In this document: positions 1-64,000 of the stretch, in pieces
How positions within the stretch are numbered: position 1 is the stretch's first letter
How the letters are laid out: every line of letters starts with the position of its first letter
Assembly: GCA_028715175.1 (NCBI GenBank)
Contig: JAQUSJ010000001.1
Span: 71,760 to 135,759, forward strand
Length of the DNA stretch: 64,000 bases
Origin: Candidatus Daviesbacteria bacterium
GTDB taxonomy: Bacteria; Patescibacteriota; Microgenomatia; Daviesbacterales; UBA10151
Direction of reading: 5' to 3'
Position numbers and translations under genes: made by a program
Notes under the pieces: model-generated
The model's database searches: none
The model's input: the letters and a program-made list of their open reading frames with translations, nothing else
Told to the model about the DNA's origin: nothing

Positions 1-363
1 TTAGTTGATAGCGCATGGCAGATATTTTTGAAATCTCCGCTTTATGGTGTTGGTTTGAATAATTTTATTCCGGTGCAAGCTTCCGATTTAATTGCAGGTC
101 CAAACAGGTTTTTGCAACCAGTCCATAATATTTTTCTGCTGGCTTTGTCTGAAACAGGCATAATTGGTCTGATTGGACTAATAAGTCTAATTGGATTTCC
201 CTTTTTGTCATCCCGACGAATGTCGGGATCCATAAATAAAATGACAATTTTGTGGCTTCTTATTCTTTTTCTGGGTATGTTTGATCATTATTTTTTGACT
301 CTGCCGCAAGGATACAGGATATTATTTTTAATATGGGGATTATCATTCTCCATGGTAAAATAA
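1..363 (+). CDS. O-antigen ligase (Wzy_C) family protein, C-terminal part; the gene continues upstream of the window
   Basis: The open frame runs from position 1 with no stop. It has a hydrophobic TM-rich C-terminus and an 'SPLYGVGLNNF' motif typical of Wzy/O-antigen polymerase family proteins. Confidence 0.5.
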   Translation, partial: LVDSAWQIFLKSPLYGVGLNNFIPVQASDLIAGPNRFLQPVHNIFLLALSETGIIGLIGLISLIGFPFLSSRRMSGSINKMTILWLLILFLGMFDHYFLTLPQGYRILFLIWGLSFSMVK

Positions 364-367
364 TCCG

Positions 368-1582
368 GTGAACAGTATCTTTAAGACAATTCTTAAACAA
401 ACTTTTTGGCAGCTGCTGGGTAAGATTATCACTTCCCTTTCCACTTTTATAATTCTGGGACTGGTTGCGAGAAGTTACGGAAAAGAAGGAACAGGAACTT
501 TTACACTTGCTTTAACGTACCTCGCGATATTTTACCTTATATCTGATTTTGGATTTAATGCCCATGTTTTATCCAGCGCGCATGGTATAGAGCACAGGGT
601 ACAAAAAGAATGGAATAAATTACTGGGAACAAGAATTATCTGGTCCGGGATTCTGGTAATTCTGGCAGTCGGACTCTTGCCGTTTTGGCCATTTAGCACT
701 CCCCAATTTACTCAAGCTGTGTCTTTTGGCAGTTTTGCAATCATTGCTTTTGCAATATTTACTACGTGTAATTTAATTTTTCAAAATAAATTAAGATATG
801 ATCTTTCTGTTTTGGCGTCGATTTCGGGAACATTATTTAGCCTGGTAATTTTTATTGTGCTTATTTTTAATAAATTTTCGGTCCCTTTTTTGCTGATTGC
901 TCACCTGGCCGGCTGGATTGTTATTTCGCTGTCCGCGCTTCTCGTAATGAGGAAATTTTTGCATCATTTAACACCCCTTTTTAACTTTGAATATGCCTTG
1001 TTGCTGTTTAAAAAAAGCTGGCCAATCGGCGCGACGCTGACTTTAAACGTGTTATATTTCAGGGCCGATTCATTTATGATTGCTTATTTCAAATCTGTTG
1101 CAGATGTAGGAATTTATAACATTGCATATTCTATTTTTCAGACGGCGCTTGTTTTGCCGACTTTTGTTATGAATTCATATTATCCAATAATGCTCAAGTC
1201 TTTAGGCGGCGCTAAATCAGTTGCATTGAGTTTTTTGGGGTTTTCTCTCGCCGGCACTGTCTTGACGATTGTTTTATCACCCTTTGTAATATGGGCATTA
1301 ACAGGTGGTGGTTTTTCAGAGTCAATTAAATCTTTACAGATTTTGTCGTTTGGCTTTCCGGCGTACTTTCTTTCTTCTCTGTGTATGTGGATTTTGATTG
1401 CCAAAGGCAACTATAAAAAGACGTTTTTCATTTACACGTCTGGGCTGATTTTGAATTTAATTTTAAATTTTATTTATATACCTCAATACTCATACATTGC
1501 ATCTTCCTGGATAACGGTAATTTCAGAATACGCAATTTTGGGAATGCAAGTTATGGTATTATGGTTCGGAAAGAAAGTTTGA
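368..1582 (+). CDS. Polysaccharide biosynthesis protein / MOP-superfamily flippase (Wzx-like)
   Basis: 404-aa polytopic membrane protein with about 12 hydrophobic segments. It sits 5 nt after the ligase-like gene. Confidence 0.5.
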   Translation: MNSIFKTILKQTFWQLLGKIITSLSTFIILGLVARSYGKEGTGTFTLALTYLAIFYLISDFGFNAHVLSSAHGIEHRVQKEWNKLLGTRIIWSGILVILAVGLLPFWPFSTPQFTQAVSFGSFAIIAFAIFTTCNLIFQNKLRYDLSVLASISGTLFSLVIFIVLIFNKFSVPFLLIAHLAGWIVISLSALLVMRKFLHHLTPLFNFEYALLLFKKSWPIGATLTLNVLYFRADSFMIAYFKSVADVGIYNIAYSIFQTALVLPTFVMNSYYPIMLKSLGGAKSVALSFLGFSLAGTVLTIVLSPFVIWALTGGGFSESIKSLQILSFGFPAYFLSSLCMWILIAKGNYKKTFFIYTSGLILNLILNFIYIPQYSYIASSWITVISEYAILGMQVMVLWFGKKV

Positions 1583-1583
1583 T

Positions 1584-1643
1584 ACTAGACTCTAGAAACT
1601 AGATGATAGAATTTGAAGCTAGAGAATTGGAGATAGAAAATTT
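1584..1643. repeat. Intergenic array with strict 7-nt periodicity (ACTAGAC TCTAGAA ACTAGAT GATAGAA TTTGAAG CTAGAGA ATTGGAG ATAGAAA)
   Basis: Read directly between the flippase-like gene and rnhA. Confidence 0.7.
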
Positions 1644-1652
1644 CAAAATATT

Positions 1653-2060
1653 ATGAAGTTAATAATTTATACAGATGGAGCAGCCCGTGGTAATCCCGGA
1701 CCTGCCAGCTATGGTTTTACTATAGCTGATAGGAGAGGAAAACTCCTTTACCAAGAAGGTAAATATATTGGTGTTGCTACAAATAATGTGGCCGAATATA
1801 CTGCAGTGCTACAAGCGCTTGAATACATCAAGAAACAATATAAAGGTAAGAAGCTGGAAATTGAATTTTATGCTGACTCAAGGCTGGTAGTGGAACAGTT
1901 GTCAGGGAGGTATAAAGTTAAAAGTAAACATCTTAAGCCTATTACTCAGCAGATAAAGATTTTAGCAATTGAACTAGGCGGGGTATTATACAGTCACATA
2001 CCAAGATTCAAAAACTTTGAAGCAGACAGGTTAGCGAATTTAGCCCTCGATTCCCGTTAA
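1653..2060 (+). CDS. rnhA: Ribonuclease HI
   Basis: N-terminus 'IYTDGAARGNPGPASYG' and later 'YADSRLVVEQ' match RNase H type 1 catalytic motifs. Confidence 0.75.
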   Translation: MKLIIYTDGAARGNPGPASYGFTIADRRGKLLYQEGKYIGVATNNVAEYTAVLQALEYIKKQYKGKKLEIEFYADSRLVVEQLSGRYKVKSKHLKPITQQIKILAIELGGVLYSHIPRFKNFEADRLANLALDSR

Positions 2061-2062
2061 AA

Positions 2063-2084
2063 TGACATAGAATGTCACCTTTTA
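2063..2084 (+). terminator. Intrinsic terminator after rnhA (perfect 6-bp stem TGACAT/ATGTCA, loop AGA, then CCTTTTAT)
   Basis: A hairpin followed by a T-run is seen 3 nt after the rnhA stop. It could also act as an operator for the downstream gene. Confidence 0.45.
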
Positions 2085-2118
2085 TCTATATTGAAATTAT
2101 CAAGGATAGTGTTACGAT

Positions 2119-4998
2119 TTGCGCGTGGACGAAAAAGATAAATCTATCAATAGAAAAACTAGCATTTCGCTTTCGCGAAATAGCCCCGTGGCCTTAATTG
2201 TGGGCGCGGGAAGCTTTTTGGGATCTAGCTTATCAGATAAGCTGTTGGATAAAGGAATACAGGTTGTCGGGTTGGATGATTTAGAAAATGGCGAAAAGCG
2301 CAATTTAAGAAAGGCGGTTGAGAATAGAAATTTTCACCTGGTAATAGAATCTCCTGATAAGGTTAATCTGGATTTACCGCGACTCGATTATTTATTTATT
2401 ATCCCTTCAGACAAATGGAACCTTCAAAAGGTTTTAGAGCTATTTAAGGAAACTAAATGTAGATGCTTGCTGGTTTCGTCAATCCTGCTTTATGAAAAAG
2501 AACACGAAGATCAAGAAACGAAATTATTAAAGGAGCTGGAAACAAAAATTGCAAAGCATGCCAGCGAATATAAACTAAACGCAAGAATTTTAAGACTGGG
2601 TCCTGTTTATGGTCCAAGGATGAATTTTAAAACCAGGGATCCTTTGATAAAGTTAATTCAACAGAGTTTAACAGGGGAGTTACAAAAACAGGTTTCACTG
2701 GAATTTTCCTCAAGGGCGCTTTTTATTTCCGATGCAGTTGATTTGGCAGTCAAGACTATTTTTTCCGGCGCCACTTCACAAAAAATCTTTGACGGAGTAC
2801 TGCCCACTCCGATCAAGATTTCGGAAGCAAAACAAGTGCTGCTGGACCCCGTTTGGCATGAAAGTCGCGGGTTTAGCCTTTCTGAGCTTCCGCCCTGGCC
2901 AACGCCTAATTTGGATAAAACTATTAAACTTTTAAACTGGAACCCCCGAGCGAAACTGGTGACAAGCTTAAAAGAGACCTTAAAGTTTTTTAAGGATAAC
3001 GAGATTCAAGTACCAAAATTGGAAGATGGAGGATTGAAACTTGAAGATGAAAGAGAAGAGGATAAATGGCGGGAAGAAAAACAGGAGGATTTGACGGCGT
3101 TCAAACAAACAACCGGGACATCCGGTGAAAAATCAAAAAAGGGAATACGTCTATTTAAATATCTATTTCCTTTATCAAAAATATACTTATTTTTAGTGAT
3201 CGCTCTGGTGACATATGCGATTTTGTGGCCCGGTTTAATTTTCGGGTGGGGTATTTTTACTTTCAGCAGTCAATTAAATGAGGGCTTTAAGAATTTGCAA
3301 AAAGGGGATTTTGAAAAAAGTCTTATGAATGTTCATATAGCCAACAGCCGGGTAAAGGCGGCAAAATCAATATTCGACAGTCTGGAACCGGTCAAAAAAA
3401 CAGGCTGGTTTGATAGCGGGTTTGCGACGGGTGAAAATTTATTTGATTTATCATTTCTGTCAGCTGATGCAGCTAAAAATACAATCTTAGGGGTCCAATC
3501 GCTTTTGCAAAGTTTAAAGGCGGTAACAGGCGAAAAGACAGAGTCTCCTTCGGAATATTTTGATTCTGCGCAAATCGCGCTAAACTTGGCAGCGGAGGAT
3601 CTTGCAAAAGCAAATGCGCTTTTGAAAGAAAAAAACTTCAGGCAACAACTGCCAAAGATTTTTTCCCCGCGAATCGAAAATATGGCAAGGGAAATTTCAC
3701 TTTATACAAACTTAGTAGGTAAGGCTCAGGCAATGAGCATCCTTCTTCCGAAGTTGACAGGGTTGGATGGCAGTAAAGCTTATTTAATACTGCTGCAAAA
3801 TAATATGGAGCTTCGCCCGGGCGGGGGATTCATCGGGTCTTTCGCCAAAGTTTCCTTTGAGGGAGGCAAGCTAAAAAATTTAGATGTTAATGATATCTAC
3901 GCAATAGACGGACTTTTGAGTATTCATGTTGAACCGCCAAAAGAAATCAAGGAAGATTTGGGTCAAAAAGACTGGTTTTTGCGAGACTGCAACTGGGAAC
4001 CGGATTTTCCTACCAGCGCCCGGCAAGCCGAGTGGTTTTATACCAAAGAAACAGGGGAGAGGGTTGAGGGTGTGGTGGCCTTGGATGTTTCGGCAATTGA
4101 GGGATTATTAGATATTGTCGGACCGCTGGATTTACCGGATTACAACGAAAAAATTACAGCCGATAACCTGTTTGAAAGAGCGATATCTCATTCGGAACTC
4201 AGTTTTTTCCCTGGATCACAGGCCAAAAAAAGCTTTCTAACGGCCCTAGCAAATCAACTGTTTAATAAAATATTCTTTTTACCTCAAAACAACTGGCCCG
4301 GGATTATCTCGGCACTGGGTAAAGGTTTGGACGAAAAACATATCAGTATTTATTTAAACGATACAAAGCTGTTTTCGTATTTGGCAGCGCAGCGCTGGAT
4401 ACATGATCTACCGCGACAATCAACCCGGGAAAATGATTTTTTGAGCGTAGTTGAAGCAAATTTGGGGGCAAATAAAGCCAATTATTATCTTGATAAAAAC
4501 TACAAGCTGGAAACCGTTGTCGGCAAAGATGGGGAAATTCAACACCGGTTGCGTATAAATTATATTAACAGGAGTCCTTCGGATGCTTTCCCGGGTGGAA
4601 AATATAAAAACAGGATGCGTATTTATCTGCCGTTTGGCAGCAAGCTAACAAGGGCTTTATGGGGCGAAGGGGATATTACCAAAGATGTAACTGGTTTTGT
4701 AGATTACGGCAGGTCAGGCTATTCTATGCTTTTGGAGCTTTTGCCTAAAGAACAAAAGACTCTTGTGTTGGACTACTCGGTGCCTGTGAAATTAGAGTTT
4801 CAGGATGGGAAAACAAATTACAGGTTGGATATTATTAAACAGGCAGGCACATTGAAAGATCCATTGCAGTGGACCATCACTTATCCGATTAACTATCAAC
4901 TAGTGTCATCCCAAGTGAGTAAAATCGGCCCACAGGAACAAATCATTCAAACAGATCTATCCAAAGATCGAAGTTTTGAGGTAGAATTTAAAAAATGA
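2119..4998 (+). CDS. Fusion protein: N-terminal NAD-dependent epimerase/dehydratase-like Rossmann domain plus C-terminal DUF4012 domain
   Basis: 'LIVGAGSFLGSSL' is a glycine-rich Rossmann motif. Mid-protein TM segment. The motif 'LRPGGGFIGSFAKVSFEGGKL' is characteristic of DUF4012. TTG start. Confidence 0.6.
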   Translation: MRVDEKDKSINRKTSISLSRNSPVALIVGAGSFLGSSLSDKLLDKGIQVVGLDDLENGEKRNLRKAVENRNFHLVIESPDKVNLDLPRLDYLFIIPSDKWNLQKVLELFKETKCRCLLVSSILLYEKEHEDQETKLLKELETKIAKHASEYKLNARILRLGPVYGPRMNFKTRDPLIKLIQQSLTGELQKQVSLEFSSRALFISDAVDLAVKTIFSGATSQKIFDGVLPTPIKISEAKQVLLDPVWHESRGFSLSELPPWPTPNLDKTIKLLNWNPRAKLVTSLKETLKFFKDNEIQVPKLEDGGLKLEDEREEDKWREEKQEDLTAFKQTTGTSGEKSKKGIRLFKYLFPLSKIYLFLVIALVTYAILWPGLIFGWGIFTFSSQLNEGFKNLQKGDFEKSLMNVHIANSRVKAAKSIFDSLEPVKKTGWFDSGFATGENLFDLSFLSADAAKNTILGVQSLLQSLKAVTGEKTESPSEYFDSAQIALNLAAEDLAKANALLKEKNFRQQLPKIFSPRIENMAREISLYTNLVGKAQAMSILLPKLTGLDGSKAYLILLQNNMELRPGGGFIGSFAKVSFEGGKLKNLDVNDIYAIDGLLSIHVEPPKEIKEDLGQKDWFLRDCNWEPDFPTSARQAEWFYTKETGERVEGVVALDVSAIEGLLDIVGPLDLPDYNEKITADNLFERAISHSELSFFPGSQAKKSFLTALANQLFNKIFFLPQNNWPGIISALGKGLDEKHISIYLNDTKLFSYLAAQRWIHDLPRQSTRENDFLSVVEANLGANKANYYLDKNYKLETVVGKDGEIQHRLRINYINRSPSDAFPGGKYKNRMRIYLPFGSKLTRALWGEGDITKDVTGFVDYGRSGYSMLLELLPKEQKTLVLDYSVPVKLEFQDGKTNYRLDIIKQAGTLKDPLQWTITYPINYQLVSSQVSKIGPQEQIIQTDLSKDRSFEVEFKK

Positions 4999-5255
4999 AT
5001 AATATTCCTACTGAAACTTTGGGGTTAATTGCAGGAGGGTTTGTGGTTTTTGCCTCATTGCCTCAGATTTTAAAAATTATTAAAACTAAAAGAACAACCG
5101 ATATTTCGCTTCCCATGTATATTGCTTTAAATATAGGCACGTTTCTGTGGTTAGTGTATGGTTTTTTGACACAACAGATGGCATTAATCATTACAAATGT
5201 TATCTTTCAAATTTTTAACCTGACAATTCTATTTCTTAAGATTAAACACGGATAA
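4995..5255 (+). CDS. SemiSWEET / PQ-loop sugar transporter family protein
   Basis: 86 aa with three TM helices and the 'SLPQILKIIKTK' PQ-loop motif. ATGA overlap with the upstream gene. Confidence 0.6.
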   Translation: MNNIPTETLGLIAGGFVVFASLPQILKIIKTKRTTDISLPMYIALNIGTFLWLVYGFLTQQMALIITNVIFQIFNLTILFLKIKHG

Positions 5256-5304
5256 TCAAGCGACCCTTGCCGGGCAAGCTCAAATATGGTAAATTACCAA
5301 GATT

Positions 5305-6057
5305 ATGGATAGATTAAGTTTGAAAGCCGAAGAAAGAAAAATTTTAGGCAAAAAAGTTAAAAAACTACGTCAAGACGGCCAACTCCCGGGTCATGTCTTT
5401 GGCAAGGGAGTGGAAAGCGAATCAGTTTGCGTTGATGGAAAAACATTCTTAAAAACTTTCAAAGAAGCAGGGGAAACCGGTTTAATTGATTTGAAGATTG
5501 GGGCTGAGAAGGTCAGGCCGGTAATGGTGCGGGGAGTGCAATATGATCCTGTTTCAGGTGAGCCCATACATATTGATTTTTATCAAGTCAATTTAAGCGA
5601 AAAAGTTAAGGTCCCGGTGCCCTTAGTTTTAATTGGGGAACAGCCGGAATCGGTTAAATTAGGAGAGACCATTGTTCTGCAAACCTTAAACGAGATTGAG
5701 GTGGAAGCTTTACCAACAGATCTGGTGGAGAAAATTGAGGTAGATATTTCTTCTTTGCAAAATATTGATGATGCCATAACTGTTGGGCAGCTGCAATTTG
5801 ATAAAGATAAGTTAACAATTCAGGTTCCGGGAGAAGAGATTGTGGTAAAACTGGCTCCTGCTGTGACAGCAGAGATGGAGAAACTCTTGGAAGAGCAAGC
5901 TGCGGAAGCTGCGGCTGTGGCTGCTGAAACAGGAGCAGAAGAAACTGAAGCAGGAGCTGTGCCTGCGGAAGGCGAAGTTCCGGTTGAAGGAGAAGTAGCT
6001 GAACAAAAAACTGAAGCTGGAGAGCAGGAATCAACCGAAGAATCTTCAGCAGAATAA
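5305..6057 (+). CDS. rplY: 50S ribosomal protein L25 / general stress protein Ctc, with a long acidic C-terminal tail
   Basis: 'KAEERKILGKKVKKLRQDGQLPGHVFGKG' and 'IHIDFYQV' are typical of bL25/Ctc. The E/A-rich tail is low complexity. Confidence 0.8.
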   Translation: MDRLSLKAEERKILGKKVKKLRQDGQLPGHVFGKGVESESVCVDGKTFLKTFKEAGETGLIDLKIGAEKVRPVMVRGVQYDPVSGEPIHIDFYQVNLSEKVKVPVPLVLIGEQPESVKLGETIVLQTLNEIEVEALPTDLVEKIEVDISSLQNIDDAITVGQLQFDKDKLTIQVPGEEIVVKLAPAVTAEMEKLLEEQAAEAAAVAAETGAEETEAGAVPAEGEVPVEGEVAEQKTEAGEQESTEESSAE

Positions 6058-6070
6058 TCTACACACTTGT

Positions 6071-6508
6071 ATGCATCACGTAGAGCAAGGAAATCCATTT
6101 TATATCTTTCATTGTCCTCGCGCGGCGTTCACTCTAGCAGATATTGGTGGAACTCCATTTGGCGATGAATCAGAGAGGTCAAGCGTTTTCTCGGCTTTAA
6201 TCCAACCTGGAGTTGTAGTTATCGCCACGATAGATACGAATAATGATGTTGAGCAGCTTGCCCCAGATACATATGTCCGGTGTATAAGCACAGGCTACTA
6301 TTTATTAGGCTGTTGGCATCGCAGATTGGATGGTAATGGTTCTTATCTTTTCTATCCAGATGTTACTGAGTTTAGACCTGAGATGATATTAACTGGTTCT
6401 GATATGGTAATGTTTACCAGAAGACATCAAAAATTTAATGATAAAAGTATACCTTATCATAGAATATATCAATTATATTGTGTTTTTGATGCGGCTAATC
6501 TGCGTTAA
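6071..6508 (+). CDS. Hypothetical protein
   Basis: 145-aa ORF with no recognisable motif and no ribosome-binding site. It is convergent with the four-helix-bundle gene. Confidence 0.25.
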   Translation: MHHVEQGNPFYIFHCPRAAFTLADIGGTPFGDESERSSVFSALIQPGVVVIATIDTNNDVEQLAPDTYVRCISTGYYLLGCWHRRLDGNGSYLFYPDVTEFRPEMILTGSDMVMFTRRHQKFNDKSIPYHRIYQLYCVFDAANLR

Positions 6509-6527
6509 TTTTGCGGGAATTGGATCC

Positions 6528-6562
6528 AAAAAGTAACAAGTAACAGGTTTTTAAGTAACAAG
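6528..6562. repeat. Heptamer array (GTAACAA-like units); inverted partner of 6826-6860
   Basis: 'agtaacaagtaacaggtttttaagtaacaagtt' is read directly. Its reverse complement recurs at 6826-6860, so the pair flanks the four-helix-bundle gene. Confidence 0.6.
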
Positions 6563-6841
6563 TTATTTTTGAGAGAGAAAAAGCTTCCAGATGATACGAC
6601 CGGTTTCTTCACGAAGCAACATTATTTCATTATACCGATCTTGTCGTATAAATTTCCTTTTAAAAGCAAAATCCAATAAGTATTCTGTTTCTGCTAAAGA
6701 ACCTAAAGCAATAGATAAGAAACGATGGAATTCCTTCCTATTGTTTCTAGCATGGCCTTCGACTATATTCGTAGGTACAGAAAGAGCAGCTCTTTGTAAC
6801 TGTGACACCAGTCCAAATAATTCCTTATTATTACTTGTCAC
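6563..6841 (-). CDS. Four-helix-bundle protein (23S rRNA intervening-sequence protein family, PF05635-like; Avd-like fold)
   Basis: 'VPTNIVEGHARNNRKEFHRFLSIALGSLAETEYLLDFA' is the signature of this family. Confidence 0.75.
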   Translation of the reverse strand: MTSNNKELFGLVSQLQRAALSVPTNIVEGHARNNRKEFHRFLSIALGSLAETEYLLDFAFKRKFIRQDRYNEIMLLREETGRIIWKLFLSQK

Positions 6842-6860
6842 TTTTGTACTTGTTACTCAG
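6826..6860. repeat. Heptamer array (TTGTTAC-like units); inverted partner of 6528-6562
   Basis: 'ttattacttgtcacttttgtacttgttactcag'. Confidence 0.55.
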
Positions 6861-9006
6861 TGGCTTTTGGCCACGATGTTACCATAATAGACTTGCCTTG
6901 ATGAGGCAATCTCTGCCAGAGCTCTTCTGTGATAAAGGGCATAAATGGATGTAAAAGCTCTAAACAAGTCCTGAAAACATATTCCAAAACAGGTTGAGCT
7001 TCGGCTCGTCGGTCTTTGGTGGATTCAATATACTTGTCTGCAAACTCATGCCAGATGAATTCATAAAGGGTATCTGCTGCATCATGAAACCGGTAAGAAT
7101 TGATAGCTTTTGAGGTGACTTCTATAGTTTTGGATAATTTTTCCAGGATATCCTCATCGTCCGGATTTATATTGTCATTCTGGGGAGCGTTAGCGACTCT
7201 AGAATCTGATTCTGGACAAGCCAGAATGACAGAGGGGTTTAGATGTTTTGCGTCATCCGGAGCAAAGTCAACGATAAATCTGCCGATATTCCAAAGTTTA
7301 TTGGTAAAGTTTCTCATGGCTTGCAGTTTAGGGTGCGAGAGGGATTGATCATGGCCAAAAGCAGTGCCATATACTAAAGCTAATCTGGCAGCATCTGCCC
7401 CGTATTGATCGGCAATATCCATAGGTGAAACCACATTATTTTTGGATTTGCTCATTTTTTTACCCAACGGATCAAGGACCATACCATGCAAAACAATATC
7501 CTCAAATGGAATTTTGCCTGTTGCATAAATTCCCATCATGACCATCCTGGCCACCCAGAAAAATAAAATATCACGGCCGGTTTCCATGATTGTAGTGGGA
7601 TAAAATTTTTCAAAATCCCCTGGGCGTGTGGTTTGTAAAGTAGCGAAGGGCCACTGACCGGATGAAAACCAGGTATCAAAAACATCTGGGTCTCTTTCCA
7701 ATAATTTACTGTTACAGTTAGGACATTTTGGCGGAGTTTCCCCTTCAGTGACTATCCATTGGTCGCAACCGTTGCAAAACCAGGCCGGGATTTGTATGCC
7801 CCAGACAATTTGGCGGGAGATATTCCAGTCTTTGATATTTTTTAACCAGTTAAAGTAAGTCTTTTCAAAATTCTTGGGGTAGATTTTAATTTCACCTTTT
7901 TTAATAACCTCGATGGCCGCTTTAGCCAGCTCTGCCGTTTTAATAAACCATTGCTCCGAGGGCAGTGGTTCTATTTCAGTGCCGCATTTATAACAAACAC
8001 CGACCCGGTTTTTATAATTTTCATCTATTTTTTCAATTAAGTTCTTTTCCAGCATTTCTTTGGCAATGGCTGCTCGAGCCTCTTTTACAGTCATGCCGGA
8101 AAATTTGCCGGTTTTCTCATTTAACCTGCCGTCATAGCCAATCACTTGCCGGATTTCTAAATTATGCCGTTGTCCTATTTCAAAATCCAACATAGAATGA
8201 GCAGGGGTGACTTTGATAACTCCGGTTCCAAATTCCGGATCAACTGCGCTGTCAGCAATAACTTTGATTTTGGCGGGTCCCAGGACTGTTTCTATATCAA
8301 TTATTTTGCCAATGTATTTTTGGTAGCGGGAATCATCAGGGTGTACTGCCACGGCAGTATCACCGAATTTGGTTTCCAGCCTGGTGGTAGCCAGTGTCAG
8401 TGGTCCGTATTTAATGTAGTAAAGTGGGCTAATTCGGTCTTCGTATAGAACTTCCAGGTCAGAAAAGCTGGTGCCGTGTTTGGTGCAGAAGTTGACAATC
8501 CGGTTCCCCCGATAAACCAAACCGTCGTCAAACATTTTTTTAAAAGTCTTGTAAACAATTTTGATAATGTCCGGATCAAGGGTAAATTTCTCTCTTGACC
8601 AATCCAGGGAAAAGCCTAATCTACGCAGTTGTCCCTCCATTTCGCCTTTATTGTTTTGGACAAAATCCCAAATCATTTGGTAAAGCGTTTCTCGGTCAAA
8701 ATCAAAACGGGATTTGCCCTTTTTTTCCAGCTCTTTTTCAAAAACCACTTGAGTTTCAAATCCGGCATGGTCTGAACCAGGTAACCAGAGAGCTGAATCA
8801 CCCAACATGCGGTGAAATCTTATTAAAATATCCTCTACCACATACATGGCATGGCCAAAATGCAAGGGAGCATTGGCATTGGGAGGGGGAAGGATGATAG
8901 TGTAAGGTCTGCCTTTAGGGTGTATTTCAGGTTTAAAAAACCCCAGACCTTCCCAAAATTTATACCATTTAGATTCTACTTTTGTTTGGTCATAAGTTTT
9001 ATCCAT
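6853..9006 (-). CDS. valS: Valine--tRNA ligase (class I aaRS, compact form without a long C-terminal coiled coil)
   Basis: HIGH-type motif 'PPPNANAPLHFGHA', 'KMSKSKNNVV', an editing-domain-sized insertion and the anticodon-binding region. Confidence 0.7.
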   Translation of the reverse strand: MDKTYDQTKVESKWYKFWEGLGFFKPEIHPKGRPYTIILPPPNANAPLHFGHAMYVVEDILIRFHRMLGDSALWLPGSDHAGFETQVVFEKELEKKGKSRFDFDRETLYQMIWDFVQNNKGEMEGQLRRLGFSLDWSREKFTLDPDIIKIVYKTFKKMFDDGLVYRGNRIVNFCTKHGTSFSDLEVLYEDRISPLYYIKYGPLTLATTRLETKFGDTAVAVHPDDSRYQKYIGKIIDIETVLGPAKIKVIADSAVDPEFGTGVIKVTPAHSMLDFEIGQRHNLEIRQVIGYDGRLNEKTGKFSGMTVKEARAAIAKEMLEKNLIEKIDENYKNRVGVCYKCGTEIEPLPSEQWFIKTAELAKAAIEVIKKGEIKIYPKNFEKTYFNWLKNIKDWNISRQIVWGIQIPAWFCNGCDQWIVTEGETPPKCPNCNSKLLERDPDVFDTWFSSGQWPFATLQTTRPGDFEKFYPTTIMETGRDILFFWVARMVMMGIYATGKIPFEDIVLHGMVLDPLGKKMSKSKNNVVSPMDIADQYGADAARLALVYGTAFGHDQSLSHPKLQAMRNFTNKLWNIGRFIVDFAPDDAKHLNPSVILACPESDSRVANAPQNDNINPDDEDILEKLSKTIEVTSKAINSYRFHDAADTLYEFIWHEFADKYIESTKDRRAEAQPVLEYVFRTCLELLHPFMPFITEELWQRLPHQGKSIMVTSWPKATE

Positions 9007-9027
9007 GGAGTAAGTATAGAGGTAAGC

Positions 9028-9381
9028 CTAGTTTTGGTCAATTAGAGAGTAGGGATAAGGGAGTTTTTCAAGTTTCACCCATTCCCATTGGTCCATAAGA
9101 TGAGCAGGACTAGAGATAAGCGGGTCAACTAGAGTATCAGGAAAAAAGCAGAAGCGGCGTCGGGCAAGGTAATTACAGGAAACAGGGATTTCATCCAAAT
9201 CAAAAGTTTCACGACGCCCATTTAGTAAACGAACTACCATGAAACGGTTACCATCATTGTCGGTCAATATCCAATAGCGACTACAATAAATGTGATTTCG
9301 GCCTAAAATGTCGGTCGAGATATGATCTTCGCTCCCTACTAAATGTTCTTGAGATTCTTCTCCGATGTTTTCTATCCCCAT
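9028..9381 (-). CDS. Hypothetical protein (orphan ORF in a compositionally atypical segment)
   Basis: 117-aa ORF; local GC is higher than the flanks; no motif recognised. Confidence 0.2.
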   Translation of the reverse strand: MGIENIGEESQEHLVGSEDHISTDILGRNHIYCSRYWILTDNDGNRFMVVRLLNGRRETFDLDEIPVSCNYLARRRFCFFPDTLVDPLISSPAHLMDQWEWVKLEKLPYPYSLIDQN

Positions 9382-9411
9382 AAAATAGGCCCAAGGAGCA
9401 GTAAGGGAATT

Positions 9412-9696
9412 TTAAAAATTGATTGAGGTCATGTCAAGTTTAGTATTGTAAAGTCTAGTCAATGTTGGTTCGCGTCGACTACCGCCACAAGCGTAGGCGT
9501 CTTGTTGTATTGTAGCTCTCTTCCCAGAAGAAAATCCGTATCTTATTAAGATTCGGTCTCCTGGATCAAGTTGGACACAAGCCCCGGGGGTTCTTAAAAA
9601 TGCATTATTCTTGCCTCTAATAACAGAAGCGTTTGGTATTTTAGACCAGTTGTTAGGCGGACGATAAAATACTACATCAGACAACTCTTTCTCCAT
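9412..9696 (-). CDS. Hypothetical protein (orphan ORF)
   Basis: 94-aa ORF whose start abuts the tsaD terminator, with no ribosome-binding site. It may be non-coding. Confidence 0.15.
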   Translation of the reverse strand: MEKELSDVVFYRPPNNWSKIPNASVIRGKNNAFLRTPGACVQLDPGDRILIRYGFSSGKRATIQQDAYACGGSRREPTLTRLYNTKLDMTSINF

Positions 9697-9720
9697 AAAA
9701 ATAGGCCCTTATGGGGCTTT
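9697..9720 (-). terminator. Putative intrinsic terminator of tsaD (GCCCC-ATAA-GGGC hairpin plus T-run on the minus strand)
   Basis: Reverse complement 'aaagccccataagggcctattttta' lies about 40 nt after the tsaD stop. Confidence 0.35.
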
Positions 9721-9758
9721 ATGAATAAAGTATAGCATTGTGTTTTAAGAGATTCAAG

Positions 9759-10934
9759 TTAGGATAAGGATAAATTGGGGTTGGCTTGGAGTTTTAAGGG
9801 GTTAATGGGATGGAAGTTATAAAAGACAGCAGCGGCAATCATGGCTGCATTATCAGTGCAGAGCTCTGGTGGTGGTACAGAGAGTCTGATAGCTGAAGAC
9901 TGACATCTGATAGCTAATTCTGAGACCAGTTTCTGGTTAGCGGCTACACCGCCAGCGATCATTATTTGGTTGACTTTGTAAGTTTGAACGGCTTTGATAG
10001 TTTTGGCAACTAAAACATCAACAATAGCAGCTTCTATGGAAGCACAAAAATTAGCCAGCTCGGGGTCCTGCCGGCTCGATATCCCGTCGTACATCCTCAC
10101 TCGACTTCGCTCGCTGCGGCTACGCGCCGGGATGCCCTTCTTGCCGTCACCCCTCACCTCCTTTAGCAGATTTGCCACCGCTGTTTTTAAGCCGGAAAAG
10201 GAGAAATCAAAATCTTTGGAATCTATCATCGGTCTAGGGAGACTAAACCTCAAGGCGTCCCCTTGCGAGGCTAAATTGGCAATGGCCGGTCCTCCCGGGT
10301 ATGGCAGTCCCAGGAGTCTGGCGCATTTATCAAAACACTCTCCGGCTGCATCATCTCTGGTTCCGCCTAAATACTCATATTTGCCATGATCTTTAAATAA
10401 AATCAGATCTGTGTGCCCACCGGACACAAGCAGGCCAATGCAGGGGAATTGAGGGTAGCTTTCAGTCTTCAGTATCGCTTCGTCCGCCTTTGGCGTGGCT
10501 TCGCTGTCAGCTTTCAGACTTGTTTTGTCTGACGACTGACGACTGACGACTGACGACTGAGCACCCCAATTTGCATAAAAGTGTCCGAGCAGGTGATTTA
10601 CAGGAATAAGAGGTTTATTCCATAAAAAAGCTAGTGTTTTGGCAGTTTCTACGCCAATCAGAAGTGAGCCAATTAGTCCGGGTCCTTGTGTGATTGCAAT
10701 TGCATTTAACTTGTTACTTGTTACTTGTGCCTTATTCAAACCTTCCTCAATTACCGGTATAATGCTTCTTAATTGTTCTCTGGCAGCTTGCTCAGGTATC
10801 ACGCCTCCATATTTTGCCTGGATAGAAGCTGATGATGCCACAACATTGGATAAAATTTTTATCCGATTTCCGGTCTTTTGTACTACTGCAGCCGCAGTTT
10901 CATCACAGGAGGTTTCGATACCAAGAATTATCAT
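9759..10934 (-). CDS. tsaD: tRNA N6-adenosine threonylcarbamoyltransferase TsaD (Kae1/YgjD family), carrying several in-frame repeat-derived insertions
   Basis: 'MIILGIETSCDETAAAVV', 'GGVAAN' and 'CTDNAAMIA' motifs. At 391 aa it is about 50 aa longer than typical TsaD. The extra segments coincide with the repeats at 9886-9924, 10075-10165, 10480-10560 and 10708-10728. Confidence 0.85.
   Translation of the reverse strand: MIILGIETSCDETAAAVVQKTGNRIKILSNVVASSASIQAKYGGVIPEQAAREQLRSIIPVIEEGLNKAQVTSNKLNAIAITQGPGLIGSLLIGVETAKTLAFLWNKPLIPVNHLLGHFYANWGAQSSVVSRQSSDKTSLKADSEATPKADEAILKTESYPQFPCIGLLVSGGHTDLILFKDHGKYEYLGGTRDDAAGECFDKCARLLGLPYPGGPAIANLASQGDALRFSLPRPMIDSKDFDFSFSGLKTAVANLLKEVRGDGKKGIPARSRSERSRVRMYDGISSRQDPELANFCASIEAAIVDVLVAKTIKAVQTYKVNQIMIAGGVAANQKLVSELAIRCQSSAIRLSVPPPELCTDNAAMIAAAVFYNFHPINPLKLQANPNLSLS
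9886..9924. repeat. Repeat 'ctgatagctgaagactgacatctgatagctaat' (same family as 17474-17498 and 41398-41409)
   Basis: The 18-mer 'ctgatagctgaagactga' is shared with 17474-17491, and 'ctgatagctaat' with 41398-41409. It is translated in frame in tsaD as 'ELAIRCQSSAIRLS'. Confidence 0.7.
10530..10560. repeat. Tandem heptamer (TGACGAC)x4, in frame in tsaD
   Basis: Read directly. It encodes 'VVSRQSSDK' on the coding strand. Confidence 0.85.
10708..10728. repeat. Tandem heptamer (ACTTGTT)x3, in frame in tsaD (encodes 'KAQVTSNKLN')
   Basis: Read directly. It is the same unit as the arrays flanking the four-helix-bundle gene. Confidence 0.75.
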
Positions 10935-10971
10935 GGTGGTATTGTAACAAATTTAGAGGTAAAATTCGGGA

Positions 10972-11814
10972 GTGATTCCTAAACAAGAGTATAAATTTAT
11001 CAAAGACGCTTTGTGGGTTTCTTATACGGCTTTAAAGGATTTTTTAAAGTGTCCCAATGCCTATTATTTAAAAAATATCTATAAAGATCCGAAAACCGGT
11101 TTTAGGTTGCAAATCGCTTCACCATATTTGAGTCTAGGATCTGTGGTGCATGATAGCGCCAGGTGGCTGCTGGACTTGCAAGGTCAGGTTACCAAAGATC
11201 AGTTAGAGCAAAAGTTCAGGAATTTATGGCTGAAATATCGGGGCAAAAGAGGCGGATTTTCTTCAAAGAAGGAGGAAGGAGATTTTGGCAGGCGTGGTTT
11301 GGAAATGATAGGAAATTTTTATAAAAACTGGAAAGTTTTGGGAAAGGCCGCTCCTCAAGTTGCTTTTCCGAAATACCAGCTTACGGATAATGTGATTTTA
11401 ATTGGTAACTTTGATTTTGTGGAAGAGCGGCCTGATGGATCTTTGCATATTGTGGATTTTAAAACCGGAGCTACAGATGAAGATGACAGCTTACAGCTTT
11501 ACATTTATGCCATACTGGCTGAAGCAAATTTTGGGAAACCGGTTACCAGAGCTTCTTTTTGGTATTTGGATAGGGAAGATACACCAAGGGAGATTGTCTT
11601 GGATCCGCTAGAACCCAAACTGGATTGGTTAAAAGGAAAAGTTTTAGAGCTTAAAAAAGCTATTGAAAAGGGCAACTGGGTTTGTATTAAAAAGGAACTT
11701 TGTCGTGATTGCCGGGATTATCAAGCTATAATTAACGGTAAAGGTGAATTCCAATTCTCAGATTTTAGGTATAAAAAGGATATTTACTATCTACCTAAAA
11801 TCAACCACAGTTAA
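10972..11814 (+). CDS. PD-(D/E)XK nuclease, Cas4/RecB-like with Fe-S cysteine cluster (orphan, no CRISPR nearby)
   Basis: N-terminal Cys in 'FLKCPNAYYL'; 'IGNFDFVEE'; 'IVDFKTG' (D-x-K); 'LQLYIYAIL' (QhxxY); C-terminal 'CIKKELCRDCRDY' (C-x6-C-x2-C). Confidence 0.7.
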   Translation: MIPKQEYKFIKDALWVSYTALKDFLKCPNAYYLKNIYKDPKTGFRLQIASPYLSLGSVVHDSARWLLDLQGQVTKDQLEQKFRNLWLKYRGKRGGFSSKKEEGDFGRRGLEMIGNFYKNWKVLGKAAPQVAFPKYQLTDNVILIGNFDFVEERPDGSLHIVDFKTGATDEDDSLQLYIYAILAEANFGKPVTRASFWYLDREDTPREIVLDPLEPKLDWLKGKVLELKKAIEKGNWVCIKKELCRDCRDYQAIINGKGEFQFSDFRYKKDIYYLPKINHS

Positions 11815-11968
11815 TTTTATTTGAGGAATTAATGTCTGCAAATTTGCCTGAATAGCTTGAAATGACACTAAATTCTCTCTCGGAATTTCAAGAGCTATAA
11901 AATCTCATAAACCTATAACTTGACAAAACCTCTTGAAAAGCCTCAAGATATTATTTAGCCCATAAAAT

Positions 11969-12904
11969 ATGGCAGCAGCCGCGAACAAAGAAAGTATTTT
12001 TGAGTCAGAGCAGGGACTACCAGCAGATAATATAATAGGAATCGGGACAGCTCGTGCTCCTGGTTCGTGCGGTGACCTAGTTCTAAGCAAAAAAGACCGT
12101 TTTTCTATTCCTTGTTCCATAAATCGTTTTGTAGACGCAACAGTTACTCTTTATGAGGGGAACGGAGCGCATATTTATGGTCCACAAAATCGTCGTAGAG
12201 CATTAAGAGCAGTTCGTGAAACGCTATCTTATTCAAATAAAAGCGAGTTCAGCGCTCGGGTTCATATTGACAATGATATTCCAAGGGGTATGGCGAGTAG
12301 TGCAGCTAGTGTTGTAGCAGCTATTGGAGCAACAGTTAAAGCCTTAGGTAGAGAAGGGTTATCTCCAGCAGAAGTTGCCTTTCTTGCCTCTAAGGTTGGG
12401 GTAAAGGATGCTATTATGTTTCCGGAGCTCACTCGACTTAGATTTAATCGTGGAGAATTATCTTGTGAGGAGTTGGGACCACCTCCATCAATCGATGTTC
12501 TTGCTCTTGTTTTTTGGGGTAAGATAGGACGGAGGAATAATCGATCCCCTTCTAGAGATGCAATCGACAACGCCTTATACTTTATAAGGACAGGTGCTGT
12601 CAGAGACAAACCCTCATTGGTTGGTAGTGGTGCAACTATGAGCACAAAAGCTCAGCAATATTGTGATCCTGAAACAGTTAGACCAGTTTTTTCTTTTGCT
12701 GAGAGAATTGGGGCTATTGGTGTTACGGCACCCAAAGGATCTGTAATTGGTATTCTTCTAAGTAAAAATTCACTCCCGCCGACAGAGGCTTTAGTGAAGG
12801 CACGAGATGCTTTTCCTATAATTAAAGTGGGCTATTGTCTTAAGATAATTAAGGGTGGTGTGAGATTTAAAGAGGATGATTTAGGAGAGGATTCACCAGC
12901 TTGA
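11969..12904 (+). CDS. GHMP kinase family protein, compositionally atypical (GC-richer than its surroundings)
   Basis: 'IPRGMASSAASVVAAIGA' matches the GHMP kinase phosphate-binding loop (PxGxGLGSSAA). Subfamily not assignable by eye. Confidence 0.5.
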   Translation: MAAAANKESIFESEQGLPADNIIGIGTARAPGSCGDLVLSKKDRFSIPCSINRFVDATVTLYEGNGAHIYGPQNRRRALRAVRETLSYSNKSEFSARVHIDNDIPRGMASSAASVVAAIGATVKALGREGLSPAEVAFLASKVGVKDAIMFPELTRLRFNRGELSCEELGPPPSIDVLALVFWGKIGRRNNRSPSRDAIDNALYFIRTGAVRDKPSLVGSGATMSTKAQQYCDPETVRPVFSFAERIGAIGVTAPKGSVIGILLSKNSLPPTEALVKARDAFPIIKVGYCLKIIKGGVRFKEDDLGEDSPA

Positions 12905-12912
12905 TTTATATT

Positions 12913-12947
12913 GACAAAAAACTTGGTTTATTTTACTATTAAATTAC
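12913..12947 (+). promoter_or_regulatory. Sigma70-like promoter (TTGACA, 17 nt spacer, TACTAT/TATTAAAT)
   Basis: 'ttgacaaaaaacttggtttattttactattaaat' lies immediately after the GHMP-kinase stop. Confidence 0.35.
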
Positions 12948-12949
12948 AA

Positions 12950-13111
12950 TTTAATATTTAATCAAGAGCGATGGGGAGAGTTTTGGCTCAATGATCCATC
13001 CAGCAACCGATCCAAAAGACACGGTGCTAAACCCAAGCCCGTAAGGGAAGGATTAGTCCTGAGTGCAATTGAAGGAAAACACATTTAACCTCTCTTTACG
13101 GGAGGTTTTTT
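12950..13111 (+). ncRNA. Candidate small structured RNA or leader (about 160 nt), bounded by a promoter and a strong intrinsic terminator
   Basis: There is no ORF. The segment ends in the hairpin CCTCTC-TTTAC-GGGAGG followed by TTTTTT at 13089-13111. Its class was not recognised. Confidence 0.3.
13089..13111 (+). terminator. Intrinsic terminator (6-bp stem including one G-U pair, then T6)
   Basis: Read directly. Confidence 0.6.
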
Positions 13112-13159
13112 AATGGTTTGATTGTACTTACTATAAAGTAGAAGGGAGGTTGAGATTAC

Positions 13160-13432
13160 GTGTTAGTAGAATTTGAAAATTCAAGTATCAGACTGAAGAT
13201 TCCTGTAGGTACAGGAAAAGATTCTGAGCAACATATTATAGAAAGGGATAAGCCTTTTGATCCGGCAATATTTGGGCTCGCACATAGATGTCCGGGAGCT
13301 CTGTCAGCAGCAATAGATCAGTTAAGGCTTCGAGCTGAAATATTAAATAATGGAGACAGAAGATTTGTCAGTCACGTGGCTGATAATTTATATGCAGCCA
13401 TTGTGGCTATTAGAAACAGTGAAGAAATATAG
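13160..13432 (+). CDS. Hypothetical protein (90 aa)
   Basis: GTG start preceded by a strong SD 'AAGGGAGG' at -8. Convergent and abutting ahcY. Confidence 0.4.
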   Translation: MLVEFENSSIRLKIPVGTGKDSEQHIIERDKPFDPAIFGLAHRCPGALSAAIDQLRLRAEILNNGDRRFVSHVADNLYAAIVAIRNSEEI

Positions 13433-13433
13433 T

Positions 13434-14690
13434 TTAAGTTCCTTCAGTCCAGGAGGTTAGGTATTTTTTTTGTTCTTCTGTTAAAGAGTCAATTTTAATG
13501 CCTAATGATTCCAGTTTTAATTTGGCAATCATCTCATCCAGCTCTTTTGGCACAGTATAAACATCTGCCTTAAGTTTGCCGCGGTTTTGTACCAGGTACT
13601 CCGCTGCCAATGCTTGATTGGCAAAGGACATATCCATTACATCAGGCGGATGGCCTTCTGCCGAGGCTAAATTAATCAGTCTGCCTTCTGCAAGTACAAA
13701 AATCTTTTTATCTCCCTCCAAAGTAATTTCTTCCAAATTATCCCGGAGTATCCTTCTGTTTTTGGCCGCTTTGACTAAGCCTTCATAATCAAACTCCACA
13801 TTAAAGTGTCCGGTATTGGCTACAATGGCGCCGTCTTTCATTTTTTTAAAATGTTCCACCGAGAGGACTGTTTTATTACCGGTGGCCGTACAAATAATGT
13901 CCGCAATTTTGATGGCTTGATCCATCGGCATTACCTCATACCCATCCATGGTAGCCTCCAGTGCCTTGAGCGGATCAACTTCTGTGATTATTACCAGCGA
14001 CCCCATGCCTCTGGCCCGTTGCGCCAAACCTCTGCCGCACCAGCCGTAACCGCAAACCACAAAGCGTTTTCCGGCCAAAAGCACATTGGTGGCCCGGATC
14101 ACTCCATCAATAGTTGACTGGCCTGTGCCATAACGGTTATCAAACATGTGTTTGGTGCTAGAGTCGTTTACCGCCATCACCGGTATTTTTAGCGTGCCGT
14201 CTTTCAGCATGGCCCGGAGTCTAATGACCCCTGTGGTTGTTTCCTCAGATGAGCCGATGACATCTTTAAGCTGGGATTTTCTTTCTGTGTGGAGCAAAGT
14301 TACCAAATCCGCTCCGTCATCCATGGTAATTTGCGGATTAAAGTCCAAAACAACGTTTAGATGTTTATAATAGGTATCTTTATCCTCGCCTTTTATGGCA
14401 AAAGTAGGGATTTGGTAATCTTCTACCAAAGATGCAGCCACCTCATCCTGGGTAGACAGGGGATTTGAGGCACAAAGAGCCAAATTCGCTCCACCCATCT
14501 TTAAAGCAATCATTAAATTGGCGGTTTCTGAGGTGACATGCAGACAAGCTCCCAAAGTAATACCTTTAAGCGGTTTTTCCTTGGCAAACCTGTCTTTGAT
14601 CAAATTTAAGACTTTCATTTGGGATCTGGCCCATTCAATTTTCAGTTTGCCTTTGGCAGCCAAATTTTTATCTTTAATATCAGACTTCAT
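13434..14690 (-). CDS. ahcY: Adenosylhomocysteinase
   Basis: Conserved N-terminus '[19 protein letters not shown]' and an NAD-binding '[11 protein letters not shown]'-type region. Confidence 0.9.
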
Positions 14691-15618
14691 ATTTCAATTC
14701 TTCTCCAAAATTCTCCTGATATCTTTTTTTAAACTCTTCCAGTGTAAATGTATGTGTAGTTGTACCATATTTTTCTACTGTGTAACAAGCGGCAACTGCT
14801 CCCATTTGTCCGCAAATTTGTAGATCCAAGTTTTTTAAATAGCCTGCCAAAAATCCGGCCCGGTAGGCGTCACCTGCGCCTGTGGGATCAACAGTTGTTT
14901 TGGGTTTTGCAGCTGGGATGGAATAAGTTTTTTGACTAGTTTGTACTATTGACCCTTTTTCTCCTAAAGTAGTGATTAAAATTTTAACTTGTGTCAGCAA
15001 TTGTTGTTCATCCAGTGAGACTTTTTCTTTTAATAGGCTGATTTCGTAATCATTCCCAATCAAGATAGTTGCGTTAGCTATCATCATTTTTAGGTCTTCC
15101 GGGTTCAGCGCCGGAAGTTGCATTCCCGGGTCCAGCATATAGTCAATACCTAAGTTTTGGCATTCTTTGGCAAACTTCACCATCGCTTTCGGGTTATTTG
15201 GTGAAATCACCACCAGATCAGTTTTGGTGTTGTTTAGAGAAAGTGTCTCGGCATCATTCATAGCTCCGGGATAAAAGGCGGTGATTTGGTTATCAGCAAT
15301 ATCAGTCATAATAAATGCGGAAGAGGTGGGTTCGTTTTCGACTATCTTGATTTTTGATACATCAATACTTGCTCGTTCTAAAAATTCAGAATACTCTGCA
15401 AAATCTGAACCTGCTGATCCAACTATGGAAACCGGACATCCTAACAAAGCTAGGTTATAGGCAATGTTTCCGGCAGTGCCGCCTTTTTGTTTTTTTAAAG
15501 TGGTGACTAAAAAAGATAAATTGATCTGGTGAATTTTATCCGGCATGATATGGTCGGAAAATCTGCCTGGATAATCCATAATATGATCAAAAGCCAAAGA
15601 ACCGGTAACTGTTATCAT
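14680..15618 (-). CDS. PfkB-family carbohydrate/nucleoside kinase (adenosine kinase-like)
   Basis: '[17 protein letters not shown]' is the PfkB signature. Its position next to ahcY suggests adenosine salvage. Confidence 0.7.
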
Positions 15619-17382
15619 TTAATCTTTTGTCCCTATTAAGTATACAGCTTGCCAGGGTTTGAAGGAAGATTTCCAGGTTTCGCTGATTAAAGTTTGCCCA
15701 TTTCTGACCACGGTTCTTTTAAAAGATACATTGGCTCCCCAGGCCGACCAGTCTACTTGTTTGACAGTGCCTCGGGGTAATGTCGGATCATCCTGCCGAA
15801 GCTCCGGAGGTGGTGGGGTTTGGTTGGTTACAACTGGGGTGGAGATGCTTACAATTCTGCCATCTGGGGTTCCGTACAAATCAATATACAAAGTTAAACC
15901 CGAAGTATATGCCTGTATTAAAACATGGGCCGGAGTATCATTTTTAAATTGAAAATCAACAGACGGGTAAAAAACCGTGGCATCCAGGCCCGGAGGGAAA
16001 CCCTGCTCATAGTATCCCACCCTGTATGCATGGGCAGTTCTTTTAACTACCGGCAGTCCGGCATTTAAAACAGCCCTAAAAAGGGTGGTTGAATCCTGAC
16101 AAACTCCGCCTCCATCGTCTAAAACAGTCCTGCCTTCTTTAATTACATAGGCCTGTTTAAACCCGGTGGCAGCAGTAATATCTCCGACAGTGGCGTTAAA
16201 AGAAAAAGTTTCTCCGGGAGGAACCAGCACCCCATTTAATTTTGAGGCGGTTAAGTTAATGTTATAAATTCTATTCTGGATAGAACCGGCAAAGCGGGAA
16301 ATGCCCTCTCCCAAGAGCTCTTTGATACCTAAACTATTCACATCCTGGGTTTGGATTTTGGGTTTGATAGTGTCAACCGGCAATTGAATGGTTTTTGGTT
16401 CGTTTCCTGTCGGATTACTTAAAGCATCAGTTATCATCTGGTATGTTTTTTCTTGATCAAGCTTTTGACCTTGCCGGGACGGACGGAAAGCCACCACCCT
16501 TTTTGTATTTGGATTAAATTCAAACAAGCCTTCCTGGACTTGTTGGTCAATGTCCCGGGCAATTGTATCAAGGTAAAGGGAAGCTTTGTCCTTATCCAAA
16601 AGCAAATCACCTGTTTGAAGGTCCAATAAAGTTAAAAGCTGTTTGGTATCTAATATCCAGACGTTGCTATTAAAAACTAATTTGATAGGTTCTTTCATGG
16701 TAGCTTCCAAAATTTCTTTGGCGCGAATTACATGACCTGTGGTAATTTTTGGGGGGACAACCTGAATAGGCAATTGAGGTTCATATTTTCCGTTTAATAG
16801 AAAATTCTGTACTTCTTGCAGGATTTTACCTTTGTCCAGTTCCATGCCATTTCCAGATTCTTTGATTTGAATGCGAGCAGAAGGGCTTCCTTCCGGATTT
16901 AATATCTCATCAAAGACGAGCTCTGCGTTTTGGGGTTTTTGATAAACGGCGTTGGCGATATTATCCAGCTGTTTATCTAAAGATAAGGTAATTTTGGGGA
17001 ACATCTTTGACGAAGTAAAAAAAATCAATGAATTTTTGTGACTGTTTTTGAAATTTTCATCCAGTACGGAATAGTCTATACTGGCAGATGCGGTTGCAAG
17101 ATCGACAGTAAACGAACCCCGGGCGAAAGAAAATTGCAGCTTTTGGTTAGTTCTTTTCTGGAAAACGGACTGCACTTTTCTGATAGCCTGGCCTTTTGTT
17201 AACAGGGAAATATTAGTATCTCCAACGAAAGTCAACGGAAAAAATTTATCTGCCAAACTAACCTGGTAGGCTACAAGGATTAAGAACAATAGGATAATGG
17301 AAAGAAAAACAGGCAATAGATTTGTCTTTATAAGACGGAATTTTGCAAAACAGAAGTGAGAATTTTTTTTAGGCTTGCCCAC
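15619..17382 (-). CDS. VanW family protein (membrane-anchored)
   Basis: 'DDGGGVCQDSTTLFRAVLNAGLPVVKRTAHAY' VanW domain. N-terminal TM. Confidence 0.65.
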   Translation of the reverse strand: MGKPKKNSHFCFAKFRLIKTNLLPVFLSIILLFLILVAYQVSLADKFFPLTFVGDTNISLLTKGQAIRKVQSVFQKRTNQKLQFSFARGSFTVDLATASASIDYSVLDENFKNSHKNSLIFFTSSKMFPKITLSLDKQLDNIANAVYQKPQNAELVFDEILNPEGSPSARIQIKESGNGMELDKGKILQEVQNFLLNGKYEPQLPIQVVPPKITTGHVIRAKEILEATMKEPIKLVFNSNVWILDTKQLLTLLDLQTGDLLLDKDKASLYLDTIARDIDQQVQEGLFEFNPNTKRVVAFRPSRQGQKLDQEKTYQMITDALSNPTGNEPKTIQLPVDTIKPKIQTQDVNSLGIKELLGEGISRFAGSIQNRIYNINLTASKLNGVLVPPGETFSFNATVGDITAATGFKQAYVIKEGRTVLDDGGGVCQDSTTLFRAVLNAGLPVVKRTAHAYRVGYYEQGFPPGLDATVFYPSVDFQFKNDTPAHVLIQAYTSGLTLYIDLYGTPDGRIVSISTPVVTNQTPPPPELRQDDPTLPRGTVKQVDWSAWGANVSFKRTVVRNGQTLISETWKSSFKPWQAVYLIGTKD

Positions 17383-17420
17383 CCCGCTATTGTATCGTTT
17401 TAGGGTATAATTGAAAAGGA

Positions 17421-17498
17421 GCTGTCAGCTCTCAGTCGTCAGTCGTCAGACTTGTAATTTTCTTAGTCTGAAGGCTGATAGCTGAAGACTGATGACTA
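17421..17498. repeat. Palindromic element built from heptamer units: 'tcagtcgtcagtcgtcagac', a 14-nt spacer, then 'gtctgaaggctgatagctgaagactga'
   Basis: Read directly. It sits between a -10/SD-like 'gggtataattgaaaaggag' and the ATG at 17502. Confidence 0.7.
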
Positions 17499-17501
17499 CT
17501 A

Positions 17502-18812
17502 ATGAAGCGAATTATAATTATTGTCTTAAGTTTAAGTATAGTTTTAGGGTTTTTATTTTGGAAATTCGGGCCGAGCATCACACTTTTTAACAAACCCAAA
17601 ACCCAAGGTCCAATTACACTTACCTTTTGGGGGCTTTGGGAAGACGAGAGTCTGATTAAACCGTTGATTGCCGAATATCAAAAACAACACCCGAATGTTT
17701 CTGTCCGCTACGAACGGGAATCATCGATAAATTATAGAACCAGGGTCCAGACGCAAATCAGGGAAGGCGTCGGACCGGACGTTTTTATGATCCACAACTC
17801 CTGGCTGCCGATGTTTGAGAGCGATCTAGCTCCGGTTCCCGCAGATCTGCTGACCTTTGCGGATTATAAAAACATGTTTTATCCGGTTAATGCTGATAGT
17901 TTTGTGAAGAATAATCAAATTTATGGCGCGCCTATGGGAATAGACGGATTGGCTCTTTTTTATAATGAAGATATATTAAACGGAGTGGGAGGTAAGCCTC
18001 CAAAAAACTGGCAGGAATTTATAGATTCCGCAACCAAAATGACGGTGAAGGATGCAAGCGGTATACAAACTGCCGGTGCAGCCATAGGGACAGCAGGTAA
18101 TGTTGATCATTGGTCTGATATTTTGGGGCTTTTACTTATGCAGCAACCAGCTGTTGATTTAAACAACCTGGTAACGCCTCAGGCGACAGAAGTATTGCGG
18201 TTTTACACCAGTTTTGTAACCGATCCGAGAAGAAAGACATGGGATGTGAATTTGCCGAGATCCACGGATATGTTTGCCCAAGGCAGGTTAGGTTTTTACT
18301 TTGCGCCTTCCTGGAGGGCGCATGAGTTAAGAGTAGCAAATCCAAACTTAAAATTTAAAGTTGCCCCTGTACCGCAGCTGTCCGGAAAAGTTGTATCCTG
18401 GGCTACATTTTGGGGCGTTGTAGTATCTGCCAAATCCAAAAACACATCCGAGGCTTGGAAATTTGTTAAGTATTTAACTTCTGCGGAAGCTGAAAAGTTG
18501 GCTTACCAGGAAGCTGCAAAGGTAAGATTATTTGGTGAGCCGTATTCGCAAGTGAGTTTGTCGGCAGAATTGTCTCAAGATCCGATAGTTGGAGCTTTTG
18601 TTTCTCAAGGTCCAAGTTATAAATTCTGGTATCTTGCTTCAAACACCTTTGACAATGGGATTAATGATGAGATGATTAAATACTTTGAAGATGGAATCAA
18701 TGCTACTTTGGCAGGGATTAATCCTCAGACAGCTTTACAAACAGTCGATAAGGGCGTAAAGCAAGTATTGGATAAATATACAAAACCGCCACCTGCTCCG
18801 AGCGGAAGATAA
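17502..18812 (+). CDS. ABC transporter extracellular solute-binding protein (family 1, sugar-type)
   Basis: Signal/TM N-terminus and SBP_bac_1-like sequence. There are no adjacent permease genes. Confidence 0.65.
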   Translation: MKRIIIIVLSLSIVLGFLFWKFGPSITLFNKPKTQGPITLTFWGLWEDESLIKPLIAEYQKQHPNVSVRYERESSINYRTRVQTQIREGVGPDVFMIHNSWLPMFESDLAPVPADLLTFADYKNMFYPVNADSFVKNNQIYGAPMGIDGLALFYNEDILNGVGGKPPKNWQEFIDSATKMTVKDASGIQTAGAAIGTAGNVDHWSDILGLLLMQQPAVDLNNLVTPQATEVLRFYTSFVTDPRRKTWDVNLPRSTDMFAQGRLGFYFAPSWRAHELRVANPNLKFKVAPVPQLSGKVVSWATFWGVVVSAKSKNTSEAWKFVKYLTSAEAEKLAYQEAAKVRLFGEPYSQVSLSAELSQDPIVGAFVSQGPSYKFWYLASNTFDNGINDEMIKYFEDGINATLAGINPQTALQTVDKGVKQVLDKYTKPPPAPSGR

Positions 18813-18869
18813 TGATAAAACTTGTAGTTGCCTCAGATGAAGAAGGCTTAAATGAAGCTCATAAATTAG

Positions 18870-19418
18870 ATGAATAAAAGAGTAATTATTGTTCATGGTT
18901 GGGGTGGTAGTTCTCAAAACGGCTGGATCTCGTGGGCAAGGAAAAAGCTTGAGAAGAGATATGAAGTTTTGGTGCCGGATTTACCTGATACAAATTATCC
19001 GAAAATCGAGAAATGGGTTCCATATCTGGCGCAATTGATGAGTGAGGTTCGGGAAAGCGATATCTTGATTGGCCATAGTATGGGGTGCCAGACAATCATG
19101 CGTTTCCTGCAGGATTTACCAGAAGGCCAAAAGGTTGGAAGAGTAATATTAGTCGCAGGATTTGGCTCATTTCTTAAAGGATTAACTGAAGCAGAATGGC
19201 AGGTTGCTCGGTCTTGGATAGATACACCTCTCGATTTAAACAAAGTGAGAGATAAAGCAGATTCTTTTGTAGCTGTTTTCTCCGATAACGACCCATTTGT
19301 GCCGCTTGAAGAAAACAGAAAGATTTTTGAAACAAAATTAGGAGCCAGAATAATTATAGAAAAAGGACAAGGCCATTTTAATAAAAATACATTACCTATA
19401 CTTTTAGATTTAATTTAG
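18870..19418 (+). CDS. Alpha/beta hydrolase (RBBP9/YdeN-like serine hydrolase)
   Basis: 'ILIGHSMGC' nucleophile elbow (GxSxG) in a 182-aa protein. Confidence 0.55.
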   Translation: MNKRVIIVHGWGGSSQNGWISWARKKLEKRYEVLVPDLPDTNYPKIEKWVPYLAQLMSEVRESDILIGHSMGCQTIMRFLQDLPEGQKVGRVILVAGFGSFLKGLTEAEWQVARSWIDTPLDLNKVRDKADSFVAVFSDNDPFVPLEENRKIFETKLGARIIIEKGQGHFNKNTLPILLDLI

Positions 19419-20378
19419 AAGCGGTAGATTAATTAGCTGGACTTCGGGTTCTAAGGTGATGCCGAATTTTTCTTTGACTTTTTGGGCATATTGTTTTGCC
19501 AATTCACAGAAAGCTTTGGCAGTGCCGCCGCCTGTATTTATAAACAAATTAGCATGGTTCGGTGAAATTTCTATTCCGTCTAATAATTTCCCTTTAGCTC
19601 TGACTGCTTCAAGTAGTACTCCGGCTGGCAGTTTCCCGTAAACTATTTTTTCTGGCTGGATCCTATCCAAAATATCTTTTGGTAAAGTTTCTGCCACAAT
19701 ATTTTTGAAAAAAGACCCAGGGCATTTTATGCCGGGAGGGTATTTAACCAGCCTTTTTGCAAGGATCTCTTTAACTTCCTGTTGCAAGGCTTCCGGATCG
19801 CCACTTTCCAGCTTGAAAGTAACTTCCAGAATAATGTCATGGTTTTGTTTGAAGATACTATCCCGATAATTAAACTGACATTCTTCTTTTGAAAGAGTAG
19901 TTATATTCTTCGCTTCACTCAGAATGACAACAGAGATAATATGATCGGAAATTGTTTGGCCATAAGCTCCGGCATTTCCATAAACTGCTCCGCCAACAGT
20001 ACCCGGAATCCCGGTGAGTTTTTGCAGTCCAGAAAACTCATTTTCGATGGTGTAATCAACAAAATCCTGCAAAAGAGTGCCACTTTTAACACTCAACATC
20101 ACACCTCCGAGGTGTAACAGCATTTCTTCACCTCGGAGGTGAGTTTCTTCTATGCCGGAAACCTCATTTTTAATAACCAAACAATCTATTCCTTCATCAG
20201 AAACTAATAAGTTGCTGCCGCCGCCAATTATCAGATAAGACATTAATTGATCTTTGGCATATTTTATGGCTTCTATTAATTCTTCCTCTGTTTTAACCTT
20301 GACAAATTTTTTGGCAGGGCCACCAATTTGTAAGGTGGTTATTTGACTCATTGGATAGTTATCCTTAAATTTAAGCAT
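19410..20378 (-). CDS. murB: UDP-N-acetylenolpyruvoylglucosamine reductase
   Basis: FAD-binding 'LQIGGPAKKF...IIGGGSNLL' N-terminus and the MurB C-terminal domain. Confidence 0.85.
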   Translation of the reverse strand: MLKFKDNYPMSQITTLQIGGPAKKFVKVKTEEELIEAIKYAKDQLMSYLIIGGGSNLLVSDEGIDCLVIKNEVSGIEETHLRGEEMLLHLGGVMLSVKSGTLLQDFVDYTIENEFSGLQKLTGIPGTVGGAVYGNAGAYGQTISDHIISVVILSEAKNITTLSKEECQFNYRDSIFKQNHDIILEVTFKLESGDPEALQQEVKEILAKRLVKYPPGIKCPGSFFKNIVAETLPKDILDRIQPEKIVYGKLPAGVLLEAVRAKGKLLDGIEISPNHANLFINTGGGTAKAFCELAKQYAQKVKEKFGITLEPEVQLINLPLLN

Positions 20379-20414
20379 AGGGCAATATTATACATTTTGT
20401 GATAAATTAGCACC

Positions 20415-21374
20415 ATGGAAAAGGCTATTCTAAAAACCCTCGCTTATGCGGATATTTTTGATTATCCGCTAAACACATATGAGCTTCATAAATGGTTAAT
20501 TGGCAAAAAATTGACATTAAGACAGGTAGAAAAAGCGCTGAAGAAATTGTATCAAGTATCTGGTATCAAGTATAAAGGAGAGTACTATTTTTTACCCCGA
20601 AGAAATAAATTAACGGCGAAAAGACGGCGAAGAGAAAAACAGTCTGCTATTTATTTCAGAAAGGCAAAAATTCTTTCTCAGGCTTTAAAGCTTATTCCTT
20701 GGATCAAGCTGGTAGGTGTATCCGGGGCTTTGGCTGTGGGAAACGCCGGAAAGAGCGACGATATAGATTTGTTAATTATTACAAGTAAAAATCGGTTATG
20801 GATTAGTAGGTTACTAGCATTAGGACTGCTGTCTTTGATAGGACGACGGAGAAAAGTTGGGGAAAAAGGCAGAAAAATTGCCGGAAAACTTTGTATTAAC
20901 ATTTTACTCGAAGAGGATAGATTGGAGCAACAAAGTAAAGATATCTTTGTCGCACATGAAGTATTACAAATGAAGGTTTTATGGCAAAGGGATGGAGTAT
21001 ATTCTAAATATCTAGAGGATAATGAATGGGCTTTTAAATTTTTACCAAACTGGATTGGTGTTATGGTAGCTCGTCGCGGCGCAAAAAAACGTTCGCACGG
21101 TAGAGACTTGCTCACTTGTGAGAATTTTGTGGAAGACCGTTATCTTCAGTCATTAAGAAAATCAGCCCAAAATCTTCAACATTTTTTGACTGCTCGTGAC
21201 TTCGCTACCCTTATTGTTAATTATTTGGAAGATTTTGCGAAAAGATGGCAGCTTAAGATTATGAAACAGCCGCAGGGTATGGAGCGGATAGAAGATGGGG
21301 CGCTATATTTTCATCCCAACGATTGCAGGTTAAAAATTTTATCTAAATATAAATTAAAAGTAAGAGATCTTTAG
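20415..21374 (+). CDS. Nucleotidyltransferase-domain protein (Pol-beta-like NTase superfamily)
   Basis: 'GVSGALAVGNAGKSDDIDLLII' matches the minimal NTase motif G[SG]x9-13DxD. Confidence 0.4.
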   Translation: MEKAILKTLAYADIFDYPLNTYELHKWLIGKKLTLRQVEKALKKLYQVSGIKYKGEYYFLPRRNKLTAKRRRREKQSAIYFRKAKILSQALKLIPWIKLVGVSGALAVGNAGKSDDIDLLIITSKNRLWISRLLALGLLSLIGRRRKVGEKGRKIAGKLCINILLEEDRLEQQSKDIFVAHEVLQMKVLWQRDGVYSKYLEDNEWAFKFLPNWIGVMVARRGAKKRSHGRDLLTCENFVEDRYLQSLRKSAQNLQHFLTARDFATLIVNYLEDFAKRWQLKIMKQPQGMERIEDGALYFHPNDCRLKILSKYKLKVRDL

Positions 21375-21397
21375 CAACTCTTGACAAGTAGTGCTAG
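21371..21397 (+). promoter_or_regulatory. CIRCE-like inverted repeat (TTAGCAaCTC-N8-tAGTGCTAg) overlapping a TTGACA -35 box upstream of groES
   Basis: The TAGCA/TGCTA arms are read directly. The HrcA repressor gene is present in the window. Confidence 0.4.
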
Positions 21398-21478
21398 TTT
21401 TTGGTATAAACTTCTTTCAGAAGACTATAATCTAATCGATTAGAACTCTTTTCTAGTCTGCCCTCATTAAGATTTCAT

Positions 21479-21799
21479 ATGCCAAAATTAAAAAAGAGCA
21501 TGAGCGACAAAGTACGTATAAAACCATTAATGGGTTATTGTTTAGTTGAACCCAGTGAAGCAGAAATTAAAACCGCTTCCGGTATAATTCTTCCGGAGAG
21601 TGCCCAGGAAAAACCGGCCCAAGGGGTAGTTCTGTCTTGCGGGGATGAAATGATACTGGAAAACGGAAAAACCCTGAAGTGCCCGGTAAAAGTGGGGAAT
21701 AAAGTAGTTTATAAAAAATGGGGCGGAGATGAAATTAAAGTTGATGGTAAAGAGTTAAAACTAGTAAAATTCGACGACCTGATGGCAATTTTGGAATAA
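21479..21799 (+). CDS. groES: Co-chaperonin GroES
   Basis: 'IKPLMGYCLVEP...SGIILPESAQEKPAQGVV' Cpn10 signature. Confidence 0.85.
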   Translation: MPKLKKSMSDKVRIKPLMGYCLVEPSEAEIKTASGIILPESAQEKPAQGVVLSCGDEMILENGKTLKCPVKVGNKVVYKKWGGDEIKVDGKELKLVKFDDLMAILE

Positions 21800-21802
21800 A
21801 CT

Positions 21803-22306
21803 ATGGCAAATATAGCAGTAGAAACTAGAATAGAATTTGGAATTGATCCAACATCGGTTGCGCCTGGTTGTGTAACAACAGCCCCAGTTGAAGTCTGGAG
21901 GTATCATACGCCCTTGGCACGTTCAACAGATGGTGGGGTTTATTATTTACACAGATTAGCCGAAAACCTCCACGGTAGATATATTGGAGGATTCGAGGCA
22001 TATGAGCGACTGGTAAAAAGAGGTATAAAAAGAGATAGCAAGGATGGACTTGACGAGTATGTTCGAGAAGTGGGCAGGGCTTTTGTGAAATGGCAAGGGA
22101 TTTCAGACGACAGTATAGGATTGACAGATAGTTCAAAAGCTGCTTGCGTTCTGGGATTGGCAGCCGAAGTAGTTGATCCAGATGGAACTCCAACAATCAG
22201 GTATCTTAATCGATCAATTGGTGTTTGGAGCAGATTAAAACCGGAAGATACTGCGTTAGAATATAACAAGATAACACATAATTGGGAACCAGTAGCGATT
22301 GAGTAA
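21803..22306 (+). CDS. Hypothetical protein inserted between groES and groEL
   Basis: 167-aa ORF starting 4 nt after the groES stop and ending 11 nt before the groEL start. GC-richer composition. No motif recognised. Confidence 0.45.
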
Positions 22307-22317
22307 AAGGTAAATTT

Positions 22318-23958
22318 ATGGCTAAGATTTTAAAATTTAATTCAGAAGCAAGAGAAAAATTATTAAAGGGTATTAATACCTTAACTGAAGCTGTGGCTAC
22401 TACTTTAGGGCCTAAAGGTAGAAATGTGGCTTTGGATAAAAAATGGGGTGCTCCTAATGTGGTTCACGACGGAGTGACTGTGGCCAAAGAGATCGAGCTG
22501 GAGGATCCGTTTGAAAATATGGGAGCCCAGCTTATTAAAGAAGCAGCCAGCAAAACTTCCGATGTGGCTGGTGATGGTACTACCACTGCTACGATTTTGG
22601 CAAAAGCTATAGTCACTGAGGGTTTAAAAAATATCCAAGCAGGTTCAAATCCCATGATTTTAAAGCGCGGAGTTGAAAAAGCAGTTGTCACCTTAGTTGA
22701 GGAGCTTAAAAAAATGAGCAAGAAAATTTCCACCCAAGAAGAAGTTGCTCAAGTGGCTACGATTTCTGCCTCAGATACTCAAATAGGCAATCTTATAGCA
22801 GAAGCTCTGCAAAAAGTCGGCAAAGACGGGGTGGTGACGGTTGAGGAAGGTAAAACCATGGAAATGAATGTGGATTATAAAGAAGGAATGGAATTTGATA
22901 AAGGTTTTGTTTCCCCTTATTTTGTGACAGATACGGACAAAATGGAGTCATCCATCGAAGATGCCTATATTTTGATCACCGATAAAAAGATTTCTTCCGC
23001 ACAAGATTTGGTACCATTCCTGGAAAAATTTGTGGCTGTTTCCAAGAATCTGGTAATTATTGCTGATGAGGTAGAAGGTGAAGCTTTGGCCCTTTTGGTA
23101 GTTAATAAACTGCGCGGTACTTTCAATGTTTTGGCGGTGAAAGCCCCTGGTTTTGGCGACCGAAGAAAAGAAATGCTGGAAGATATAGCTATTTTAACAG
23201 GTGGAATGGTAATTTCTGAAGATACCGGCAAAAAGTTTGAATCAGTGGAGATTGATGAGCTAGGTCGGGCAGGCAGAGTGACCTCTGATAAAGACAATAC
23301 ATTGATTGTTGATGGTAAAGGGGCCAAGACCAAAATCGAAGCCAGAATCGCTGCTATCAGAAGAGAGCTTGCTGCCTCTGATTCGGAATTTGATAAAGAA
23401 AAACTGCAAGAAAGACTGGCTAAGCTAACAGGTGGGGTGGCAGTGATTAATGTGGGGGCTGCCACAGAAATTGAACTGAAAGAGAAAAAAGAAAGAGTGA
23501 TTGATGCAGTGGCAGCCACAAAGGCGGCAATTGAGGAAGGGATTGTGGCCGGAGGAGAGGTGGCGCTGCTTCGGGCTGGTAAAGCTTTGGACGAGATAAA
23601 TGTTGACGACTCTTCGGCAAGCTCAGGGCAAGAGGAAAAAGTCGGAGTGGCAATTGTCCGCAAAGCCCTGGAACAGCCATTCAGGATGTTAGTTAAAAAT
23701 GCCGGTATGGATGATGGAATAGCATTATCTAAAGTAGTTAGTGAAACCGGTAATATGGGTGTTGATGTTTTAGACGGGGAAATTAAAGATTTAGTGAAGG
23801 CTGGAATTATAGATCCTGTGAAAGTAACCCGCTCTGCCTTGCAGAATGCTGCATCTGTGGCAGTGATGGTCATGACCACTAATTGCCTTATCAGCGATAA
23901 ACCGGAGCCTCCAGTTCCAACTCCTCCAATGCCCCCCGGCGGGATGGGAGAATACTAA
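22318..23958 (+). CDS. groEL: Chaperonin GroEL
   Basis: '[22 protein letters not shown]', '[12 protein letters not shown]' and the C-terminal GGM tail. Confidence 0.95.
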
Positions 23959-24001
23959 AAACTCTTCCAGTTAGACGAACATATCAAGCAGATGTATTTC
24001 T

Positions 24002-24997
24002 TTACTGCATGGTTGGGGGTCGATGCATGTTATCTATACCTGAAGCAAAGTTCTGAAAGTTTTGGCTAGAGGATCTATCAAATAACCTATCATTTCTTAT
24101 TGCCCTTGCTTCCTCTGGATCTTTACCGTCGTAAATGCTAAATGGTAAATATTCTACTTCTGGATAAGGAAATTGGCCTTCTGCGATGACCCGTAGCTGT
24201 TCTGGACTAACTGAGTTAACAGAAATATATCTACCTCCCCAAACTAAATCTTTCCATTTTGCAACATTTCCATCTAAATAATAGCCCTTTTCGTACCTGA
24301 AAACTCTGTCGCCTAATCCTTGAGGAAAAAGTCTTATTCGGACAATTCCGGGAATGGTGTGTTCTTGCTGCGACAAATCTGTAGCTAATAATGAAGCTTG
24401 TCTTTGTAATTCTGGTGTAGCGAACTCTGCTTGGACAGGATAAGGTTCTTCAAAAGTTATTGATCCGAACTGTACTTTTGTCTCTCTGAAACTGACAGTG
24501 GGGGTAAACGGAGTTACAGCCCAAGAGACATCTGCAAAGATTTCTGGGCGGAACATTGTTTTAAGAATTAGATTATACGCATCTGCAAATTGTTCTAGAG
24601 CTTTGAACAAACCTGGTCTTAGATAAGCTCTTTCCCAAGCTGCAGCATTAAGTAAATCTACTACCTCATGGTCTTCAGGGGGTTCAACTATAAGAGCAGC
24701 TGCTGGCTCAACGAAAAAATCACGTATACTTACAAATCTTTGGAATTCTATTCCGGGTTGAAGAAGGGTAAATTGACCAACTACTATGATACTGGGATTC
24801 TTTTTTAGTTCAGTCTCTATTCTGTCACCTAGAAATCTTCGTGGTAAACTTTCAAAGCTAAAACTTGTTGGATTTTGTGGGTTATCTTCTTTTCCTGTCA
24901 TAAATGATTTAGATAGCAGGGATATTATAGTGTTTTCAAGATAAAAGCAACTAATTTTGCTGTCAAAGGGTAGTTTTGATTGAATTTGATGGGCCAA
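24002..24997 (-). CDS. Hypothetical protein (331 aa), mildly GC-atypical
   Basis: Long ORF without recognisable motifs. Confidence 0.35.
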   Translation of the reverse strand: MAHQIQSKLPFDSKISCFYLENTIISLLSKSFMTGKEDNPQNPTSFSFESLPRRFLGDRIETELKKNPSIIVVGQFTLLQPGIEFQRFVSIRDFFVEPAAALIVEPPEDHEVVDLLNAAAWERAYLRPGLFKALEQFADAYNLILKTMFRPEIFADVSWAVTPFTPTVSFRETKVQFGSITFEEPYPVQAEFATPELQRQASLLATDLSQQEHTIPGIVRIRLFPQGLGDRVFRYEKGYYLDGNVAKWKDLVWGGRYISVNSVSPEQLRVIAEGQFPYPEVEYLPFSIYDGKDPEEARAIRNDRLFDRSSSQNFQNFASGIDNMHRPPTMQ

Positions 24998-25028
24998 TAG
25001 AAAGGCAAGTTGTGCTAAACTTTACTTA

Positions 25029-25622
25029 ATGGTTAAGTTTCATTACCGCGAGTCTCCTACCGAAAAGCAAAAAAAGGCTTTCAGAAAATATTTATCTGAA
25101 GATGAAGAATTGGTTTTGGTAACCAGTCTATCTAAAGCTTATATAAGATCTAAGTTTATACTTAACTTACTTTTCCCGGGAATGCTATTTTTGGGGCTTG
25201 GTTTAGGGGTAGGATGGTTTTTTAATATTGGCAGAATTTGGGCCCTTGTTTTGGGATTAGGATTTATGTTTTTATCAGCCATACTTAAAACGATGCATGT
25301 TTATCATGCCAACAGATATTTGTTAACCACCAGAAGAGTCATTATTAAAAAAGGGTTATTCTCTGTTAAGCTGACTGCCGCACTTTTTGATAAAATTACC
25401 AATCTAGTGGTAGACCAATCGATTATTGACAGGTTGCTTTTACATCACGGTACCATTGTTGTAAATACAGCCGGAGTCAGCAAAGGAGAAATAATATTGA
25501 AATATGTGGATTCGCCTATGGAACTCAAAAATTTACTTGAAAGGTTAATTAACCGTGAAAGGGAACAATTTGGACTAAGGGGAGCTAGCTTAACAGAAGT
25601 GGAAGGAGAGATTATTACGTAG
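25029..25622 (+). CDS. Bacterial PH-domain (YdbS/YdbT-like) membrane protein
   Basis: Two TM helices followed by a bPH_2-like domain ('LLTTRRVIIKKGLFS'). Its last 26 codons lie in direct repeat A. Confidence 0.5.
   Translation: MVKFHYRESPTEKQKKAFRKYLSEDEELVLVTSLSKAYIRSKFILNLLFPGMLFLGLGLGVGWFFNIGRIWALVLGLGFMFLSAILKTMHVYHANRYLLTTRRVIIKKGLFSVKLTAALFDKITNLVVDQSIIDRLLLHHGTIVVNTAGVSKGEIILKYVDSPMELKNLLERLINREREQFGLRGASLTEVEGEIIT
25539..25616. repeat. Direct repeat A (the actual 3' end of the PH-domain gene)
   Basis: Aligned by eye with 30223-30300. Confidence 0.85.
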
Positions 25623-26472
25623 TATTAGTTTTATTTTTCTGTGCTGTAAGTATGTAATATCCCGCTTTTCCTTTTCTAAGTAACCTTTGTAAGCCAGCAA
25701 GCAGTGTTTCTATGTCTTGATGCGAACTTTCTGCATCTAAACTTTGTCCATTGGGTGAGGAATCATGATAATCTACTGGAGAGACAACATTTTCAGTTAT
25801 ATTTCTAGGATTTATACATGAAAAGCCATTTGCTAATAGAAGAGCAACTAATTCTTGTATATGAGTAATATTAGGAATATGCATGTGTGTTTTGAGCTCT
25901 GCTATGATGTCGACTTCTTCTTTTGTTAATGTATGTGGATGCATAAATATATCTGCTATTGTTATTATGCCTTTAGATTTCAAGATTCTACTTGATTCTT
26001 GTATTAAGCCTGTTTTGTCTTGAGAGTGAATAAAACTCTCACAAAAAATTATTCTATCGAAAGTTCCACTTCGAAAAGCAAGATGTTCATAGTCTTGGAT
26101 AGAGAATATAGGGCAAAACGAGTCATCTCGATCTTCATATTGACTTGCGAGATGGATATGATTTCTTGATATGTCTATCCCGTATACCCCTGCTTTTGGC
26201 TCAATGTGTTTAATTTCGAATGCTAAGGTCCCTACGCCACATCCTGCATCTAAGATGACTTGTCCAGATTTTATTTCGCTTAGTTCAATAATTCTCCGAG
26301 ACATTTGTAAAGCTGAAATGGAGTTATCTAAAGGTTCACCCCAGTCTTGTTGGTAGCCGATATGCATAGCATAAAGTCCTATTCTCTTTGGATCAGGTGA
26401 CCACTTTAAAAAAATAGGGGCTGTTTGTCTATAGAAAGTTTCTATCTCTTGACGCCTTTCATTATTAGCCAT
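25615..26472 (-). CDS. Class I SAM-dependent methyltransferase (candidate tailoring enzyme of the RiPP cluster)
   Basis: 'VILDAGCGVGTLA' motif I. Its stop overlaps the PH-domain gene stop by 8 nt. Confidence 0.7.
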   Translation of the reverse strand: MANNERRQEIETFYRQTAPIFLKWSPDPKRIGLYAMHIGYQQDWGEPLDNSISALQMSRRIIELSEIKSGQVILDAGCGVGTLAFEIKHIEPKAGVYGIDISRNHIHLASQYEDRDDSFCPIFSIQDYEHLAFRSGTFDRIIFCESFIHSQDKTGLIQESSRILKSKGIITIADIFMHPHTLTKEEVDIIAELKTHMHIPNITHIQELVALLLANGFSCINPRNITENVVSPVDYHDSSPNGQSLDAESSHQDIETLLAGLQRLLRKGKAGYYILTAQKNKTNTT

Positions 26473-26602
26473 AACTCAGACAGTATTTTATCACAGATAA
26501 TATTTACTATGGGCGATATTAATATCTTGTTTTGATAATCAGATTATGGTATAGACTTAGTAATGAATAGATTAATTCTTTTACGAAAGGAGGTGAAATA
26601 AT

Positions 26603-26788
26603 ATGAGTCATCATCCAGAACAATCAGAACAGTTGAGACGCAGTATGGCAGATGCAAAAGAATTTCGGGCTACTCAAGGCGTCAAAGGGACAAGAGCTTT
26701 TTTGTGTATGCCTCAACCTTGCGCACCGCCGCCACATCCACCGCCTTGTAAACCACCATGCTCTCCTTGCGTGGGACAGATTAAGTAG
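26603..26788 (+). CDS. RiPP precursor peptide (TOMM/LAP-like): leader plus a Cys/Pro-rich core 'FLCMPQPCAPPPHPPPCKPPCSPCVGQIK'
   Basis: 61 aa. Strong SD 'AAAGGAGGTGA' 7 nt upstream. It lies directly upstream of the YcaO gene. The C-terminal 28 residues carry six Cys. Confidence 0.65.
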   Translation: MSHHPEQSEQLRRSMADAKEFRATQGVKGTRAFLCMPQPCAPPPHPPPCKPPCSPCVGQIK

Positions 26789-26856
26789 TAAAAGGTTTTT
26801 GCAAGAAGGGGCTGAAACATATTTTGTATAATTAATTATCCTGCCGAGTGTAGAAT

Positions 26857-28161
26857 ATGAATATAAATGGTTTCTTTCAGAGGATAAGTAGGTTTGTATT
26901 GAATAATCCTAAAATTGTAAAGAGTTTCTACAAGACGCCGAATTATAATGATGAGCCTCAGCTGTATCAGTATTCTTCGCAATTTATAGATGGTAATTCG
27001 TTAAGAGTGTCAATGGATTCGATAGCTTCGGGAACATCATTTGACAAGAATAGCGCATTATTGAAACTATTGGGAGAAACAGTAGAAAGATATTCTCTTA
27101 GTATATACGATAATAGTAAATTAATTTATAGAAGTTTCCGTGAGCTAGTTTGTAAAAATAAAAATGCTTTAAATCCAACTGGACTAGCATTACTACCTCA
27201 ATTCTTCAAAGAGAACAAGAAAGAAGCCCTCTATGATATCAAATTTTACTGGGTTATAGGTAAGTCTTTAGTTACTAATAAGAATATATTGGTTCCTGCT
27301 CAACTTATTTTTGTTCCATATTCCCATTCTAAATCTGAGCCTATTCTTCAAACGCCGATATCAACAGGAGCTGCAGCAGGAGAGGCGATTTACGATGCGC
27401 TCTATAGAGGTATTTGTGAAGTTATAGAACGGGATTCTTTTATGATCCATTATTACAATAAAATAAGCTCTCCTAGAATTAATCCTTACTCTTTAAGAAG
27501 TAAGAAAATCTCAAAAATAATCAGAATATTTGAAAGGTATAATTTAGAATTATGTGTTAACGATATAACAACTGATATTGGTGTTCCTGCTGTTATAGCT
27601 ACTGTTATCGATAAAACTGGTCTGGGACCTGCTATTTGTGTTGGACTTAAGGCGGGATTTGATATGAACCAAAATGTGATTGGTGCTACTGAGGAGACTC
27701 TTATGGTTCGTTCATGGATTCGGGATGAATATATGTATTTGAAGCCTAAACATAGTTCTCCTAGGATAATTAGTACTATAGAAGAAAGAGCAAATTTCTG
27801 GTGTCCTACAAGTACAATTCATTATTTGGATTTCTGGTTAAGCACGAGAAATAACGGAGGTTCTTATAAATTATGCAAATTTAGGCGAAGTTCTTACAAA
27901 GAAAAGGTTATGGAATTGATAAGAATATTGAAATCGAAAGGGCTTGACATTATTTATATTGATATAACTGCTCCCGAAATACGTAAGTATAATGTAAAGG
28001 TGGTTAAAGTGATAATACCTCAGTTGCAGCCGGTACATTTAGATGAAAGATATCCATATCTTACTTTTCAAAGATTGTATAATGCGCCCGTAAATATGGG
28101 AATTTTAGGAAGACCTAAGACATTTGAAGAACTTAATAGTATTCCTCATCCATTTTTATGA
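26857..28161 (+). CDS. YcaO-domain cyclodehydratase
   Basis: 'SGTSFDKNSALLKLLGETVERYS' is the YcaO ATP-binding motif. 'STGAAAGEAIYDALYRGICEVIERDS' is the second conserved YcaO block. Confidence 0.8.
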   Translation: MNINGFFQRISRFVLNNPKIVKSFYKTPNYNDEPQLYQYSSQFIDGNSLRVSMDSIASGTSFDKNSALLKLLGETVERYSLSIYDNSKLIYRSFRELVCKNKNALNPTGLALLPQFFKENKKEALYDIKFYWVIGKSLVTNKNILVPAQLIFVPYSHSKSEPILQTPISTGAAAGEAIYDALYRGICEVIERDSFMIHYYNKISSPRINPYSLRSKKISKIIRIFERYNLELCVNDITTDIGVPAVIATVIDKTGLGPAICVGLKAGFDMNQNVIGATEETLMVRSWIRDEYMYLKPKHSSPRIISTIEERANFWCPTSTIHYLDFWLSTRNNGGSYKLCKFRRSSYKEKVMELIRILKSKGLDIIYIDITAPEIRKYNVKVVKVIIPQLQPVHLDERYPYLTFQRLYNAPVNMGILGRPKTFEELNSIPHPFL

Positions 28162-28940
28162 AAAAAGATTATAGAAAGAGATTATTGAGCATAATTGACG
28201 GAAAGGAGTATTTGTCGGATAAATTTAATCGAGCCACAAATAATAAAAACATTAGCGCTTGGGGTCGCAAAAAGAGCCCTGAGGCATGGATCAAGATTCA
28301 TTTTAAAACCTACCCACGCCTAAATAGAATAAAATTAGTAAAAGTTTTCCAAAATAGGAAGATATCTTTAGTAGATGTGCTAAAAAATAGGCGTTCGAGT
28401 AGGACTTTTTCAGGTAAACCTATTTCCATAAAAGATTTATCTTACTTATTATTATATTCAAGTGGTATTATCGATCATGGGTTTGCACCGGATAAGAGTA
28501 GAAGGGTATATCCCTCAGCTGGAGCACGCTATCCGTTAGAAGTATATCCACTCATTCTTAGCGATGGTGATGGAGTGAAAGCTGGTTTGTATCATTATAA
28601 TGTGAAAGAGCATATTTTAGAAGTTATCCTAAAGGAAGATTTAAAACACTGGTTGCTTGAGTCTACTGGTAATTTCAAACCAATAATTAAAGCAAGTGTG
28701 GTGTTTATTGTTACAGGAGTTCTTGATCGAACTAGAGTAAAATATGGAGATAGAGGGTATAGATACGTACTAATGGAAGCAGGGCATATGGCCCAAAATT
28801 TATTACTTCTTGCAACCGGTTTAGGAATGGCTAATTTGGCGATTGGAGGGTATACAGATTCTAAGGTTACAGAGTTGTTGAATTTGGAATTAGTGAAAGA
28901 GGTATCATTGTATATGATTGCTGTAGGTGGATATGTCTAA
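28158..28940 (+). CDS. SagB-type (McbC-like) FMN-dependent dehydrogenase
   Basis: 'RRSSRTF', 'PSAGARYPLEVYPLIL' and 'GLYHYN' are characteristic of SagB/nitroreductase-fold azoline dehydrogenases. ATGA overlap with the YcaO gene. Confidence 0.8.
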   Translation: MKKDYRKRLLSIIDGKEYLSDKFNRATNNKNISAWGRKKSPEAWIKIHFKTYPRLNRIKLVKVFQNRKISLVDVLKNRRSSRTFSGKPISIKDLSYLLLYSSGIIDHGFAPDKSRRVYPSAGARYPLEVYPLILSDGDGVKAGLYHYNVKEHILEVILKEDLKHWLLESTGNFKPIIKASVVFIVTGVLDRTRVKYGDRGYRYVLMEAGHMAQNLLLLATGLGMANLAIGGYTDSKVTELLNLELVKEVSLYMIAVGGYV

Positions 28941-30216
28941 ACATAGTTTAATTAGATTAGAAAATGGCTTGACGCTATTTTTACAGCGTATTCCGAGGGT
29001 GCGTTCTGTTTCTGTTTCCATCGGTGTTAGGGCAGGTTCTAGGTATGAGACGAAAGAAACGGCTGGATTGGCACATTTTCTGGAACATATGTTATTTGAG
29101 GGTACCAAACAATATCCAACAGCCAAAAAATTAGCAGAGCAAATAGAAAGAGTTGGTGGACACTCCGGTGCATATACCAATAGAGAATATGTAATTTATA
29201 ATGTTAAAGTTTTTGAAAAGTATCTAGAGATAGCTTTTAAGTATCTTTCTCAAATTATTTTTGATTCAAGTTTGGAATTGAGTAATATTGAGAAGGAGAA
29301 AAGTATTGTTCTGGAGGAGATAAAACGAGTAGCAGATAATCCTGAACAAGTAATTTGGGAAGAATGGATGAAATGGGTATGGGATACTGATCAGCCACTT
29401 GGTCGTTCGATTCTGGGAGACAAAGAAACAGTTCAAAAAATTACTAAATCAAAACTGCAGGCATACTTGCAAAATTTATATGTACCCCAAAATATGATAC
29501 TTACAGTGGTAGGAAATTTTTCATTGTTAGAGGTAGAAAAATATGTTCGAAAATACTTTGATGTAAAAATGACTGGGAAGATTCCAGTATTACAAAAATC
29601 AGAATTGCCCGAGCACAAAAGTAAAACTAAAGTCATGCAGTTAGATACACAGCAAGTTCAACTACTCTGTGGTTTTGTGACTGGTGTTTCGTATTTCCAC
29701 AAAGATCGATTCATAATGTGGTTACTGGCTGAACTCTTAAGTGGAGGAGTAAGTGCGAGGATATTTCAAAAGCTTATTTACGAACTGGGAATTGCTTATT
29801 CTGCCGGAACATATGATATGGAATTCAAGGATACGGGAATATTCTTTATTTATGGTGGATTTGCTAAAGAAAATATTGAGAAAGCCATAACGACTATTTT
29901 TGACGAACTAAGAGAACTTCAAATGAAAAGCGTCATTCCTGATGAATTGGCTAGCGCAAAAGAGAGAAGTATAGCCAGATTATATTTTTCTGCAGAAAAA
30001 CCAGATTATCTTGCTGGTTTACATGCGACACAATTTATTACAGAGGGGAAAATAATGACGATAGAGACACTATCAGAGGAAATAAATCAGGTAAGTTCAG
30101 CTGATGTTAAGAGAGTTGCGCAAAAATATTTTAATAATTCAGATGTATATATTATGTTGCGTGGTCCAGTAAGACAAGATCAAGTAAAAATAATTGATGA
30201 AATAATTGATAGGTAA
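28927..30216 (+). CDS. M16-family (pitrilysin-like) zinc peptidase; candidate leader peptidase
   Basis: Inverzincin motif 'HFLEHMLFEGT' (HxxEH). Overlaps the dehydrogenase gene by 14 nt. Confidence 0.8.
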   Translation: MDMSKHSLIRLENGLTLFLQRIPRVRSVSVSIGVRAGSRYETKETAGLAHFLEHMLFEGTKQYPTAKKLAEQIERVGGHSGAYTNREYVIYNVKVFEKYLEIAFKYLSQIIFDSSLELSNIEKEKSIVLEEIKRVADNPEQVIWEEWMKWVWDTDQPLGRSILGDKETVQKITKSKLQAYLQNLYVPQNMILTVVGNFSLLEVEKYVRKYFDVKMTGKIPVLQKSELPEHKSKTKVMQLDTQQVQLLCGFVTGVSYFHKDRFIMWLLAELLSGGVSARIFQKLIYELGIAYSAGTYDMEFKDTGIFFIYGGFAKENIEKAITTIFDELRELQMKSVIPDELASAKERSIARLYFSAEKPDYLAGLHATQFITEGKIMTIETLSEEINQVSSADVKRVAQKYFNNSDVYIMLRGPVRQDQVKIIDEIIDR

Positions 30217-30222
30217 TTTTTG

Positions 30223-30300
30223 GAAAGGTTAATTAATCGCGAAAGAGAACAATTTGGACTAAGGGGAGCTAGCTTAACAGAAGTGGAAGGAGAGATTATT
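30223..30300. repeat. Direct repeat B (a non-coding duplicate of the PH-domain gene 3' end, att-like)
   Basis: It starts 7 nt after the M16 peptidase stop. It would encode 'FLERLINREREQFGLRGASLTEVEGEIIS*'. Confidence 0.85.
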
Positions 30301-30332
30301 TCCTGAAAGGAAATAGTCCCACGGTTTATTTC

Positions 30333-31046
30333 TTAGTCTTGCGCTATCGGGCGGGGCATATCCGGAATTTCCGGAAGTAGAGCCTGCGGATTAACATAAC
30401 TATCATTGCGGGTAATTTCCAGATGCGTATGAGGACCGGAAGTATGGCCTGTTAAGCCTACCTCTCCTAAAATATTTTCCGGAGCAACCTCGTCCTTAAC
30501 TTTAACGTAGATTTTTCCCATGTGAGCATACTTTGATTTAAATCCGTTCTCGTGAGTCACTACCACATAATTTCCCAAACCCCAAAAATCTCTTCCAACC
30601 TCAAAAACTTTACCATTGATGATCGGACGGACAGGCATACCCAATCCTGTGGCAATATCTATGCCCGGATGCCATGTTGAGAATCTGGTTGTTAGATAAC
30701 CAGGGTGCGGTAAGACTAGAGGTTTAGAAAATGATTCGGCGATGACTTCTTCTTTTTGTTCCTGCCCGGCCGCCTTGTATGAAGCTAAAGCCAGCGATTT
30801 TTTAACAGGAGGGATAGAAAGTGTTGGGTAGTATCCTGTCAGGGAAAAGAAAATAAAACCAATAATGGCAAGCTTTGTAAACCTCTTAAGGAACCTTAGC
30901 TTGATTTTAGATAATTTCCGAGTGAGGGCAACCCTTTCAGAAATTACCATAGACAGAAGGTTTATGTTTTGATATTTCAAAACAAATCCCATACTGGATA
31001 GTATGGGATGAATGCGAATAGTATCACTTTCGAGCTCAAATGTCAA
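30333..31046 (-). CDS. M23-family peptidoglycan metalloendopeptidase
   Basis: 'GIDIATGLGMPV' and 'GLTGHTSGPHTHLEI' (HxH) motifs. N-terminal TM. Confidence 0.8.
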   Translation of the reverse strand: MTFELESDTIRIHPILSSMGFVLKYQNINLLSMVISERVALTRKLSKIKLRFLKRFTKLAIIGFIFFSLTGYYPTLSIPPVKKSLALASYKAAGQEQKEEVIAESFSKPLVLPHPGYLTTRFSTWHPGIDIATGLGMPVRPIINGKVFEVGRDFWGLGNYVVVTHENGFKSKYAHMGKIYVKVKDEVAPENILGEVGLTGHTSGPHTHLEITRNDSYVNPQALLPEIPDMPRPIAQD

Positions 31047-31878
31047 TGAAAATGGAGTGGAGTATAATGTATCGATGAAAAAATTCTTGGTTTGGTTTTT
31101 AATTCTTTTGAGTTTGATAGCTTTACTGCTTCGTTTCAGTAATCAATTGGCTGAAACTTTTTTTGGAGTCAAACAAACAAGCGGTATTTCTATTTTATCT
31201 GATCCGATAGAAGCAACCGTTTTCTTAGACGGTAAAGAAACCGGAAAGACGCCTTTTGACAGCAAAGATTTAGACGTTAAAGAATATCTAGTCAGACTGG
31301 AAAAAAATAAAGCCTTTTGGCAAGGTAAAGTTAAATTAAATGCCGGTACAATAGTGGTTATTATAAGAGATATAGCTAGCGATTCCGCATCTTCTGCCGG
31401 GGAAATTTTAACGCTAGACCGGGGAAAAGGGATAACTATAATTTCCAATCCGTCTGATGCAGGAGTAGAAATTGATGGTCGCATCATTGGAAAGACACCA
31501 ATCACGGCTGATGTGAATACAGGGGAGCATACTATTTTAGTAAGCCATACAAATTATTTGAATAGAAGCATCAAGGTTGATTTGCCTGTAAACTTTAATC
31601 TTACGGTTTCGGTAGATCTAGCGCTTTCCGAAGCTGATTTGGAGGCAATAGAGACCCCAGTCATAACTCAAACACCTGAAGTTATCGTTAAGCAAACTCC
31701 GACAGGATTTTTAAGGGTTAGAGATAAGGCGTCGCTTAGCGGGAAAGAAATTGCACAAGTCAAACCAGGAGATAACCTTATTCTTTTGGAAGAGCAAGGA
31801 TCCTGGGATAGGATAAGATTGTCTAACGGGACTGAGGGATTTGTTTCATCTTCCTATGTTGAAAAGAAAAGTCCTTAG
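31012..31878 (+). CDS. PEGA-domain plus SH3b-domain protein
   Basis: Two 'ISxPxxAxVxLDGxxxGKTP' PEGA repeats and a C-terminal bacterial SH3-like segment. Confidence 0.55.
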   Translation: MRIVSLSSSNVNENGVEYNVSMKKFLVWFLILLSLIALLLRFSNQLAETFFGVKQTSGISILSDPIEATVFLDGKETGKTPFDSKDLDVKEYLVRLEKNKAFWQGKVKLNAGTIVVIIRDIASDSASSAGEILTLDRGKGITIISNPSDAGVEIDGRIIGKTPITADVNTGEHTILVSHTNYLNRSIKVDLPVNFNLTVSVDLALSEADLEAIETPVITQTPEVIVKQTPTGFLRVRDKASLSGKEIAQVKPGDNLILLEEQGSWDRIRLSNGTEGFVSSSYVEKKSP

Positions 31879-32807
31879 GCTCCCAAAAAGTAAATAATTC
31901 CTACCACCATTACTATCCAGATGATGACTGTTACGAGTAAAGGTTTATCGGTTAAGATTACACGCTCCGGAGATTCGCCTTCTTTTTTCTCATAAATTAT
32001 ATAGAGATATCTCATGACGGCATATAACACAACCGGAACTGTTGCCATTAAATATTTTGCTTCTGTGATTGGTATTTCAAAACCGCCAAAGAAAGTTGAC
32101 AATATCCGGCCTGCTTGAATCGGTGGTTGTAAGAATGCAAAAAAAGCATATGTTAACCAGGTGGAGTTGGCAAACATGGAGGTTAAAATGTCCAGTAAAT
32201 TTTCCGGATAATGAAGCAATGTTTCTCTGTGTCCGAATGCCTGAGATTCCATTAATGTCCGCTCCGATCTTCTTTTTCCAATAGCCAAAAAGAGAGCAGA
32301 GCTTGTGACACACAGCAAAAACCAGACGTTTAAATGAGCATCAATTACCCAGACCCCACTATAAACTCGAAGGACAAAGCCGGCTGCAATCACTAAAACA
32401 TCAATTAAAATTATTTGTTTTAAGTAAGCAGAATAAAGTAGCTGCATTATTAGATAAGTTAGTGCAGCAAAGAAAAAACCGGGAGAAAGCGCATATGACA
32501 GCGGTAAAAAAATTACAATTGAGACAAGAGCCAAAGTTACGGCTAAAGGGACGGGAATAAGTCCGGATGCTATTGGACGCTTTTTTTTAAAAGGGTGGAG
32601 TTTATCTCTTTCAATATCAAATACATCATTTAGTAAGTAAGTGGTTGAAGAAAAGATGCAAAAGAGAAGAAATGCTTCGCCCGTTTTTATTTGATTTACT
32701 CTGTCGAAAAGCATGCCGGAAAAGATTAAACCGGCGAAAACTGCGAAGTTTTTTATCCACTGTCTGGGCCGCGCTGCCCTGAATAATCCCCAAAAAAGTT
32801 TAACCAT
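31875..32807 (-). CDS. UbiA-family prenyltransferase (decaprenyl-phosphate phosphoribosyltransferase-like)
   Basis: 'NDVFDIERDKLHP' (NDxxDxxxD). Polytopic. Confidence 0.6.
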   Translation of the reverse strand: MVKLFWGLFRAARPRQWIKNFAVFAGLIFSGMLFDRVNQIKTGEAFLLFCIFSSTTYLLNDVFDIERDKLHPFKKKRPIASGLIPVPLAVTLALVSIVIFLPLSYALSPGFFFAALTYLIMQLLYSAYLKQIILIDVLVIAAGFVLRVYSGVWVIDAHLNVWFLLCVTSSALFLAIGKRRSERTLMESQAFGHRETLLHYPENLLDILTSMFANSTWLTYAFFAFLQPPIQAGRILSTFFGGFEIPITEAKYLMATVPVVLYAVMRYLYIIYEKKEGESPERVILTDKPLLVTVIIWIVMVVGIIYFLGA

Positions 32808-33811
32808 AAAATGGCTCCTAAAATAATTGTCCCGATAAGTGCTGCCGCAAATAGTTTGCCGCTGGAGGACAAACTTAGAGCTGCTGCACCAAGAATAGCA
32901 CTTCCTAATATGTAAAACAAGGCAATTTGTTCATGCGAAAATCCTTGTTCAAGGAGTTTATGATGCAGATGACCACGGTCGCCCCAGACAGGCGATTTAC
33001 CCTCCAGAATTCGTCTGAAGAATGTGTATGCAAAATCGGTTGCCGGAATTAAAAGCACAAGCCCTGCGGTTGCTAATTTTCCTCCGGATAAAATAGCCAA
33101 AACCGCAATCATAAATCCTAAAACTCCTGATCCGGAAAACCCCGGGAAAAGTTTGGCCGGATGCCAATTAAAAAGCAAAAGAGCGAAACCAGCTCCCGCA
33201 GTGATAAATGAAAGTTTTGCCAAATTGACTTGCGTGGGATCATGAAACACATTTAGCTTTAAGGATAACAGCCCTAAAATTATCGCTGCAATCGTAATCA
33301 CACCCGGCATTTGACCATCCACACCTTTTGACCAGTTCATCATATTAATTACCCAAACGATCCAAATTACCGCCAAAAAATCGGCAAGCAGCATTAATTG
33401 AGGGTTTGTATCAAAGCGGATGATTCCACCCAATGGGTTAGTGATAAAGGAAATGCCTATTCCCATACAAACTACGATACCTGCTGCAAGAAATTGGGTT
33501 AAGAGCCGCAAATATGGCGAAAGATTCTGGTAACGGTCGTCTAAAAGTCCTATCACGAGCAAAATGATAAGCCCTGCCAGGATTCCGATTGTATATTTTT
33601 CAAACGGGATAAATAGTACCATTGTCAGCGCAATTCCGATAAAGACAGGTAATCCTCCTGCTCTTGGAACAATCCTTTGTTGGGTATGAGCAGGGTGCGG
33701 TCTTGTCTTAGGGTTATCAAGCATTTTAAATTTTTTTGCAAAAGTAATAGTGAGAGGTACGGAAATTATAGTCAGCATAAAAGAAATTATTGGAGGTAAC
33801 AAAAAATCCAT
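32753..33811 (-). CDS. Glycosyltransferase family 4 polyprenyl-phosphate sugar-1-phosphate transferase (MraY/WecA-like)
   Basis: 'GLLDDRYQNLSPYLRL' and polytopic topology. The true start is probably internal, given a 55-nt overlap with the downstream gene. Confidence 0.65.
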   Translation of the reverse strand: MDFLLPPIISFMLTIISVPLTITFAKKFKMLDNPKTRPHPAHTQQRIVPRAGGLPVFIGIALTMVLFIPFEKYTIGILAGLIILLVIGLLDDRYQNLSPYLRLLTQFLAAGIVVCMGIGISFITNPLGGIIRFDTNPQLMLLADFLAVIWIVWVINMMNWSKGVDGQMPGVITIAAIILGLLSLKLNVFHDPTQVNLAKLSFITAGAGFALLLFNWHPAKLFPGFSGSGVLGFMIAVLAILSGGKLATAGLVLLIPATDFAYTFFRRILEGKSPVWGDRGHLHHKLLEQGFSHEQIALFYILGSAILGAAALSLSSSGKLFAAALIGTIILGAILWLNFFGDYSGQRGPDSG

Positions 33812-33813
33812 AT

Positions 33814-34179
33814 TTAAATAAAATTAAAGACTATTTTTATAAATGTGACTGTTAATAATAGACTTATTACAAGTGGAGAAAAAAGCAGCATTTTTTTGAA
33901 AAAGGATTGGGATGGATGCAACTGCCAGGAAATCCCCGAATTCAAGAGGGTAATTACCATGATAATTGCCGGAATTAACAGAAACTCCTGGCGAGAGGCG
34001 AGTCGATCGTTGCCCCAAAGGAGTGAATAAAAAAGCGGTAATTTAGGCGGTAATGACCGTAAGCCCAAAAGTATAGTTACTGCGAGAATCAGACCTATGA
34101 TAACAGGAAATAGGGTTATCCATAAAACCAACTTGTTTGAAATGACAAAATCTTCGGATCCTTTTTTTAATTTAAACAT
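33814..34179 (-). CDS. Small membrane protein
   Basis: 121 aa with 3-4 TM segments. Confidence 0.3.
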   Translation of the reverse strand: MFKLKKGSEDFVISNKLVLWITLFPVIIGLILAVTILLGLRSLPPKLPLFYSLLWGNDRLASRQEFLLIPAIIMVITLLNSGISWQLHPSQSFFKKMLLFSPLVISLLLTVTFIKIVFNFI

Positions 34180-34186
34180 AAATTTT

Positions 34187-36004
34187 TTATACTTTTTCTA
34201 GTAACCTTGCCTTATTAGTTACCCTAAATTCCAATTTTTTGCCAAACATCAGAGAAGTTTGGGCATCAATTGCAGGCAAGGAAGAAATAGTTATAAGGAT
34301 TAGAGGTAGTAAAAGCCATTGAGCATATGACCAGATTCTTTTAAATAGCGACCAATCAGCCGGTCTTTTCGGCACTACTTTTTCATGGACGTAAATGGTG
34401 CCAAATAGCCCAAAAAAAGTGATTGTTAAAATCCACGAAGAAACAATCGGTAAATTTACAGACAATACGGAGGTTTTAAAACTGGGATTTACAAAAGATA
34501 TCAATAAGCTTCCAAAGGTGACGAAAATTGCCAAAAACCCCCATTTCAGATCCCCCCAAATTTTAAAAAGTACCCGATCGGTTTTATCCCAAAAATCAAT
34601 TTCTTTGGTAAAATACTGCTTAACAATGAAGGGAATATGTTCCACCCCATAAGCCCATCTCTTGATTTGTAAATACTGGTTTTGGAAGGTTTTGAAAAGA
34701 GTAACATCCTGGACGGCGTCTCCGGAAATAGGCAAAAAATGAGGGACAACTCTGTAATCGCCGTTAAAATGAAAATAAGCTTTCCAGTAGAAACCATTGT
34801 CGTCGTTTACTTTATCGGGTATCCAGAGACCGATATCAAGTAGTGCTTTTAGAGAAATCGACATTGAAGAATAGTTCATATATTTGTCTGATCCTACCAT
34901 TTCCGCCATCTGCCAAAAGCTGGTACCGGTTGCCATGAGTCTCATCGGGGTTGGGGTTTGCCAATAATTATTGTGGTATAGAAAAACACCGGTAAAGGTT
35001 CGTTTATCTCTGACGGAGCCGGGTAGCGATAAATACTTATACAGTGCTCCGGCAAGGAATTGTTGGTGAATGACAAAATCAGCATCCAGGGTTGTGACAA
35101 AAACATCCTCAATTTGAATTCCTGCTTTTTGAAGCTGTGGAAGGATATGTTTTATCATCCAATTTTTATTTGATCCTTGACCGGCGACTTCTCCCTCTAA
35201 GCCATAGGGATGGATTGTTGTGAATACACCCCCAATTTTTCTTTCGATCTTTTTTAGATACTCTTTAGTTTCACGAATTTTTTCCGGGTCATCTCTTTCC
35301 TCAAATCCCACAGCAATCAAGATTTTATTTTTTGGATAACTGCAGTTGGCAATGGCATTAAAAGTAGGCTTGAGGATATATAATGCTTCTTTGTAAGTGG
35401 GAATCAAAATTAATTGGTAATATTTCTCCCATTCTTTTGGAAAATCCTTTCGTAGTAACTTTTGCCAATCCTGATGTTTTGCCCATTCCATTTTGCGGTA
35501 GCCAATGATTATTAGGACAGCAATTCTAAAAGCAGTTAATAACCAGTAAACGTCGGCAATTAAAATAAGATATGCGACTGCATAAGGAAGAGTAAACGAT
35601 AACCAGATCGGAGAAGTTAGCGCCAGCCAGGTTAAGCTCCCCGGTAGAATTTCCAGAAATCTTTCAAATCCATTCGCGTGTTTTAAAACAAATTCCTGCT
35701 CCGACCTTTCAAAAAGGATAAATCGTTGGGATAGCAGATGGTGTATTATAAGACCGAGGCCTGATCCAATCAGAAAAAGACCGGTCAGAATATTAACTCC
35801 ACCGGTAAGCATAGATTGTCCCCAAAAGCTAACCAAAAACCCCAACAGCACAAAGAAGAGTCCAAGGAAACTATAACGGATTCCTTTAACTACTCTATTT
35901 AAGATTTCCGAAAAATAGAAAAAGGATAAAAAACCAATAAAAAAGACCAGTAAAATACGCATGTGTATGTCCCTAAGTTTACCTACTTGAGCCTCAGAAA
36001 GCAA
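34187..36004 (-). CDS. Processive family-2 glycosyltransferase (membrane-embedded, QxxRW type)
   Basis: 'TTLDADFV' (DxD) and 'LQIKRWAYG' (QxxRW), with TM bundles at both termini. Confidence 0.6.
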   Translation of the reverse strand: MLSEAQVGKLRDIHMRILLVFFIGFLSFFYFSEILNRVVKGIRYSFLGLFFVLLGFLVSFWGQSMLTGGVNILTGLFLIGSGLGLIIHHLLSQRFILFERSEQEFVLKHANGFERFLEILPGSLTWLALTSPIWLSFTLPYAVAYLILIADVYWLLTAFRIAVLIIIGYRKMEWAKHQDWQKLLRKDFPKEWEKYYQLILIPTYKEALYILKPTFNAIANCSYPKNKILIAVGFEERDDPEKIRETKEYLKKIERKIGGVFTTIHPYGLEGEVAGQGSNKNWMIKHILPQLQKAGIQIEDVFVTTLDADFVIHQQFLAGALYKYLSLPGSVRDKRTFTGVFLYHNNYWQTPTPMRLMATGTSFWQMAEMVGSDKYMNYSSMSISLKALLDIGLWIPDKVNDDNGFYWKAYFHFNGDYRVVPHFLPISGDAVQDVTLFKTFQNQYLQIKRWAYGVEHIPFIVKQYFTKEIDFWDKTDRVLFKIWGDLKWGFLAIFVTFGSLLISFVNPSFKTSVLSVNLPIVSSWILTITFFGLFGTIYVHEKVVPKRPADWSLFKRIWSYAQWLLLPLILITISSLPAIDAQTSLMFGKKLEFRVTNKARLLEKV

Positions 36005-36018
36005 ATGATCCGCAGGAT

Positions 36019-36906
36019 CTAAATCTTAAATATCTTTTTAGCATTCTCCGTAGTTTGATTAGAAACCGTTTCAAATGTGATTCCTTTGAGATTAGCGATC
36101 AGACGGGCAATTTCTTTGACGCTAGAGGGTTCATTCCTTTGGCCACGTTTACTTTGGGGAGCGAGAAACGGGGAATCGGTTTCTAAAAGGATCCGTTCTA
36201 AAGGGATAATTTTGGCGGCTTCCCTTAAGTATTCATTTTTGGGGTAAGTGATATTAGCTGCAAAAGCCACTAAAAAGTTAGTAGTCTGTAGTAGGTAGTT
36301 GGTAGTTTGGGGAAGACCGGAATAGCAGTGATAAACTCCAAAATGATCTTTGGTCATATCAATAGCAGTTTGCCAGCATTCGGAATTTTCAGGATTTTTT
36401 GAGCGGTCATCACGGCAATGAACAACTAAAGGCAGATTTAATTTTTTGGCCAAATCAATTTGGGCCTGAAAAAGTTTTTTCTGGAGAATTTTAATCTGGT
36501 CTGGTGGAATAGATGGAGGAGTGAAACCAGGATTGCTGTTAAAGAAAAAATCCAGCCCACATTCTCCAATCCCAGCGACCTTTTCTGAATTACTTCTATA
36601 AATCTCTTCTAATTGGGTTATATCGTTTACCAAATCCTTTTGTACGTTTGTACCACGATCGGAGGATGTTTATGATTGTTGGTATTTAATTGCTTCGTGC
36701 GGATGGATGCCGATAGTGGAATATACTGATAAACCTTTAGGCCATTTAGTATTTTTAGCCTGATTCAAAGCTTCCTTGCTTTTTTCAATATCTACTCCAA
36801 TGTTGATGATTGCAGAAATTCCGCTATCTAAAGCTCTTTGGATTACTTCATCAAAATCTTCTTTATATGATTCCCAGTAAAGATGGGCATGTGTATCAAT
36901 TAACAT
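36019..36906 (-). pseudogene. tatD: TatD-family hydrolase interrupted by a single in-frame TAA (fragments 36670-36906 and 36019-36633)
   Basis: N-terminal fragment 'MLIDTHAHLY...IGIHPHEA' and C-terminal fragment '...AGIGECGLDFF...ETDSPFLAP' are in the same frame, separated by TAA plus 12 codons. The C-terminal fragment also contains heptamer repeat 36280-36310. Confidence 0.55.
36280..36310. repeat. Heptamer array (GGTAGTT-like), in frame in tatD (encodes 'PQTTNYLLQTTNFL')
   Basis: 'gtagtctgtagtaggtagttggtagtttgg'. Confidence 0.7.
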
Positions 36907-36926
36907 ATACGAGCGTTATTCTTTCC

Positions 36927-36988
36927 TGTCATCCTGAGGCGATTAGCCGAAGGATATGATTATATTCTTCACTTCGTTCAGAATGACG
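36927..36988. repeat. Palindromic repeat element, GTCATCCTGAGCG family (intergenic tatD/metG)
   Basis: 'tgtcatcctgaggcgattagccgaagga...cttcgttcagaatgacg' imperfect inverted repeat. Confidence 0.75.
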
Positions 36989-36998
36989 ATTCTCTTCA

Positions 36999-38420
36999 TT
37001 AAATCCTTGGAAATAGAGGAGGTTGCGATTTAATAGCTCCGGAAAATTGTTTTAAAATTTTTTCGGAAGTTTCGGGTAAAAAAGGTTGTAATTTTAGGTT
37101 TAGATATCTAATTGCGTCTACTACAACTTGCATAACATTGATTAAATTTTGTCCTTTGAGTTTCCATGGTTGTTGATTATTTATATAATGGTCAATGATT
37201 CTTATTTCATCCCATATTAATTTTAGCGCTTCATCAAATCTGTAATTTTCCAAAGCCTTTGCATATAGAGTTGTTATATCTCCTGACGTTGTCGGTATAC
37301 TTGTTACAAGTTTGTTTATTGAGGGATTATTGTCCGAAATTGTTATGTTTTCGCAGAGTTTGGCAACTCTTGCCACTAAGTTCCCTAATCCATTTGCTAA
37401 GTCTGCATTATATAAGCGATCAAGAGCATCCCATGAAAAATCGCCATCTTCACCAAATGGAAATGCAGCCAGCAAAACATATCTAGTTCCATCTACACCG
37501 TATTTTTCTACTAATTGATCTGGACTAATTACATTTCCTAAAGTCTTAGACATCTTTTGTCCATTAACAGTAAAAAACCCATGTGCGAAAATTTGTTTTG
37601 GTAGTTTTTCGTCAATTGCCAGAAGCATTGCCGGCCAAATTATTGCATGAAACCAAAGAATATCTTTGCCTACCAAGTGAAGATCTGCCGGCCAAAAATT
37701 ATTTTGCGATCCATAAGTATAGTAATTAATTAAAGCTTCTATCCAAACATAAGCTGTGTGAGAGCAGTCAAAAGGTAGTGGAATTCCCCATTCAAGATTC
37801 GCTCTTGAAATAGAGATATCCTCCAAACCCTGTTTGATTTTACCCAGTATTTCGTTTTTCCTTGATTGCGGACTAATTTTAATTGTGTCAGAAGTGATTA
37901 GTTGTTCTAACTGTTTTTGATAAGCTGTTAGTTTAAAGTAGTAATTCTCTTCTGAGTGTTCGATTGGTTTGGTTTGGTGATCAGGACACAAACCGTTGAC
38001 TAATTCTTCCGGCGACATAAATTTTTCATGCCCTACACAATACAATCCCTTATAAAGTCGGGGTTTAGCATCAATTGCGCCCTTATCGTAAAGTTTCTGT
38101 AAAAATTTCTGTGCCATTTTTATGTGATCTTCATCAGTAGTTCTAATAAATCTAACAAAATCAATATCTAATTTCTCCCAAGCTTGTTTGAATTCTTCTG
38201 AAATCTTATCAGCATAGTCCTTAGGTTGTTGATTATGTTTTTTGGCTGCTTCAGCTATTTTTGCACCATGTTCATCAGTGCCAACTAATAATCTGGCATC
38301 GTAACCTTTGCATTTCCAGTAACGGGTTAAAACATCAGCTGCTACTGTAGGATACGCATGGCCGATGTGGGGGACATCATTAACATAATAAATTGGAGTT
38401 GTAATAAAAAATTTATTCAT
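36999..38420 (-). CDS. metG: Methionine--tRNA ligase (compact form)
   Basis: 'PIYYVNDVPHIGHAY' (HIGH) and 'KMSKTLGNVISP' (KMSKS). Confidence 0.85.
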   Translation of the reverse strand: MNKFFITTPIYYVNDVPHIGHAYPTVAADVLTRYWKCKGYDARLLVGTDEHGAKIAEAAKKHNQQPKDYADKISEEFKQAWEKLDIDFVRFIRTTDEDHIKMAQKFLQKLYDKGAIDAKPRLYKGLYCVGHEKFMSPEELVNGLCPDHQTKPIEHSEENYYFKLTAYQKQLEQLITSDTIKISPQSRKNEILGKIKQGLEDISISRANLEWGIPLPFDCSHTAYVWIEALINYYTYGSQNNFWPADLHLVGKDILWFHAIIWPAMLLAIDEKLPKQIFAHGFFTVNGQKMSKTLGNVISPDQLVEKYGVDGTRYVLLAAFPFGEDGDFSWDALDRLYNADLANGLGNLVARVAKLCENITISDNNPSINKLVTSIPTTSGDITTLYAKALENYRFDEALKLIWDEIRIIDHYINNQQPWKLKGQNLINVMQVVVDAIRYLNLKLQPFLPETSEKILKQFSGAIKSQPPLFPRI

Positions 38421-38788
38421 AGTTTCTTCGTCAGTTTAGGGATTTTTGATAATTTAGTCAATTTATGTTTTTTAATTTTCCTAAAATAACTGAAAAGTAA
38501 ATAAGTGGCAGCAACAGTTAATAGAGCAGTTACAATATTTAAAGTATCCAAAGCTTTAAGGATGAGTAGAAAAATGAGACCTAAAGAGAAAGAACAAGAA
38601 GAAAGAATATTTCTTAAAAAGATATTAAGAGTAAATATTAATGCCAAATATAAAGGAGTCAAAAATAGAATCAGCTGAGTATAATTTGCCTGGGTTAGAC
38701 TTTCAGGGTATGGTACTTGTAAAACCACAAATATAAAAATCCCCCAAAAAAACAAAACAGAAATAATTTTTGGAAAAACTTCAGGCAT
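38417..38788 (-). CDS. Hypothetical membrane protein
   Basis: 123 aa with 3-4 TM segments. ATGA overlap with metG. Confidence 0.3.
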   Translation of the reverse strand: MPEVFPKIISVLFFWGIFIFVVLQVPYPESLTQANYTQLILFLTPLYLALIFTLNIFLRNILSSCSFSLGLIFLLILKALDTLNIVTALLTVAATYLLFSYFRKIKKHKLTKLSKIPKLTKKL

Positions 38789-38802
38789 ATATCAATTGTA
38801 AA

Positions 38803-40974
38803 CTAAACTCCCGCCATTTCAAAAGTGGATCCCATGGAATTTTTGGAAACTTCGATCCGGACTGGGAATTCTTCTTTTAACTCTTCAATATGGGTGATAA
38901 CTAAAATTTTTTCAAAATCCCCTTTAATTGCATCAATTGCCTCAACCAGCTTAGCTCTTCCCGGTGCATCTTGAGAACCAAAACCTTCATCGATAACTAA
39001 AAATTGTAGTTTTGCTCCGGCCCGATGGGTAAGCAGTTTTGAAATAGCCAGTCGGACGGCAAAATTAACCCTAAAGGCTTCACCACCCGAATACATCTCA
39101 TAAGGTCTTTCACCCATTTCATCCGAAATAATAATATCCAATGTTTCTATGATGCCTTTTTCTCCGCTATCTAATTTAGTTTTTGTTTCCCGCTGGGTCA
39201 AAAGAGTAATCTTCATTCTTCCTTCTGTAAGTTTTTCTAAAAGTTTATTTGCCTCATCCTCAATTTCCGGAATGGCTCCCTCAATAATCATTGCCTGAAT
39301 CCCTTTTTTACCAAAAGCTAAAGCCAGTTCCTCAAAAGTTCCTTTTTCTTTTGCAAGTTTAGATTTTTCATCTGATTTTTGTTTTTTTAAGTTTTCCATC
39401 TGAGCAGTCCGGGAGATAAGTTCATTAATTTGCCCCAGCATTCCTTGAGCCTCTTTTTCTTCTGTTCGTAATTTTGCCATTTCCTGTTCTGCTTCATTGA
39501 TTTCAAGGTTAACTTTGGATAGTTTTTCAGGTAAATCAGATGGAAGTGCTACAATTTCTCTTTTCAGAGTATCGACCTGGGCTTTTTTATTTACAAACAT
39601 TGCCCGCATTTCCGAAACTACCTTTTCTTCGCTTGCAAGGGTGGCCTGAATTTTTAACATTTGTTCTTTGTCGGCTTGGGCCTTTTCCAAACCCTCAAGC
39701 TTTGTACAAATATCAAGATATTTACTTTGGTCGAAGACAAAATTTTTTAATGTGCTTTCTATTTTTTTGATTCTTTCTTCTTCAATAGCAAAATCTATTT
39801 CTTTTAAACTTTTTTGTAAAACTTGGATCTGGTCTGTTATGTTTTTGTGGACATGTTCCTTTTCGGTTTTGCCGATTTCCTGTCCGCAAGTAGGACACTT
39901 GGCCCCGGATATTTTAGTTTCTTTCAACTGGCTGTTTAATTTTTCTATTTCATTTTTAAACTGCTCTGATTTTTGTTTTTTCAAATTAATTTGTCCTAAA
40001 ATATCTGAAAGCTCTTTTTCTAACTCCATCCTTTTTTGTTTTATTTCATCCAGTTTATTCTTCTCACCTTGTAAATCTTTTAATTCTGAAAGTTCCGCGG
40101 TTACTTTATTTAACTTACTCAACTCTTCTTTTAAGGATTCAATTTTAAATTTGCGGTTTTTACCCTGGAAAATGATTTCTTCCAGCTCTTTTTTATTTTG
40201 CAGGAAATTTTGTTCTAATTTTGTTTTTTGTTCATTTGCTATTTTTAGAGTTTCGCGTTTATCTTGTAAATTTTTAATTTTTTCTTGCAGAGTTTTTATT
40301 TTTTCTTCAACTTGAACAATAGTTTCTTCTGCCACTCTTTTCTTCTCACTCCTTTCTTCTTTTTGGGAAAGCTCTGCTTCTATTTCTAAAGTCTGGTATT
40401 CCAAAAGTTGGAGTTTGCTTTGGATCTCTTTTATTTTTTCTTTGGCTTTCTCTTCCAGTAAGTCATAATGGGACAACCCTAAAATATCTGCCAGGATTCT
40501 TTTTCTATCGGTCGGGCCTTTGGTGGTAAATTCATCCGCATGACCCTGGCGGAGGTATGAAGAGTTGGTAAAGGTTTCAAAAGTTAAATGCAAACAGTTG
40601 ATAATTTTTTCTTGGGTGGCTTTTATTGTCCCCTCTGTTAGGTTATGTGATCCGGCTGCGCCGGACCAAAATTCCAAAGTAGTGGAACCGCCACCTTTTT
40701 TGACACGTTTTCTTTCCAGTCTATAAATATTTCCATCTAATTCAAAAGAAAATTCAACACTCATCTCATTAGCGCCTGAGTGGATTAAAGAATCGGCAGA
40801 ATCACCTGCCCGCGATACTCCCCAGATGCACCAGGTGATGGCATCCAAAAGCGATGATTTGCCGGCTCCGTTTAAGCCGGATATAGCAGCCAGTTTAAAT
40901 TTGGTAAAGTCCAACTCAGGCGGATTATCAGCATAACTGGTGAAATTTGATAATTTTAATTTTACCGGTATCAT
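38803..40974 (-). CDS. sbcC: SbcC/Rad50-like ATPase with zinc hook
   Basis: Walker A 'GLNGAGKSSLLDAITW', a long coiled coil with 'CPTCGQ' hook, and the C-terminal signature/Walker B 'LQFLVIDEGFGSQD'. Confidence 0.8.
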   Translation of the reverse strand: MIPVKLKLSNFTSYADNPPELDFTKFKLAAISGLNGAGKSSLLDAITWCIWGVSRAGDSADSLIHSGANEMSVEFSFELDGNIYRLERKRVKKGGGSTTLEFWSGAAGSHNLTEGTIKATQEKIINCLHLTFETFTNSSYLRQGHADEFTTKGPTDRKRILADILGLSHYDLLEEKAKEKIKEIQSKLQLLEYQTLEIEAELSQKEERSEKKRVAEETIVQVEEKIKTLQEKIKNLQDKRETLKIANEQKTKLEQNFLQNKKELEEIIFQGKNRKFKIESLKEELSKLNKVTAELSELKDLQGEKNKLDEIKQKRMELEKELSDILGQINLKKQKSEQFKNEIEKLNSQLKETKISGAKCPTCGQEIGKTEKEHVHKNITDQIQVLQKSLKEIDFAIEEERIKKIESTLKNFVFDQSKYLDICTKLEGLEKAQADKEQMLKIQATLASEEKVVSEMRAMFVNKKAQVDTLKREIVALPSDLPEKLSKVNLEINEAEQEMAKLRTEEKEAQGMLGQINELISRTAQMENLKKQKSDEKSKLAKEKGTFEELALAFGKKGIQAMIIEGAIPEIEDEANKLLEKLTEGRMKITLLTQRETKTKLDSGEKGIIETLDIIISDEMGERPYEMYSGGEAFRVNFAVRLAISKLLTHRAGAKLQFLVIDEGFGSQDAPGRAKLVEAIDAIKGDFEKILVITHIEELKEEFPVRIEVSKNSMGSTFEMAGV

Positions 40975-40975
40975 A

Positions 40976-42169
40976 TTAGTTTTCTAAAAGCGCTGCGGCG
41001 TAATTTTCCAGTTCCTTTTGTTTGCCAGGGGAATATTTTTTTGCTTCAAAGTATTTTTTTAAAGCAGCAATAGGAGTTAAACTTTCTACATCTTTTCCTA
41101 AATCGATTTTTTCCCTTTCAACTTTTTCAATGTTTCGGGAAATTCCAGCTAAAATATGAGCGGAAGATAGTGCTTTTTTAATTTTGTCCATCTCAATATC
41201 TTTATCCAACTCTGCCGGTATATTTATTACCAGCCGGATAATTTTATCAGCAAGAGCGCACTTTTTAATTTCATCTAATACTATTTGGGTTGGGTCAAGA
41301 TCTGTAGTTTTTAAATTAACAGTAACTGTTAAAAATTTTCTTGCTCCTGAGGGAATAAATTTATAGCTTGTTTCAAATTTATCTGACGACTGACGACTGA
41401 TAGCTAATATCTCGACTATTATAAAACCTTTTTCTTCTTTCTCTTCGCCGAAATCTATCCGCTCTGGAGAACCGGAGTAAACAATTAGTGGTCCGGCACC
41501 TGCCGGACTAGAAAGAACTTGATGTTTGTGAATATGGCCTAAAGCCACATAAGAGATCCTTTTATCTTGAAGAAGCGGCAGAGGAATTGTGATATCGTTT
41601 CCGATAGCCAGTCCCTTTTCCGACCCAAAAACTGAACCTTCAATTTCGGCATGCGAGGCCAGTATTGCAGGTCCGCCAGCTGGCGGAGGCTTAATTTTTT
41701 CATACATAAGTTTTAATTTTTCGGCAACTTGCTTGTAGTCATTTTTATGGAGCCAGGGAAGAGTAATAACTTGTAAATTGCCGGATTTGGTCTTAATTTG
41801 CAAAAGTTCCGGAAATCTTGAAACCCAGACATTTTCTATCTCCAGGGCAGAGTAGATATCCAAAGTATTGGCTTTGCCTTCTGCATTTGGAGTGTCATGG
41901 TTTCCCACCACCAGCACAACAGGGATTTTTTTGGCCAGTATCTTAATTCTTTCTCCAAATCCCCGCTGTTGGGTGGGGTTTGGATCTCTGGTTTTATAGG
42001 CATCTCCTGCAAAAATGACTGCGTCAACCTGCTCTTCAAAAGCTTTTTCCACTATAAAATCAAAAGTCTTAAAAAAGTCGAGTAATCTGGTAGAAAGTCC
42101 GGTTTCCGGATCCAACCTGGTATAATTTTCCATACCAATATGCAGGTCGGAAAAATGAAGTAGTTTCAT
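40976..42169 (-). CDS. sbcD: SbcD/Mre11-like nuclease
   Basis: 'LLHFSDLHIG', 'GDAYKTRDP' and 'GNHD' calcineurin-like phosphoesterase motifs. It contains the in-frame repeat at 41383-41409. Confidence 0.85.
   Translation of the reverse strand: MKLLHFSDLHIGMENYTRLDPETGLSTRLLDFFKTFDFIVEKAFEEQVDAVIFAGDAYKTRDPNPTQQRGFGERIKILAKKIPVVLVVGNHDTPNAEGKANTLDIYSALEIENVWVSRFPELLQIKTKSGNLQVITLPWLHKNDYKQVAEKLKLMYEKIKPPPAGGPAILASHAEIEGSVFGSEKGLAIGNDITIPLPLLQDKRISYVALGHIHKHQVLSSPAGAGPLIVYSGSPERIDFGEEKEEKGFIIVEILAISRQSSDKFETSYKFIPSGARKFLTVTVNLKTTDLDPTQIVLDEIKKCALADKIIRLVINIPAELDKDIEMDKIKKALSSAHILAGISRNIEKVEREKIDLGKDVESLTPIAALKKYFEAKKYSPGKQKELENYAAALLEN
41383..41409. repeat. Repeat 'ctgacgactgacgactgatagctaat', in frame in sbcD (encodes 'ILAISRQSSDK')
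   Basis: Same family as 10530-10560 and 9886-9924. Confidence 0.8.
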
Positions 42170-42189
42170 CGGGGAGATTATATCATTGC

Positions 42190-43353
42190 TTGGTCAGGTA
42201 TAATATCCACATGTTCAGATGCCGTATAGATAAAGTTAGATCACACCTTAAAAAACAAAACCTAGATGCAGTTTTGATTTCTGCTGTATCCAATATTTGT
42301 TATCTTACTGGCTATGCTAATTTTTCTCAAAATGAGCGAGAAGCATATTTAATTATTACAAAAAATGAACAATTCATCATTACCGATGGTAGGTATTCGG
42401 GTGTAATAAAAAGACAAGTCCCCTATTTTAAATTACTGGAACTAACTGGTGAAAATTCTCTTAAAAATATTTTTGCAAAGTTTGCCCGTCTTAAAGTTTT
42501 GGGGATAGAAGAAGACGAAATAACTGTTTCAGAACATAAGATGTTAAAAAAACATTTTAAGAAAATGAAGCATCTGGATATTAAATCTCACAGATCAGTT
42601 AAAACTGATGATGAGATTAGAAAAATAGAGGAAGCTGCAAAATTAGGAGATAAAGCATTTAAGTATATTTTAGGGAAAATAAAAGAAGGTATTAGCGAAA
42701 AAGAATTGGCATATGAATTGGAATTATTTATCAAGAAAAATGGAGGAGAGTTGTCTTTTCCTCCGATTATTGCTTTTGGTCGAAACTCTGCCATACCACA
42801 TCATCAAACAGGAGAAACTAAATTGGATAAAAAAGAAGGACAGTTTATCCTCCTTGATTTCGGGGTGAAACTTGAAAATTATTGTTCAGATATGACAAGG
42901 ACCATAATTTTTGGAAAACCAACTAATAAACAAAAAAGAATATACGAAACAGTACTAAAAGCCCAGCAAAAAGCGATAGATTTTATAAATTCAAAAATTA
43001 AATCAGGTAAAAAAGTTAAGGCTTCTGATGCAGATAAAACTGCCAGAGATTTTATTATTTCCCAAAAATATCCAAATATTCCTCATTCTTTGGGACACGG
43101 CATCGGTTTACAAGTGCACGAACATCCCTCTCTTTCTTCCAAAAGCCGCGATATTTTAAAGACAGGGATGGTTTTTTCGATAGAGCCGGGGATATATTTA
43201 CCTGATTTCGGCGGGGTAAGAACTGAGGATCTATTTTGCATCAGCAAAATAGTCCCGAGCGAAACGAAGGGTTTATTTGTTTTGGGAAAAAATGACTTAA
43301 AGCAGTTAACTAATTCACCGAAATCAATCATTTCCATTCAAGCGTTAAGTTGA
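42190..43353 (+). CDS. M24-family Xaa-Pro aminopeptidase
   Basis: 'HSLGHGIGLQVHEHP' and the pita-bread metal ligand pattern. Confidence 0.8.
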   Translation: MVRYNIHMFRCRIDKVRSHLKKQNLDAVLISAVSNICYLTGYANFSQNEREAYLIITKNEQFIITDGRYSGVIKRQVPYFKLLELTGENSLKNIFAKFARLKVLGIEEDEITVSEHKMLKKHFKKMKHLDIKSHRSVKTDDEIRKIEEAAKLGDKAFKYILGKIKEGISEKELAYELELFIKKNGGELSFPPIIAFGRNSAIPHHQTGETKLDKKEGQFILLDFGVKLENYCSDMTRTIIFGKPTNKQKRIYETVLKAQQKAIDFINSKIKSGKKVKASDADKTARDFIISQKYPNIPHSLGHGIGLQVHEHPSLSSKSRDILKTGMVFSIEPGIYLPDFGGVRTEDLFCISKIVPSETKGLFVLGKNDLKQLTNSPKSIISIQALS

Positions 43354-43388
43354 CATTAATATTACGACCGTAGCATTAATGTTAACCA

Positions 43389-43904
43389 TTATTGCGAATA
43401 AAACCAGAAACTATCTATTTTTTTATATGGTTTCCAGTTTGGAAAATGGTAAGTTTGGGTAATGATTACTGTTTTCTTTTTTAATTCTTTTTTCAATTTT
43501 TCTTCTAATTTTTTAACACCTTTTGGTAAAAGATAAATATAGATTACATCAGCGTCAGCATAATTTTTTGAAAAAAGATTGCCATGATAAAATTTTACGT
43601 TCCCAGGCGTGGTCTGGGAAGCTGATTTTATGCGAGAATAAAGAACGCGCAGCCATGATTGTTCAATGCCCACTGAATGCGCTCCTAAGCTGGCTGCTGC
43701 AAAAACAACCCTGCCATCCCCGGATCCTAATTCATAAAACTTTTTTCCTCTTTTTACGCCAGCTAATTTCAAAATCTTTTTTATTTGATCCATTTTAGTG
43801 GGAACAAACGGTGCGTCAGTTCCGGCAAACCAGGATAGGGCTATAACGCAACCTATTAAGATGCCTCCGGAGATAATGAGTGATATATCCATATTTTGTG
43901 TCAT
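43389..43904 (-). CDS. Class I SAM-dependent methyltransferase (small)
   Basis: 'FYELGSGDGRVV' motif I. The annotated ATG lies inside repeat 43898-43968, so the true start may be Met5. Confidence 0.5.
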   Translation of the reverse strand: MTQNMDISLIISGGILIGCVIALSWFAGTDAPFVPTKMDQIKKILKLAGVKRGKKFYELGSGDGRVVFAAASLGAHSVGIEQSWLRVLYSRIKSASQTTPGNVKFYHGNLFSKNYADADVIYIYLLPKGVKKLEEKLKKELKKKTVIITQTYHFPNWKPYKKIDSFWFYSQ

Positions 43905-43968
43905 CCTGAACGTAGCGAAAGATCTTCCGTGGTCGCGGAAGATTGCCCGCTAATCGCTCGCAATGACG
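43898..43968. repeat. Palindromic repeat element, GTCATCCTGA family (intergenic MTase/femAB-like)
   Basis: 'tgtcatcctgaacgtagcgaaagatcttccg...cggaagattgcccgctaatcgctcgcaatgacgg'. Confidence 0.7.
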
Positions 43969-43972
43969 GGAA

Positions 43973-45040
43973 TTATTTCCCAATCAATTTTAGCAAAAAA
44001 ATTTTGAGTGGAGTTAAGCGGTCTACAGCAGTAAACAGCCAATATACCGGCCAGTTAAATACCAAATCATAAGTCCCGATATATTCTGTTAATTGTCCTC
44101 CATATCCCTGTTTAAACTTATGAAAGCCAAACCAGGGATCTTTTGGATTTGCATCAGGACCCAGGGCTCCCCACATGTCAAACTTTTTAAAACCCATTTT
44201 TTTACCTAATTTTATAGCTTCCCAGGCCACTAAATTATTTGCCATTACCTCCGGGTGGATTTTGGAAGAACCGCCGTAAGGGTAATAAAGAGTACCTTTA
44301 AAATTTAACAGCATCCAGGCAGTTAAGGGTAGTTGGTAGTAAGCAATAAGTAAACGAGCCATGCCGGCATTTTTCAGGGTTTGCCAGACTTTGCGGTGAT
44401 AGTTTTTATTATGTCCATGATAACCTTGTCTTTTGGTAGTTTCAAAATATAATTTTAAATAAATTTCAAAAGCCTCATCGTCCCTTCTTTCTTCCACTCT
44501 TACTCGATGTTTTTGGGCAACCTTGATGTTGTATCTGGTTTTCGGGTGCATTTTTTTTAAAAGTTCTTCTTCTGATTTTGTTAAATCAACAATAAAATTA
44601 TATTTAGTAAATAACGGTTTAGGGGATTTGATAAAATTCGTATCAACGCTGTCATTCTGAGCGATTAGCGAAGAATATAATTCTGGGTTTATATCCTTCG
44701 TTTCACTCAGGACGACAGGATGAATGTTAGCGATGACATCAGGCTCTATTTTTATGAAAGCGCAATTATTTTCCTGGCCGATTTTTTTTAAAGCTTTTGC
44801 TAATTCTTTGTTAGGGAATGGACCTTTTGGGAGGTAGCCGACGTATTGGTTTGTAAAGGGAATCTTATGTAAAGTTAGCTGGAAGGCTTTGGATAATTTG
44901 TTTCCGTGGTATATGCCGTAGCGCAGAAGCGGAATTTGTAGAGATTTTCTAAACTCTCCCCATTCGTATGACTGGATGACATGAGTAACTAATTTGTTGT
45001 ACTGTGATTTTTGTTTGTCGCCGATTGGTCGTAAATCCAT
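43973..45040 (-). CDS. FemAB-family peptidoglycan bridge-formation (aminoacyltransferase) protein
   Basis: FemABX-like length and the 'KTRYNIK' motif. It contains an in-frame palindromic element at 44650-44717. Confidence 0.6.
   Translation of the reverse strand: MDLRPIGDKQKSQYNKLVTHVIQSYEWGEFRKSLQIPLLRYGIYHGNKLSKAFQLTLHKIPFTNQYVGYLPKGPFPNKELAKALKKIGQENNCAFIKIEPDVIANIHPVVLSETKDINPELYSSLIAQNDSVDTNFIKSPKPLFTKYNFIVDLTKSEEELLKKMHPKTRYNIKVAQKHRVRVEERRDDEAFEIYLKLYFETTKRQGYHGHNKNYHRKVWQTLKNAGMARLLIAYYQLPLTAWMLLNFKGTLYYPYGGSSKIHPEVMANNLVAWEAIKLGKKMGFKKFDMWGALGPDANPKDPWFGFHKFKQGYGGQLTEYIGTYDLVFNWPVYWLFTAVDRLTPLKIFLLKLIGK
44650..44717. repeat. Palindromic repeat element, GTCATTCTGAGCG family, in frame in the FemAB-family gene (encodes 'VVLSETKDINPELYSSLIAQND')
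   Basis: 'gtcattctgagcgattagcgaagaatata...tatatccttcgtttcactcaggacgac'. Confidence 0.8.
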
Positions 45041-45130
45041 GCGACAAGTATATAAGGACCTGCTTCGTACTTCAATATGAATATTTTATTTCGTGCTCGC
45101 AGAACCTTGCCTTTTCGCTACGCGAAAACG

Positions 45131-45823
45131 TCAGAAGATTTGGATTTTGGCTTTTGTTTTAAGTTCCTGGAATTTTTCTGAAAAGATTTGAGTTAATTTT
45201 TGGTTTTTGAGATTATCGTAAGCTTCTTTTTCCTGTCCTGCAGAATCTGTTGCACGCAGCTGATCTTGATTTTGTTCTATAAATTTTGTGACTTCTTCCG
45301 CGGAAACTGTCGCATCGTTTGCGTAGAGTTTTTCAATTGTTAATTGCAATTTAATTTGATTTCTGATGCTTATCTTTGTTTGTCCCTGTTGAGCAAGCAT
45401 GGCGTCCAGAGTTTGCGCTCCGCCCAAACTTGTTTCTATTTCCGAGATTTTTTTATCAACATCCGCCTCTGATACTACCGCATGATTTTTTGCAGCTTCG
45501 TCCAAAATTATTTTCTCATTTATCATTTGAGTTAAGGTTTGAGAGCGGAAATCCCGATTAAGGCGCATCTGCAGCTCTAGATTATTGATAGGTGAGCCAT
45601 TTACTGTTGCAGCAACAAACCAATTCTTTTTGAATATTACCAAAAGCAGCAATCCTGTGATTATCAGGATAATATAAAATTTCTTTGAGGATCGGAAGTT
45701 TTTTAAAGAAGATAATTTATCCAGTAAATTATTAACTGTACTAAATGGATAATTCGGTTTTTGTTTAACAAGAGACTGTTTAGCCATTGACCGATAATAA
45801 CAGAAATAATTGTATTTTGGCAA
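45131..45823 (-). CDS. SurA N-terminal-domain-like periplasmic chaperone protein (real start probably near 45787)
   Basis: TM anchor followed by a SurA_N-like helical domain. No PPIase domain. Confidence 0.35.
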   Translation of the reverse strand: MPKYNYFCYYRSMAKQSLVKQKPNYPFSTVNNLLDKLSSLKNFRSSKKFYIILIITGLLLLVIFKKNWFVAATVNGSPINNLELQMRLNRDFRSQTLTQMINEKIILDEAAKNHAVVSEADVDKKISEIETSLGGAQTLDAMLAQQGQTKISIRNQIKLQLTIEKLYANDATVSAEEVTKFIEQNQDQLRATDSAGQEKEAYDNLKNQKLTQIFSEKFQELKTKAKIQIF

Positions 45824-45844
45824 GAGCTAATCTATGATGATTAT

Positions 45845-46486
45845 ATGCAAAGAGGTTCTGCCCAACTTCTAGTGGTTTTTATTGCTGTAACTGCTCTTGC
45901 GGCAGGTGGTTATTATTACTTAAGCGCTAAAGGCAAAAATCCTTTGCCAGCTATTAATGCAAATGTTGCTCCTTTAAAAACTCTTCAGTCCAGTGATTAT
46001 GCAAATCAAAGTTTGGGTTTTGGTTTTACATACCCGAAGAGGTTTTTCGCAAAAGATGATTCCGAAGATGAATTTAATAAGCGGGGCAATGGTGATTTCA
46101 GGAAGAATTTTAAAGGTTATGTTGGATATGAGCCGGGAAAATTTTTAGGAGCAGCGGTGGTGTTGGATAAAAATAACGATTACGAGCAAAACCCTTTTAC
46201 TGTTTGGGTTTTTAATAACCCGCAAAATTTAAGTATTGATAACTGGTATAAAAATTATTGGTATTATCCATTTGTCTGGGGAGATTTTACATATTCTGGA
46301 AAAGTTGTCTTAGCTCCAAAAGAAGAAGCCACAATTTCAGGGCAGCCGGCCAAATCCGGAGTTATTGATTATCAACCCGGAAAACCAAAATTTATTTATG
46401 TGGCAAAAGATGGGAAAATGTATTTATTCAGGGTGATTGGGGAAACTGGTAATCAGATTCTTTCCACTTTTAAATTCCTAAAGTAA
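45845..46486 (+). CDS. Hypothetical secreted or membrane-anchored protein
   Basis: N-terminal signal/TM, then an aromatic-rich domain. Confidence 0.3.
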   Translation: MQRGSAQLLVVFIAVTALAAGGYYYLSAKGKNPLPAINANVAPLKTLQSSDYANQSLGFGFTYPKRFFAKDDSEDEFNKRGNGDFRKNFKGYVGYEPGKFLGAAVVLDKNNDYEQNPFTVWVFNNPQNLSIDNWYKNYWYYPFVWGDFTYSGKVVLAPKEEATISGQPAKSGVIDYQPGKPKFIYVAKDGKMYLFRVIGETGNQILSTFKFLK

Positions 46487-46524
46487 GTAAATATCTACTC
46501 TTCGATTTCATTCAGGGTGAACAA

Positions 46525-47220
46525 TTATAAAAGATAGATATCCACAAATCTTGCAGTCCAGCCGGCAGTGCGAGTATCATCAAAGCCTAAATCAATGATA
46601 TTGCCTTTAATTGCCCCACCAGTATCACCGGCTATGGCCATGCCGTATCCTGGAACATAAGCCTTGCTTCGAAGTTTTATTACCTGGGGATCCACGGCAA
46701 TTACCCCTTTGCCGGCCCTCATGCCTATGGCTGTCCATTCGTTGCAACCCGGGCATCTAGAATCATAATGAGTGGCATAAACCCGCATTTTTTTCCAATA
46801 TTTAATTTCTCCATCCGGAGTCTGTAAAGTTTTCCAGACTATTTTGGTACCCCGCAAAATTTTTTTATCTTCGGCAGGTATTGTTTCAACAGAAATCAGT
46901 TCTCTTTCATATTCTTCCCCCTCTTTTGAATAAGTAATTTTATATATTTTTGTTTTTTTACCATCTGCTCCTTCTTCCAAGACTTTTTCTTCACCTGCTT
47001 CGGTTTCCGGATCATCTTGATAAACTGTTTTCTTAGCTAGAACTTCAGTTTCTTCCTGCAGTTTTTCTGTAAAAGAGGATTCGGTATGAACAGGTTGATT
47101 AACCGGCAAACTGTTGATTGGAGATCCCGTAGATTGTCCCAAAATAGCAGGGGGTTGCCAGAAAGTTTTGGCAAAGGTAGTCAGCGCAAATATTAAAATA
47201 ATTCCTAAATATTTTTCCAT
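46525..47220 (-). CDS. 3D-domain (MltA/RlpA-like) cell-wall-associated protein
   Basis: C-terminal 'YATHYDSRCPGCNEWTAIGMRAG...GDTGGAIKGNIIDL' 3D domain. Confidence 0.55.
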   Translation of the reverse strand: MEKYLGIILIFALTTFAKTFWQPPAILGQSTGSPINSLPVNQPVHTESSFTEKLQEETEVLAKKTVYQDDPETEAGEEKVLEEGADGKKTKIYKITYSKEGEEYERELISVETIPAEDKKILRGTKIVWKTLQTPDGEIKYWKKMRVYATHYDSRCPGCNEWTAIGMRAGKGVIAVDPQVIKLRSKAYVPGYGMAIAGDTGGAIKGNIIDLGFDDTRTAGWTARFVDIYLL

Positions 47221-47223
47221 TGT

Positions 47224-47265
47224 ATAGATCCTTCGACTCTCCGGCTTCCGCCGGATCGCTCAGGA
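47224..47265. repeat. Half palindromic element, identical over 42 bp to 60813-60854
   Basis: 'atagatccttcgactctccggcttccgccggatcgctcagga' is read at both loci. Confidence 0.85.
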
Positions 47266-47271
47266 CGCCTT

Positions 47272-49257
47272 TCAGGCGTTTAACCAGTCATCTTCGTCAA
47301 TTGAGTTTGATATATCACTTGCTGTATTGGGTTGATCTTTGTCTCTGTAATTTGTATTACTACTGATCAAGTTTTCCGGAATGTCTATTAAGAATCTGGA
47401 AACCAGGTTGTTGCTTCGTGTACCAAAGTACAATCTTTGCCCGGTATAAGTTAAATAAAGTTTTTCTTTGGCGCGGGTGATGCCGACATACATAAGTCTT
47501 CTTTCTTCTTCCAGTTCCCGGACATCCAGCATGGATCTGGAGTGAGGGAATAAACCTTCTTCCATGCCAACCATGAAAACAATTGGGAATTCCAATCCTT
47601 TGGCGCTATGGAGAGTCATTAAAGTTACGGCATCAACCGGCTGTTTGCTGTTAGTTTTTCGCTTTTGACCAGGTATGTTGCCGTTTTCCACCAGAGCCAC
47701 TTTTTCTAAAAACTCTGTTAAATCAGAGAACTGTTCCGCAACCGAGCGAAGCTCTTTAACATTTTCCGCGCGCATTTTGCCTTCTTCGCTGCTGTCATCA
47801 AGATATGCCAAATACCCTGTTGCCTGTAGGATTTTGTCTAAAAGTTCTAAGGTAGTGTAAGGCAGATTGTCATTCTGAGGCGGAGCCGAAGAATATAAAT
47901 TAGATCCTTCGTTGTCGCTCAGGATGACAGAGCGAAGCTCTATCGCTTTTGATAATCTGCCTTTACCAATTTTTTCGGCTCTCTTTAAAGAAATAGAATC
48001 TTCGGGATTTTGGAGTAAACGGAGATAGGCGAGAATATCCTTAATTTCTTTTCTGGCATAGAAGCTGACCCCGCCTACTAATTTATAAGGTATGCCGACT
48101 TTCAGGAATTGTTCCTCCAGAGCCCGGGATTGGGCATTAGTTCTGTAAAGAATAGCATATGAGTTTAGAGTTCGTAGTTCGTAGTTCGTAGTTTTTTTGT
48201 CTTTACTATGAACTAATAACTCTGAACTATGAACTATTTTGTCTACGACAAAATTAGCTTCTTCAACCTCATTTCTTGTTTCAACTACCTCTATTTTTTC
48301 TCCTCCATCTTTCTTGGTCCAGAGTTTTAAGATGGGATGAGATTTATTTTTGGAGATGACAGCAAAGGCAGCATCCAGGATATTTTGAGTGGAACGGTAG
48401 TTTTGTTCCAGATTAAAGATCGCTACATTCGGATAATCCTTTTGGAAATTAACAATATTGCGAAAATCTGCTCCTCTAAACGAGTACACACTTTGGCTTG
48501 CGTCCCCCACAACACAAATATTTTTATGGCGGTTACTCAAGTATTTTGAAATCAGATATTGAGCAGGATTAGTATCCTGGTATTCATCAATTAAAATATA
48601 CTTAAATTGAATTTGGTATCTGGTTAAAATTGCTGGTTCGGCTTGGAATAATTTAATTACATATAATAATAAATCATCAAAATCCAGAGCATGGTTTCTT
48701 TCCAGAATTTTTTGATATTCCAAATAAATTTTCGCTACAATTTCCTGAAAATAACCCCGGGCATATTGAGGGTATTCTAAAGAAGAAATTAATTCATTTT
48801 TTGCCCCTGATATAGTGGATCTAACAGAAAAAGGAGAAGTTTTTTGAAGCGGGATATTTAAATTACCCATAGCTTCTTTGACAGCATCCAAAGCATCACC
48901 TTCATCATAGATAGCAAAACCGGGAGGCAACTTCAAGACTTTGCCGTCCCGGCGCAAAACCCTGGCGCAAAAACTATGAAATGTTCCCATCATTGGTTCG
49001 TGGTTTGCTGCCAGCGGTTCATTGGCCAAAAGTTTCCTGATACGTTCCATCATCTCGCCGGCCGCTTTATTAGTGAAAGTCAAAACCAGGATATTTTCCG
49101 GAGGAATTTTCTTTTCGGAAATTAAATAAGCCACCCGGTAGGTTAAAACTCTGGTTTTGCCTGAACCGGCTCCGGCCAAAATAAGAGTCGGACCCTCAGT
49201 TGCTTTAACAGCTTTCTGTTGTGCGGGATTTAGATCATTTAAAAGAGAATTGGGCAT
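47272..49257 (-). CDS. pcrA: UvrD/PcrA-family ATP-dependent DNA helicase, carrying three in-frame repeat insertions
   Basis: 'LILAGAGSGKTRVLTYRVAYLI' Walker A plus helicase motifs. It contains repeats at 47866-47930 and 48163-48240. Confidence 0.85.
   Translation of the reverse strand: MPNSLLNDLNPAQQKAVKATEGPTLILAGAGSGKTRVLTYRVAYLISEKKIPPENILVLTFTNKAAGEMMERIRKLLANEPLAANHEPMMGTFHSFCARVLRRDGKVLKLPPGFAIYDEGDALDAVKEAMGNLNIPLQKTSPFSVRSTISGAKNELISSLEYPQYARGYFQEIVAKIYLEYQKILERNHALDFDDLLLYVIKLFQAEPAILTRYQIQFKYILIDEYQDTNPAQYLISKYLSNRHKNICVVGDASQSVYSFRGADFRNIVNFQKDYPNVAIFNLEQNYRSTQNILDAAFAVISKNKSHPILKLWTKKDGGEKIEVVETRNEVEEANFVVDKIVHSSELLVHSKDKKTTNYELRTLNSYAILYRTNAQSRALEEQFLKVGIPYKLVGGVSFYARKEIKDILAYLRLLQNPEDSISLKRAEKIGKGRLSKAIELRSVILSDNEGSNLYSSAPPQNDNLPYTTLELLDKILQATGYLAYLDDSSEEGKMRAENVKELRSVAEQFSDLTEFLEKVALVENGNIPGQKRKTNSKQPVDAVTLMTLHSAKGLEFPIVFMVGMEEGLFPHSRSMLDVRELEEERRLMYVGITRAKEKLYLTYTGQRLYFGTRSNNLVSRFLIDIPENLISSNTNYRDKDQPNTASDISNSIDEDDWLNA
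47866..47930. repeat. Palindromic repeat element, GTCATTCTGAGGCG...CGCTCAGGATGAC, in frame in the helicase gene (encodes 'SVILSDNEGSNLYSSAPPQNDN')
   Basis: Read directly. Confidence 0.85.
48163..48240. repeat. Two adjacent heptamer arrays, (GTTCGTA)x3 and (TATGAAC)-like x4, in frame in the helicase gene (encode 'IVHSSELLVHSKDKKTTNYELRTLNS')
   Basis: Read directly. Confidence 0.8.
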
Positions 49258-49319
49258 AGATGGAGTCAGTATAACACCCCTTTTACTTTTTTAAAAAGCA
49301 TGTTATTATTTTTACCCTT

Positions 49320-49577
49320 ATGATTAAGCTTTTAGATTTTTGGGCTCCCTGGTGCGGACCATGCCAAATAATGACACCTGTCATTGAAGAATTGGACAAG
49401 GAATTTAAAGGCAAAGTAGAGATAGAGAAAATCAATGTTGATGAGAATCAAAGTAAAGCTAGCGAATATGGAGTAATGAGTATTCCTACCTATGTTGTTT
49501 TAAAAGATGGAAAAGAAGTTGGTCGAAAGATTGGTGTTACTTCAAAAGCAGATCTTTTAGCTCTATTTAAAAGTTGA
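49320..49577 (+). CDS. trxA: Thioredoxin
   Basis: 'WAPWCGPCQ' active site. Confidence 0.85.
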   Translation: MIKLLDFWAPWCGPCQIMTPVIEELDKEFKGKVEIEKINVDENQSKASEYGVMSIPTYVVLKDGKEVGRKIGVTSKADLLALFKS

Positions 49578-49873
49578 ACTTCAAAAATCGTGTTATTGAA
49601 ATCGTTAATAAGATTCCTTATGGTAAAGTTACCACTTATGGTACTGTGGCCACTTTGGCAGGAATTCCGAGAGGCGGAAGGCTGGTGGGTGGGATTTTGC
49701 ATTTTAATATTGATAGCTCTCCTTGGCATAGAGTAGTCAATAGACACGGGTTTATTTCTACTAAATGTCTGGATCATCCAAAAGAATTACAGAAAGCACT
49801 TTTGGAACAAGAAGGCATAGAAGTGAGTAATGATTTCATGATAAACTTACAAAAGTATGGCTGGTGGGGTTAA
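49574..49873 (+). CDS. Alkyltransferase-like protein (MGMT-family DNA-binding domain with Trp replacing the acceptor Cys)
   Basis: 'PWHRVVN' instead of PCHRV. Its size and the helix-turn-helix 'TYGTVATLAG' match ATL proteins. ATGA overlap with trxA. Confidence 0.65.
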   Translation: MNFKNRVIEIVNKIPYGKVTTYGTVATLAGIPRGGRLVGGILHFNIDSSPWHRVVNRHGFISTKCLDHPKELQKALLEQEGIEVSNDFMINLQKYGWWG

Positions 49874-49904
49874 TGTTAACCAGCTTGTCAGTGCACAAAA
49901 AACC

Positions 49905-49950
49905 GCTCGCGCGACCAAGTCGCTCGCTTGGGATTTGTTTCGCGCCAAGC
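49905..49950. repeat. GC-rich nested hairpin element 'gcgcgaccaagtcgctcgcttgggatttgtttcgcgc', related to the GC-rich insert in tsaD (10095-10130, 'gacttcgctcgctgcgg')
   Basis: Stems gcgcga/tcgcgc and ccaag/cttgg are read directly. Confidence 0.5.
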
Positions 49951-50005
49951 AATAACTTAAAGACATGTATTTCGGTGGTGCGCTCAACTGCATCACATTT
50001 TTTGA

Positions 50006-50716
50006 TTGCTACTGACTTCGCTGGTTTTTTCTTATATGAAAAATATTTGGATCATAGCTAATTGGAAATCTAACAAAAATATTGCTGAGGCACTTGATTG
50101 GATTTCAAAAGTGGGGCCAAATCTACCCAAAAGAGAAAATTTTAAAGTAGTAGTTTGTCCCAGCTTTAGCGCTCTATCAGAAGTGAAAAAAGCCATCACT
50201 GTAGGTAATTTTCCTCTTATAGTTGGAGCGCAGGATTTATCGCCTCTTGGTGCAGGTGCCTATACAGGAGAAGAGAGTGCAGAACTTCTAAAAGAGTTAA
50301 TTGATTTGGCAATCTTGGGCCATTCTGAAAGAAGACAAAATTTTGGGGAAACAGACGAAATGTTGGCCAAAAAAGTTGCTCAGGCAAATGCATACAGCAT
50401 TATTCCTGTAGTTTGTGTTCAAAGCTCAGATACTCCGGTGCCGGAGGGATGTAAATTGATTGCTTATGAACCGATCTTCGCTATTGGTACAGGTAATCCG
50501 GATACCCCGGAAAACGCCAATCAGGTGGCAGGGGTTTTGAAAGAAAAACATGGTCCGGCACCTGCCGGATTAGAGGTATTGTATGGCGGAAGCGTTACCA
50601 GTGAAAATGCCAAAGCTTTCATATTTCAATCTAACATTAACGGACTGCTAATCGGTAAAGCCTCTTTAGATGCGGAGGAGTTTATCAAAATATGTAAAGT
50701 TATGGAGCTGATTTAA
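50006..50716 (+). CDS. tpiA: Triosephosphate isomerase (probable true start at ATG 50039)
   Basis: 'IIANWKSNKN', 'GHSERR' and 'AYEPIFAIGTG'. Confidence 0.85.
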   Translation: MLLTSLVFSYMKNIWIIANWKSNKNIAEALDWISKVGPNLPKRENFKVVVCPSFSALSEVKKAITVGNFPLIVGAQDLSPLGAGAYTGEESAELLKELIDLAILGHSERRQNFGETDEMLAKKVAQANAYSIIPVVCVQSSDTPVPEGCKLIAYEPIFAIGTGNPDTPENANQVAGVLKEKHGPAPAGLEVLYGGSVTSENAKAFIFQSNINGLLIGKASLDAEEFIKICKVMELI

Positions 50717-51964
50717 GTGGATAATTTAAGGCCCTTAAGGTTAGGCAAAAGCGAAAAAGATAATCCCTTGAAGGTTAGAAGAGTAAGGCAGGCGATTAAA
50801 AAATTATTGCCGGTACTAATCGTAGTAGGAATTTTAATATCACTTGCCATTTTTCTAACGACTTTGTCGGGAACCAATTCCTATGTTTCTTCCATTATTT
50901 CTGGTACCGCACTCAAAAGTACTGATGGCAGGGTTAATATTTTACTGTTGGGAATAGCCGGCGGGACCCATGAGGGACCAACTTTAACAGATACGATTAT
51001 GGTTGCCTCATATAATCTTAAAACCGATCAGGTTTATCTTTTTTCTATTCCCAGGGATTTATGGCTGCCTTCTTTTAAAAGCAAAGTAAATGCAGTGTAT
51101 GAAATTGGTCTTTCGCAAAATAATGGTTTGGGGCTTTCTAAAACTGTCATGGGTAATATTTTAGGTTTGCCTATTCACTACTCTTTAAGAGTAGATTTTA
51201 GGGGTTTTGTACAAGCAATTGACACAATAGACGGAATAGATGTAGCAGTTGAAAAGTCTTTTGATGATTATCTATACCCGATTCAAGGGAAAGAAGATGA
51301 CCTTTGTGGAAATAGCGAGAAAGAGATGGAATTTAGTGAAGAAGAAGCAAAAAAATTAAATATTGATCCTGGTAAAAGAAAAGTTCTAATCAATCCTGAA
51401 GGACAAATCGCCACAGATGCGGCAGAAGAAGATAAAGGAATTAAATATTTTAGTTGTAGATATGAACATATTAGTTTTAGTCAGGGTAAGATGCATATGA
51501 ATGGGGCAGTGGCCTTGGCTTTTGTCAGGTCAAGACATGGTACAAACGGTGAGGCATCAGATTTTGCCAGGTCAAAAAGACAGCAAAAAGTGATTGAGGC
51601 AGTCAGGAGTCGATTGCTATCTTTAGAAACTCTCTCAAGCCCTCAGAAAGTTTCGGATTTAGTTAAAACATTAGGTAAAAGCATAGACACCGACATTTCT
51701 ATAAAAGATGCACTTGAATTCTATAAATTGTCTCGCAAAATCGGCAAAATTCACAGTTTTATTTTAGATGCTTCTCCAAAATCAGGTTTATCAGACAATG
51801 TAACTTCTTTGTTGATTAATCCTCCGCGTGATGAGTATGGAGGCGCTTATGTTTTGATATCTCAAGATGATGACTTTTCTATTATACAAGGATATGTTAA
51901 AAAGATACTCGAAGGGCAAATAACAGAATATGAAGCTACTGGTGCTGCACGGACCGGCAATTGA
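50717..51964 (+). CDS. LytR-CpsA-Psr (LCP) family cell-wall glycopolymer transferase
   Basis: TM anchor, 'NILLLGIAGG', 'DTIMVASYN' and 'FSIPRDLW'. Confidence 0.8.
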   Translation: MDNLRPLRLGKSEKDNPLKVRRVRQAIKKLLPVLIVVGILISLAIFLTTLSGTNSYVSSIISGTALKSTDGRVNILLLGIAGGTHEGPTLTDTIMVASYNLKTDQVYLFSIPRDLWLPSFKSKVNAVYEIGLSQNNGLGLSKTVMGNILGLPIHYSLRVDFRGFVQAIDTIDGIDVAVEKSFDDYLYPIQGKEDDLCGNSEKEMEFSEEEAKKLNIDPGKRKVLINPEGQIATDAAEEDKGIKYFSCRYEHISFSQGKMHMNGAVALAFVRSRHGTNGEASDFARSKRQQKVIEAVRSRLLSLETLSSPQKVSDLVKTLGKSIDTDISIKDALEFYKLSRKIGKIHSFILDASPKSGLSDNVTSLLINPPRDEYGGAYVLISQDDDFSIIQGYVKKILEGQITEYEATGAARTGN

Positions 51965-52580
51965 AGCTTCCAGAAGGAAATTAGGAGAACTGCGCAAGAA
52001 ATTTGATCCTGATAATGTTGTAGTTTTTGATGCTCAAGCAAGTTCAGGACAAGTAATTGCCAATTTAATGACGGTTCCTATGTTTTCCGAGGAAAGGTTG
52101 ATTATCTGGGAAAACCCAATTGATGTTTTTGAACCACCAACTACCAACTACCAACTACCAACTACTCTAATCCTATGGTTTGATCATATTATAGATACAA
52201 AAAAATGGCCGGGGTTTGAATACCTGTTTTTCCCGGAAAGTAAAGAAATTTCCGTATTTCCATTTTTGGATTATTTGGCAGCTCATGATAAAAAAGCTTT
52301 CTTAGAAGTGGAGAAATTAAAAAAAGCAAATTTCGATGTCCACTATCTCATAACTATGGTTTTTTATCTGTTGCGGAATTTGGTAGTTACTCCTAAAACC
52401 GCGCCTCCCTTTGTTAAGCAAAAACTTGCCAAACAAAGAAGTAATTTTAGCAAAGAAAGATTAATAAATCTTTACAGGGATATTTTAGAAATTGAATTTA
52501 AAATTAAGTCAGGTTTATTGGAAAAAGACCAGGCAGAATTTTTACTGGTTAATAAATTCATTGGGAGCCTAATGATTTGA
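51930..52580 (+). CDS. holA: DNA polymerase III delta subunit-like protein
   Basis: 'LLVLHGPAIEASRRKL...LMTVPMFSEERLII' resembles the HolA N-terminus. It contains heptamer array 52133-52170. Confidence 0.4.
   Translation: MKLLVLHGPAIEASRRKLGELRKKFDPDNVVVFDAQASSGQVIANLMTVPMFSEERLIIWENPIDVFEPPTTNYQLPTTLILWFDHIIDTKKWPGFEYLFFPESKEISVFPFLDYLAAHDKKAFLEVEKLKKANFDVHYLITMVFYLLRNLVVTPKTAPPFVKQKLAKQRSNFSKERLINLYRDILEIEFKIKSGLLEKDQAEFLLVNKFIGSLMI
52133..52170. repeat. Tandem heptamer (ACTACCA)x4, in frame in the holA-like gene (encodes 'PPTTNYQLPTTL')
   Basis: Read directly. Confidence 0.85.
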
Positions 52581-53538
52581 GTTTTTGAGACATCAAATCC
52601 AGATCTTTTTGATTAATTACCCCATCTGTATTAATATCTGTTTTTGCACACGATCTATTCCCTGGTAAAGCAGTATTTGGTTGTTTGCCGAAACATGAAG
52701 ACAGTATTGCATAATCGGTTGAATTTATTTTTCCGTCACTATTTAAATCATATTTATCTAAATCCTTGATGGCTGAAGGCAGCGGTGTTTCAGTAAGTAT
52801 AGTCAGATCAAGATCTTGACCTAGTTTAACGGGAGGAAGAGAAGATGAATTAGTTTGTAACTTGAAGAGGATACTTGCGTTTCCTTTGTCGGAGTTGATA
52901 GTCAATTTAGCAATTGTTTCTTCTGTTAATGGAAATACATCAGAAAGGTCTGTTTTGCGGATTTGGGCGATAGGGATCAAAAAATTGCCGCCAGACTTGA
53001 TTAAAGAAGACTGGGTTGCAGCATCCTGGATTGATAAATAAACAACGCCATCATTTAGCGGGTTATTGCCGTCTATTACAGAACCTATGACTGGTGTAAA
53101 TCCAGCCTGATTAATTAGAGGGTTTGCAGTGTCAAATTTCATTACTTCTGATATGAACTTGCCGGATGTAATTTTAAATAAATAGTTAGTGTTAGGAAGC
53201 AGGTTTTTTAGTGTCACATAATGGATTAAACGGGGTTTGGGCCTCGCACCAGACGGTGTGGGATTAGCATCCCTATCGTCTAGCACTGTTTGTTCTCCGG
53301 GATTTTTTTGGCCATAGGTGATAAAAGATTTAGTGGCAGTATTTGTTTGCCAGGAAATTACTGCCGAATCATCCGTGATGTTCGTAATAGCAACATCTCG
53401 TGGAGTCAAATCAGGTGCGGCTTGTGACAAAAAAACTTGCTCTCTTAAAACTAAATAAAGCCCGCTTATTATTCCTAGAATGATTATACTTAAACCAAGA
53501 AGCGTTGGTATTTTAAATTTGTTGAAGAAATTTGTCAT
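52558..53538 (-). CDS. Secreted protein with FN3/purple-acid-phosphatase-N-like domain and C-terminal dockerin-type repeats
   Basis: N-terminal TM. 'DLNSDGKINSTDYAIL' and 'DINTDGVINQKDLDLM' are dockerin/EF-hand-like pairs. Confidence 0.5.
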   Translation of the reverse strand: MTNFFNKFKIPTLLGLSIIILGIISGLYLVLREQVFLSQAAPDLTPRDVAITNITDDSAVISWQTNTATKSFITYGQKNPGEQTVLDDRDANPTPSGARPKPRLIHYVTLKNLLPNTNYLFKITSGKFISEVMKFDTANPLINQAGFTPVIGSVIDGNNPLNDGVVYLSIQDAATQSSLIKSGGNFLIPIAQIRKTDLSDVFPLTEETIAKLTINSDKGNASILFKLQTNSSSLPPVKLGQDLDLTILTETPLPSAIKDLDKYDLNSDGKINSTDYAILSSCFGKQPNTALPGNRSCAKTDINTDGVINQKDLDLMSQKLKSLGSQ

Positions 53539-53709
53539 GGTGATTCTACGCTGCTGGTATCCAAGTCTGGACTAATTGGTACGATAATTTCTTGCAGCTT
53601 TTGAGGTATTTCCACCTGGGAGCGCGTATGAAAAATATCGAATATAACCCATGCGCTAATCGTAATAAAAGTTATTATAACAGCTATCAGCCACTCTTTG
53701 CGTAACATA
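53536..53709 (-). CDS. Small single-TM protein (57 aa), translationally coupled (ATGA) to the dockerin protein
   Basis: Manual translation of the minus strand: 'MLRKEWLIAVIITFITISAWVIFDIFHTRSQVEIPQKLQEIIVPISPDLDTSSVESP'. Confidence 0.3.
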
Positions 53710-54417
53710 TTATTTTAGATAGAATGCTTTTCCTGATAAAGATAAAATTAATGATTTGCTGTCGCTGGTTTTCGATAAAGATAAACTGTCAATAGAGATT
53801 AACCGGTTACTCGTTTTCAAGTCCTGCAAGAGCGCGGTTAAGTTGTTATAATTACCTTCCGCGTTAAAAGTAAATTTCGCTTCAGCCAATACACCCAATT
53901 TATCTGTGATTTTAGTTTCTATCGCAAACGGCTGGATTTGTAATGCCGATACCGACGCCTCGTGATTCTTAGTTGTTTGTTCAAGGGTTTGTGATATTGA
54001 TTTTAAATTGATTGAGTCGGGAATTGCAGCAGAAATTTTGTCTTTAATTTTCTGATCTAAATTATCATAATTTTTTTTGCCTAAAGAGAGATTATTTGCT
54101 TTTTGAGTGACTTTTTGTAAAATCGCATCTGCATCCGCTATCTTTTTCTGTAAGACAAGAATAGTTTCTACAGTTGGTTTGATCGCAAAATATATGAGTA
54201 TTGTGATAACTAAAAGACTTAATATTGTTGATCCGTAATTTTTAACAATAGGGAGTTTAGTAATTGGCTTAATATATGTAAAATACCGCGAATAGAGAGT
54301 AGATCTATTGTGCATACGATTACAATTTACTTCCTCCTGAAGCTGTCGGTTTAGCCGAGGCATCAATAGCAAATTTGATAGTGTCTTGTTCCATGCTAAT
54401 GCTTGAAAGGTTGACAT
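53710..54417 (-). CDS. PilO-like pilus assembly protein (single TM plus periplasmic domain)
   Basis: Topology and its position downstream of the PilN-like gene. Weak sequence evidence. Confidence 0.3.
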   Translation of the reverse strand: MSTFQALAWNKTLSNLLLMPRLNRQLQEEVNCNRMHNRSTLYSRYFTYIKPITKLPIVKNYGSTILSLLVITILIYFAIKPTVETILVLQKKIADADAILQKVTQKANNLSLGKKNYDNLDQKIKDKISAAIPDSINLKSISQTLEQTTKNHEASVSALQIQPFAIETKITDKLGVLAEAKFTFNAEGNYNNLTALLQDLKTSNRLISIDSLSLSKTSDSKSLILSLSGKAFYLK

Positions 54418-54904
54418 CGCTAAAAGCGTTGTCCATTTTTAAGCCGGCAATAAAGTTGGCAATATCGCTGTTAAATGACGTCTGGCCGGAGATATGGATA
54501 TTGGCACTGCCAAGGTTTGTATCAATGTTAATACTTGATAAAGTAATACTTGTAGGAATTTGGTCGGCAATTTTTTTCAAAAGTAATTGCCAATCGAGCG
54601 TATTTGTTTTTATTGTATTTATTGTTAATAATTTAAGTTGAGTATCTCTGATTAAAAGCTCATAAGACTTTAAGCTTTCGATGTAAGGAATTTGTTCTGC
54701 GATAGCTTCATTTTTTGCTGCTAAGTCTGCATCGAATTTAAATCTTGCAACAAGAGCAATTAAAACCAGCGCATTAACAGCAATAAAGATGTAGCGTCCG
54801 CTGGAAAATAACCAGCTAATAAGCTTAACCGGAAGTTTTTCAGGATTACTTTGTGGTTTAAGCAGGTTTAGATTAAGAGTCAGAACGGGTTTAGATTTGG
54901 GCAT
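54320..54904 (-). CDS. PilN-like (fimbrial assembly) protein
   Basis: N-terminal cytoplasmic segment, one TM, then a periplasmic coiled coil. Weak. Confidence 0.3.
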   Translation of the reverse strand: MPKSKPVLTLNLNLLKPQSNPEKLPVKLISWLFSSGRYIFIAVNALVLIALVARFKFDADLAAKNEAIAEQIPYIESLKSYELLIRDTQLKLLTINTIKTNTLDWQLLLKKIADQIPTSITLSSINIDTNLGSANIHISGQTSFNSDIANFIAGLKMDNAFSDVNLSSISMEQDTIKFAIDASAKPTASGGSKL

Positions 54905-54939
54905 GACTTCATTATACTAGGATAATACACGATTGAAAA

Positions 54940-55269
54940 CTACTTAGCTTTTTTAACAGGAGTTTTTTTGACGGACTTTTTAGGAGCGATATTTACTCCT
55001 TGCGAGATTAGTTTTGATAGTCGTGACTTTAATCGGGCAGACTTATTTGGATGAATTAAGTGTACCTTGGCGGCTTTATCCAAGGCAGAAAAGGTGGCCT
55101 GTAAATCTTTGGCTGTTTTGCTTGTTCTTACTTTTTTTATTAAAGCTTTTAAGGCGGCCTCCCGCTTTTTGTTACGGGCTGTTCTTGTCTTATCTTTGCG
55201 CACCTTTTTAATTGCTGATTTTATAATTGGCATAAATTTATTTATGACGATTATATCAGAGGAGCGCAA
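54940..55269 (-). CDS. rpsT: 30S ribosomal protein S20
   Basis: 'SAIKKVRKDKTRTARNKKRE...' basic helical protein of the right size. Confidence 0.8.
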   Translation of the reverse strand: MRSSDIIVINKFMPIIKSAIKKVRKDKTRTARNKKREAALKALIKKVRTSKTAKDLQATFSALDKAAKVHLIHPNKSARLKSRLSKLISQGVNIAPKKSVKKTPVKKAK

Positions 55270-55367
55270 TTCGCCTTAGCGAAAGCGACCTGCTGATCTA
55301 ATTGGCATGAGGGGAATAGTAACACAGCTTCTTTCTTTGCACAAGCCAGAATGCTAAAATCTTATTT

Positions 55368-57002
55368 ATGGTAAAAAATCTTTTTTCGCTTCTTTATTCC
55401 AGACAAACATCAATTTTATCGGCAGCTTCAATAATCATGACAACGATGATATTATCCAAAGTCTTAGGTTTAATCCGTGATCGTTTACTGGCACATGTGT
55501 TTTTGCCGGAAAAAATAGATATTTTTTGGGCGGCATTTAGATTACCGGACTTAATATTTCAGATAATTATTCTTGGTGCACTATCAGTAGCTTTTATACC
55601 GGTATTTACTGAACATCTGGAGAATAAAGGTAAAGAGGATGCTTTTGAGATGGCAAGGGCAGTTTTAAATGTGTCTTTAGTTATATTTATTTTTACAACA
55701 ATCTTAATTTATTTTTTTGCCCAACCTATCATTGCCAGCTTTATTGCGCCGGGGTTTACTGCTTCAAGGCAAATACAAGTTGTGCAGTTAACACGGGTTA
55801 TTTTATTTGGTCAGGTTATTTTAGTGCTGGGATCTTTTTTTATTGGCATTTCGCAATCTTTTCAAAGATTTATTATTCCATCCCTGTCACCTGTCTTTTA
55901 TAACTTTGGAATTATTTTAGGTATTGTTTTTTTGTCCAAGCAGATGGGTATTATGGGTGCGGCTTATGGTGTAGTAATAGGTGCATTCTTGCATGCCGCA
56001 GTACAAATACCATTAGTTTGGTCTATGGGTTTCAGGTTTAAATTCCCTCTCAAATTTTTTAATCCGGGAGTAAAAGAAATAATGAGACTGATGAGCGTTA
56101 GGACGATTGGACTCTCTGCCGAACAAATTAATGAAACAGTAGGACTAGCTTTGGCTTCAGTTGCTTCTGTGGGGTCTGTGACATATCTGACTTTTGCACA
56201 ACATTTACAAGTTGTACCAATAGGTCTTTTCGGGGCAACGCTGGCTCAAGCTGCTTTGCCTGTTCTCTCTTCAGAAAGAGCTAGAGGAAGAATTGAAGAA
56301 TTTAAAATAACTATTCTTACAACTTTACACCAAATTCTTTTCCTGACGCTGCCGGCAACAGCAATTCTGATTGTAATTAGAATTCCGGTTGTCAGGCTTG
56401 TTTTTGGCGCTTCTCAATTTAACTGGGAAGCCACGGTTTTAACCGGCGCAACATTAGCTTTTCTTTCAATCGGCCTCTCTGCCCAAGCTATCTCTTTGCT
56501 TTTGGTAAGAGGTTTTTATGCCTTAAAAGACACGAAAACGCCGGTTATTGTTTCTCTTGCGGTAGTGACAGTCAATATTGTACTGAGTTTATATGCTATT
56601 GTTATTTTAAAGTTTGATGTTTGGAGTATAGGATTTGCCAATTCTGTTTCTGCGGTACTCTCGGCAATCCTGCTTTTTGGGACACTTCATTTTAAGGTAG
56701 GAAAATTTAATTTAAAAATGGTGTTAATTCCTCTTTTGAAAATGCTTATGGCAACTGTAGTTATGGGTGTTTCTTTGTATATTCCAGTAAAGCTTTTAGA
56801 TGCTGTAATTTTCGATACCACCAAAACTGTCAATCTTTTGGCTTTGACCGGGATTTCTTCCTTATTTGCTTTATCTATATATGTAGCATTGGTTAGATTT
56901 TTGAAGGTGCGGGAATTGGATACATATGTTGAACTTATTAAAAGATTTGGGAGACTGCAAAGTAAGTTGAAGTCTAAAGAAATTCTGTCTGAGACTGTTT
57001 AG
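55368..57002 (+). CDS. murJ: Lipid II flippase MurJ (MviN)
   Basis: 544-aa MOP-family protein with N-terminal 'ILSKVLGLIRDRLLAHVF' and the conserved Arg/Asp pattern. Confidence 0.85.
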   Translation: MVKNLFSLLYSRQTSILSAASIIMTTMILSKVLGLIRDRLLAHVFLPEKIDIFWAAFRLPDLIFQIIILGALSVAFIPVFTEHLENKGKEDAFEMARAVLNVSLVIFIFTTILIYFFAQPIIASFIAPGFTASRQIQVVQLTRVILFGQVILVLGSFFIGISQSFQRFIIPSLSPVFYNFGIILGIVFLSKQMGIMGAAYGVVIGAFLHAAVQIPLVWSMGFRFKFPLKFFNPGVKEIMRLMSVRTIGLSAEQINETVGLALASVASVGSVTYLTFAQHLQVVPIGLFGATLAQAALPVLSSERARGRIEEFKITILTTLHQILFLTLPATAILIVIRIPVVRLVFGASQFNWEATVLTGATLAFLSIGLSAQAISLLLVRGFYALKDTKTPVIVSLAVVTVNIVLSLYAIVILKFDVWSIGFANSVSAVLSAILLFGTLHFKVGKFNLKMVLIPLLKMLMATVVMGVSLYIPVKLLDAVIFDTTKTVNLLALTGISSLFALSIYVALVRFLKVRELDTYVELIKRFGRLQSKLKSKEILSETV

Positions 57003-57026
57003 GTTGAATTTGCTACAATACCCTCT

Positions 57027-58862
57027 GTGAATATCAGAAATTTCTCAATTATTGCTCATATTGACCACGGTAAATCTACTTTGGCAGACAGGCTGCTGGA
57101 GATTTGCCATACGGTTCCACCGGATAAAATGAAGCCGCAGCTTTTAGATTCTTTGGCGCTGGAGCGTGAACGTGGTATTACTATAAAACTTGCTCCTGTA
57201 AGATTGAAATACAATTTAGACGGTGTGGAATATGTCCTAAACCTGATTGATACACCGGGACATGTTGATTTTTCTTATGAGGTTTCCAGAGCTCTGGCAG
57301 CAGTTGAAGGCGCAATACTTTTAGTAGATGCAACCCAGGGTATTCAAGCGCAAACTTTGGCACACGGTTTGGCAGCTCTAGAGCAAAATTTAACGTTAAT
57401 TCCGGTAATAAATAAAATTGATTTACCGAATGCGGATATTGAATCAACAAAAAAACAACTTATAGAAACATTCGGATTTGCAGCAGAGGAGATATTGCTA
57501 GTGTCAGGCAAGACTGGTCAGGGTGTGCAGAAGCTTTTGGAAATAATAATTGAAAAAGTGCCTCCGCCTAAAATAGATCTTTTGTCACAAAGCTTCTCAG
57601 GACTGCAAGTCCTTCGGGCTCTTGTTTTTGATTCGTTTTTTGACAGCTTTAAAGGGGTGGTTGCCCAGGTACGAATTGTTGAAGGCCAGACACCAAAAAC
57701 TCAAGCCCCGATTATTTTTCTGGGGACTAAAGCTTCGGGCCATATCCTGGAAACCGGATTTTTTGCTCCTCAGCTTATTCCAAATAACGGTCTAAAAGCA
57801 GGAGAGATAGGTTATATTGCCACAGGCATTAAAGAGCCGGATTTAGTCAGAGTTGGTGATACAATAACAAGTTTATCGAATATCGAATATGGTACATCGG
57901 AAGACAAAAACGATAACCGATTAACGATAAACGATATACAACCTTTGCCAGGTTATAAGCAGGTTAAACCAATGGTTTTTGTGGGACTTTTTCCCATAGA
58001 CGCTGACGAGTATTTTGAATTGAAAGAAGCTTTGGCTAAATTTAGATTAACTGATCCTGCTTTTTCTTATACTCCGGAGCAATCACGAGCTTTAGGAGCC
58101 GGTTTTCGATGCGGGTTTTTAGGGTTACTTCATGCAGAGGTGGTACAGGAGAGGTTACTAAAAGAATTTAATGTCGATCTTTTGGCGACTGCTCCGTCAG
58201 TTGAATATTTGCTGGATAGAAAACCTATTATTTCACCAAGCGATTTGCCGCAAGGAACCAATATCAAGAATTTAGAAGAACCATGGGTAAATTTAAGGAT
58301 TTTTGTACCACAAACTTATATCGGTTCGGTTATGGAATTAGTACAAGATAAGAGGGGTAAGTTTTTAAACATGCAGCACTTTGGGATCCAAGTTGAACTG
58401 TTGTATGAGATGCCGCTTTCTGAGATGGTGACTAACTTTTATGATAAATTAAAATCAGTTTCTTCCGGTTTTGCTTCCCTGGACTGGGAGTTTTTGGATT
58501 TTCGGGAAGCGGATGCGGTCAGGGTAGATATTTTGGTTTCCGGGGAAAAAGTAGATGCTCTCTCAACTATTGTTTTTAGACCTAAGGCGGAAAGTTTTGG
58601 CAGGAGGATGGTGGAAAAATTAAAAGAAGTGCTGCCTCGGCAAAATTTTACTATTGCAATTCAAGCTGCTATTGGCGGGACTATTATTGCCAGGGAAACA
58701 GTCAGTCCTTTCAGAAAAGATGTTACAGCTAAACTTTATGGAGGAGATAGGACCAGAAAAGACAAACTTTTGGAAAAACAGAAAAAGGGTAAAAAGAAAA
58801 TGAAGACGATCGGTAGGGTACAGATACCGCAGGAAGCATTTTTAAGCGTTTTAAAATCTTAA
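57027..58862 (+). CDS. lepA: Elongation factor 4 (LepA)
   Basis: 'IRNFSIIAHIDHGKSTLADRLL', 'DTPGHVDF' and 'NKIDL' G-domain motifs, plus the LepA C-terminal domain. Confidence 0.95.
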   Translation: MNIRNFSIIAHIDHGKSTLADRLLEICHTVPPDKMKPQLLDSLALERERGITIKLAPVRLKYNLDGVEYVLNLIDTPGHVDFSYEVSRALAAVEGAILLVDATQGIQAQTLAHGLAALEQNLTLIPVINKIDLPNADIESTKKQLIETFGFAAEEILLVSGKTGQGVQKLLEIIIEKVPPPKIDLLSQSFSGLQVLRALVFDSFFDSFKGVVAQVRIVEGQTPKTQAPIIFLGTKASGHILETGFFAPQLIPNNGLKAGEIGYIATGIKEPDLVRVGDTITSLSNIEYGTSEDKNDNRLTINDIQPLPGYKQVKPMVFVGLFPIDADEYFELKEALAKFRLTDPAFSYTPEQSRALGAGFRCGFLGLLHAEVVQERLLKEFNVDLLATAPSVEYLLDRKPIISPSDLPQGTNIKNLEEPWVNLRIFVPQTYIGSVMELVQDKRGKFLNMQHFGIQVELLYEMPLSEMVTNFYDKLKSVSSGFASLDWEFLDFREADAVRVDILVSGEKVDALSTIVFRPKAESFGRRMVEKLKEVLPRQNFTIAIQAAIGGTIIARETVSPFRKDVTAKLYGGDRTRKDKLLEKQKKGKKKMKTIGRVQIPQEAFLSVLKS

Positions 58863-58865
58863 TTT

Positions 58866-59837
58866 ATGAAAATAATAAAACCTGCAAAACTTTGTCTAGG
58901 AGATACCATTGGGATTGTGGCTTCATCTTTGCCAGTCCTTGATACCCATAAAGAGAAATATCAAAAAGGGAAAAAGTTGATTCAGGAAATGGGTTTTAAG
59001 ATTAAAGAAGGGAAAACTATTGGCCAGAAGAGATGGTGGATGGCAGGAACCCCTAAAGAGGTAGCCCAAGATATAAATTCCATGTTCTTAGATAAACAGA
59101 TTAGGGCAATTATGGCTCATACTGGAGGATATTCTGCAATCTCGGTGATAGAACATTTAGATTATGGTTTGATAGTCCAAAATCCAAAACCATTTATTGG
59201 GATGTCTGATACGACTATTTATCATCTGGCGATTTTTGAAAGATGCGGTATGGTGGGATTCCATATGGATGATTTAAGTTATGGATTCGGCAGGGAATTG
59301 AAGGAAGGAATGGAAAACTGGCCTAAGCTAAACCAAGAACTATTTTTGAAGTTTCTAACCAAAACTCAAGCTCCCGGAATAATAAAACCAATCACTGAAT
59401 GGGAAGAATGGAAAAAAGGGCAAGCTTCTGGCCATTTGATGGGAGGAATTTTAGAAAGAATTTCTACATTATCCGGTACAAAATATTTTCCTAATTTGGA
59501 TTTGTTTGAAGGTGGTGTGTTATTTTGGGAAGAAATTGGTAAAGATTTATCAGAAATCTACCAATATCTTTATCAGCTAAAAAATATGGGGATTTTTGAA
59601 AAAATAAACGGGATGTTGATTGGAAAAATTAAATATTCCAAACCGCTGAGACAACAAGTAGTAGAACCTACCCTAAAAGAAATGGTCTTGGAAATTTTGA
59701 AAGATTATAATTTTCCTATCATGGCTAATATGGATTTTGGCCATTTTACCGTCAATATCCCCATGCCAATTGGTATCAAAGTTTCTTTTGATACTGCCAA
59801 AAAAGAATTAAAATTTTTAGAAGGAGCAGTTGTTTAA
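58866..59837 (+). CDS. ldcA: LD-carboxypeptidase (S66 family, muramoyltetrapeptide carboxypeptidase-like)
   Basis: 'LCLGDTIGIVASS' and 'IRAIMAHTGGYS' Ser/His-containing blocks. Confidence 0.75.
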   Translation: MKIIKPAKLCLGDTIGIVASSLPVLDTHKEKYQKGKKLIQEMGFKIKEGKTIGQKRWWMAGTPKEVAQDINSMFLDKQIRAIMAHTGGYSAISVIEHLDYGLIVQNPKPFIGMSDTTIYHLAIFERCGMVGFHMDDLSYGFGRELKEGMENWPKLNQELFLKFLTKTQAPGIIKPITEWEEWKKGQASGHLMGGILERISTLSGTKYFPNLDLFEGGVLFWEEIGKDLSEIYQYLYQLKNMGIFEKINGMLIGKIKYSKPLRQQVVEPTLKEMVLEILKDYNFPIMANMDFGHFTVNIPMPIGIKVSFDTAKKELKFLEGAVV

Positions 59838-60486
59838 TATGAATAAAATTAAAGCAGTGCTTTTTGATATGGATGGACTGATGGTGGACACTGAACCTAT
59901 ACACCTTCGGGCTTTTAATTATGCACTGGGGAAATATGGCAAACATTTAACAGAGGAGGGAAATACCAGAAGGTATATTGGAACTCCTGATATTGATGGA
60001 GCAAAGGATATGGTGTTGAGATTTAGTTTACCTATATCTGCTCAAGAGCTTGTTATGGTTAAGAAAGCAAGGGTTAAAGAACTGCTGACAAGTCTAGAAC
60101 CAGAACCAGGTCTAATTGAACTGCTGGCAAACTTGAAGCAAAACGATTACAAAGTTGCAATTGCTTCCAGTTCTTACTTAGAAACGATAAGAAAAATTAT
60201 TCAAGATCTGGGAGTTGCTAAGATGATTGATAAATTAGCTTCTGCTGAAGAAGTCAAACAAGGTAAACCAGCACCTGATGTGTATTTACTAGCTGCAGAA
60301 AAATTAGGGGTAAGCCCTAGTGAATGTTTAGTGCTAGAAGATGCACCAAAAGGAGTTCAAGCAGGCAAGTTAGCTGGAATGAAAGTTTTTGCAATTCCCA
60401 GTCAGTACACAAAAGATGGGGATTTTAGTTTGGCAGATAAAGTATTGAGCAGTTTGTCTGAGGTGTTTGATTTAATTAACCTCTGA
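59830..60486 (+). CDS. HAD-superfamily hydrolase (beta-phosphoglucomutase-like subfamily IA)
   Basis: 'AVLFDMDGLMVDTE' motif I and 'VLEDAPKGVQAG' motif IV. Confidence 0.75.
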   Translation: MFNMNKIKAVLFDMDGLMVDTEPIHLRAFNYALGKYGKHLTEEGNTRRYIGTPDIDGAKDMVLRFSLPISAQELVMVKKARVKELLTSLEPEPGLIELLANLKQNDYKVAIASSSYLETIRKIIQDLGVAKMIDKLASAEEVKQGKPAPDVYLLAAEKLGVSPSECLVLEDAPKGVQAGKLAGMKVFAIPSQYTKDGDFSLADKVLSSLSEVFDLINL

Positions 60487-61231
60487 TAATTTTACAACTG
60501 GGACATCTTAGGGATTCTGCCTCATAAATTTTGGCGACTTGGTTTGATAATTTAAAGATTAATTCTGATCCCTCGTCAACTTTAAAAATATCAGGATTAT
60601 TGTCAAAAGACAGAGTGGCAGCTCCCCTAACCAATTTAAAAGTAGCTGTATCCTCATCCTTGAAAAAAACAGCTGGAATTTTTTCAGTAGTATTGTTAAA
60701 AGCTAACCCCCAACCTTTTTTAAAAGTTTGTCCGGTGATGCTTTTAAAATAACCGGTGGAGCCAAAAGGAGTAGATAAAACTATTCCGTCTCCAATGAAA
60801 AGCTGATTATTTATAGATCCTTCGACTCTCCGGCTTCCGCCGGATCGCTCAGGATGACTCGTTTCGCTCGTCACCTGGAAACGGATAGTATGTATAGGTT
60901 GGGCATTCCTGATGACAAAATCATTTAATGCTGTAAATGTCTGATATAAAATTGTAGTTTCCAGCTTTTTATACTCTTTTGTTTTTAACCCTCCTTCAAG
61001 CAGGCGCTTTAATAGAGTTTTTTCATCATGTTCGGGACATTTTTTACAAACGGAACTGGCCCTAATAGGTAATTTGGGAATTCCCGGATAAATTCTTTCT
61101 GAATACAAAAGAGTACCGTCTCCACCATAACTTATGATTACGTCAGGATTGGAATGAACTATTTCAAAACCGAAGCTTTTTACAAGCCCTATTATGTTTT
61201 TTGCATTTTTACCAATTAGTAATGTTTTCAT
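60476..61231 (-). CDS. nadK: NAD kinase, with an in-frame palindromic-element insertion
   Basis: 'GGDGTLL' and 'GSTGY' motifs. The inserted element is translated as 'ETSHPERSGGSRRVEGSINN'. Confidence 0.8.
   Translation of the reverse strand: MKTLLIGKNAKNIIGLVKSFGFEIVHSNPDVIISYGGDGTLLYSERIYPGIPKLPIRASSVCKKCPEHDEKTLLKRLLEGGLKTKEYKKLETTILYQTFTALNDFVIRNAQPIHTIRFQVTSETSHPERSGGSRRVEGSINNQLFIGDGIVLSTPFGSTGYFKSITGQTFKKGWGLAFNNTTEKIPAVFFKDEDTATFKLVRGAATLSFDNNPDIFKVDEGSELIFKLSNQVAKIYEAESLRCPSCKIIRG
60813..60860. repeat. Half palindromic element (GATCCTTCG...CGCTCAGGATGAC) in frame in nadK; 42 bp identical to 47224-47265
   Basis: Read directly. Confidence 0.85.
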
Positions 61232-61290
61232 AGGCTCATGATACTACAATTTCTATAAATATTTCAGGTATACTAAAATATTAAGTTTCT

Positions 61291-62529
61291 ATGGCACCTA
61301 AAATTTCACCATTTATAACCCTTAAAATTCCGGTTTTTAGGAATTTTTTATTCGGAACATTTATTTCGGAGATTGGCAATCAGATGCAAATAGTGGCGGT
61401 AGCATGGCAAGTCTATGAGTTGACCCGGAATCCCGCTTCGTTAGGTTTAATCGGTCTTGCGAATTTTTTGCCGGTGCTTGCCTTTTCTTTAATTGGAGGT
61501 TTGGTTGCAGATAAAGCAGACAGGAAAAAACTTTTAATTTTGAGCCAAAGCACTTTATCTCTGATCGCATTTATTTTGTTTTTTTTAACTGCAACTCATT
61601 TTATTAATCCATTGATAATTTATTTTATGCTGATGCTGAATTCAATTGCAGCTTCGTTTTCACTCCCCGCCAGACAGGCAGTTTTACCGAACCTGTTGCC
61701 TAAAAAGTTATTTATGAATGCTGTTTCCATACATACTCTGCAATTTCAATCCGCTGTTTTGATCGGTCCCGCTATAGCAGGGTTTTTGATAGGAGGATTT
61801 GGAGTAGCATCGGTTTATCTTTTGAATGCCGTTTCGTTTTTAATTTTTACTGGCAGCATCCTTACGATTAAGGTGCCGCTGAATTTAAAAACTGAAGCAG
61901 TTGAGTTTAACTTAAACTCGATTCTGGACGGGATTAAGTTTGTTGTATCCACCCCGATTCTATATTCAACAATGATATTGGATTTTCTGGCAACATTTTT
62001 TGGGACAGCAAATATTTTAATGCCTATCTTTGCAAAAGAGATTTTGCGTGTTGGTCCTGAAGGGTTGGGACTCTTGTATTCTGCGCCTGCAGTAGGAGCT
62101 GTTGTTGCGGGATTGTTACTATCTTTTTTCCACTACCACCGGCTTAAAAATCAAGGCAAGATGATTATTATTTCCATTATTCTCTATGGCGCGGCAACGA
62201 TCGGTTTTGGTTTGTCCAAAAATTTACCATTGTCTCTGTTTTTCTTAAGTCTGGCGGGATTCGGAGATATGATTTCTTCGGTTATCAGGAACACTATTAG
62301 ACAGCTTATAACACCGGATCATTTGCGGGGGAGGATGGTTTCGATTATGAGGATTTTCTTCCAGGGTGGGCCCCAACTGGGGGAAATTGAAGCAGGGTTT
62401 TTAGCAAAAGTCATCGGCGGGCCTGCATCGGTTGTGATTGGGGGAGTTGGGGTAATACTCATTACCTCCTTGATTGCCTGGCGGAATAAAAGTTTGAGAA
62501 ATTATCAGGGAAAAGAATTGGCGGTTTAG
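61291..62529 (+). CDS. MFS transporter
   Basis: 12-TM topology and 'GGLVADKADRKKLL' MFS loop motif. Confidence 0.7.
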   Translation: MAPKISPFITLKIPVFRNFLFGTFISEIGNQMQIVAVAWQVYELTRNPASLGLIGLANFLPVLAFSLIGGLVADKADRKKLLILSQSTLSLIAFILFFLTATHFINPLIIYFMLMLNSIAASFSLPARQAVLPNLLPKKLFMNAVSIHTLQFQSAVLIGPAIAGFLIGGFGVASVYLLNAVSFLIFTGSILTIKVPLNLKTEAVEFNLNSILDGIKFVVSTPILYSTMILDFLATFFGTANILMPIFAKEILRVGPEGLGLLYSAPAVGAVVAGLLLSFFHYHRLKNQGKMIIISIILYGAATIGFGLSKNLPLSLFFLSLAGFGDMISSVIRNTIRQLITPDHLRGRMVSIMRIFFQGGPQLGEIEAGFLAKVIGGPASVVIGGVGVILITSLIAWRNKSLRNYQGKELAV

Positions 62530-62567
62530 ACTCTTTAACCCGGACTAAATCAGAGTCTTGACAAGAA

Positions 62568-62594
62568 CTAGCAGTCGATGTAAACTACTGCTAG
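62568..62594 (+). promoter_or_regulatory. CIRCE-like HrcA operator (CTAGCAGTC-N9-TACTGCTAG), overlapping the promoter of hrcA (TTGACA at 62558)
   Basis: 8 of 9 positions form an inverted repeat with a 9-nt spacer. The core TAGCA..TGCTA matches CIRCE TTAGCACTC-N9-GAGTGCTAA. Confidence 0.55.
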
Positions 62595-62603
62595 TTTATT
62601 AGT

Positions 62604-63332
62604 ATGGCTGAACTTTCAGATCGACAACGAGCACTTTTAAAAGCAATAATAGAAGAATATATCGAGTTTGCCGAGCCGGTTGGATCTGAGATTATTGAAA
62701 GAAAATATAATCTGGGGGTTTCCCCTGCCACTATTAGAATTGAAATGGGACGTTTAACAGACAGCGGGTATCTCCGTCAGCCCCATACGTCTGCCGGAAG
62801 GGCGCCAACATCAACAGGGATGAGATTTTATATTGCTGAGCTGATGAACGAAAAACAGCTTCCAATTGCGGCTGAAGTTTCGATTAAAGAGAAACTGATG
62901 TCGCAAAGATATAAACAAGAGAGGCTTTTGAAAGAGGCTGTTTTATCGCTGGCCCAAAGGCTTGATATGTTAGGTTTGGTAATTGATGATGAAGGTCAAA
63001 TATTCTATGCCGGTGCGGCAAACATTTTGGATTGGCCGGAATTTTATGATATTGATGTGACCAGATTTGTTCTGTCGCTTTTTGATGAAAACCCCAGGTT
63101 ACAGGAAATTATCGGGAGGGCTGTCGGATCTGATCCGGTGCATATCTTGTTTGGCGAAGATATGGAATTTGAATATTTGCGGCCGACAAGCTTTGTTTTT
63201 ACAAAATATGATGCGAATGAAGGTAAAACCGGAGTGGTTGGGGTGATAGGTCCAGCCAGGATGAATTTCCCGCTGGTTTTGCCTTATGTAAAATATGTCA
63301 GAAATATGTTAACTGAAGCAATGAGAATTTAG
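62604..63332 (+). CDS. hrcA: Heat-inducible transcription repressor HrcA
   Basis: 'LSDRQRALLKAIIEEYIEFAEPVGSEII' winged-helix N-terminus. The operon continues into grpE-dnaK. Confidence 0.9.
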   Translation: MAELSDRQRALLKAIIEEYIEFAEPVGSEIIERKYNLGVSPATIRIEMGRLTDSGYLRQPHTSAGRAPTSTGMRFYIAELMNEKQLPIAAEVSIKEKLMSQRYKQERLLKEAVLSLAQRLDMLGLVIDDEGQIFYAGAANILDWPEFYDIDVTRFVLSLFDENPRLQEIIGRAVGSDPVHILFGEDMEFEYLRPTSFVFTKYDANEGKTGVVGVIGPARMNFPLVLPYVKYVRNMLTEAMRI

Positions 63333-63357
63333 TAGTATGTAGAATGTAGTAAGTAGT

Positions 63358-63360
<3 letters not shown>
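63330..63360. repeat. Heptamer array (GTAGTAT / GTAGAAT / GTAGTAA / GTAGTAT) between hrcA and grpE; the last unit supplies the grpE ATG
   Basis: 'tagtagtatgtagaatgtagtaagtagtatggg'. Confidence 0.7.

Positions 63361-64000
<640 letters not shown>

Follow-up and report, generated by a model that had tools for sequence, protein, structure and literature searches.

What are the short palindromic repeats that recur between and even inside conserved genes in a Candidatus Daviesbacteria genome? A sequence-only reading of the 64,000-nucleotide stretch analysed here (the window) had described them as a family of 60-70-bp palindromes with six copies, three of them in frame within coding sequences. All six are present at the positions given, and the core 13-mer GTCATCCTGAGCG, allowing at most two mismatches, matches ten times within the window, against 0.57 ± 0.67 expected from 100 dinucleotide shuffles (shuffle maximum 3). 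Nine loci are recognized in total, five head-to-head dimers and four single arms. Three of these (in ValRS, MurB and a membrane-protein ORF) lie beyond the range of the earlier reading, so that six of the nine window loci are intragenic. The loci and two degenerate remnants are as follows.

206-237 (+): single arm within ORF 28-363 (+), in frame, with the sequence t-GTC-ATCCCGAC-gaat-GTCGGGAT-cca-TAAATAA and the peptide SSRRMSGSINK
7173-7232 (-): head-to-head dimer, in frame in the valyl-tRNA synthetase (ValRS) ORF 6853-9006 (-), translated as SVILACPESDSRVANAPQNDN
19900-19929 (-): single arm GTCATTCTGAGTGAAGCGAAGAAT (repeat family D5), in the MurB ORF 19410-20378 (-), translated as VVILSEAKNITT
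36927-36988 (+): intergenic head-to-head dimer of a C-type and a T-type arm, flanked by the stop codon of ORF 36999-38420 (-) and by a probable TatD start near 36907
43252-43271 (+): degenerate arm remnant GTCCCGAGCGAAACGAAGGG, in an intergenic stretch absent from relative L001
43898-43968 (+): head-to-head heterodimer of a CCTGA-type and a TTGCGAG-type arm, lying between the stop of FemAB (43973) and the start of the methyltransferase
44650-44717 (-): head-to-head dimer, coding in frame for residues 109-130 of the FemAB-family ORF 43973-45040 (-), with the peptide VVLSETKDINPELYSSLIAQND
45051-45135: degenerate remnant
47223-47270 (-): single arm (repeat family D8) whose tag is degenerate, GGCGTCC, and which contains a nested hairpin, CCGGC-GGAA-GCCGG, directly 3' of the UvrD coding sequence, whose stop codon lies within an adjoining ACGCC-TGAAA-GGCGT hairpin
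47866-47930 (-): head-to-head dimer, coding in frame for residues 443-464 of the UvrD/PcrA ORF 47272-49257 (-), with the peptide SVILSDNEGSNLYSSAPPQNDN
60812-60859 (-): single arm, again enclosing a nested hairpin, that codes in frame for residues 125-142 of the NAD kinase (NadK) ORF 60476-61231 (-), with the peptide SHPERSGGSRRVEGSINN

The tagged arm and its dimers

The unit of this family is a single arm of about 25-45 nt, made of an unpaired (T/C)GTC tag, a hairpin starting with A-T/T-A and a short tail. The palindromes first taken as the unit are head-to-head dimers of such tagged hairpins, and the two copies described as half elements, at 47223-47270 and 60812-60859, are complete single arms with tag, hairpin (including the nested CCGGC-GGAA-GCCGG stem-loop) and tail. 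Their near-identity was correctly noted: 46 of 48 positions agree, with an identical run of 43 nt, and the first copy reaches 47270.

The arm consensus reads T-GTC-ATYCT-GA-GC-GNA-GC-GA-AGRAT-CT. Its commonest hairpin form, ATYCT-GA-GC-GNA-GC-GA-AGRAT, combines five Watson-Crick pairs, tandem G.A/A.G, a GC/GC clamp and a GNA triloop, while some arms enclose a nested hairpin. Arms of the CTGAGCG subtype have nine stem positions (two of them G.A) and a GNA loop of 3 nt, and their tails read ata, cta or ctt; with the last pair opened, the hairpin becomes an 8-bp stem and a 5-nt loop. The free Y/R stem pair of 308 arms, taken from 240 loci, is C-G in 169, T-A in 131 and a wobble or mismatch in 8, and all four bases are found at the N of the triloop. 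Immediately 5' of GTC, 108 of 148 genome arms and 141 of 166 viral arms have T (73-85%), and 26 and 22 of them have C (13-18%). A scan for GTCAT plus a hairpin gave 14 matches (8 tGTC, 2 cGTC and 4 aGTC, three of the last looking like chance hairpins); it leaves out two arms with degenerate tags (GTCGTCC and GGCGTCC). Among window and relative arms, the tag, the AT start and the tail stay constant while the stems vary (ATTCT/AGAAT, ATCCT/AGGAT, ATTGC/GCAAT, ATCCCGAC/GTCGGGAT), and the stems open and close AT...AT in all arms compared except those at 44716 and 47269 (both GT).

The loci compared contain 173 head-to-head dimers; the window holds one tail-to-tail pair, a doubtful one (7222-7264). 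Three dimers combine a C-type with a T-type arm; self-pairing is perfect in each arm, whereas pairing between the two has a mismatch. The predicted folding of the repeats stood for the dimers, which fold far better than shuffled sequences (z from -2.8 to -5.0 as DNA and from -3.0 to -7.5 as RNA), but not for single short arms, which do not differ significantly from shuffles (z from -0.3 to -2.1, nearest-neighbour energies). By dimer, the DNA values are -5.0 at 7173-7232, -2.9 at 36927-36988 and -3.6 at 43898-43968, and the RNA values -7.5 at 44650-44717 and -5.4 at 47866-47930. The arm at 206-237, which has the geometry of the classical CGTC type discussed below (8-bp stem, 4-nt loop, CCA tail), folds as DNA at -8.5 kcal/mol (z -3.4).

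Filled and empty sites in relatives

In two syntenic relatives, the sites of the UvrD and FemAB/methyltransferase copies are empty to the exact base. Exactly 57 nt are missing from the UvrD gene of L001 at the position of the 47866-47930 dimer, and its FemAB gene carries a TTGCGAG-type dimer instead at the 44650-44717 site. The 43898-43968 heterodimer is absent from both syntenic relatives, and the FemAB and methyltransferase genes overlap there; the 47223-47270 arm is absent from L001 and from relative C, which keeps the 36927-36988 dimer at the same site (C 26189-26248). Gain, loss and exchange of copies are thus shown among close relatives, and no target-site duplication accompanies them: over 172 dimers, the flank direct-repeat score is 3.89, against 3.93 ± 0.08 in the permuted control.

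The same relatives bear on the methyltransferase start codon, once thought to be supplied by the repeat. The terminal GGATGAC of the 43898-43968 element does hold the first ATG (43904-43902) of the longest ORF, but both syntenic orthologues begin at the ATG of MDISLIISGG (43892-43890). The element-supplied start is probably an artefact of ORF calling, and by this comparison of sequences the true start probably lies four codons downstream of the element.

Could the arms be functional cis-elements under selection, as proposed for other REPs, whose spread serves the host? As DNA or RNA hairpins, they could give transcripts stability or terminate them, make ribosomes or polymerases pause, or provide a binding site for a nucleoid protein or gyrase. 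Strict stem covariation and a tag and tail conserved across more than 20 phyla would suit such roles, although the covariation may come from the copying of a few master types. The intergenic copies at 36927, 43898 and 47224 lie directly 3' of the stops of co-directional genes, and the tag is on the sense strand in four of four single arms. In other phyla, arms are strongly depleted from long ORFs, which hold 13% of them but 68% of random positions; the same pattern marks the extragenic REPs for which an action as RNA is considered in a survey of the CGTC-tagged superfamily (Di Nocera, De Gregorio & Rocco 2013, BMC Genomics 14:522; PMC3733652). On the other hand, arms come and go among relatives about 90% identical with no compensating feature, their density among Daviesbacteria contigs ranges from 0 to 9 per 20-30 kb, no obvious regulatory logic accounts for copies in six unrelated enzymes, and the arms match no Rfam family. 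We consider a role in the service of the host unlikely.

Repeats in frame within conserved genes

At least five conserved enzymes carry a hairpin repeat in frame in one of their loops, while in a sixth, MurB, native codons are replaced. As first claimed, the FemAB, UvrD and NadK copies all keep the reading frame, and the peptides reported for them (VVLSETKDINPELYSSLIAQND, SVILSDNEGSNLYSSAPPQNDN and ETSHPERSGGSRRVEGSINN) are recovered exactly in the translations. The NadK copy is indeed read in another frame, one base out of phase (aGT CAT CCT GAG versus GTC ATC CTG AGC). That the coding copies are insertions is supported by the empty sites in the two syntenic relatives, together with the short linkers found at these positions in most of 120 homologues (81 for UvrD, about 86 for NadK and about 75 for FemAB). 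The modal homologue linker is 11 residues in UvrD, 7 in NadK and 16 in FemAB, compared with 26, 25 and 37 in the window. In-frame insertion with absence from orthologues holds for UvrD, FemAB, NadK and ValRS. MurB is the exception: its arm stands in place of a native strand-turn-strand and makes the protein one residue longer, so that simple insertion does not explain this copy and was rejected for it.

Where do the inserts fall in the proteins? In the AlphaFold model of NadK (pLDDT 88), the insert forms part of the loop that joins strands 116-122 and 144-147, and pLDDT drops below 50 over residues 129-137; in that of FemAB (pLDDT 90.4), the insert loop, residues 109-127, is likewise below 50. 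Both inserts are modelled as coil bounded by strands with pLDDT above 90. The expected mapping to surface loops is thus borne out, insofar as both fall in low-confidence loops of otherwise confident predicted models, and these models support permissive loop positions for the NadK and FemAB inserts. The UvrD insert is placed where the alignment to PcrA (1pjr) breaks, and the ValRS insert lies opposite a 21-residue gap in Thermus thermophilus ValRS (1gax).

It might be argued that the host uses hairpin repeats to diversify the surface loops of UvrD, FemAB and NadK, and that the peptides themselves matter. In 28-37 of 120 Daviesbacteria homologues, these same loops carry differing peptides of repeat origin, a native structural turn of MurB has given way to the arm, and the CGTC survey reports an excess of intragenic REPs in repair genes, UvrD included (Di Nocera et al.; PMC3733652). 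Yet identical DNA is read in differing frames in different genes, the peptides at one site are mutually unrelated and predicted to be disordered, and most homologues do without inserts. Insert positions within a loop also vary by several codons, which fits independent insertions filtered by tolerance. Adaptive use of the peptides seems to us very improbable.

Kinship and spread of the arms

The closest match to these arms, read as mobile hairpins, is the CGTC-tagged REP superfamily. As defined in its survey, the tag is CGTC (often TGTC or CCTC), stem positions 1-2 are AT, the stem has 8-9 bp, the loop 4-5 nt and the 3-nt tail the consensus CCA; head-to-head dimers predominate, tail-to-tail ones are rare, there is no transposase association, and intragenic units are known in UvrD and aminoacyl-tRNA synthetase genes (PMC3733652). 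The arms described here share the unpaired (C/T)GTC tag, the A-T/T-A stem start and the 3-nt tail, the head-to-head dimers with variable spacers and the in-frame intragenic units, including UvrD/REP helicase and tRNA synthetases; among the neighbours of 240 loci, no transposase recurs. Canonical geometry (8-bp stem, 4-5-nt loop, CCA tail) is seen in the window at 207-229, in relative C at 24661-24727, and in the NadK arms of C, L245 and L247. The dominant subtype differs in its five Watson-Crick pairs, tandem G.A, GC clamp and GNA triloop, its ATA or CTA rather than CCA tail and its occasional nested hairpin; the CTGAGCG subtype, with a 3-nt loop and tandem G.A, departs from the published geometry, and its peptides (VILS.., ..QND) are not in the list of intragenic units given there. 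Two thirds of the window loci are intragenic, whereas published REPs are mostly extragenic. The host is also new: the survey spans five phyla and no CPR genomes (PMC3733652), and a search of the literature found no earlier report of such elements in the Candidatus Daviesbacteria lineage.

The parallel drawn earlier with Rickettsia palindromic elements holds for a dispersed palindromic family found both intergenically and in frame in conserved genes of a small-genome bacterium, with orthologues lacking the insert, loop positions (here predicted) and differing reading frames; the host phylum is different. RPE-1, the classic Rickettsia case, is 100-150 bp long and presumably unrelated in sequence to the window arms. 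The series RPE-1 to RPE-8 is said to come from work by Ogata and colleagues in 2000 and 2002. By analogy of anatomy, the likeness is closer than first proposed, the arms sharing that of the superfamily to which RPE-4 and RPE-6 of R. conorii belong. These are CGTC-4 and CGTC-1 in the survey, which lists VIPAKAGI and SFPRKRES as CGTC-1 (RPE-6) peptides (PMC3733652). Two frames of the arm at 24705-24727 in relative C give exactly these, so that it matches the sequence implied by the R. conorii peptides, the comparison being made through peptides. The window's own subtype peptides (VILSE, SHPER, QND) are absent from the Rickettsia units listed there.

Other repeat systems are less close. The GTAG-tagged REP/REPIN-RAYT systems (Nunvar 2010, PMC2817692; Bertels & Rainey 2011, PMC3116915) also have a tag followed by a hairpin, inverted doublets that form a longer hairpin, no target-site duplication and a mobilisation presumed to act on single-stranded DNA. 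Membership was nevertheless rejected: the tag here is (T/C)GTC, not GTAG or GTGG, no RAYT-like neighbour gene was seen beside the arms in 240 loci, and GTAG REPs are mostly species-specific, whereas the arm here is nearly identical across phyla. In cyanobacteria, small dispersed repeats are 21-27-nt hairpins, also found in coding regions and varying between relatives, and they co-occur with tandem heptanucleotide repeats. They and the STRR heptamer repeats were reportedly the work of Elhai and colleagues (in 2008) and Mazel and colleagues (in 1990). Compared with these, the arms have other sequences and another host. Tandem heptanucleotide repeats also co-occur with hairpin arms here.

Ordinary MITEs, cut-and-paste deletion derivatives of DDE-transposase insertion sequences, are hardly credible: the dimers do resemble terminal inverted repeats (GTCATYCTGAG...CTCAGRATGAC, spacer 16-62 nt), and weak AT-rich similarities of 8-9 nt flank three window or relative sites, but the 172 dimers give no duplication signal, single arms are common and complete (295 unpaired against 22 paired, by one strict pattern), every arm self-folds, heterodimers occur (43898-43968), no transposase gene recurs nearby in 240 loci, and at 25-70 nt the elements are smaller than typical MITEs.

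How, then, would REP-type arms spread? They may move as hairpins of single-stranded DNA, with the help of an enzyme acting in trans or in the course of the host's own replication and repair. Genic copies would survive only if they kept the frame, avoided the stop-containing frame (one per strand) and hit a permissive surface loop, where translation would make disordered linkers of them; the turnover could be explained by deletion at hairpins and by conversion between copies over short homologies. Because no gene or protein family recurs beside the arms in 240 loci, and no mobilising enzyme was found, the transposition step is purely inferred. The earlier reading as selfish DNA tolerated in genes stands as to a repeat family within conserved genes, the word selfish being an inference for the same reason. 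Selfish DNA that is purely neutral and specific to a lineage would hardly be expected to keep a 24-mer nearly identical in more than 20 phyla. The elements of this Candidatus Daviesbacteria (Patescibacteria/CPR) genome are probably non-autonomous, REP-type members of the (C/T)GTC-tagged superfamily that spread in the way proposed here, selfish or neutral DNA of a known kind.

The repeat unit and its loci

The source is a metagenome-assembled genome of Candidatus Daviesbacteria (Patescibacteria/CPR) with a G+C content of 38.5%. NCBI has entries at 100% identity for its UvrD, NadK and FemAB, all from one contig of 743,708 bp. Each of the six palindromic copies located by a sequence-only reading was found in place, and the core 13-mer is enriched in the window, with 10 matches (two mismatches at most) against 0.57 expected and a maximum of 3 in dinucleotide shuffles. 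That reading took a palindrome of 60-70 bp as the unit; what repeats is instead an arm of about 25-45 nt, made of a (T/C)GTC tag, a hairpin and a short tail, and two arms placed head-to-head form a dimer. The supposed "half elements" at 47223-47270 and 60812-60859 are likewise whole units, complete single arms each carrying a nested CCGGC-GGAA-GCCGG stem-loop, and the two have an unbroken stretch of 43 nt in common. A scan of the window for GTCAT followed by a hairpin gave 14 matches, against 5.4 ± 2.2 in shuffles, and added three loci, all outside the range first described. As all three lie inside ORFs, six of the nine loci in the window are intragenic. A generic scan for GTC with any 5-bp hairpin was discarded as too noisy (67 matches against 52 ± 7 in shuffles).

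Loci of the repeat in the window, with the strand of the host ORF
206-237: single arm in ORF 28-363 (GTCAT-hairpin scan)
7173-7232: dimer in valyl-tRNA synthetase (ValRS), 6853-9006(-) (GTCAT-hairpin scan)
19900-19929: single arm in MurB, 19410-20378(-) (GTCAT-hairpin scan)
36927-36988: intergenic copy
43898-43968: intergenic heterodimer
44650-44717: dimer in FemAB, 43973-45040(-)
47223-47270: intergenic single arm
47866-47930: dimer in UvrD, 47272-49257(-)
60812-60859: single arm in NadK, 60476-61231(-)

In the arm consensus, T-GTC-ATYCT-GA-GC-GNA-GC-GA-AGRAT-CT, an unpaired tag precedes five Watson-Crick pairs, the first two being A-T and T-A; a tandem G.A/A.G and a GC clamp of two pairs follow, and a GNA triloop closes the hairpin. 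The arm was scanned with free Y and R in IMG/VR and in one genome per GTDB species (at least 120 matches each), and among the matches listed the 24-nt GTC-ATYCT-GA-GC-GNA-GC-GA-AGRAT is almost unchanged in bacteria of more than 20 phyla and in phage contigs. In 308 arms from the matches listed, the Y/R pair is C-G in 169, T-A in 131 and a wobble or mismatch in only 8; all four bases occur at the triloop N, and the base 5′ of GTC is T in 73-85% and C in 13-18%. The arm contains GCGNAGC, which we take to be the extraordinarily stable DNA mini-hairpin motif of Hirao, Yoshizawa and colleagues (1990s). This identity points, as a lead rather than a test, towards a single-stranded-DNA form, and d(ATCCTGAGCGAAGCGAAGGAT) is predicted to make an extra-stable hairpin with GNA loop and tandem GA.

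In three window dimers one arm is of C-type (ATCCT/AGGAT) and the other of T-type (ATTCT/AGAAT); each arm matches itself perfectly, and pairing between the arms has a mismatch. The copy at 43898-43968 joins a CCTGA-type to a TTGCGAG-type arm. The dimers fold far better than shuffles (z -2.8 to -5.0 as DNA, -3.0 to -7.5 as RNA), and the short single arms fold not much better than shuffles under standard energy parameters. Each strand of the element has a stop codon in one of its three frames. A box C/D or k-turn reading of CTGA...GGATGA was rejected because these motifs are merely complementary arms. In a permissive Rfam scan of 43800-48000 the elements had no credible match, nor did their peptides match anything in an NCBIfam scan. 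GC skew is positive across most of the window and near zero at 32-48 kb; the single arms (n=4) are too few to judge orientation bias relative to replication.

Copies inside genes

The copies first noticed in UvrD, FemAB and NadK all keep the reading frame, and their translations are exactly the peptides quoted at the time; VILSDNEGSNLYSSAPPQNDN is one peptide that the intragenic inserts are predicted to encode. The 43898-43968 copy had also been credited with the start codon of a methyltransferase, a claim that we correct: the probable start is the ATG at 43892-43890, not the element-internal one. Exact-sequence look-up of this protein with either start returned no record.

Two syntenic relatives were compared, the ENA contig L001 (~80-84% nucleotide identity to the window) and contig C (JAQTPP010000009.1 of GCA_028712705.1, ~85-92%). 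UvrD of L001 is shorter at the dimer by exactly 57 nt (ELHSNNLPY vs ELRS[VILS...PQND]NLPY), and C has an unexpanded linker. The single arm 47223-47270 and the heterodimer 43898-43968 are missing from both relatives, in which the FemAB and methyltransferase genes overlap. In FemAB, C has the window's dimer and L001 a TTGCGAG-type dimer at the same place. C in turn carries dimers within its methyltransferase and a tRNA synthetase, and the window is without them. MurB apart (see below), the copies in conserved genes are insertions and no conserved part of the proteins.

For each protein, the linker at the insertion site was measured in its 120 closest homologues. The UvrD linker has a mode of 11 residues (81/120), is at least 6 residues longer in 28 homologues and measures 26 in the window; the corresponding values are 7, 34 and 25 for NadK, and 16, 37 and 37 for FemAB. 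Most longer linkers contain recognisable translations of other tagged hairpins (VIASEAKQS..PRND, VIPAEAGIH..GMT, SHPGLDPGSI, SSLRKQGSI). Within one loop the insert start varies by several codons among homologues, which fits independent insertions filtered by protein tolerance.

Structural mapping places the NadK and FemAB inserts in coil or low-confidence stretches. In the AlphaFold model of NadK (mean pLDDT 88) a coil linking strand 116-122 to strand 144-147 is the insert, and pLDDT drops below 50 at residues 129-137; in that of FemAB (mean 90.4) residues 109-127 fall below 50, matching the insert at 109-130. Aligned to PcrA (1pjr), UvrD has its insert at a break that spans PcrA residues 421 to 480, and the ValRS insert faces a gap of 21 residues in the T. 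thermophilus enzyme (1gax). MurB is the exception: compared with 48 representatives and PDB 4pyt, the VVILSEAKNITT encoded by the arm at 19900-19929 sits on a native strand-turn-strand with a net gain of one residue only. Judging from the aligned sequences, the repeat has here replaced native codons, unlike the other coding copies, and repeat-derived sequence is now part of the fold.

Other repeats and indels

A second repeat class consists of tandem heptanucleotides (CTGACGA three to four times, CCAACTA four times) on both strands, at 10524-10560, 17421-17451, 36276-36312, 41378-41401 and 52132-52166; the run 41382-41401 is missing from C. These runs resemble the cyanobacterial STRR repeats. 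In many relatives the variable loop of FemAB contains translations of the same heptamer classes, as peptides with a 7-residue period (PTTNYQL, SVVSRQS, DNGQLKI, VTGNRLQ). Inverted heptamer arrays lie in frame in UvrD (48160-48237, peptide IVHSSELLVHSKDKKTTNYELRTLNS) and LepA/EF4 (57876-57941, peptide SNIEYGTSEDKNDNRLTINDIQ). At the UvrD site C and L001 each carry a different GC-rich palindromic insert, which gives this gene a second hotspot of insertion. A third family is the 13-nt palindrome CACCTCSGAGGTG, with two copies in MurB, where 20100-20144 is translated as THLRGEEMLLHLGGV; compared with 48 homologues, this adds a net ~11 residues. L001 (12195-12262) and C (14920-14987) have in a G5/3D-domain gene a 68-nt element bounded by CACCTCGG...CCGAGGTG, from which the window is free.

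Some Daviesbacteria UvrD proteins contain an intein; these proteins are ~1,000 aa long and have Pfam Intein_splicing/Hint matches (relative locus L243, 3453-6518; homologues P0003, P0033, P0050, P0093 and P0115). The window's UvrD has none, and in C the gene is longer by 1,092 nt at a point corresponding to ~48487 of the window. Two stretches missing from C, 49874-50038 (165 nt) and 59831-60474 (644 nt), have the appearance of small indels at gene level and seem to have nothing to do with the hairpin repeats; the latter coincides with the ORF 59830-60486 (218 aa) between a peptidase S66 gene and NadK. A 78-nt direct repeat (25539-25616 and 30223-30300, 4.7 kb apart) is 96% identical. The sole match of the Rfam gathering scan of the window is a SAM riboswitch (RF00162, 12956-13058(+), 49.7 bits, above the gathering score). 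A weaker match at 47438-47532(-), to the family RF03531 ("C. difficile sRNA included into helicase gene"), stays below the gathering score (49.3 against 65.2 bits, E 2e-6); it lies inside the conserved C-terminal coding part of UvrD and is probably due to conserved coding sequence, not RNA.

Known systems, turnover and movement

The proposed likeness to Rickettsia palindromic elements tolerated in genes finds support, and the elements can be named more closely: they are REP hairpins with a (T/C)GTC tag, present both singly and as head-to-head dimers. The CGTC-tagged REP superfamily was defined by Di Nocera, De Gregorio and Rocco (2013; PMC3733652). Its units have an unpaired CGTC tag, often TGTC, a stem of 8-9 bp that opens with A-T and T-A pairs, a loop of 4-5 nt and a 3-nt tail (consensus CCA). 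Head-to-head dimers predominate, some units are intragenic, many of these in repair genes, with UvrD/REP helicase and tRNA synthetases among the hosts, no dedicated transposase is attached, R. conorii RPE-6 and RPE-4 are CGTC-1 and CGTC-4, and no CPR genome figures among those studied. Several arms fit this geometry exactly (e.g. window 207-229, C 24661-24727), and two frames of the C arm 24705-24727 give VIPAKAGI and SFPRKRES, both listed in the paper as peptides of CGTC-1 in R. conorii. CTGAGCG, the dominant subtype in the window, has the same tag and AT start and likewise forms dimers, but differs from the units described there in its GNA triloop, tandem G.A pairs and ATA/CTA tails, and its peptides are missing from the paper's list.

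The high intragenic fraction in the window is Rickettsia-like, unlike typical REP hosts; among the matches listed, the same arm in other phyla is depleted in long ORFs (13% vs 68% of random positions). Our literature search found no paper joining REPs or palindromic elements with CPR/Patescibacteria, and the strings GTCATTCTGAG and GAGCGAAGCGAAG matched primers and unrelated papers only.

At the NadK site, five relatives have five different hairpin interiors between identical outer GTCATCC and GGATCYATAA, and a sixth (L246) is empty. Across the alignment that includes NadK, identity between C and the window is 92.6%, yet 31 nt stand opposite 13 unrelated nt, a difference that point mutation cannot explain. 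The NadK arms of C and a further relative, L245, have the loop ACTTGA in common and differ in the stem by a compensatory C-G to G-C change; C's arm also shares its 3′ 15-mer with the window copy 206-237. L246 has no arm in 21 kb and C has 9 in 29 kb, against 14 matches in the 64 kb of the window, and this unevenness indicates that the family expanded in one sub-clade. Dimer lengths in other phyla are evenly spread modulo 3 (8, 7, 7); the in-frame state of intragenic copies is thus a result of selection, not an element property.

By eye, three sites hinted at a target-site duplication, but a test over 172 head-to-head dimers was null (flank similarity 3.89 vs 3.93 ± 0.08 permuted). Clustering 8,082 ORFs from 240 arm-bearing loci yielded no recurrent linked gene, only phage structural and housekeeping families recurring beside arms. 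Our best inference is that arms would move via a single-stranded-DNA hairpin mechanism without target duplication. Taken jointly, interiors swapped in place between ~90%-identical relatives, copies entering and leaving genes and the overwritten MurB turn might mean that the arm is still active in this CPR lineage, and that a so far unrecognised activity other than RAYT, either universal or widely transferred, which cuts and joins single-stranded DNA specifically at hairpins, is the missing mobiliser of CGTC REPs, RPE-4 and RPE-6; we consider this joint reading rather unlikely. If true, the polymorphic Daviesbacteria genomes would offer a route to the mobiliser by phylogenetic profiling.

For finding the enzyme that moves tag-GTC REPs and RPEs, the many near-identical genomes from metagenomes, in which sites are filled, empty or swapped, would be good material. 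The inserts also mark naturally permissive loops in UvrD, FemAB, NadK and ValRS, of use in protein engineering, and in the annotation of CPR proteins such repeats can give rise to false start codons, to lengths that are too great and to low-complexity "domains". Length differences between the close relatives compared are mostly these hairpin repeats and two other repeat classes, and Rickettsia-style colonisation of essential genes by palindromic repeats now extends to the Candidate Phyla Radiation.
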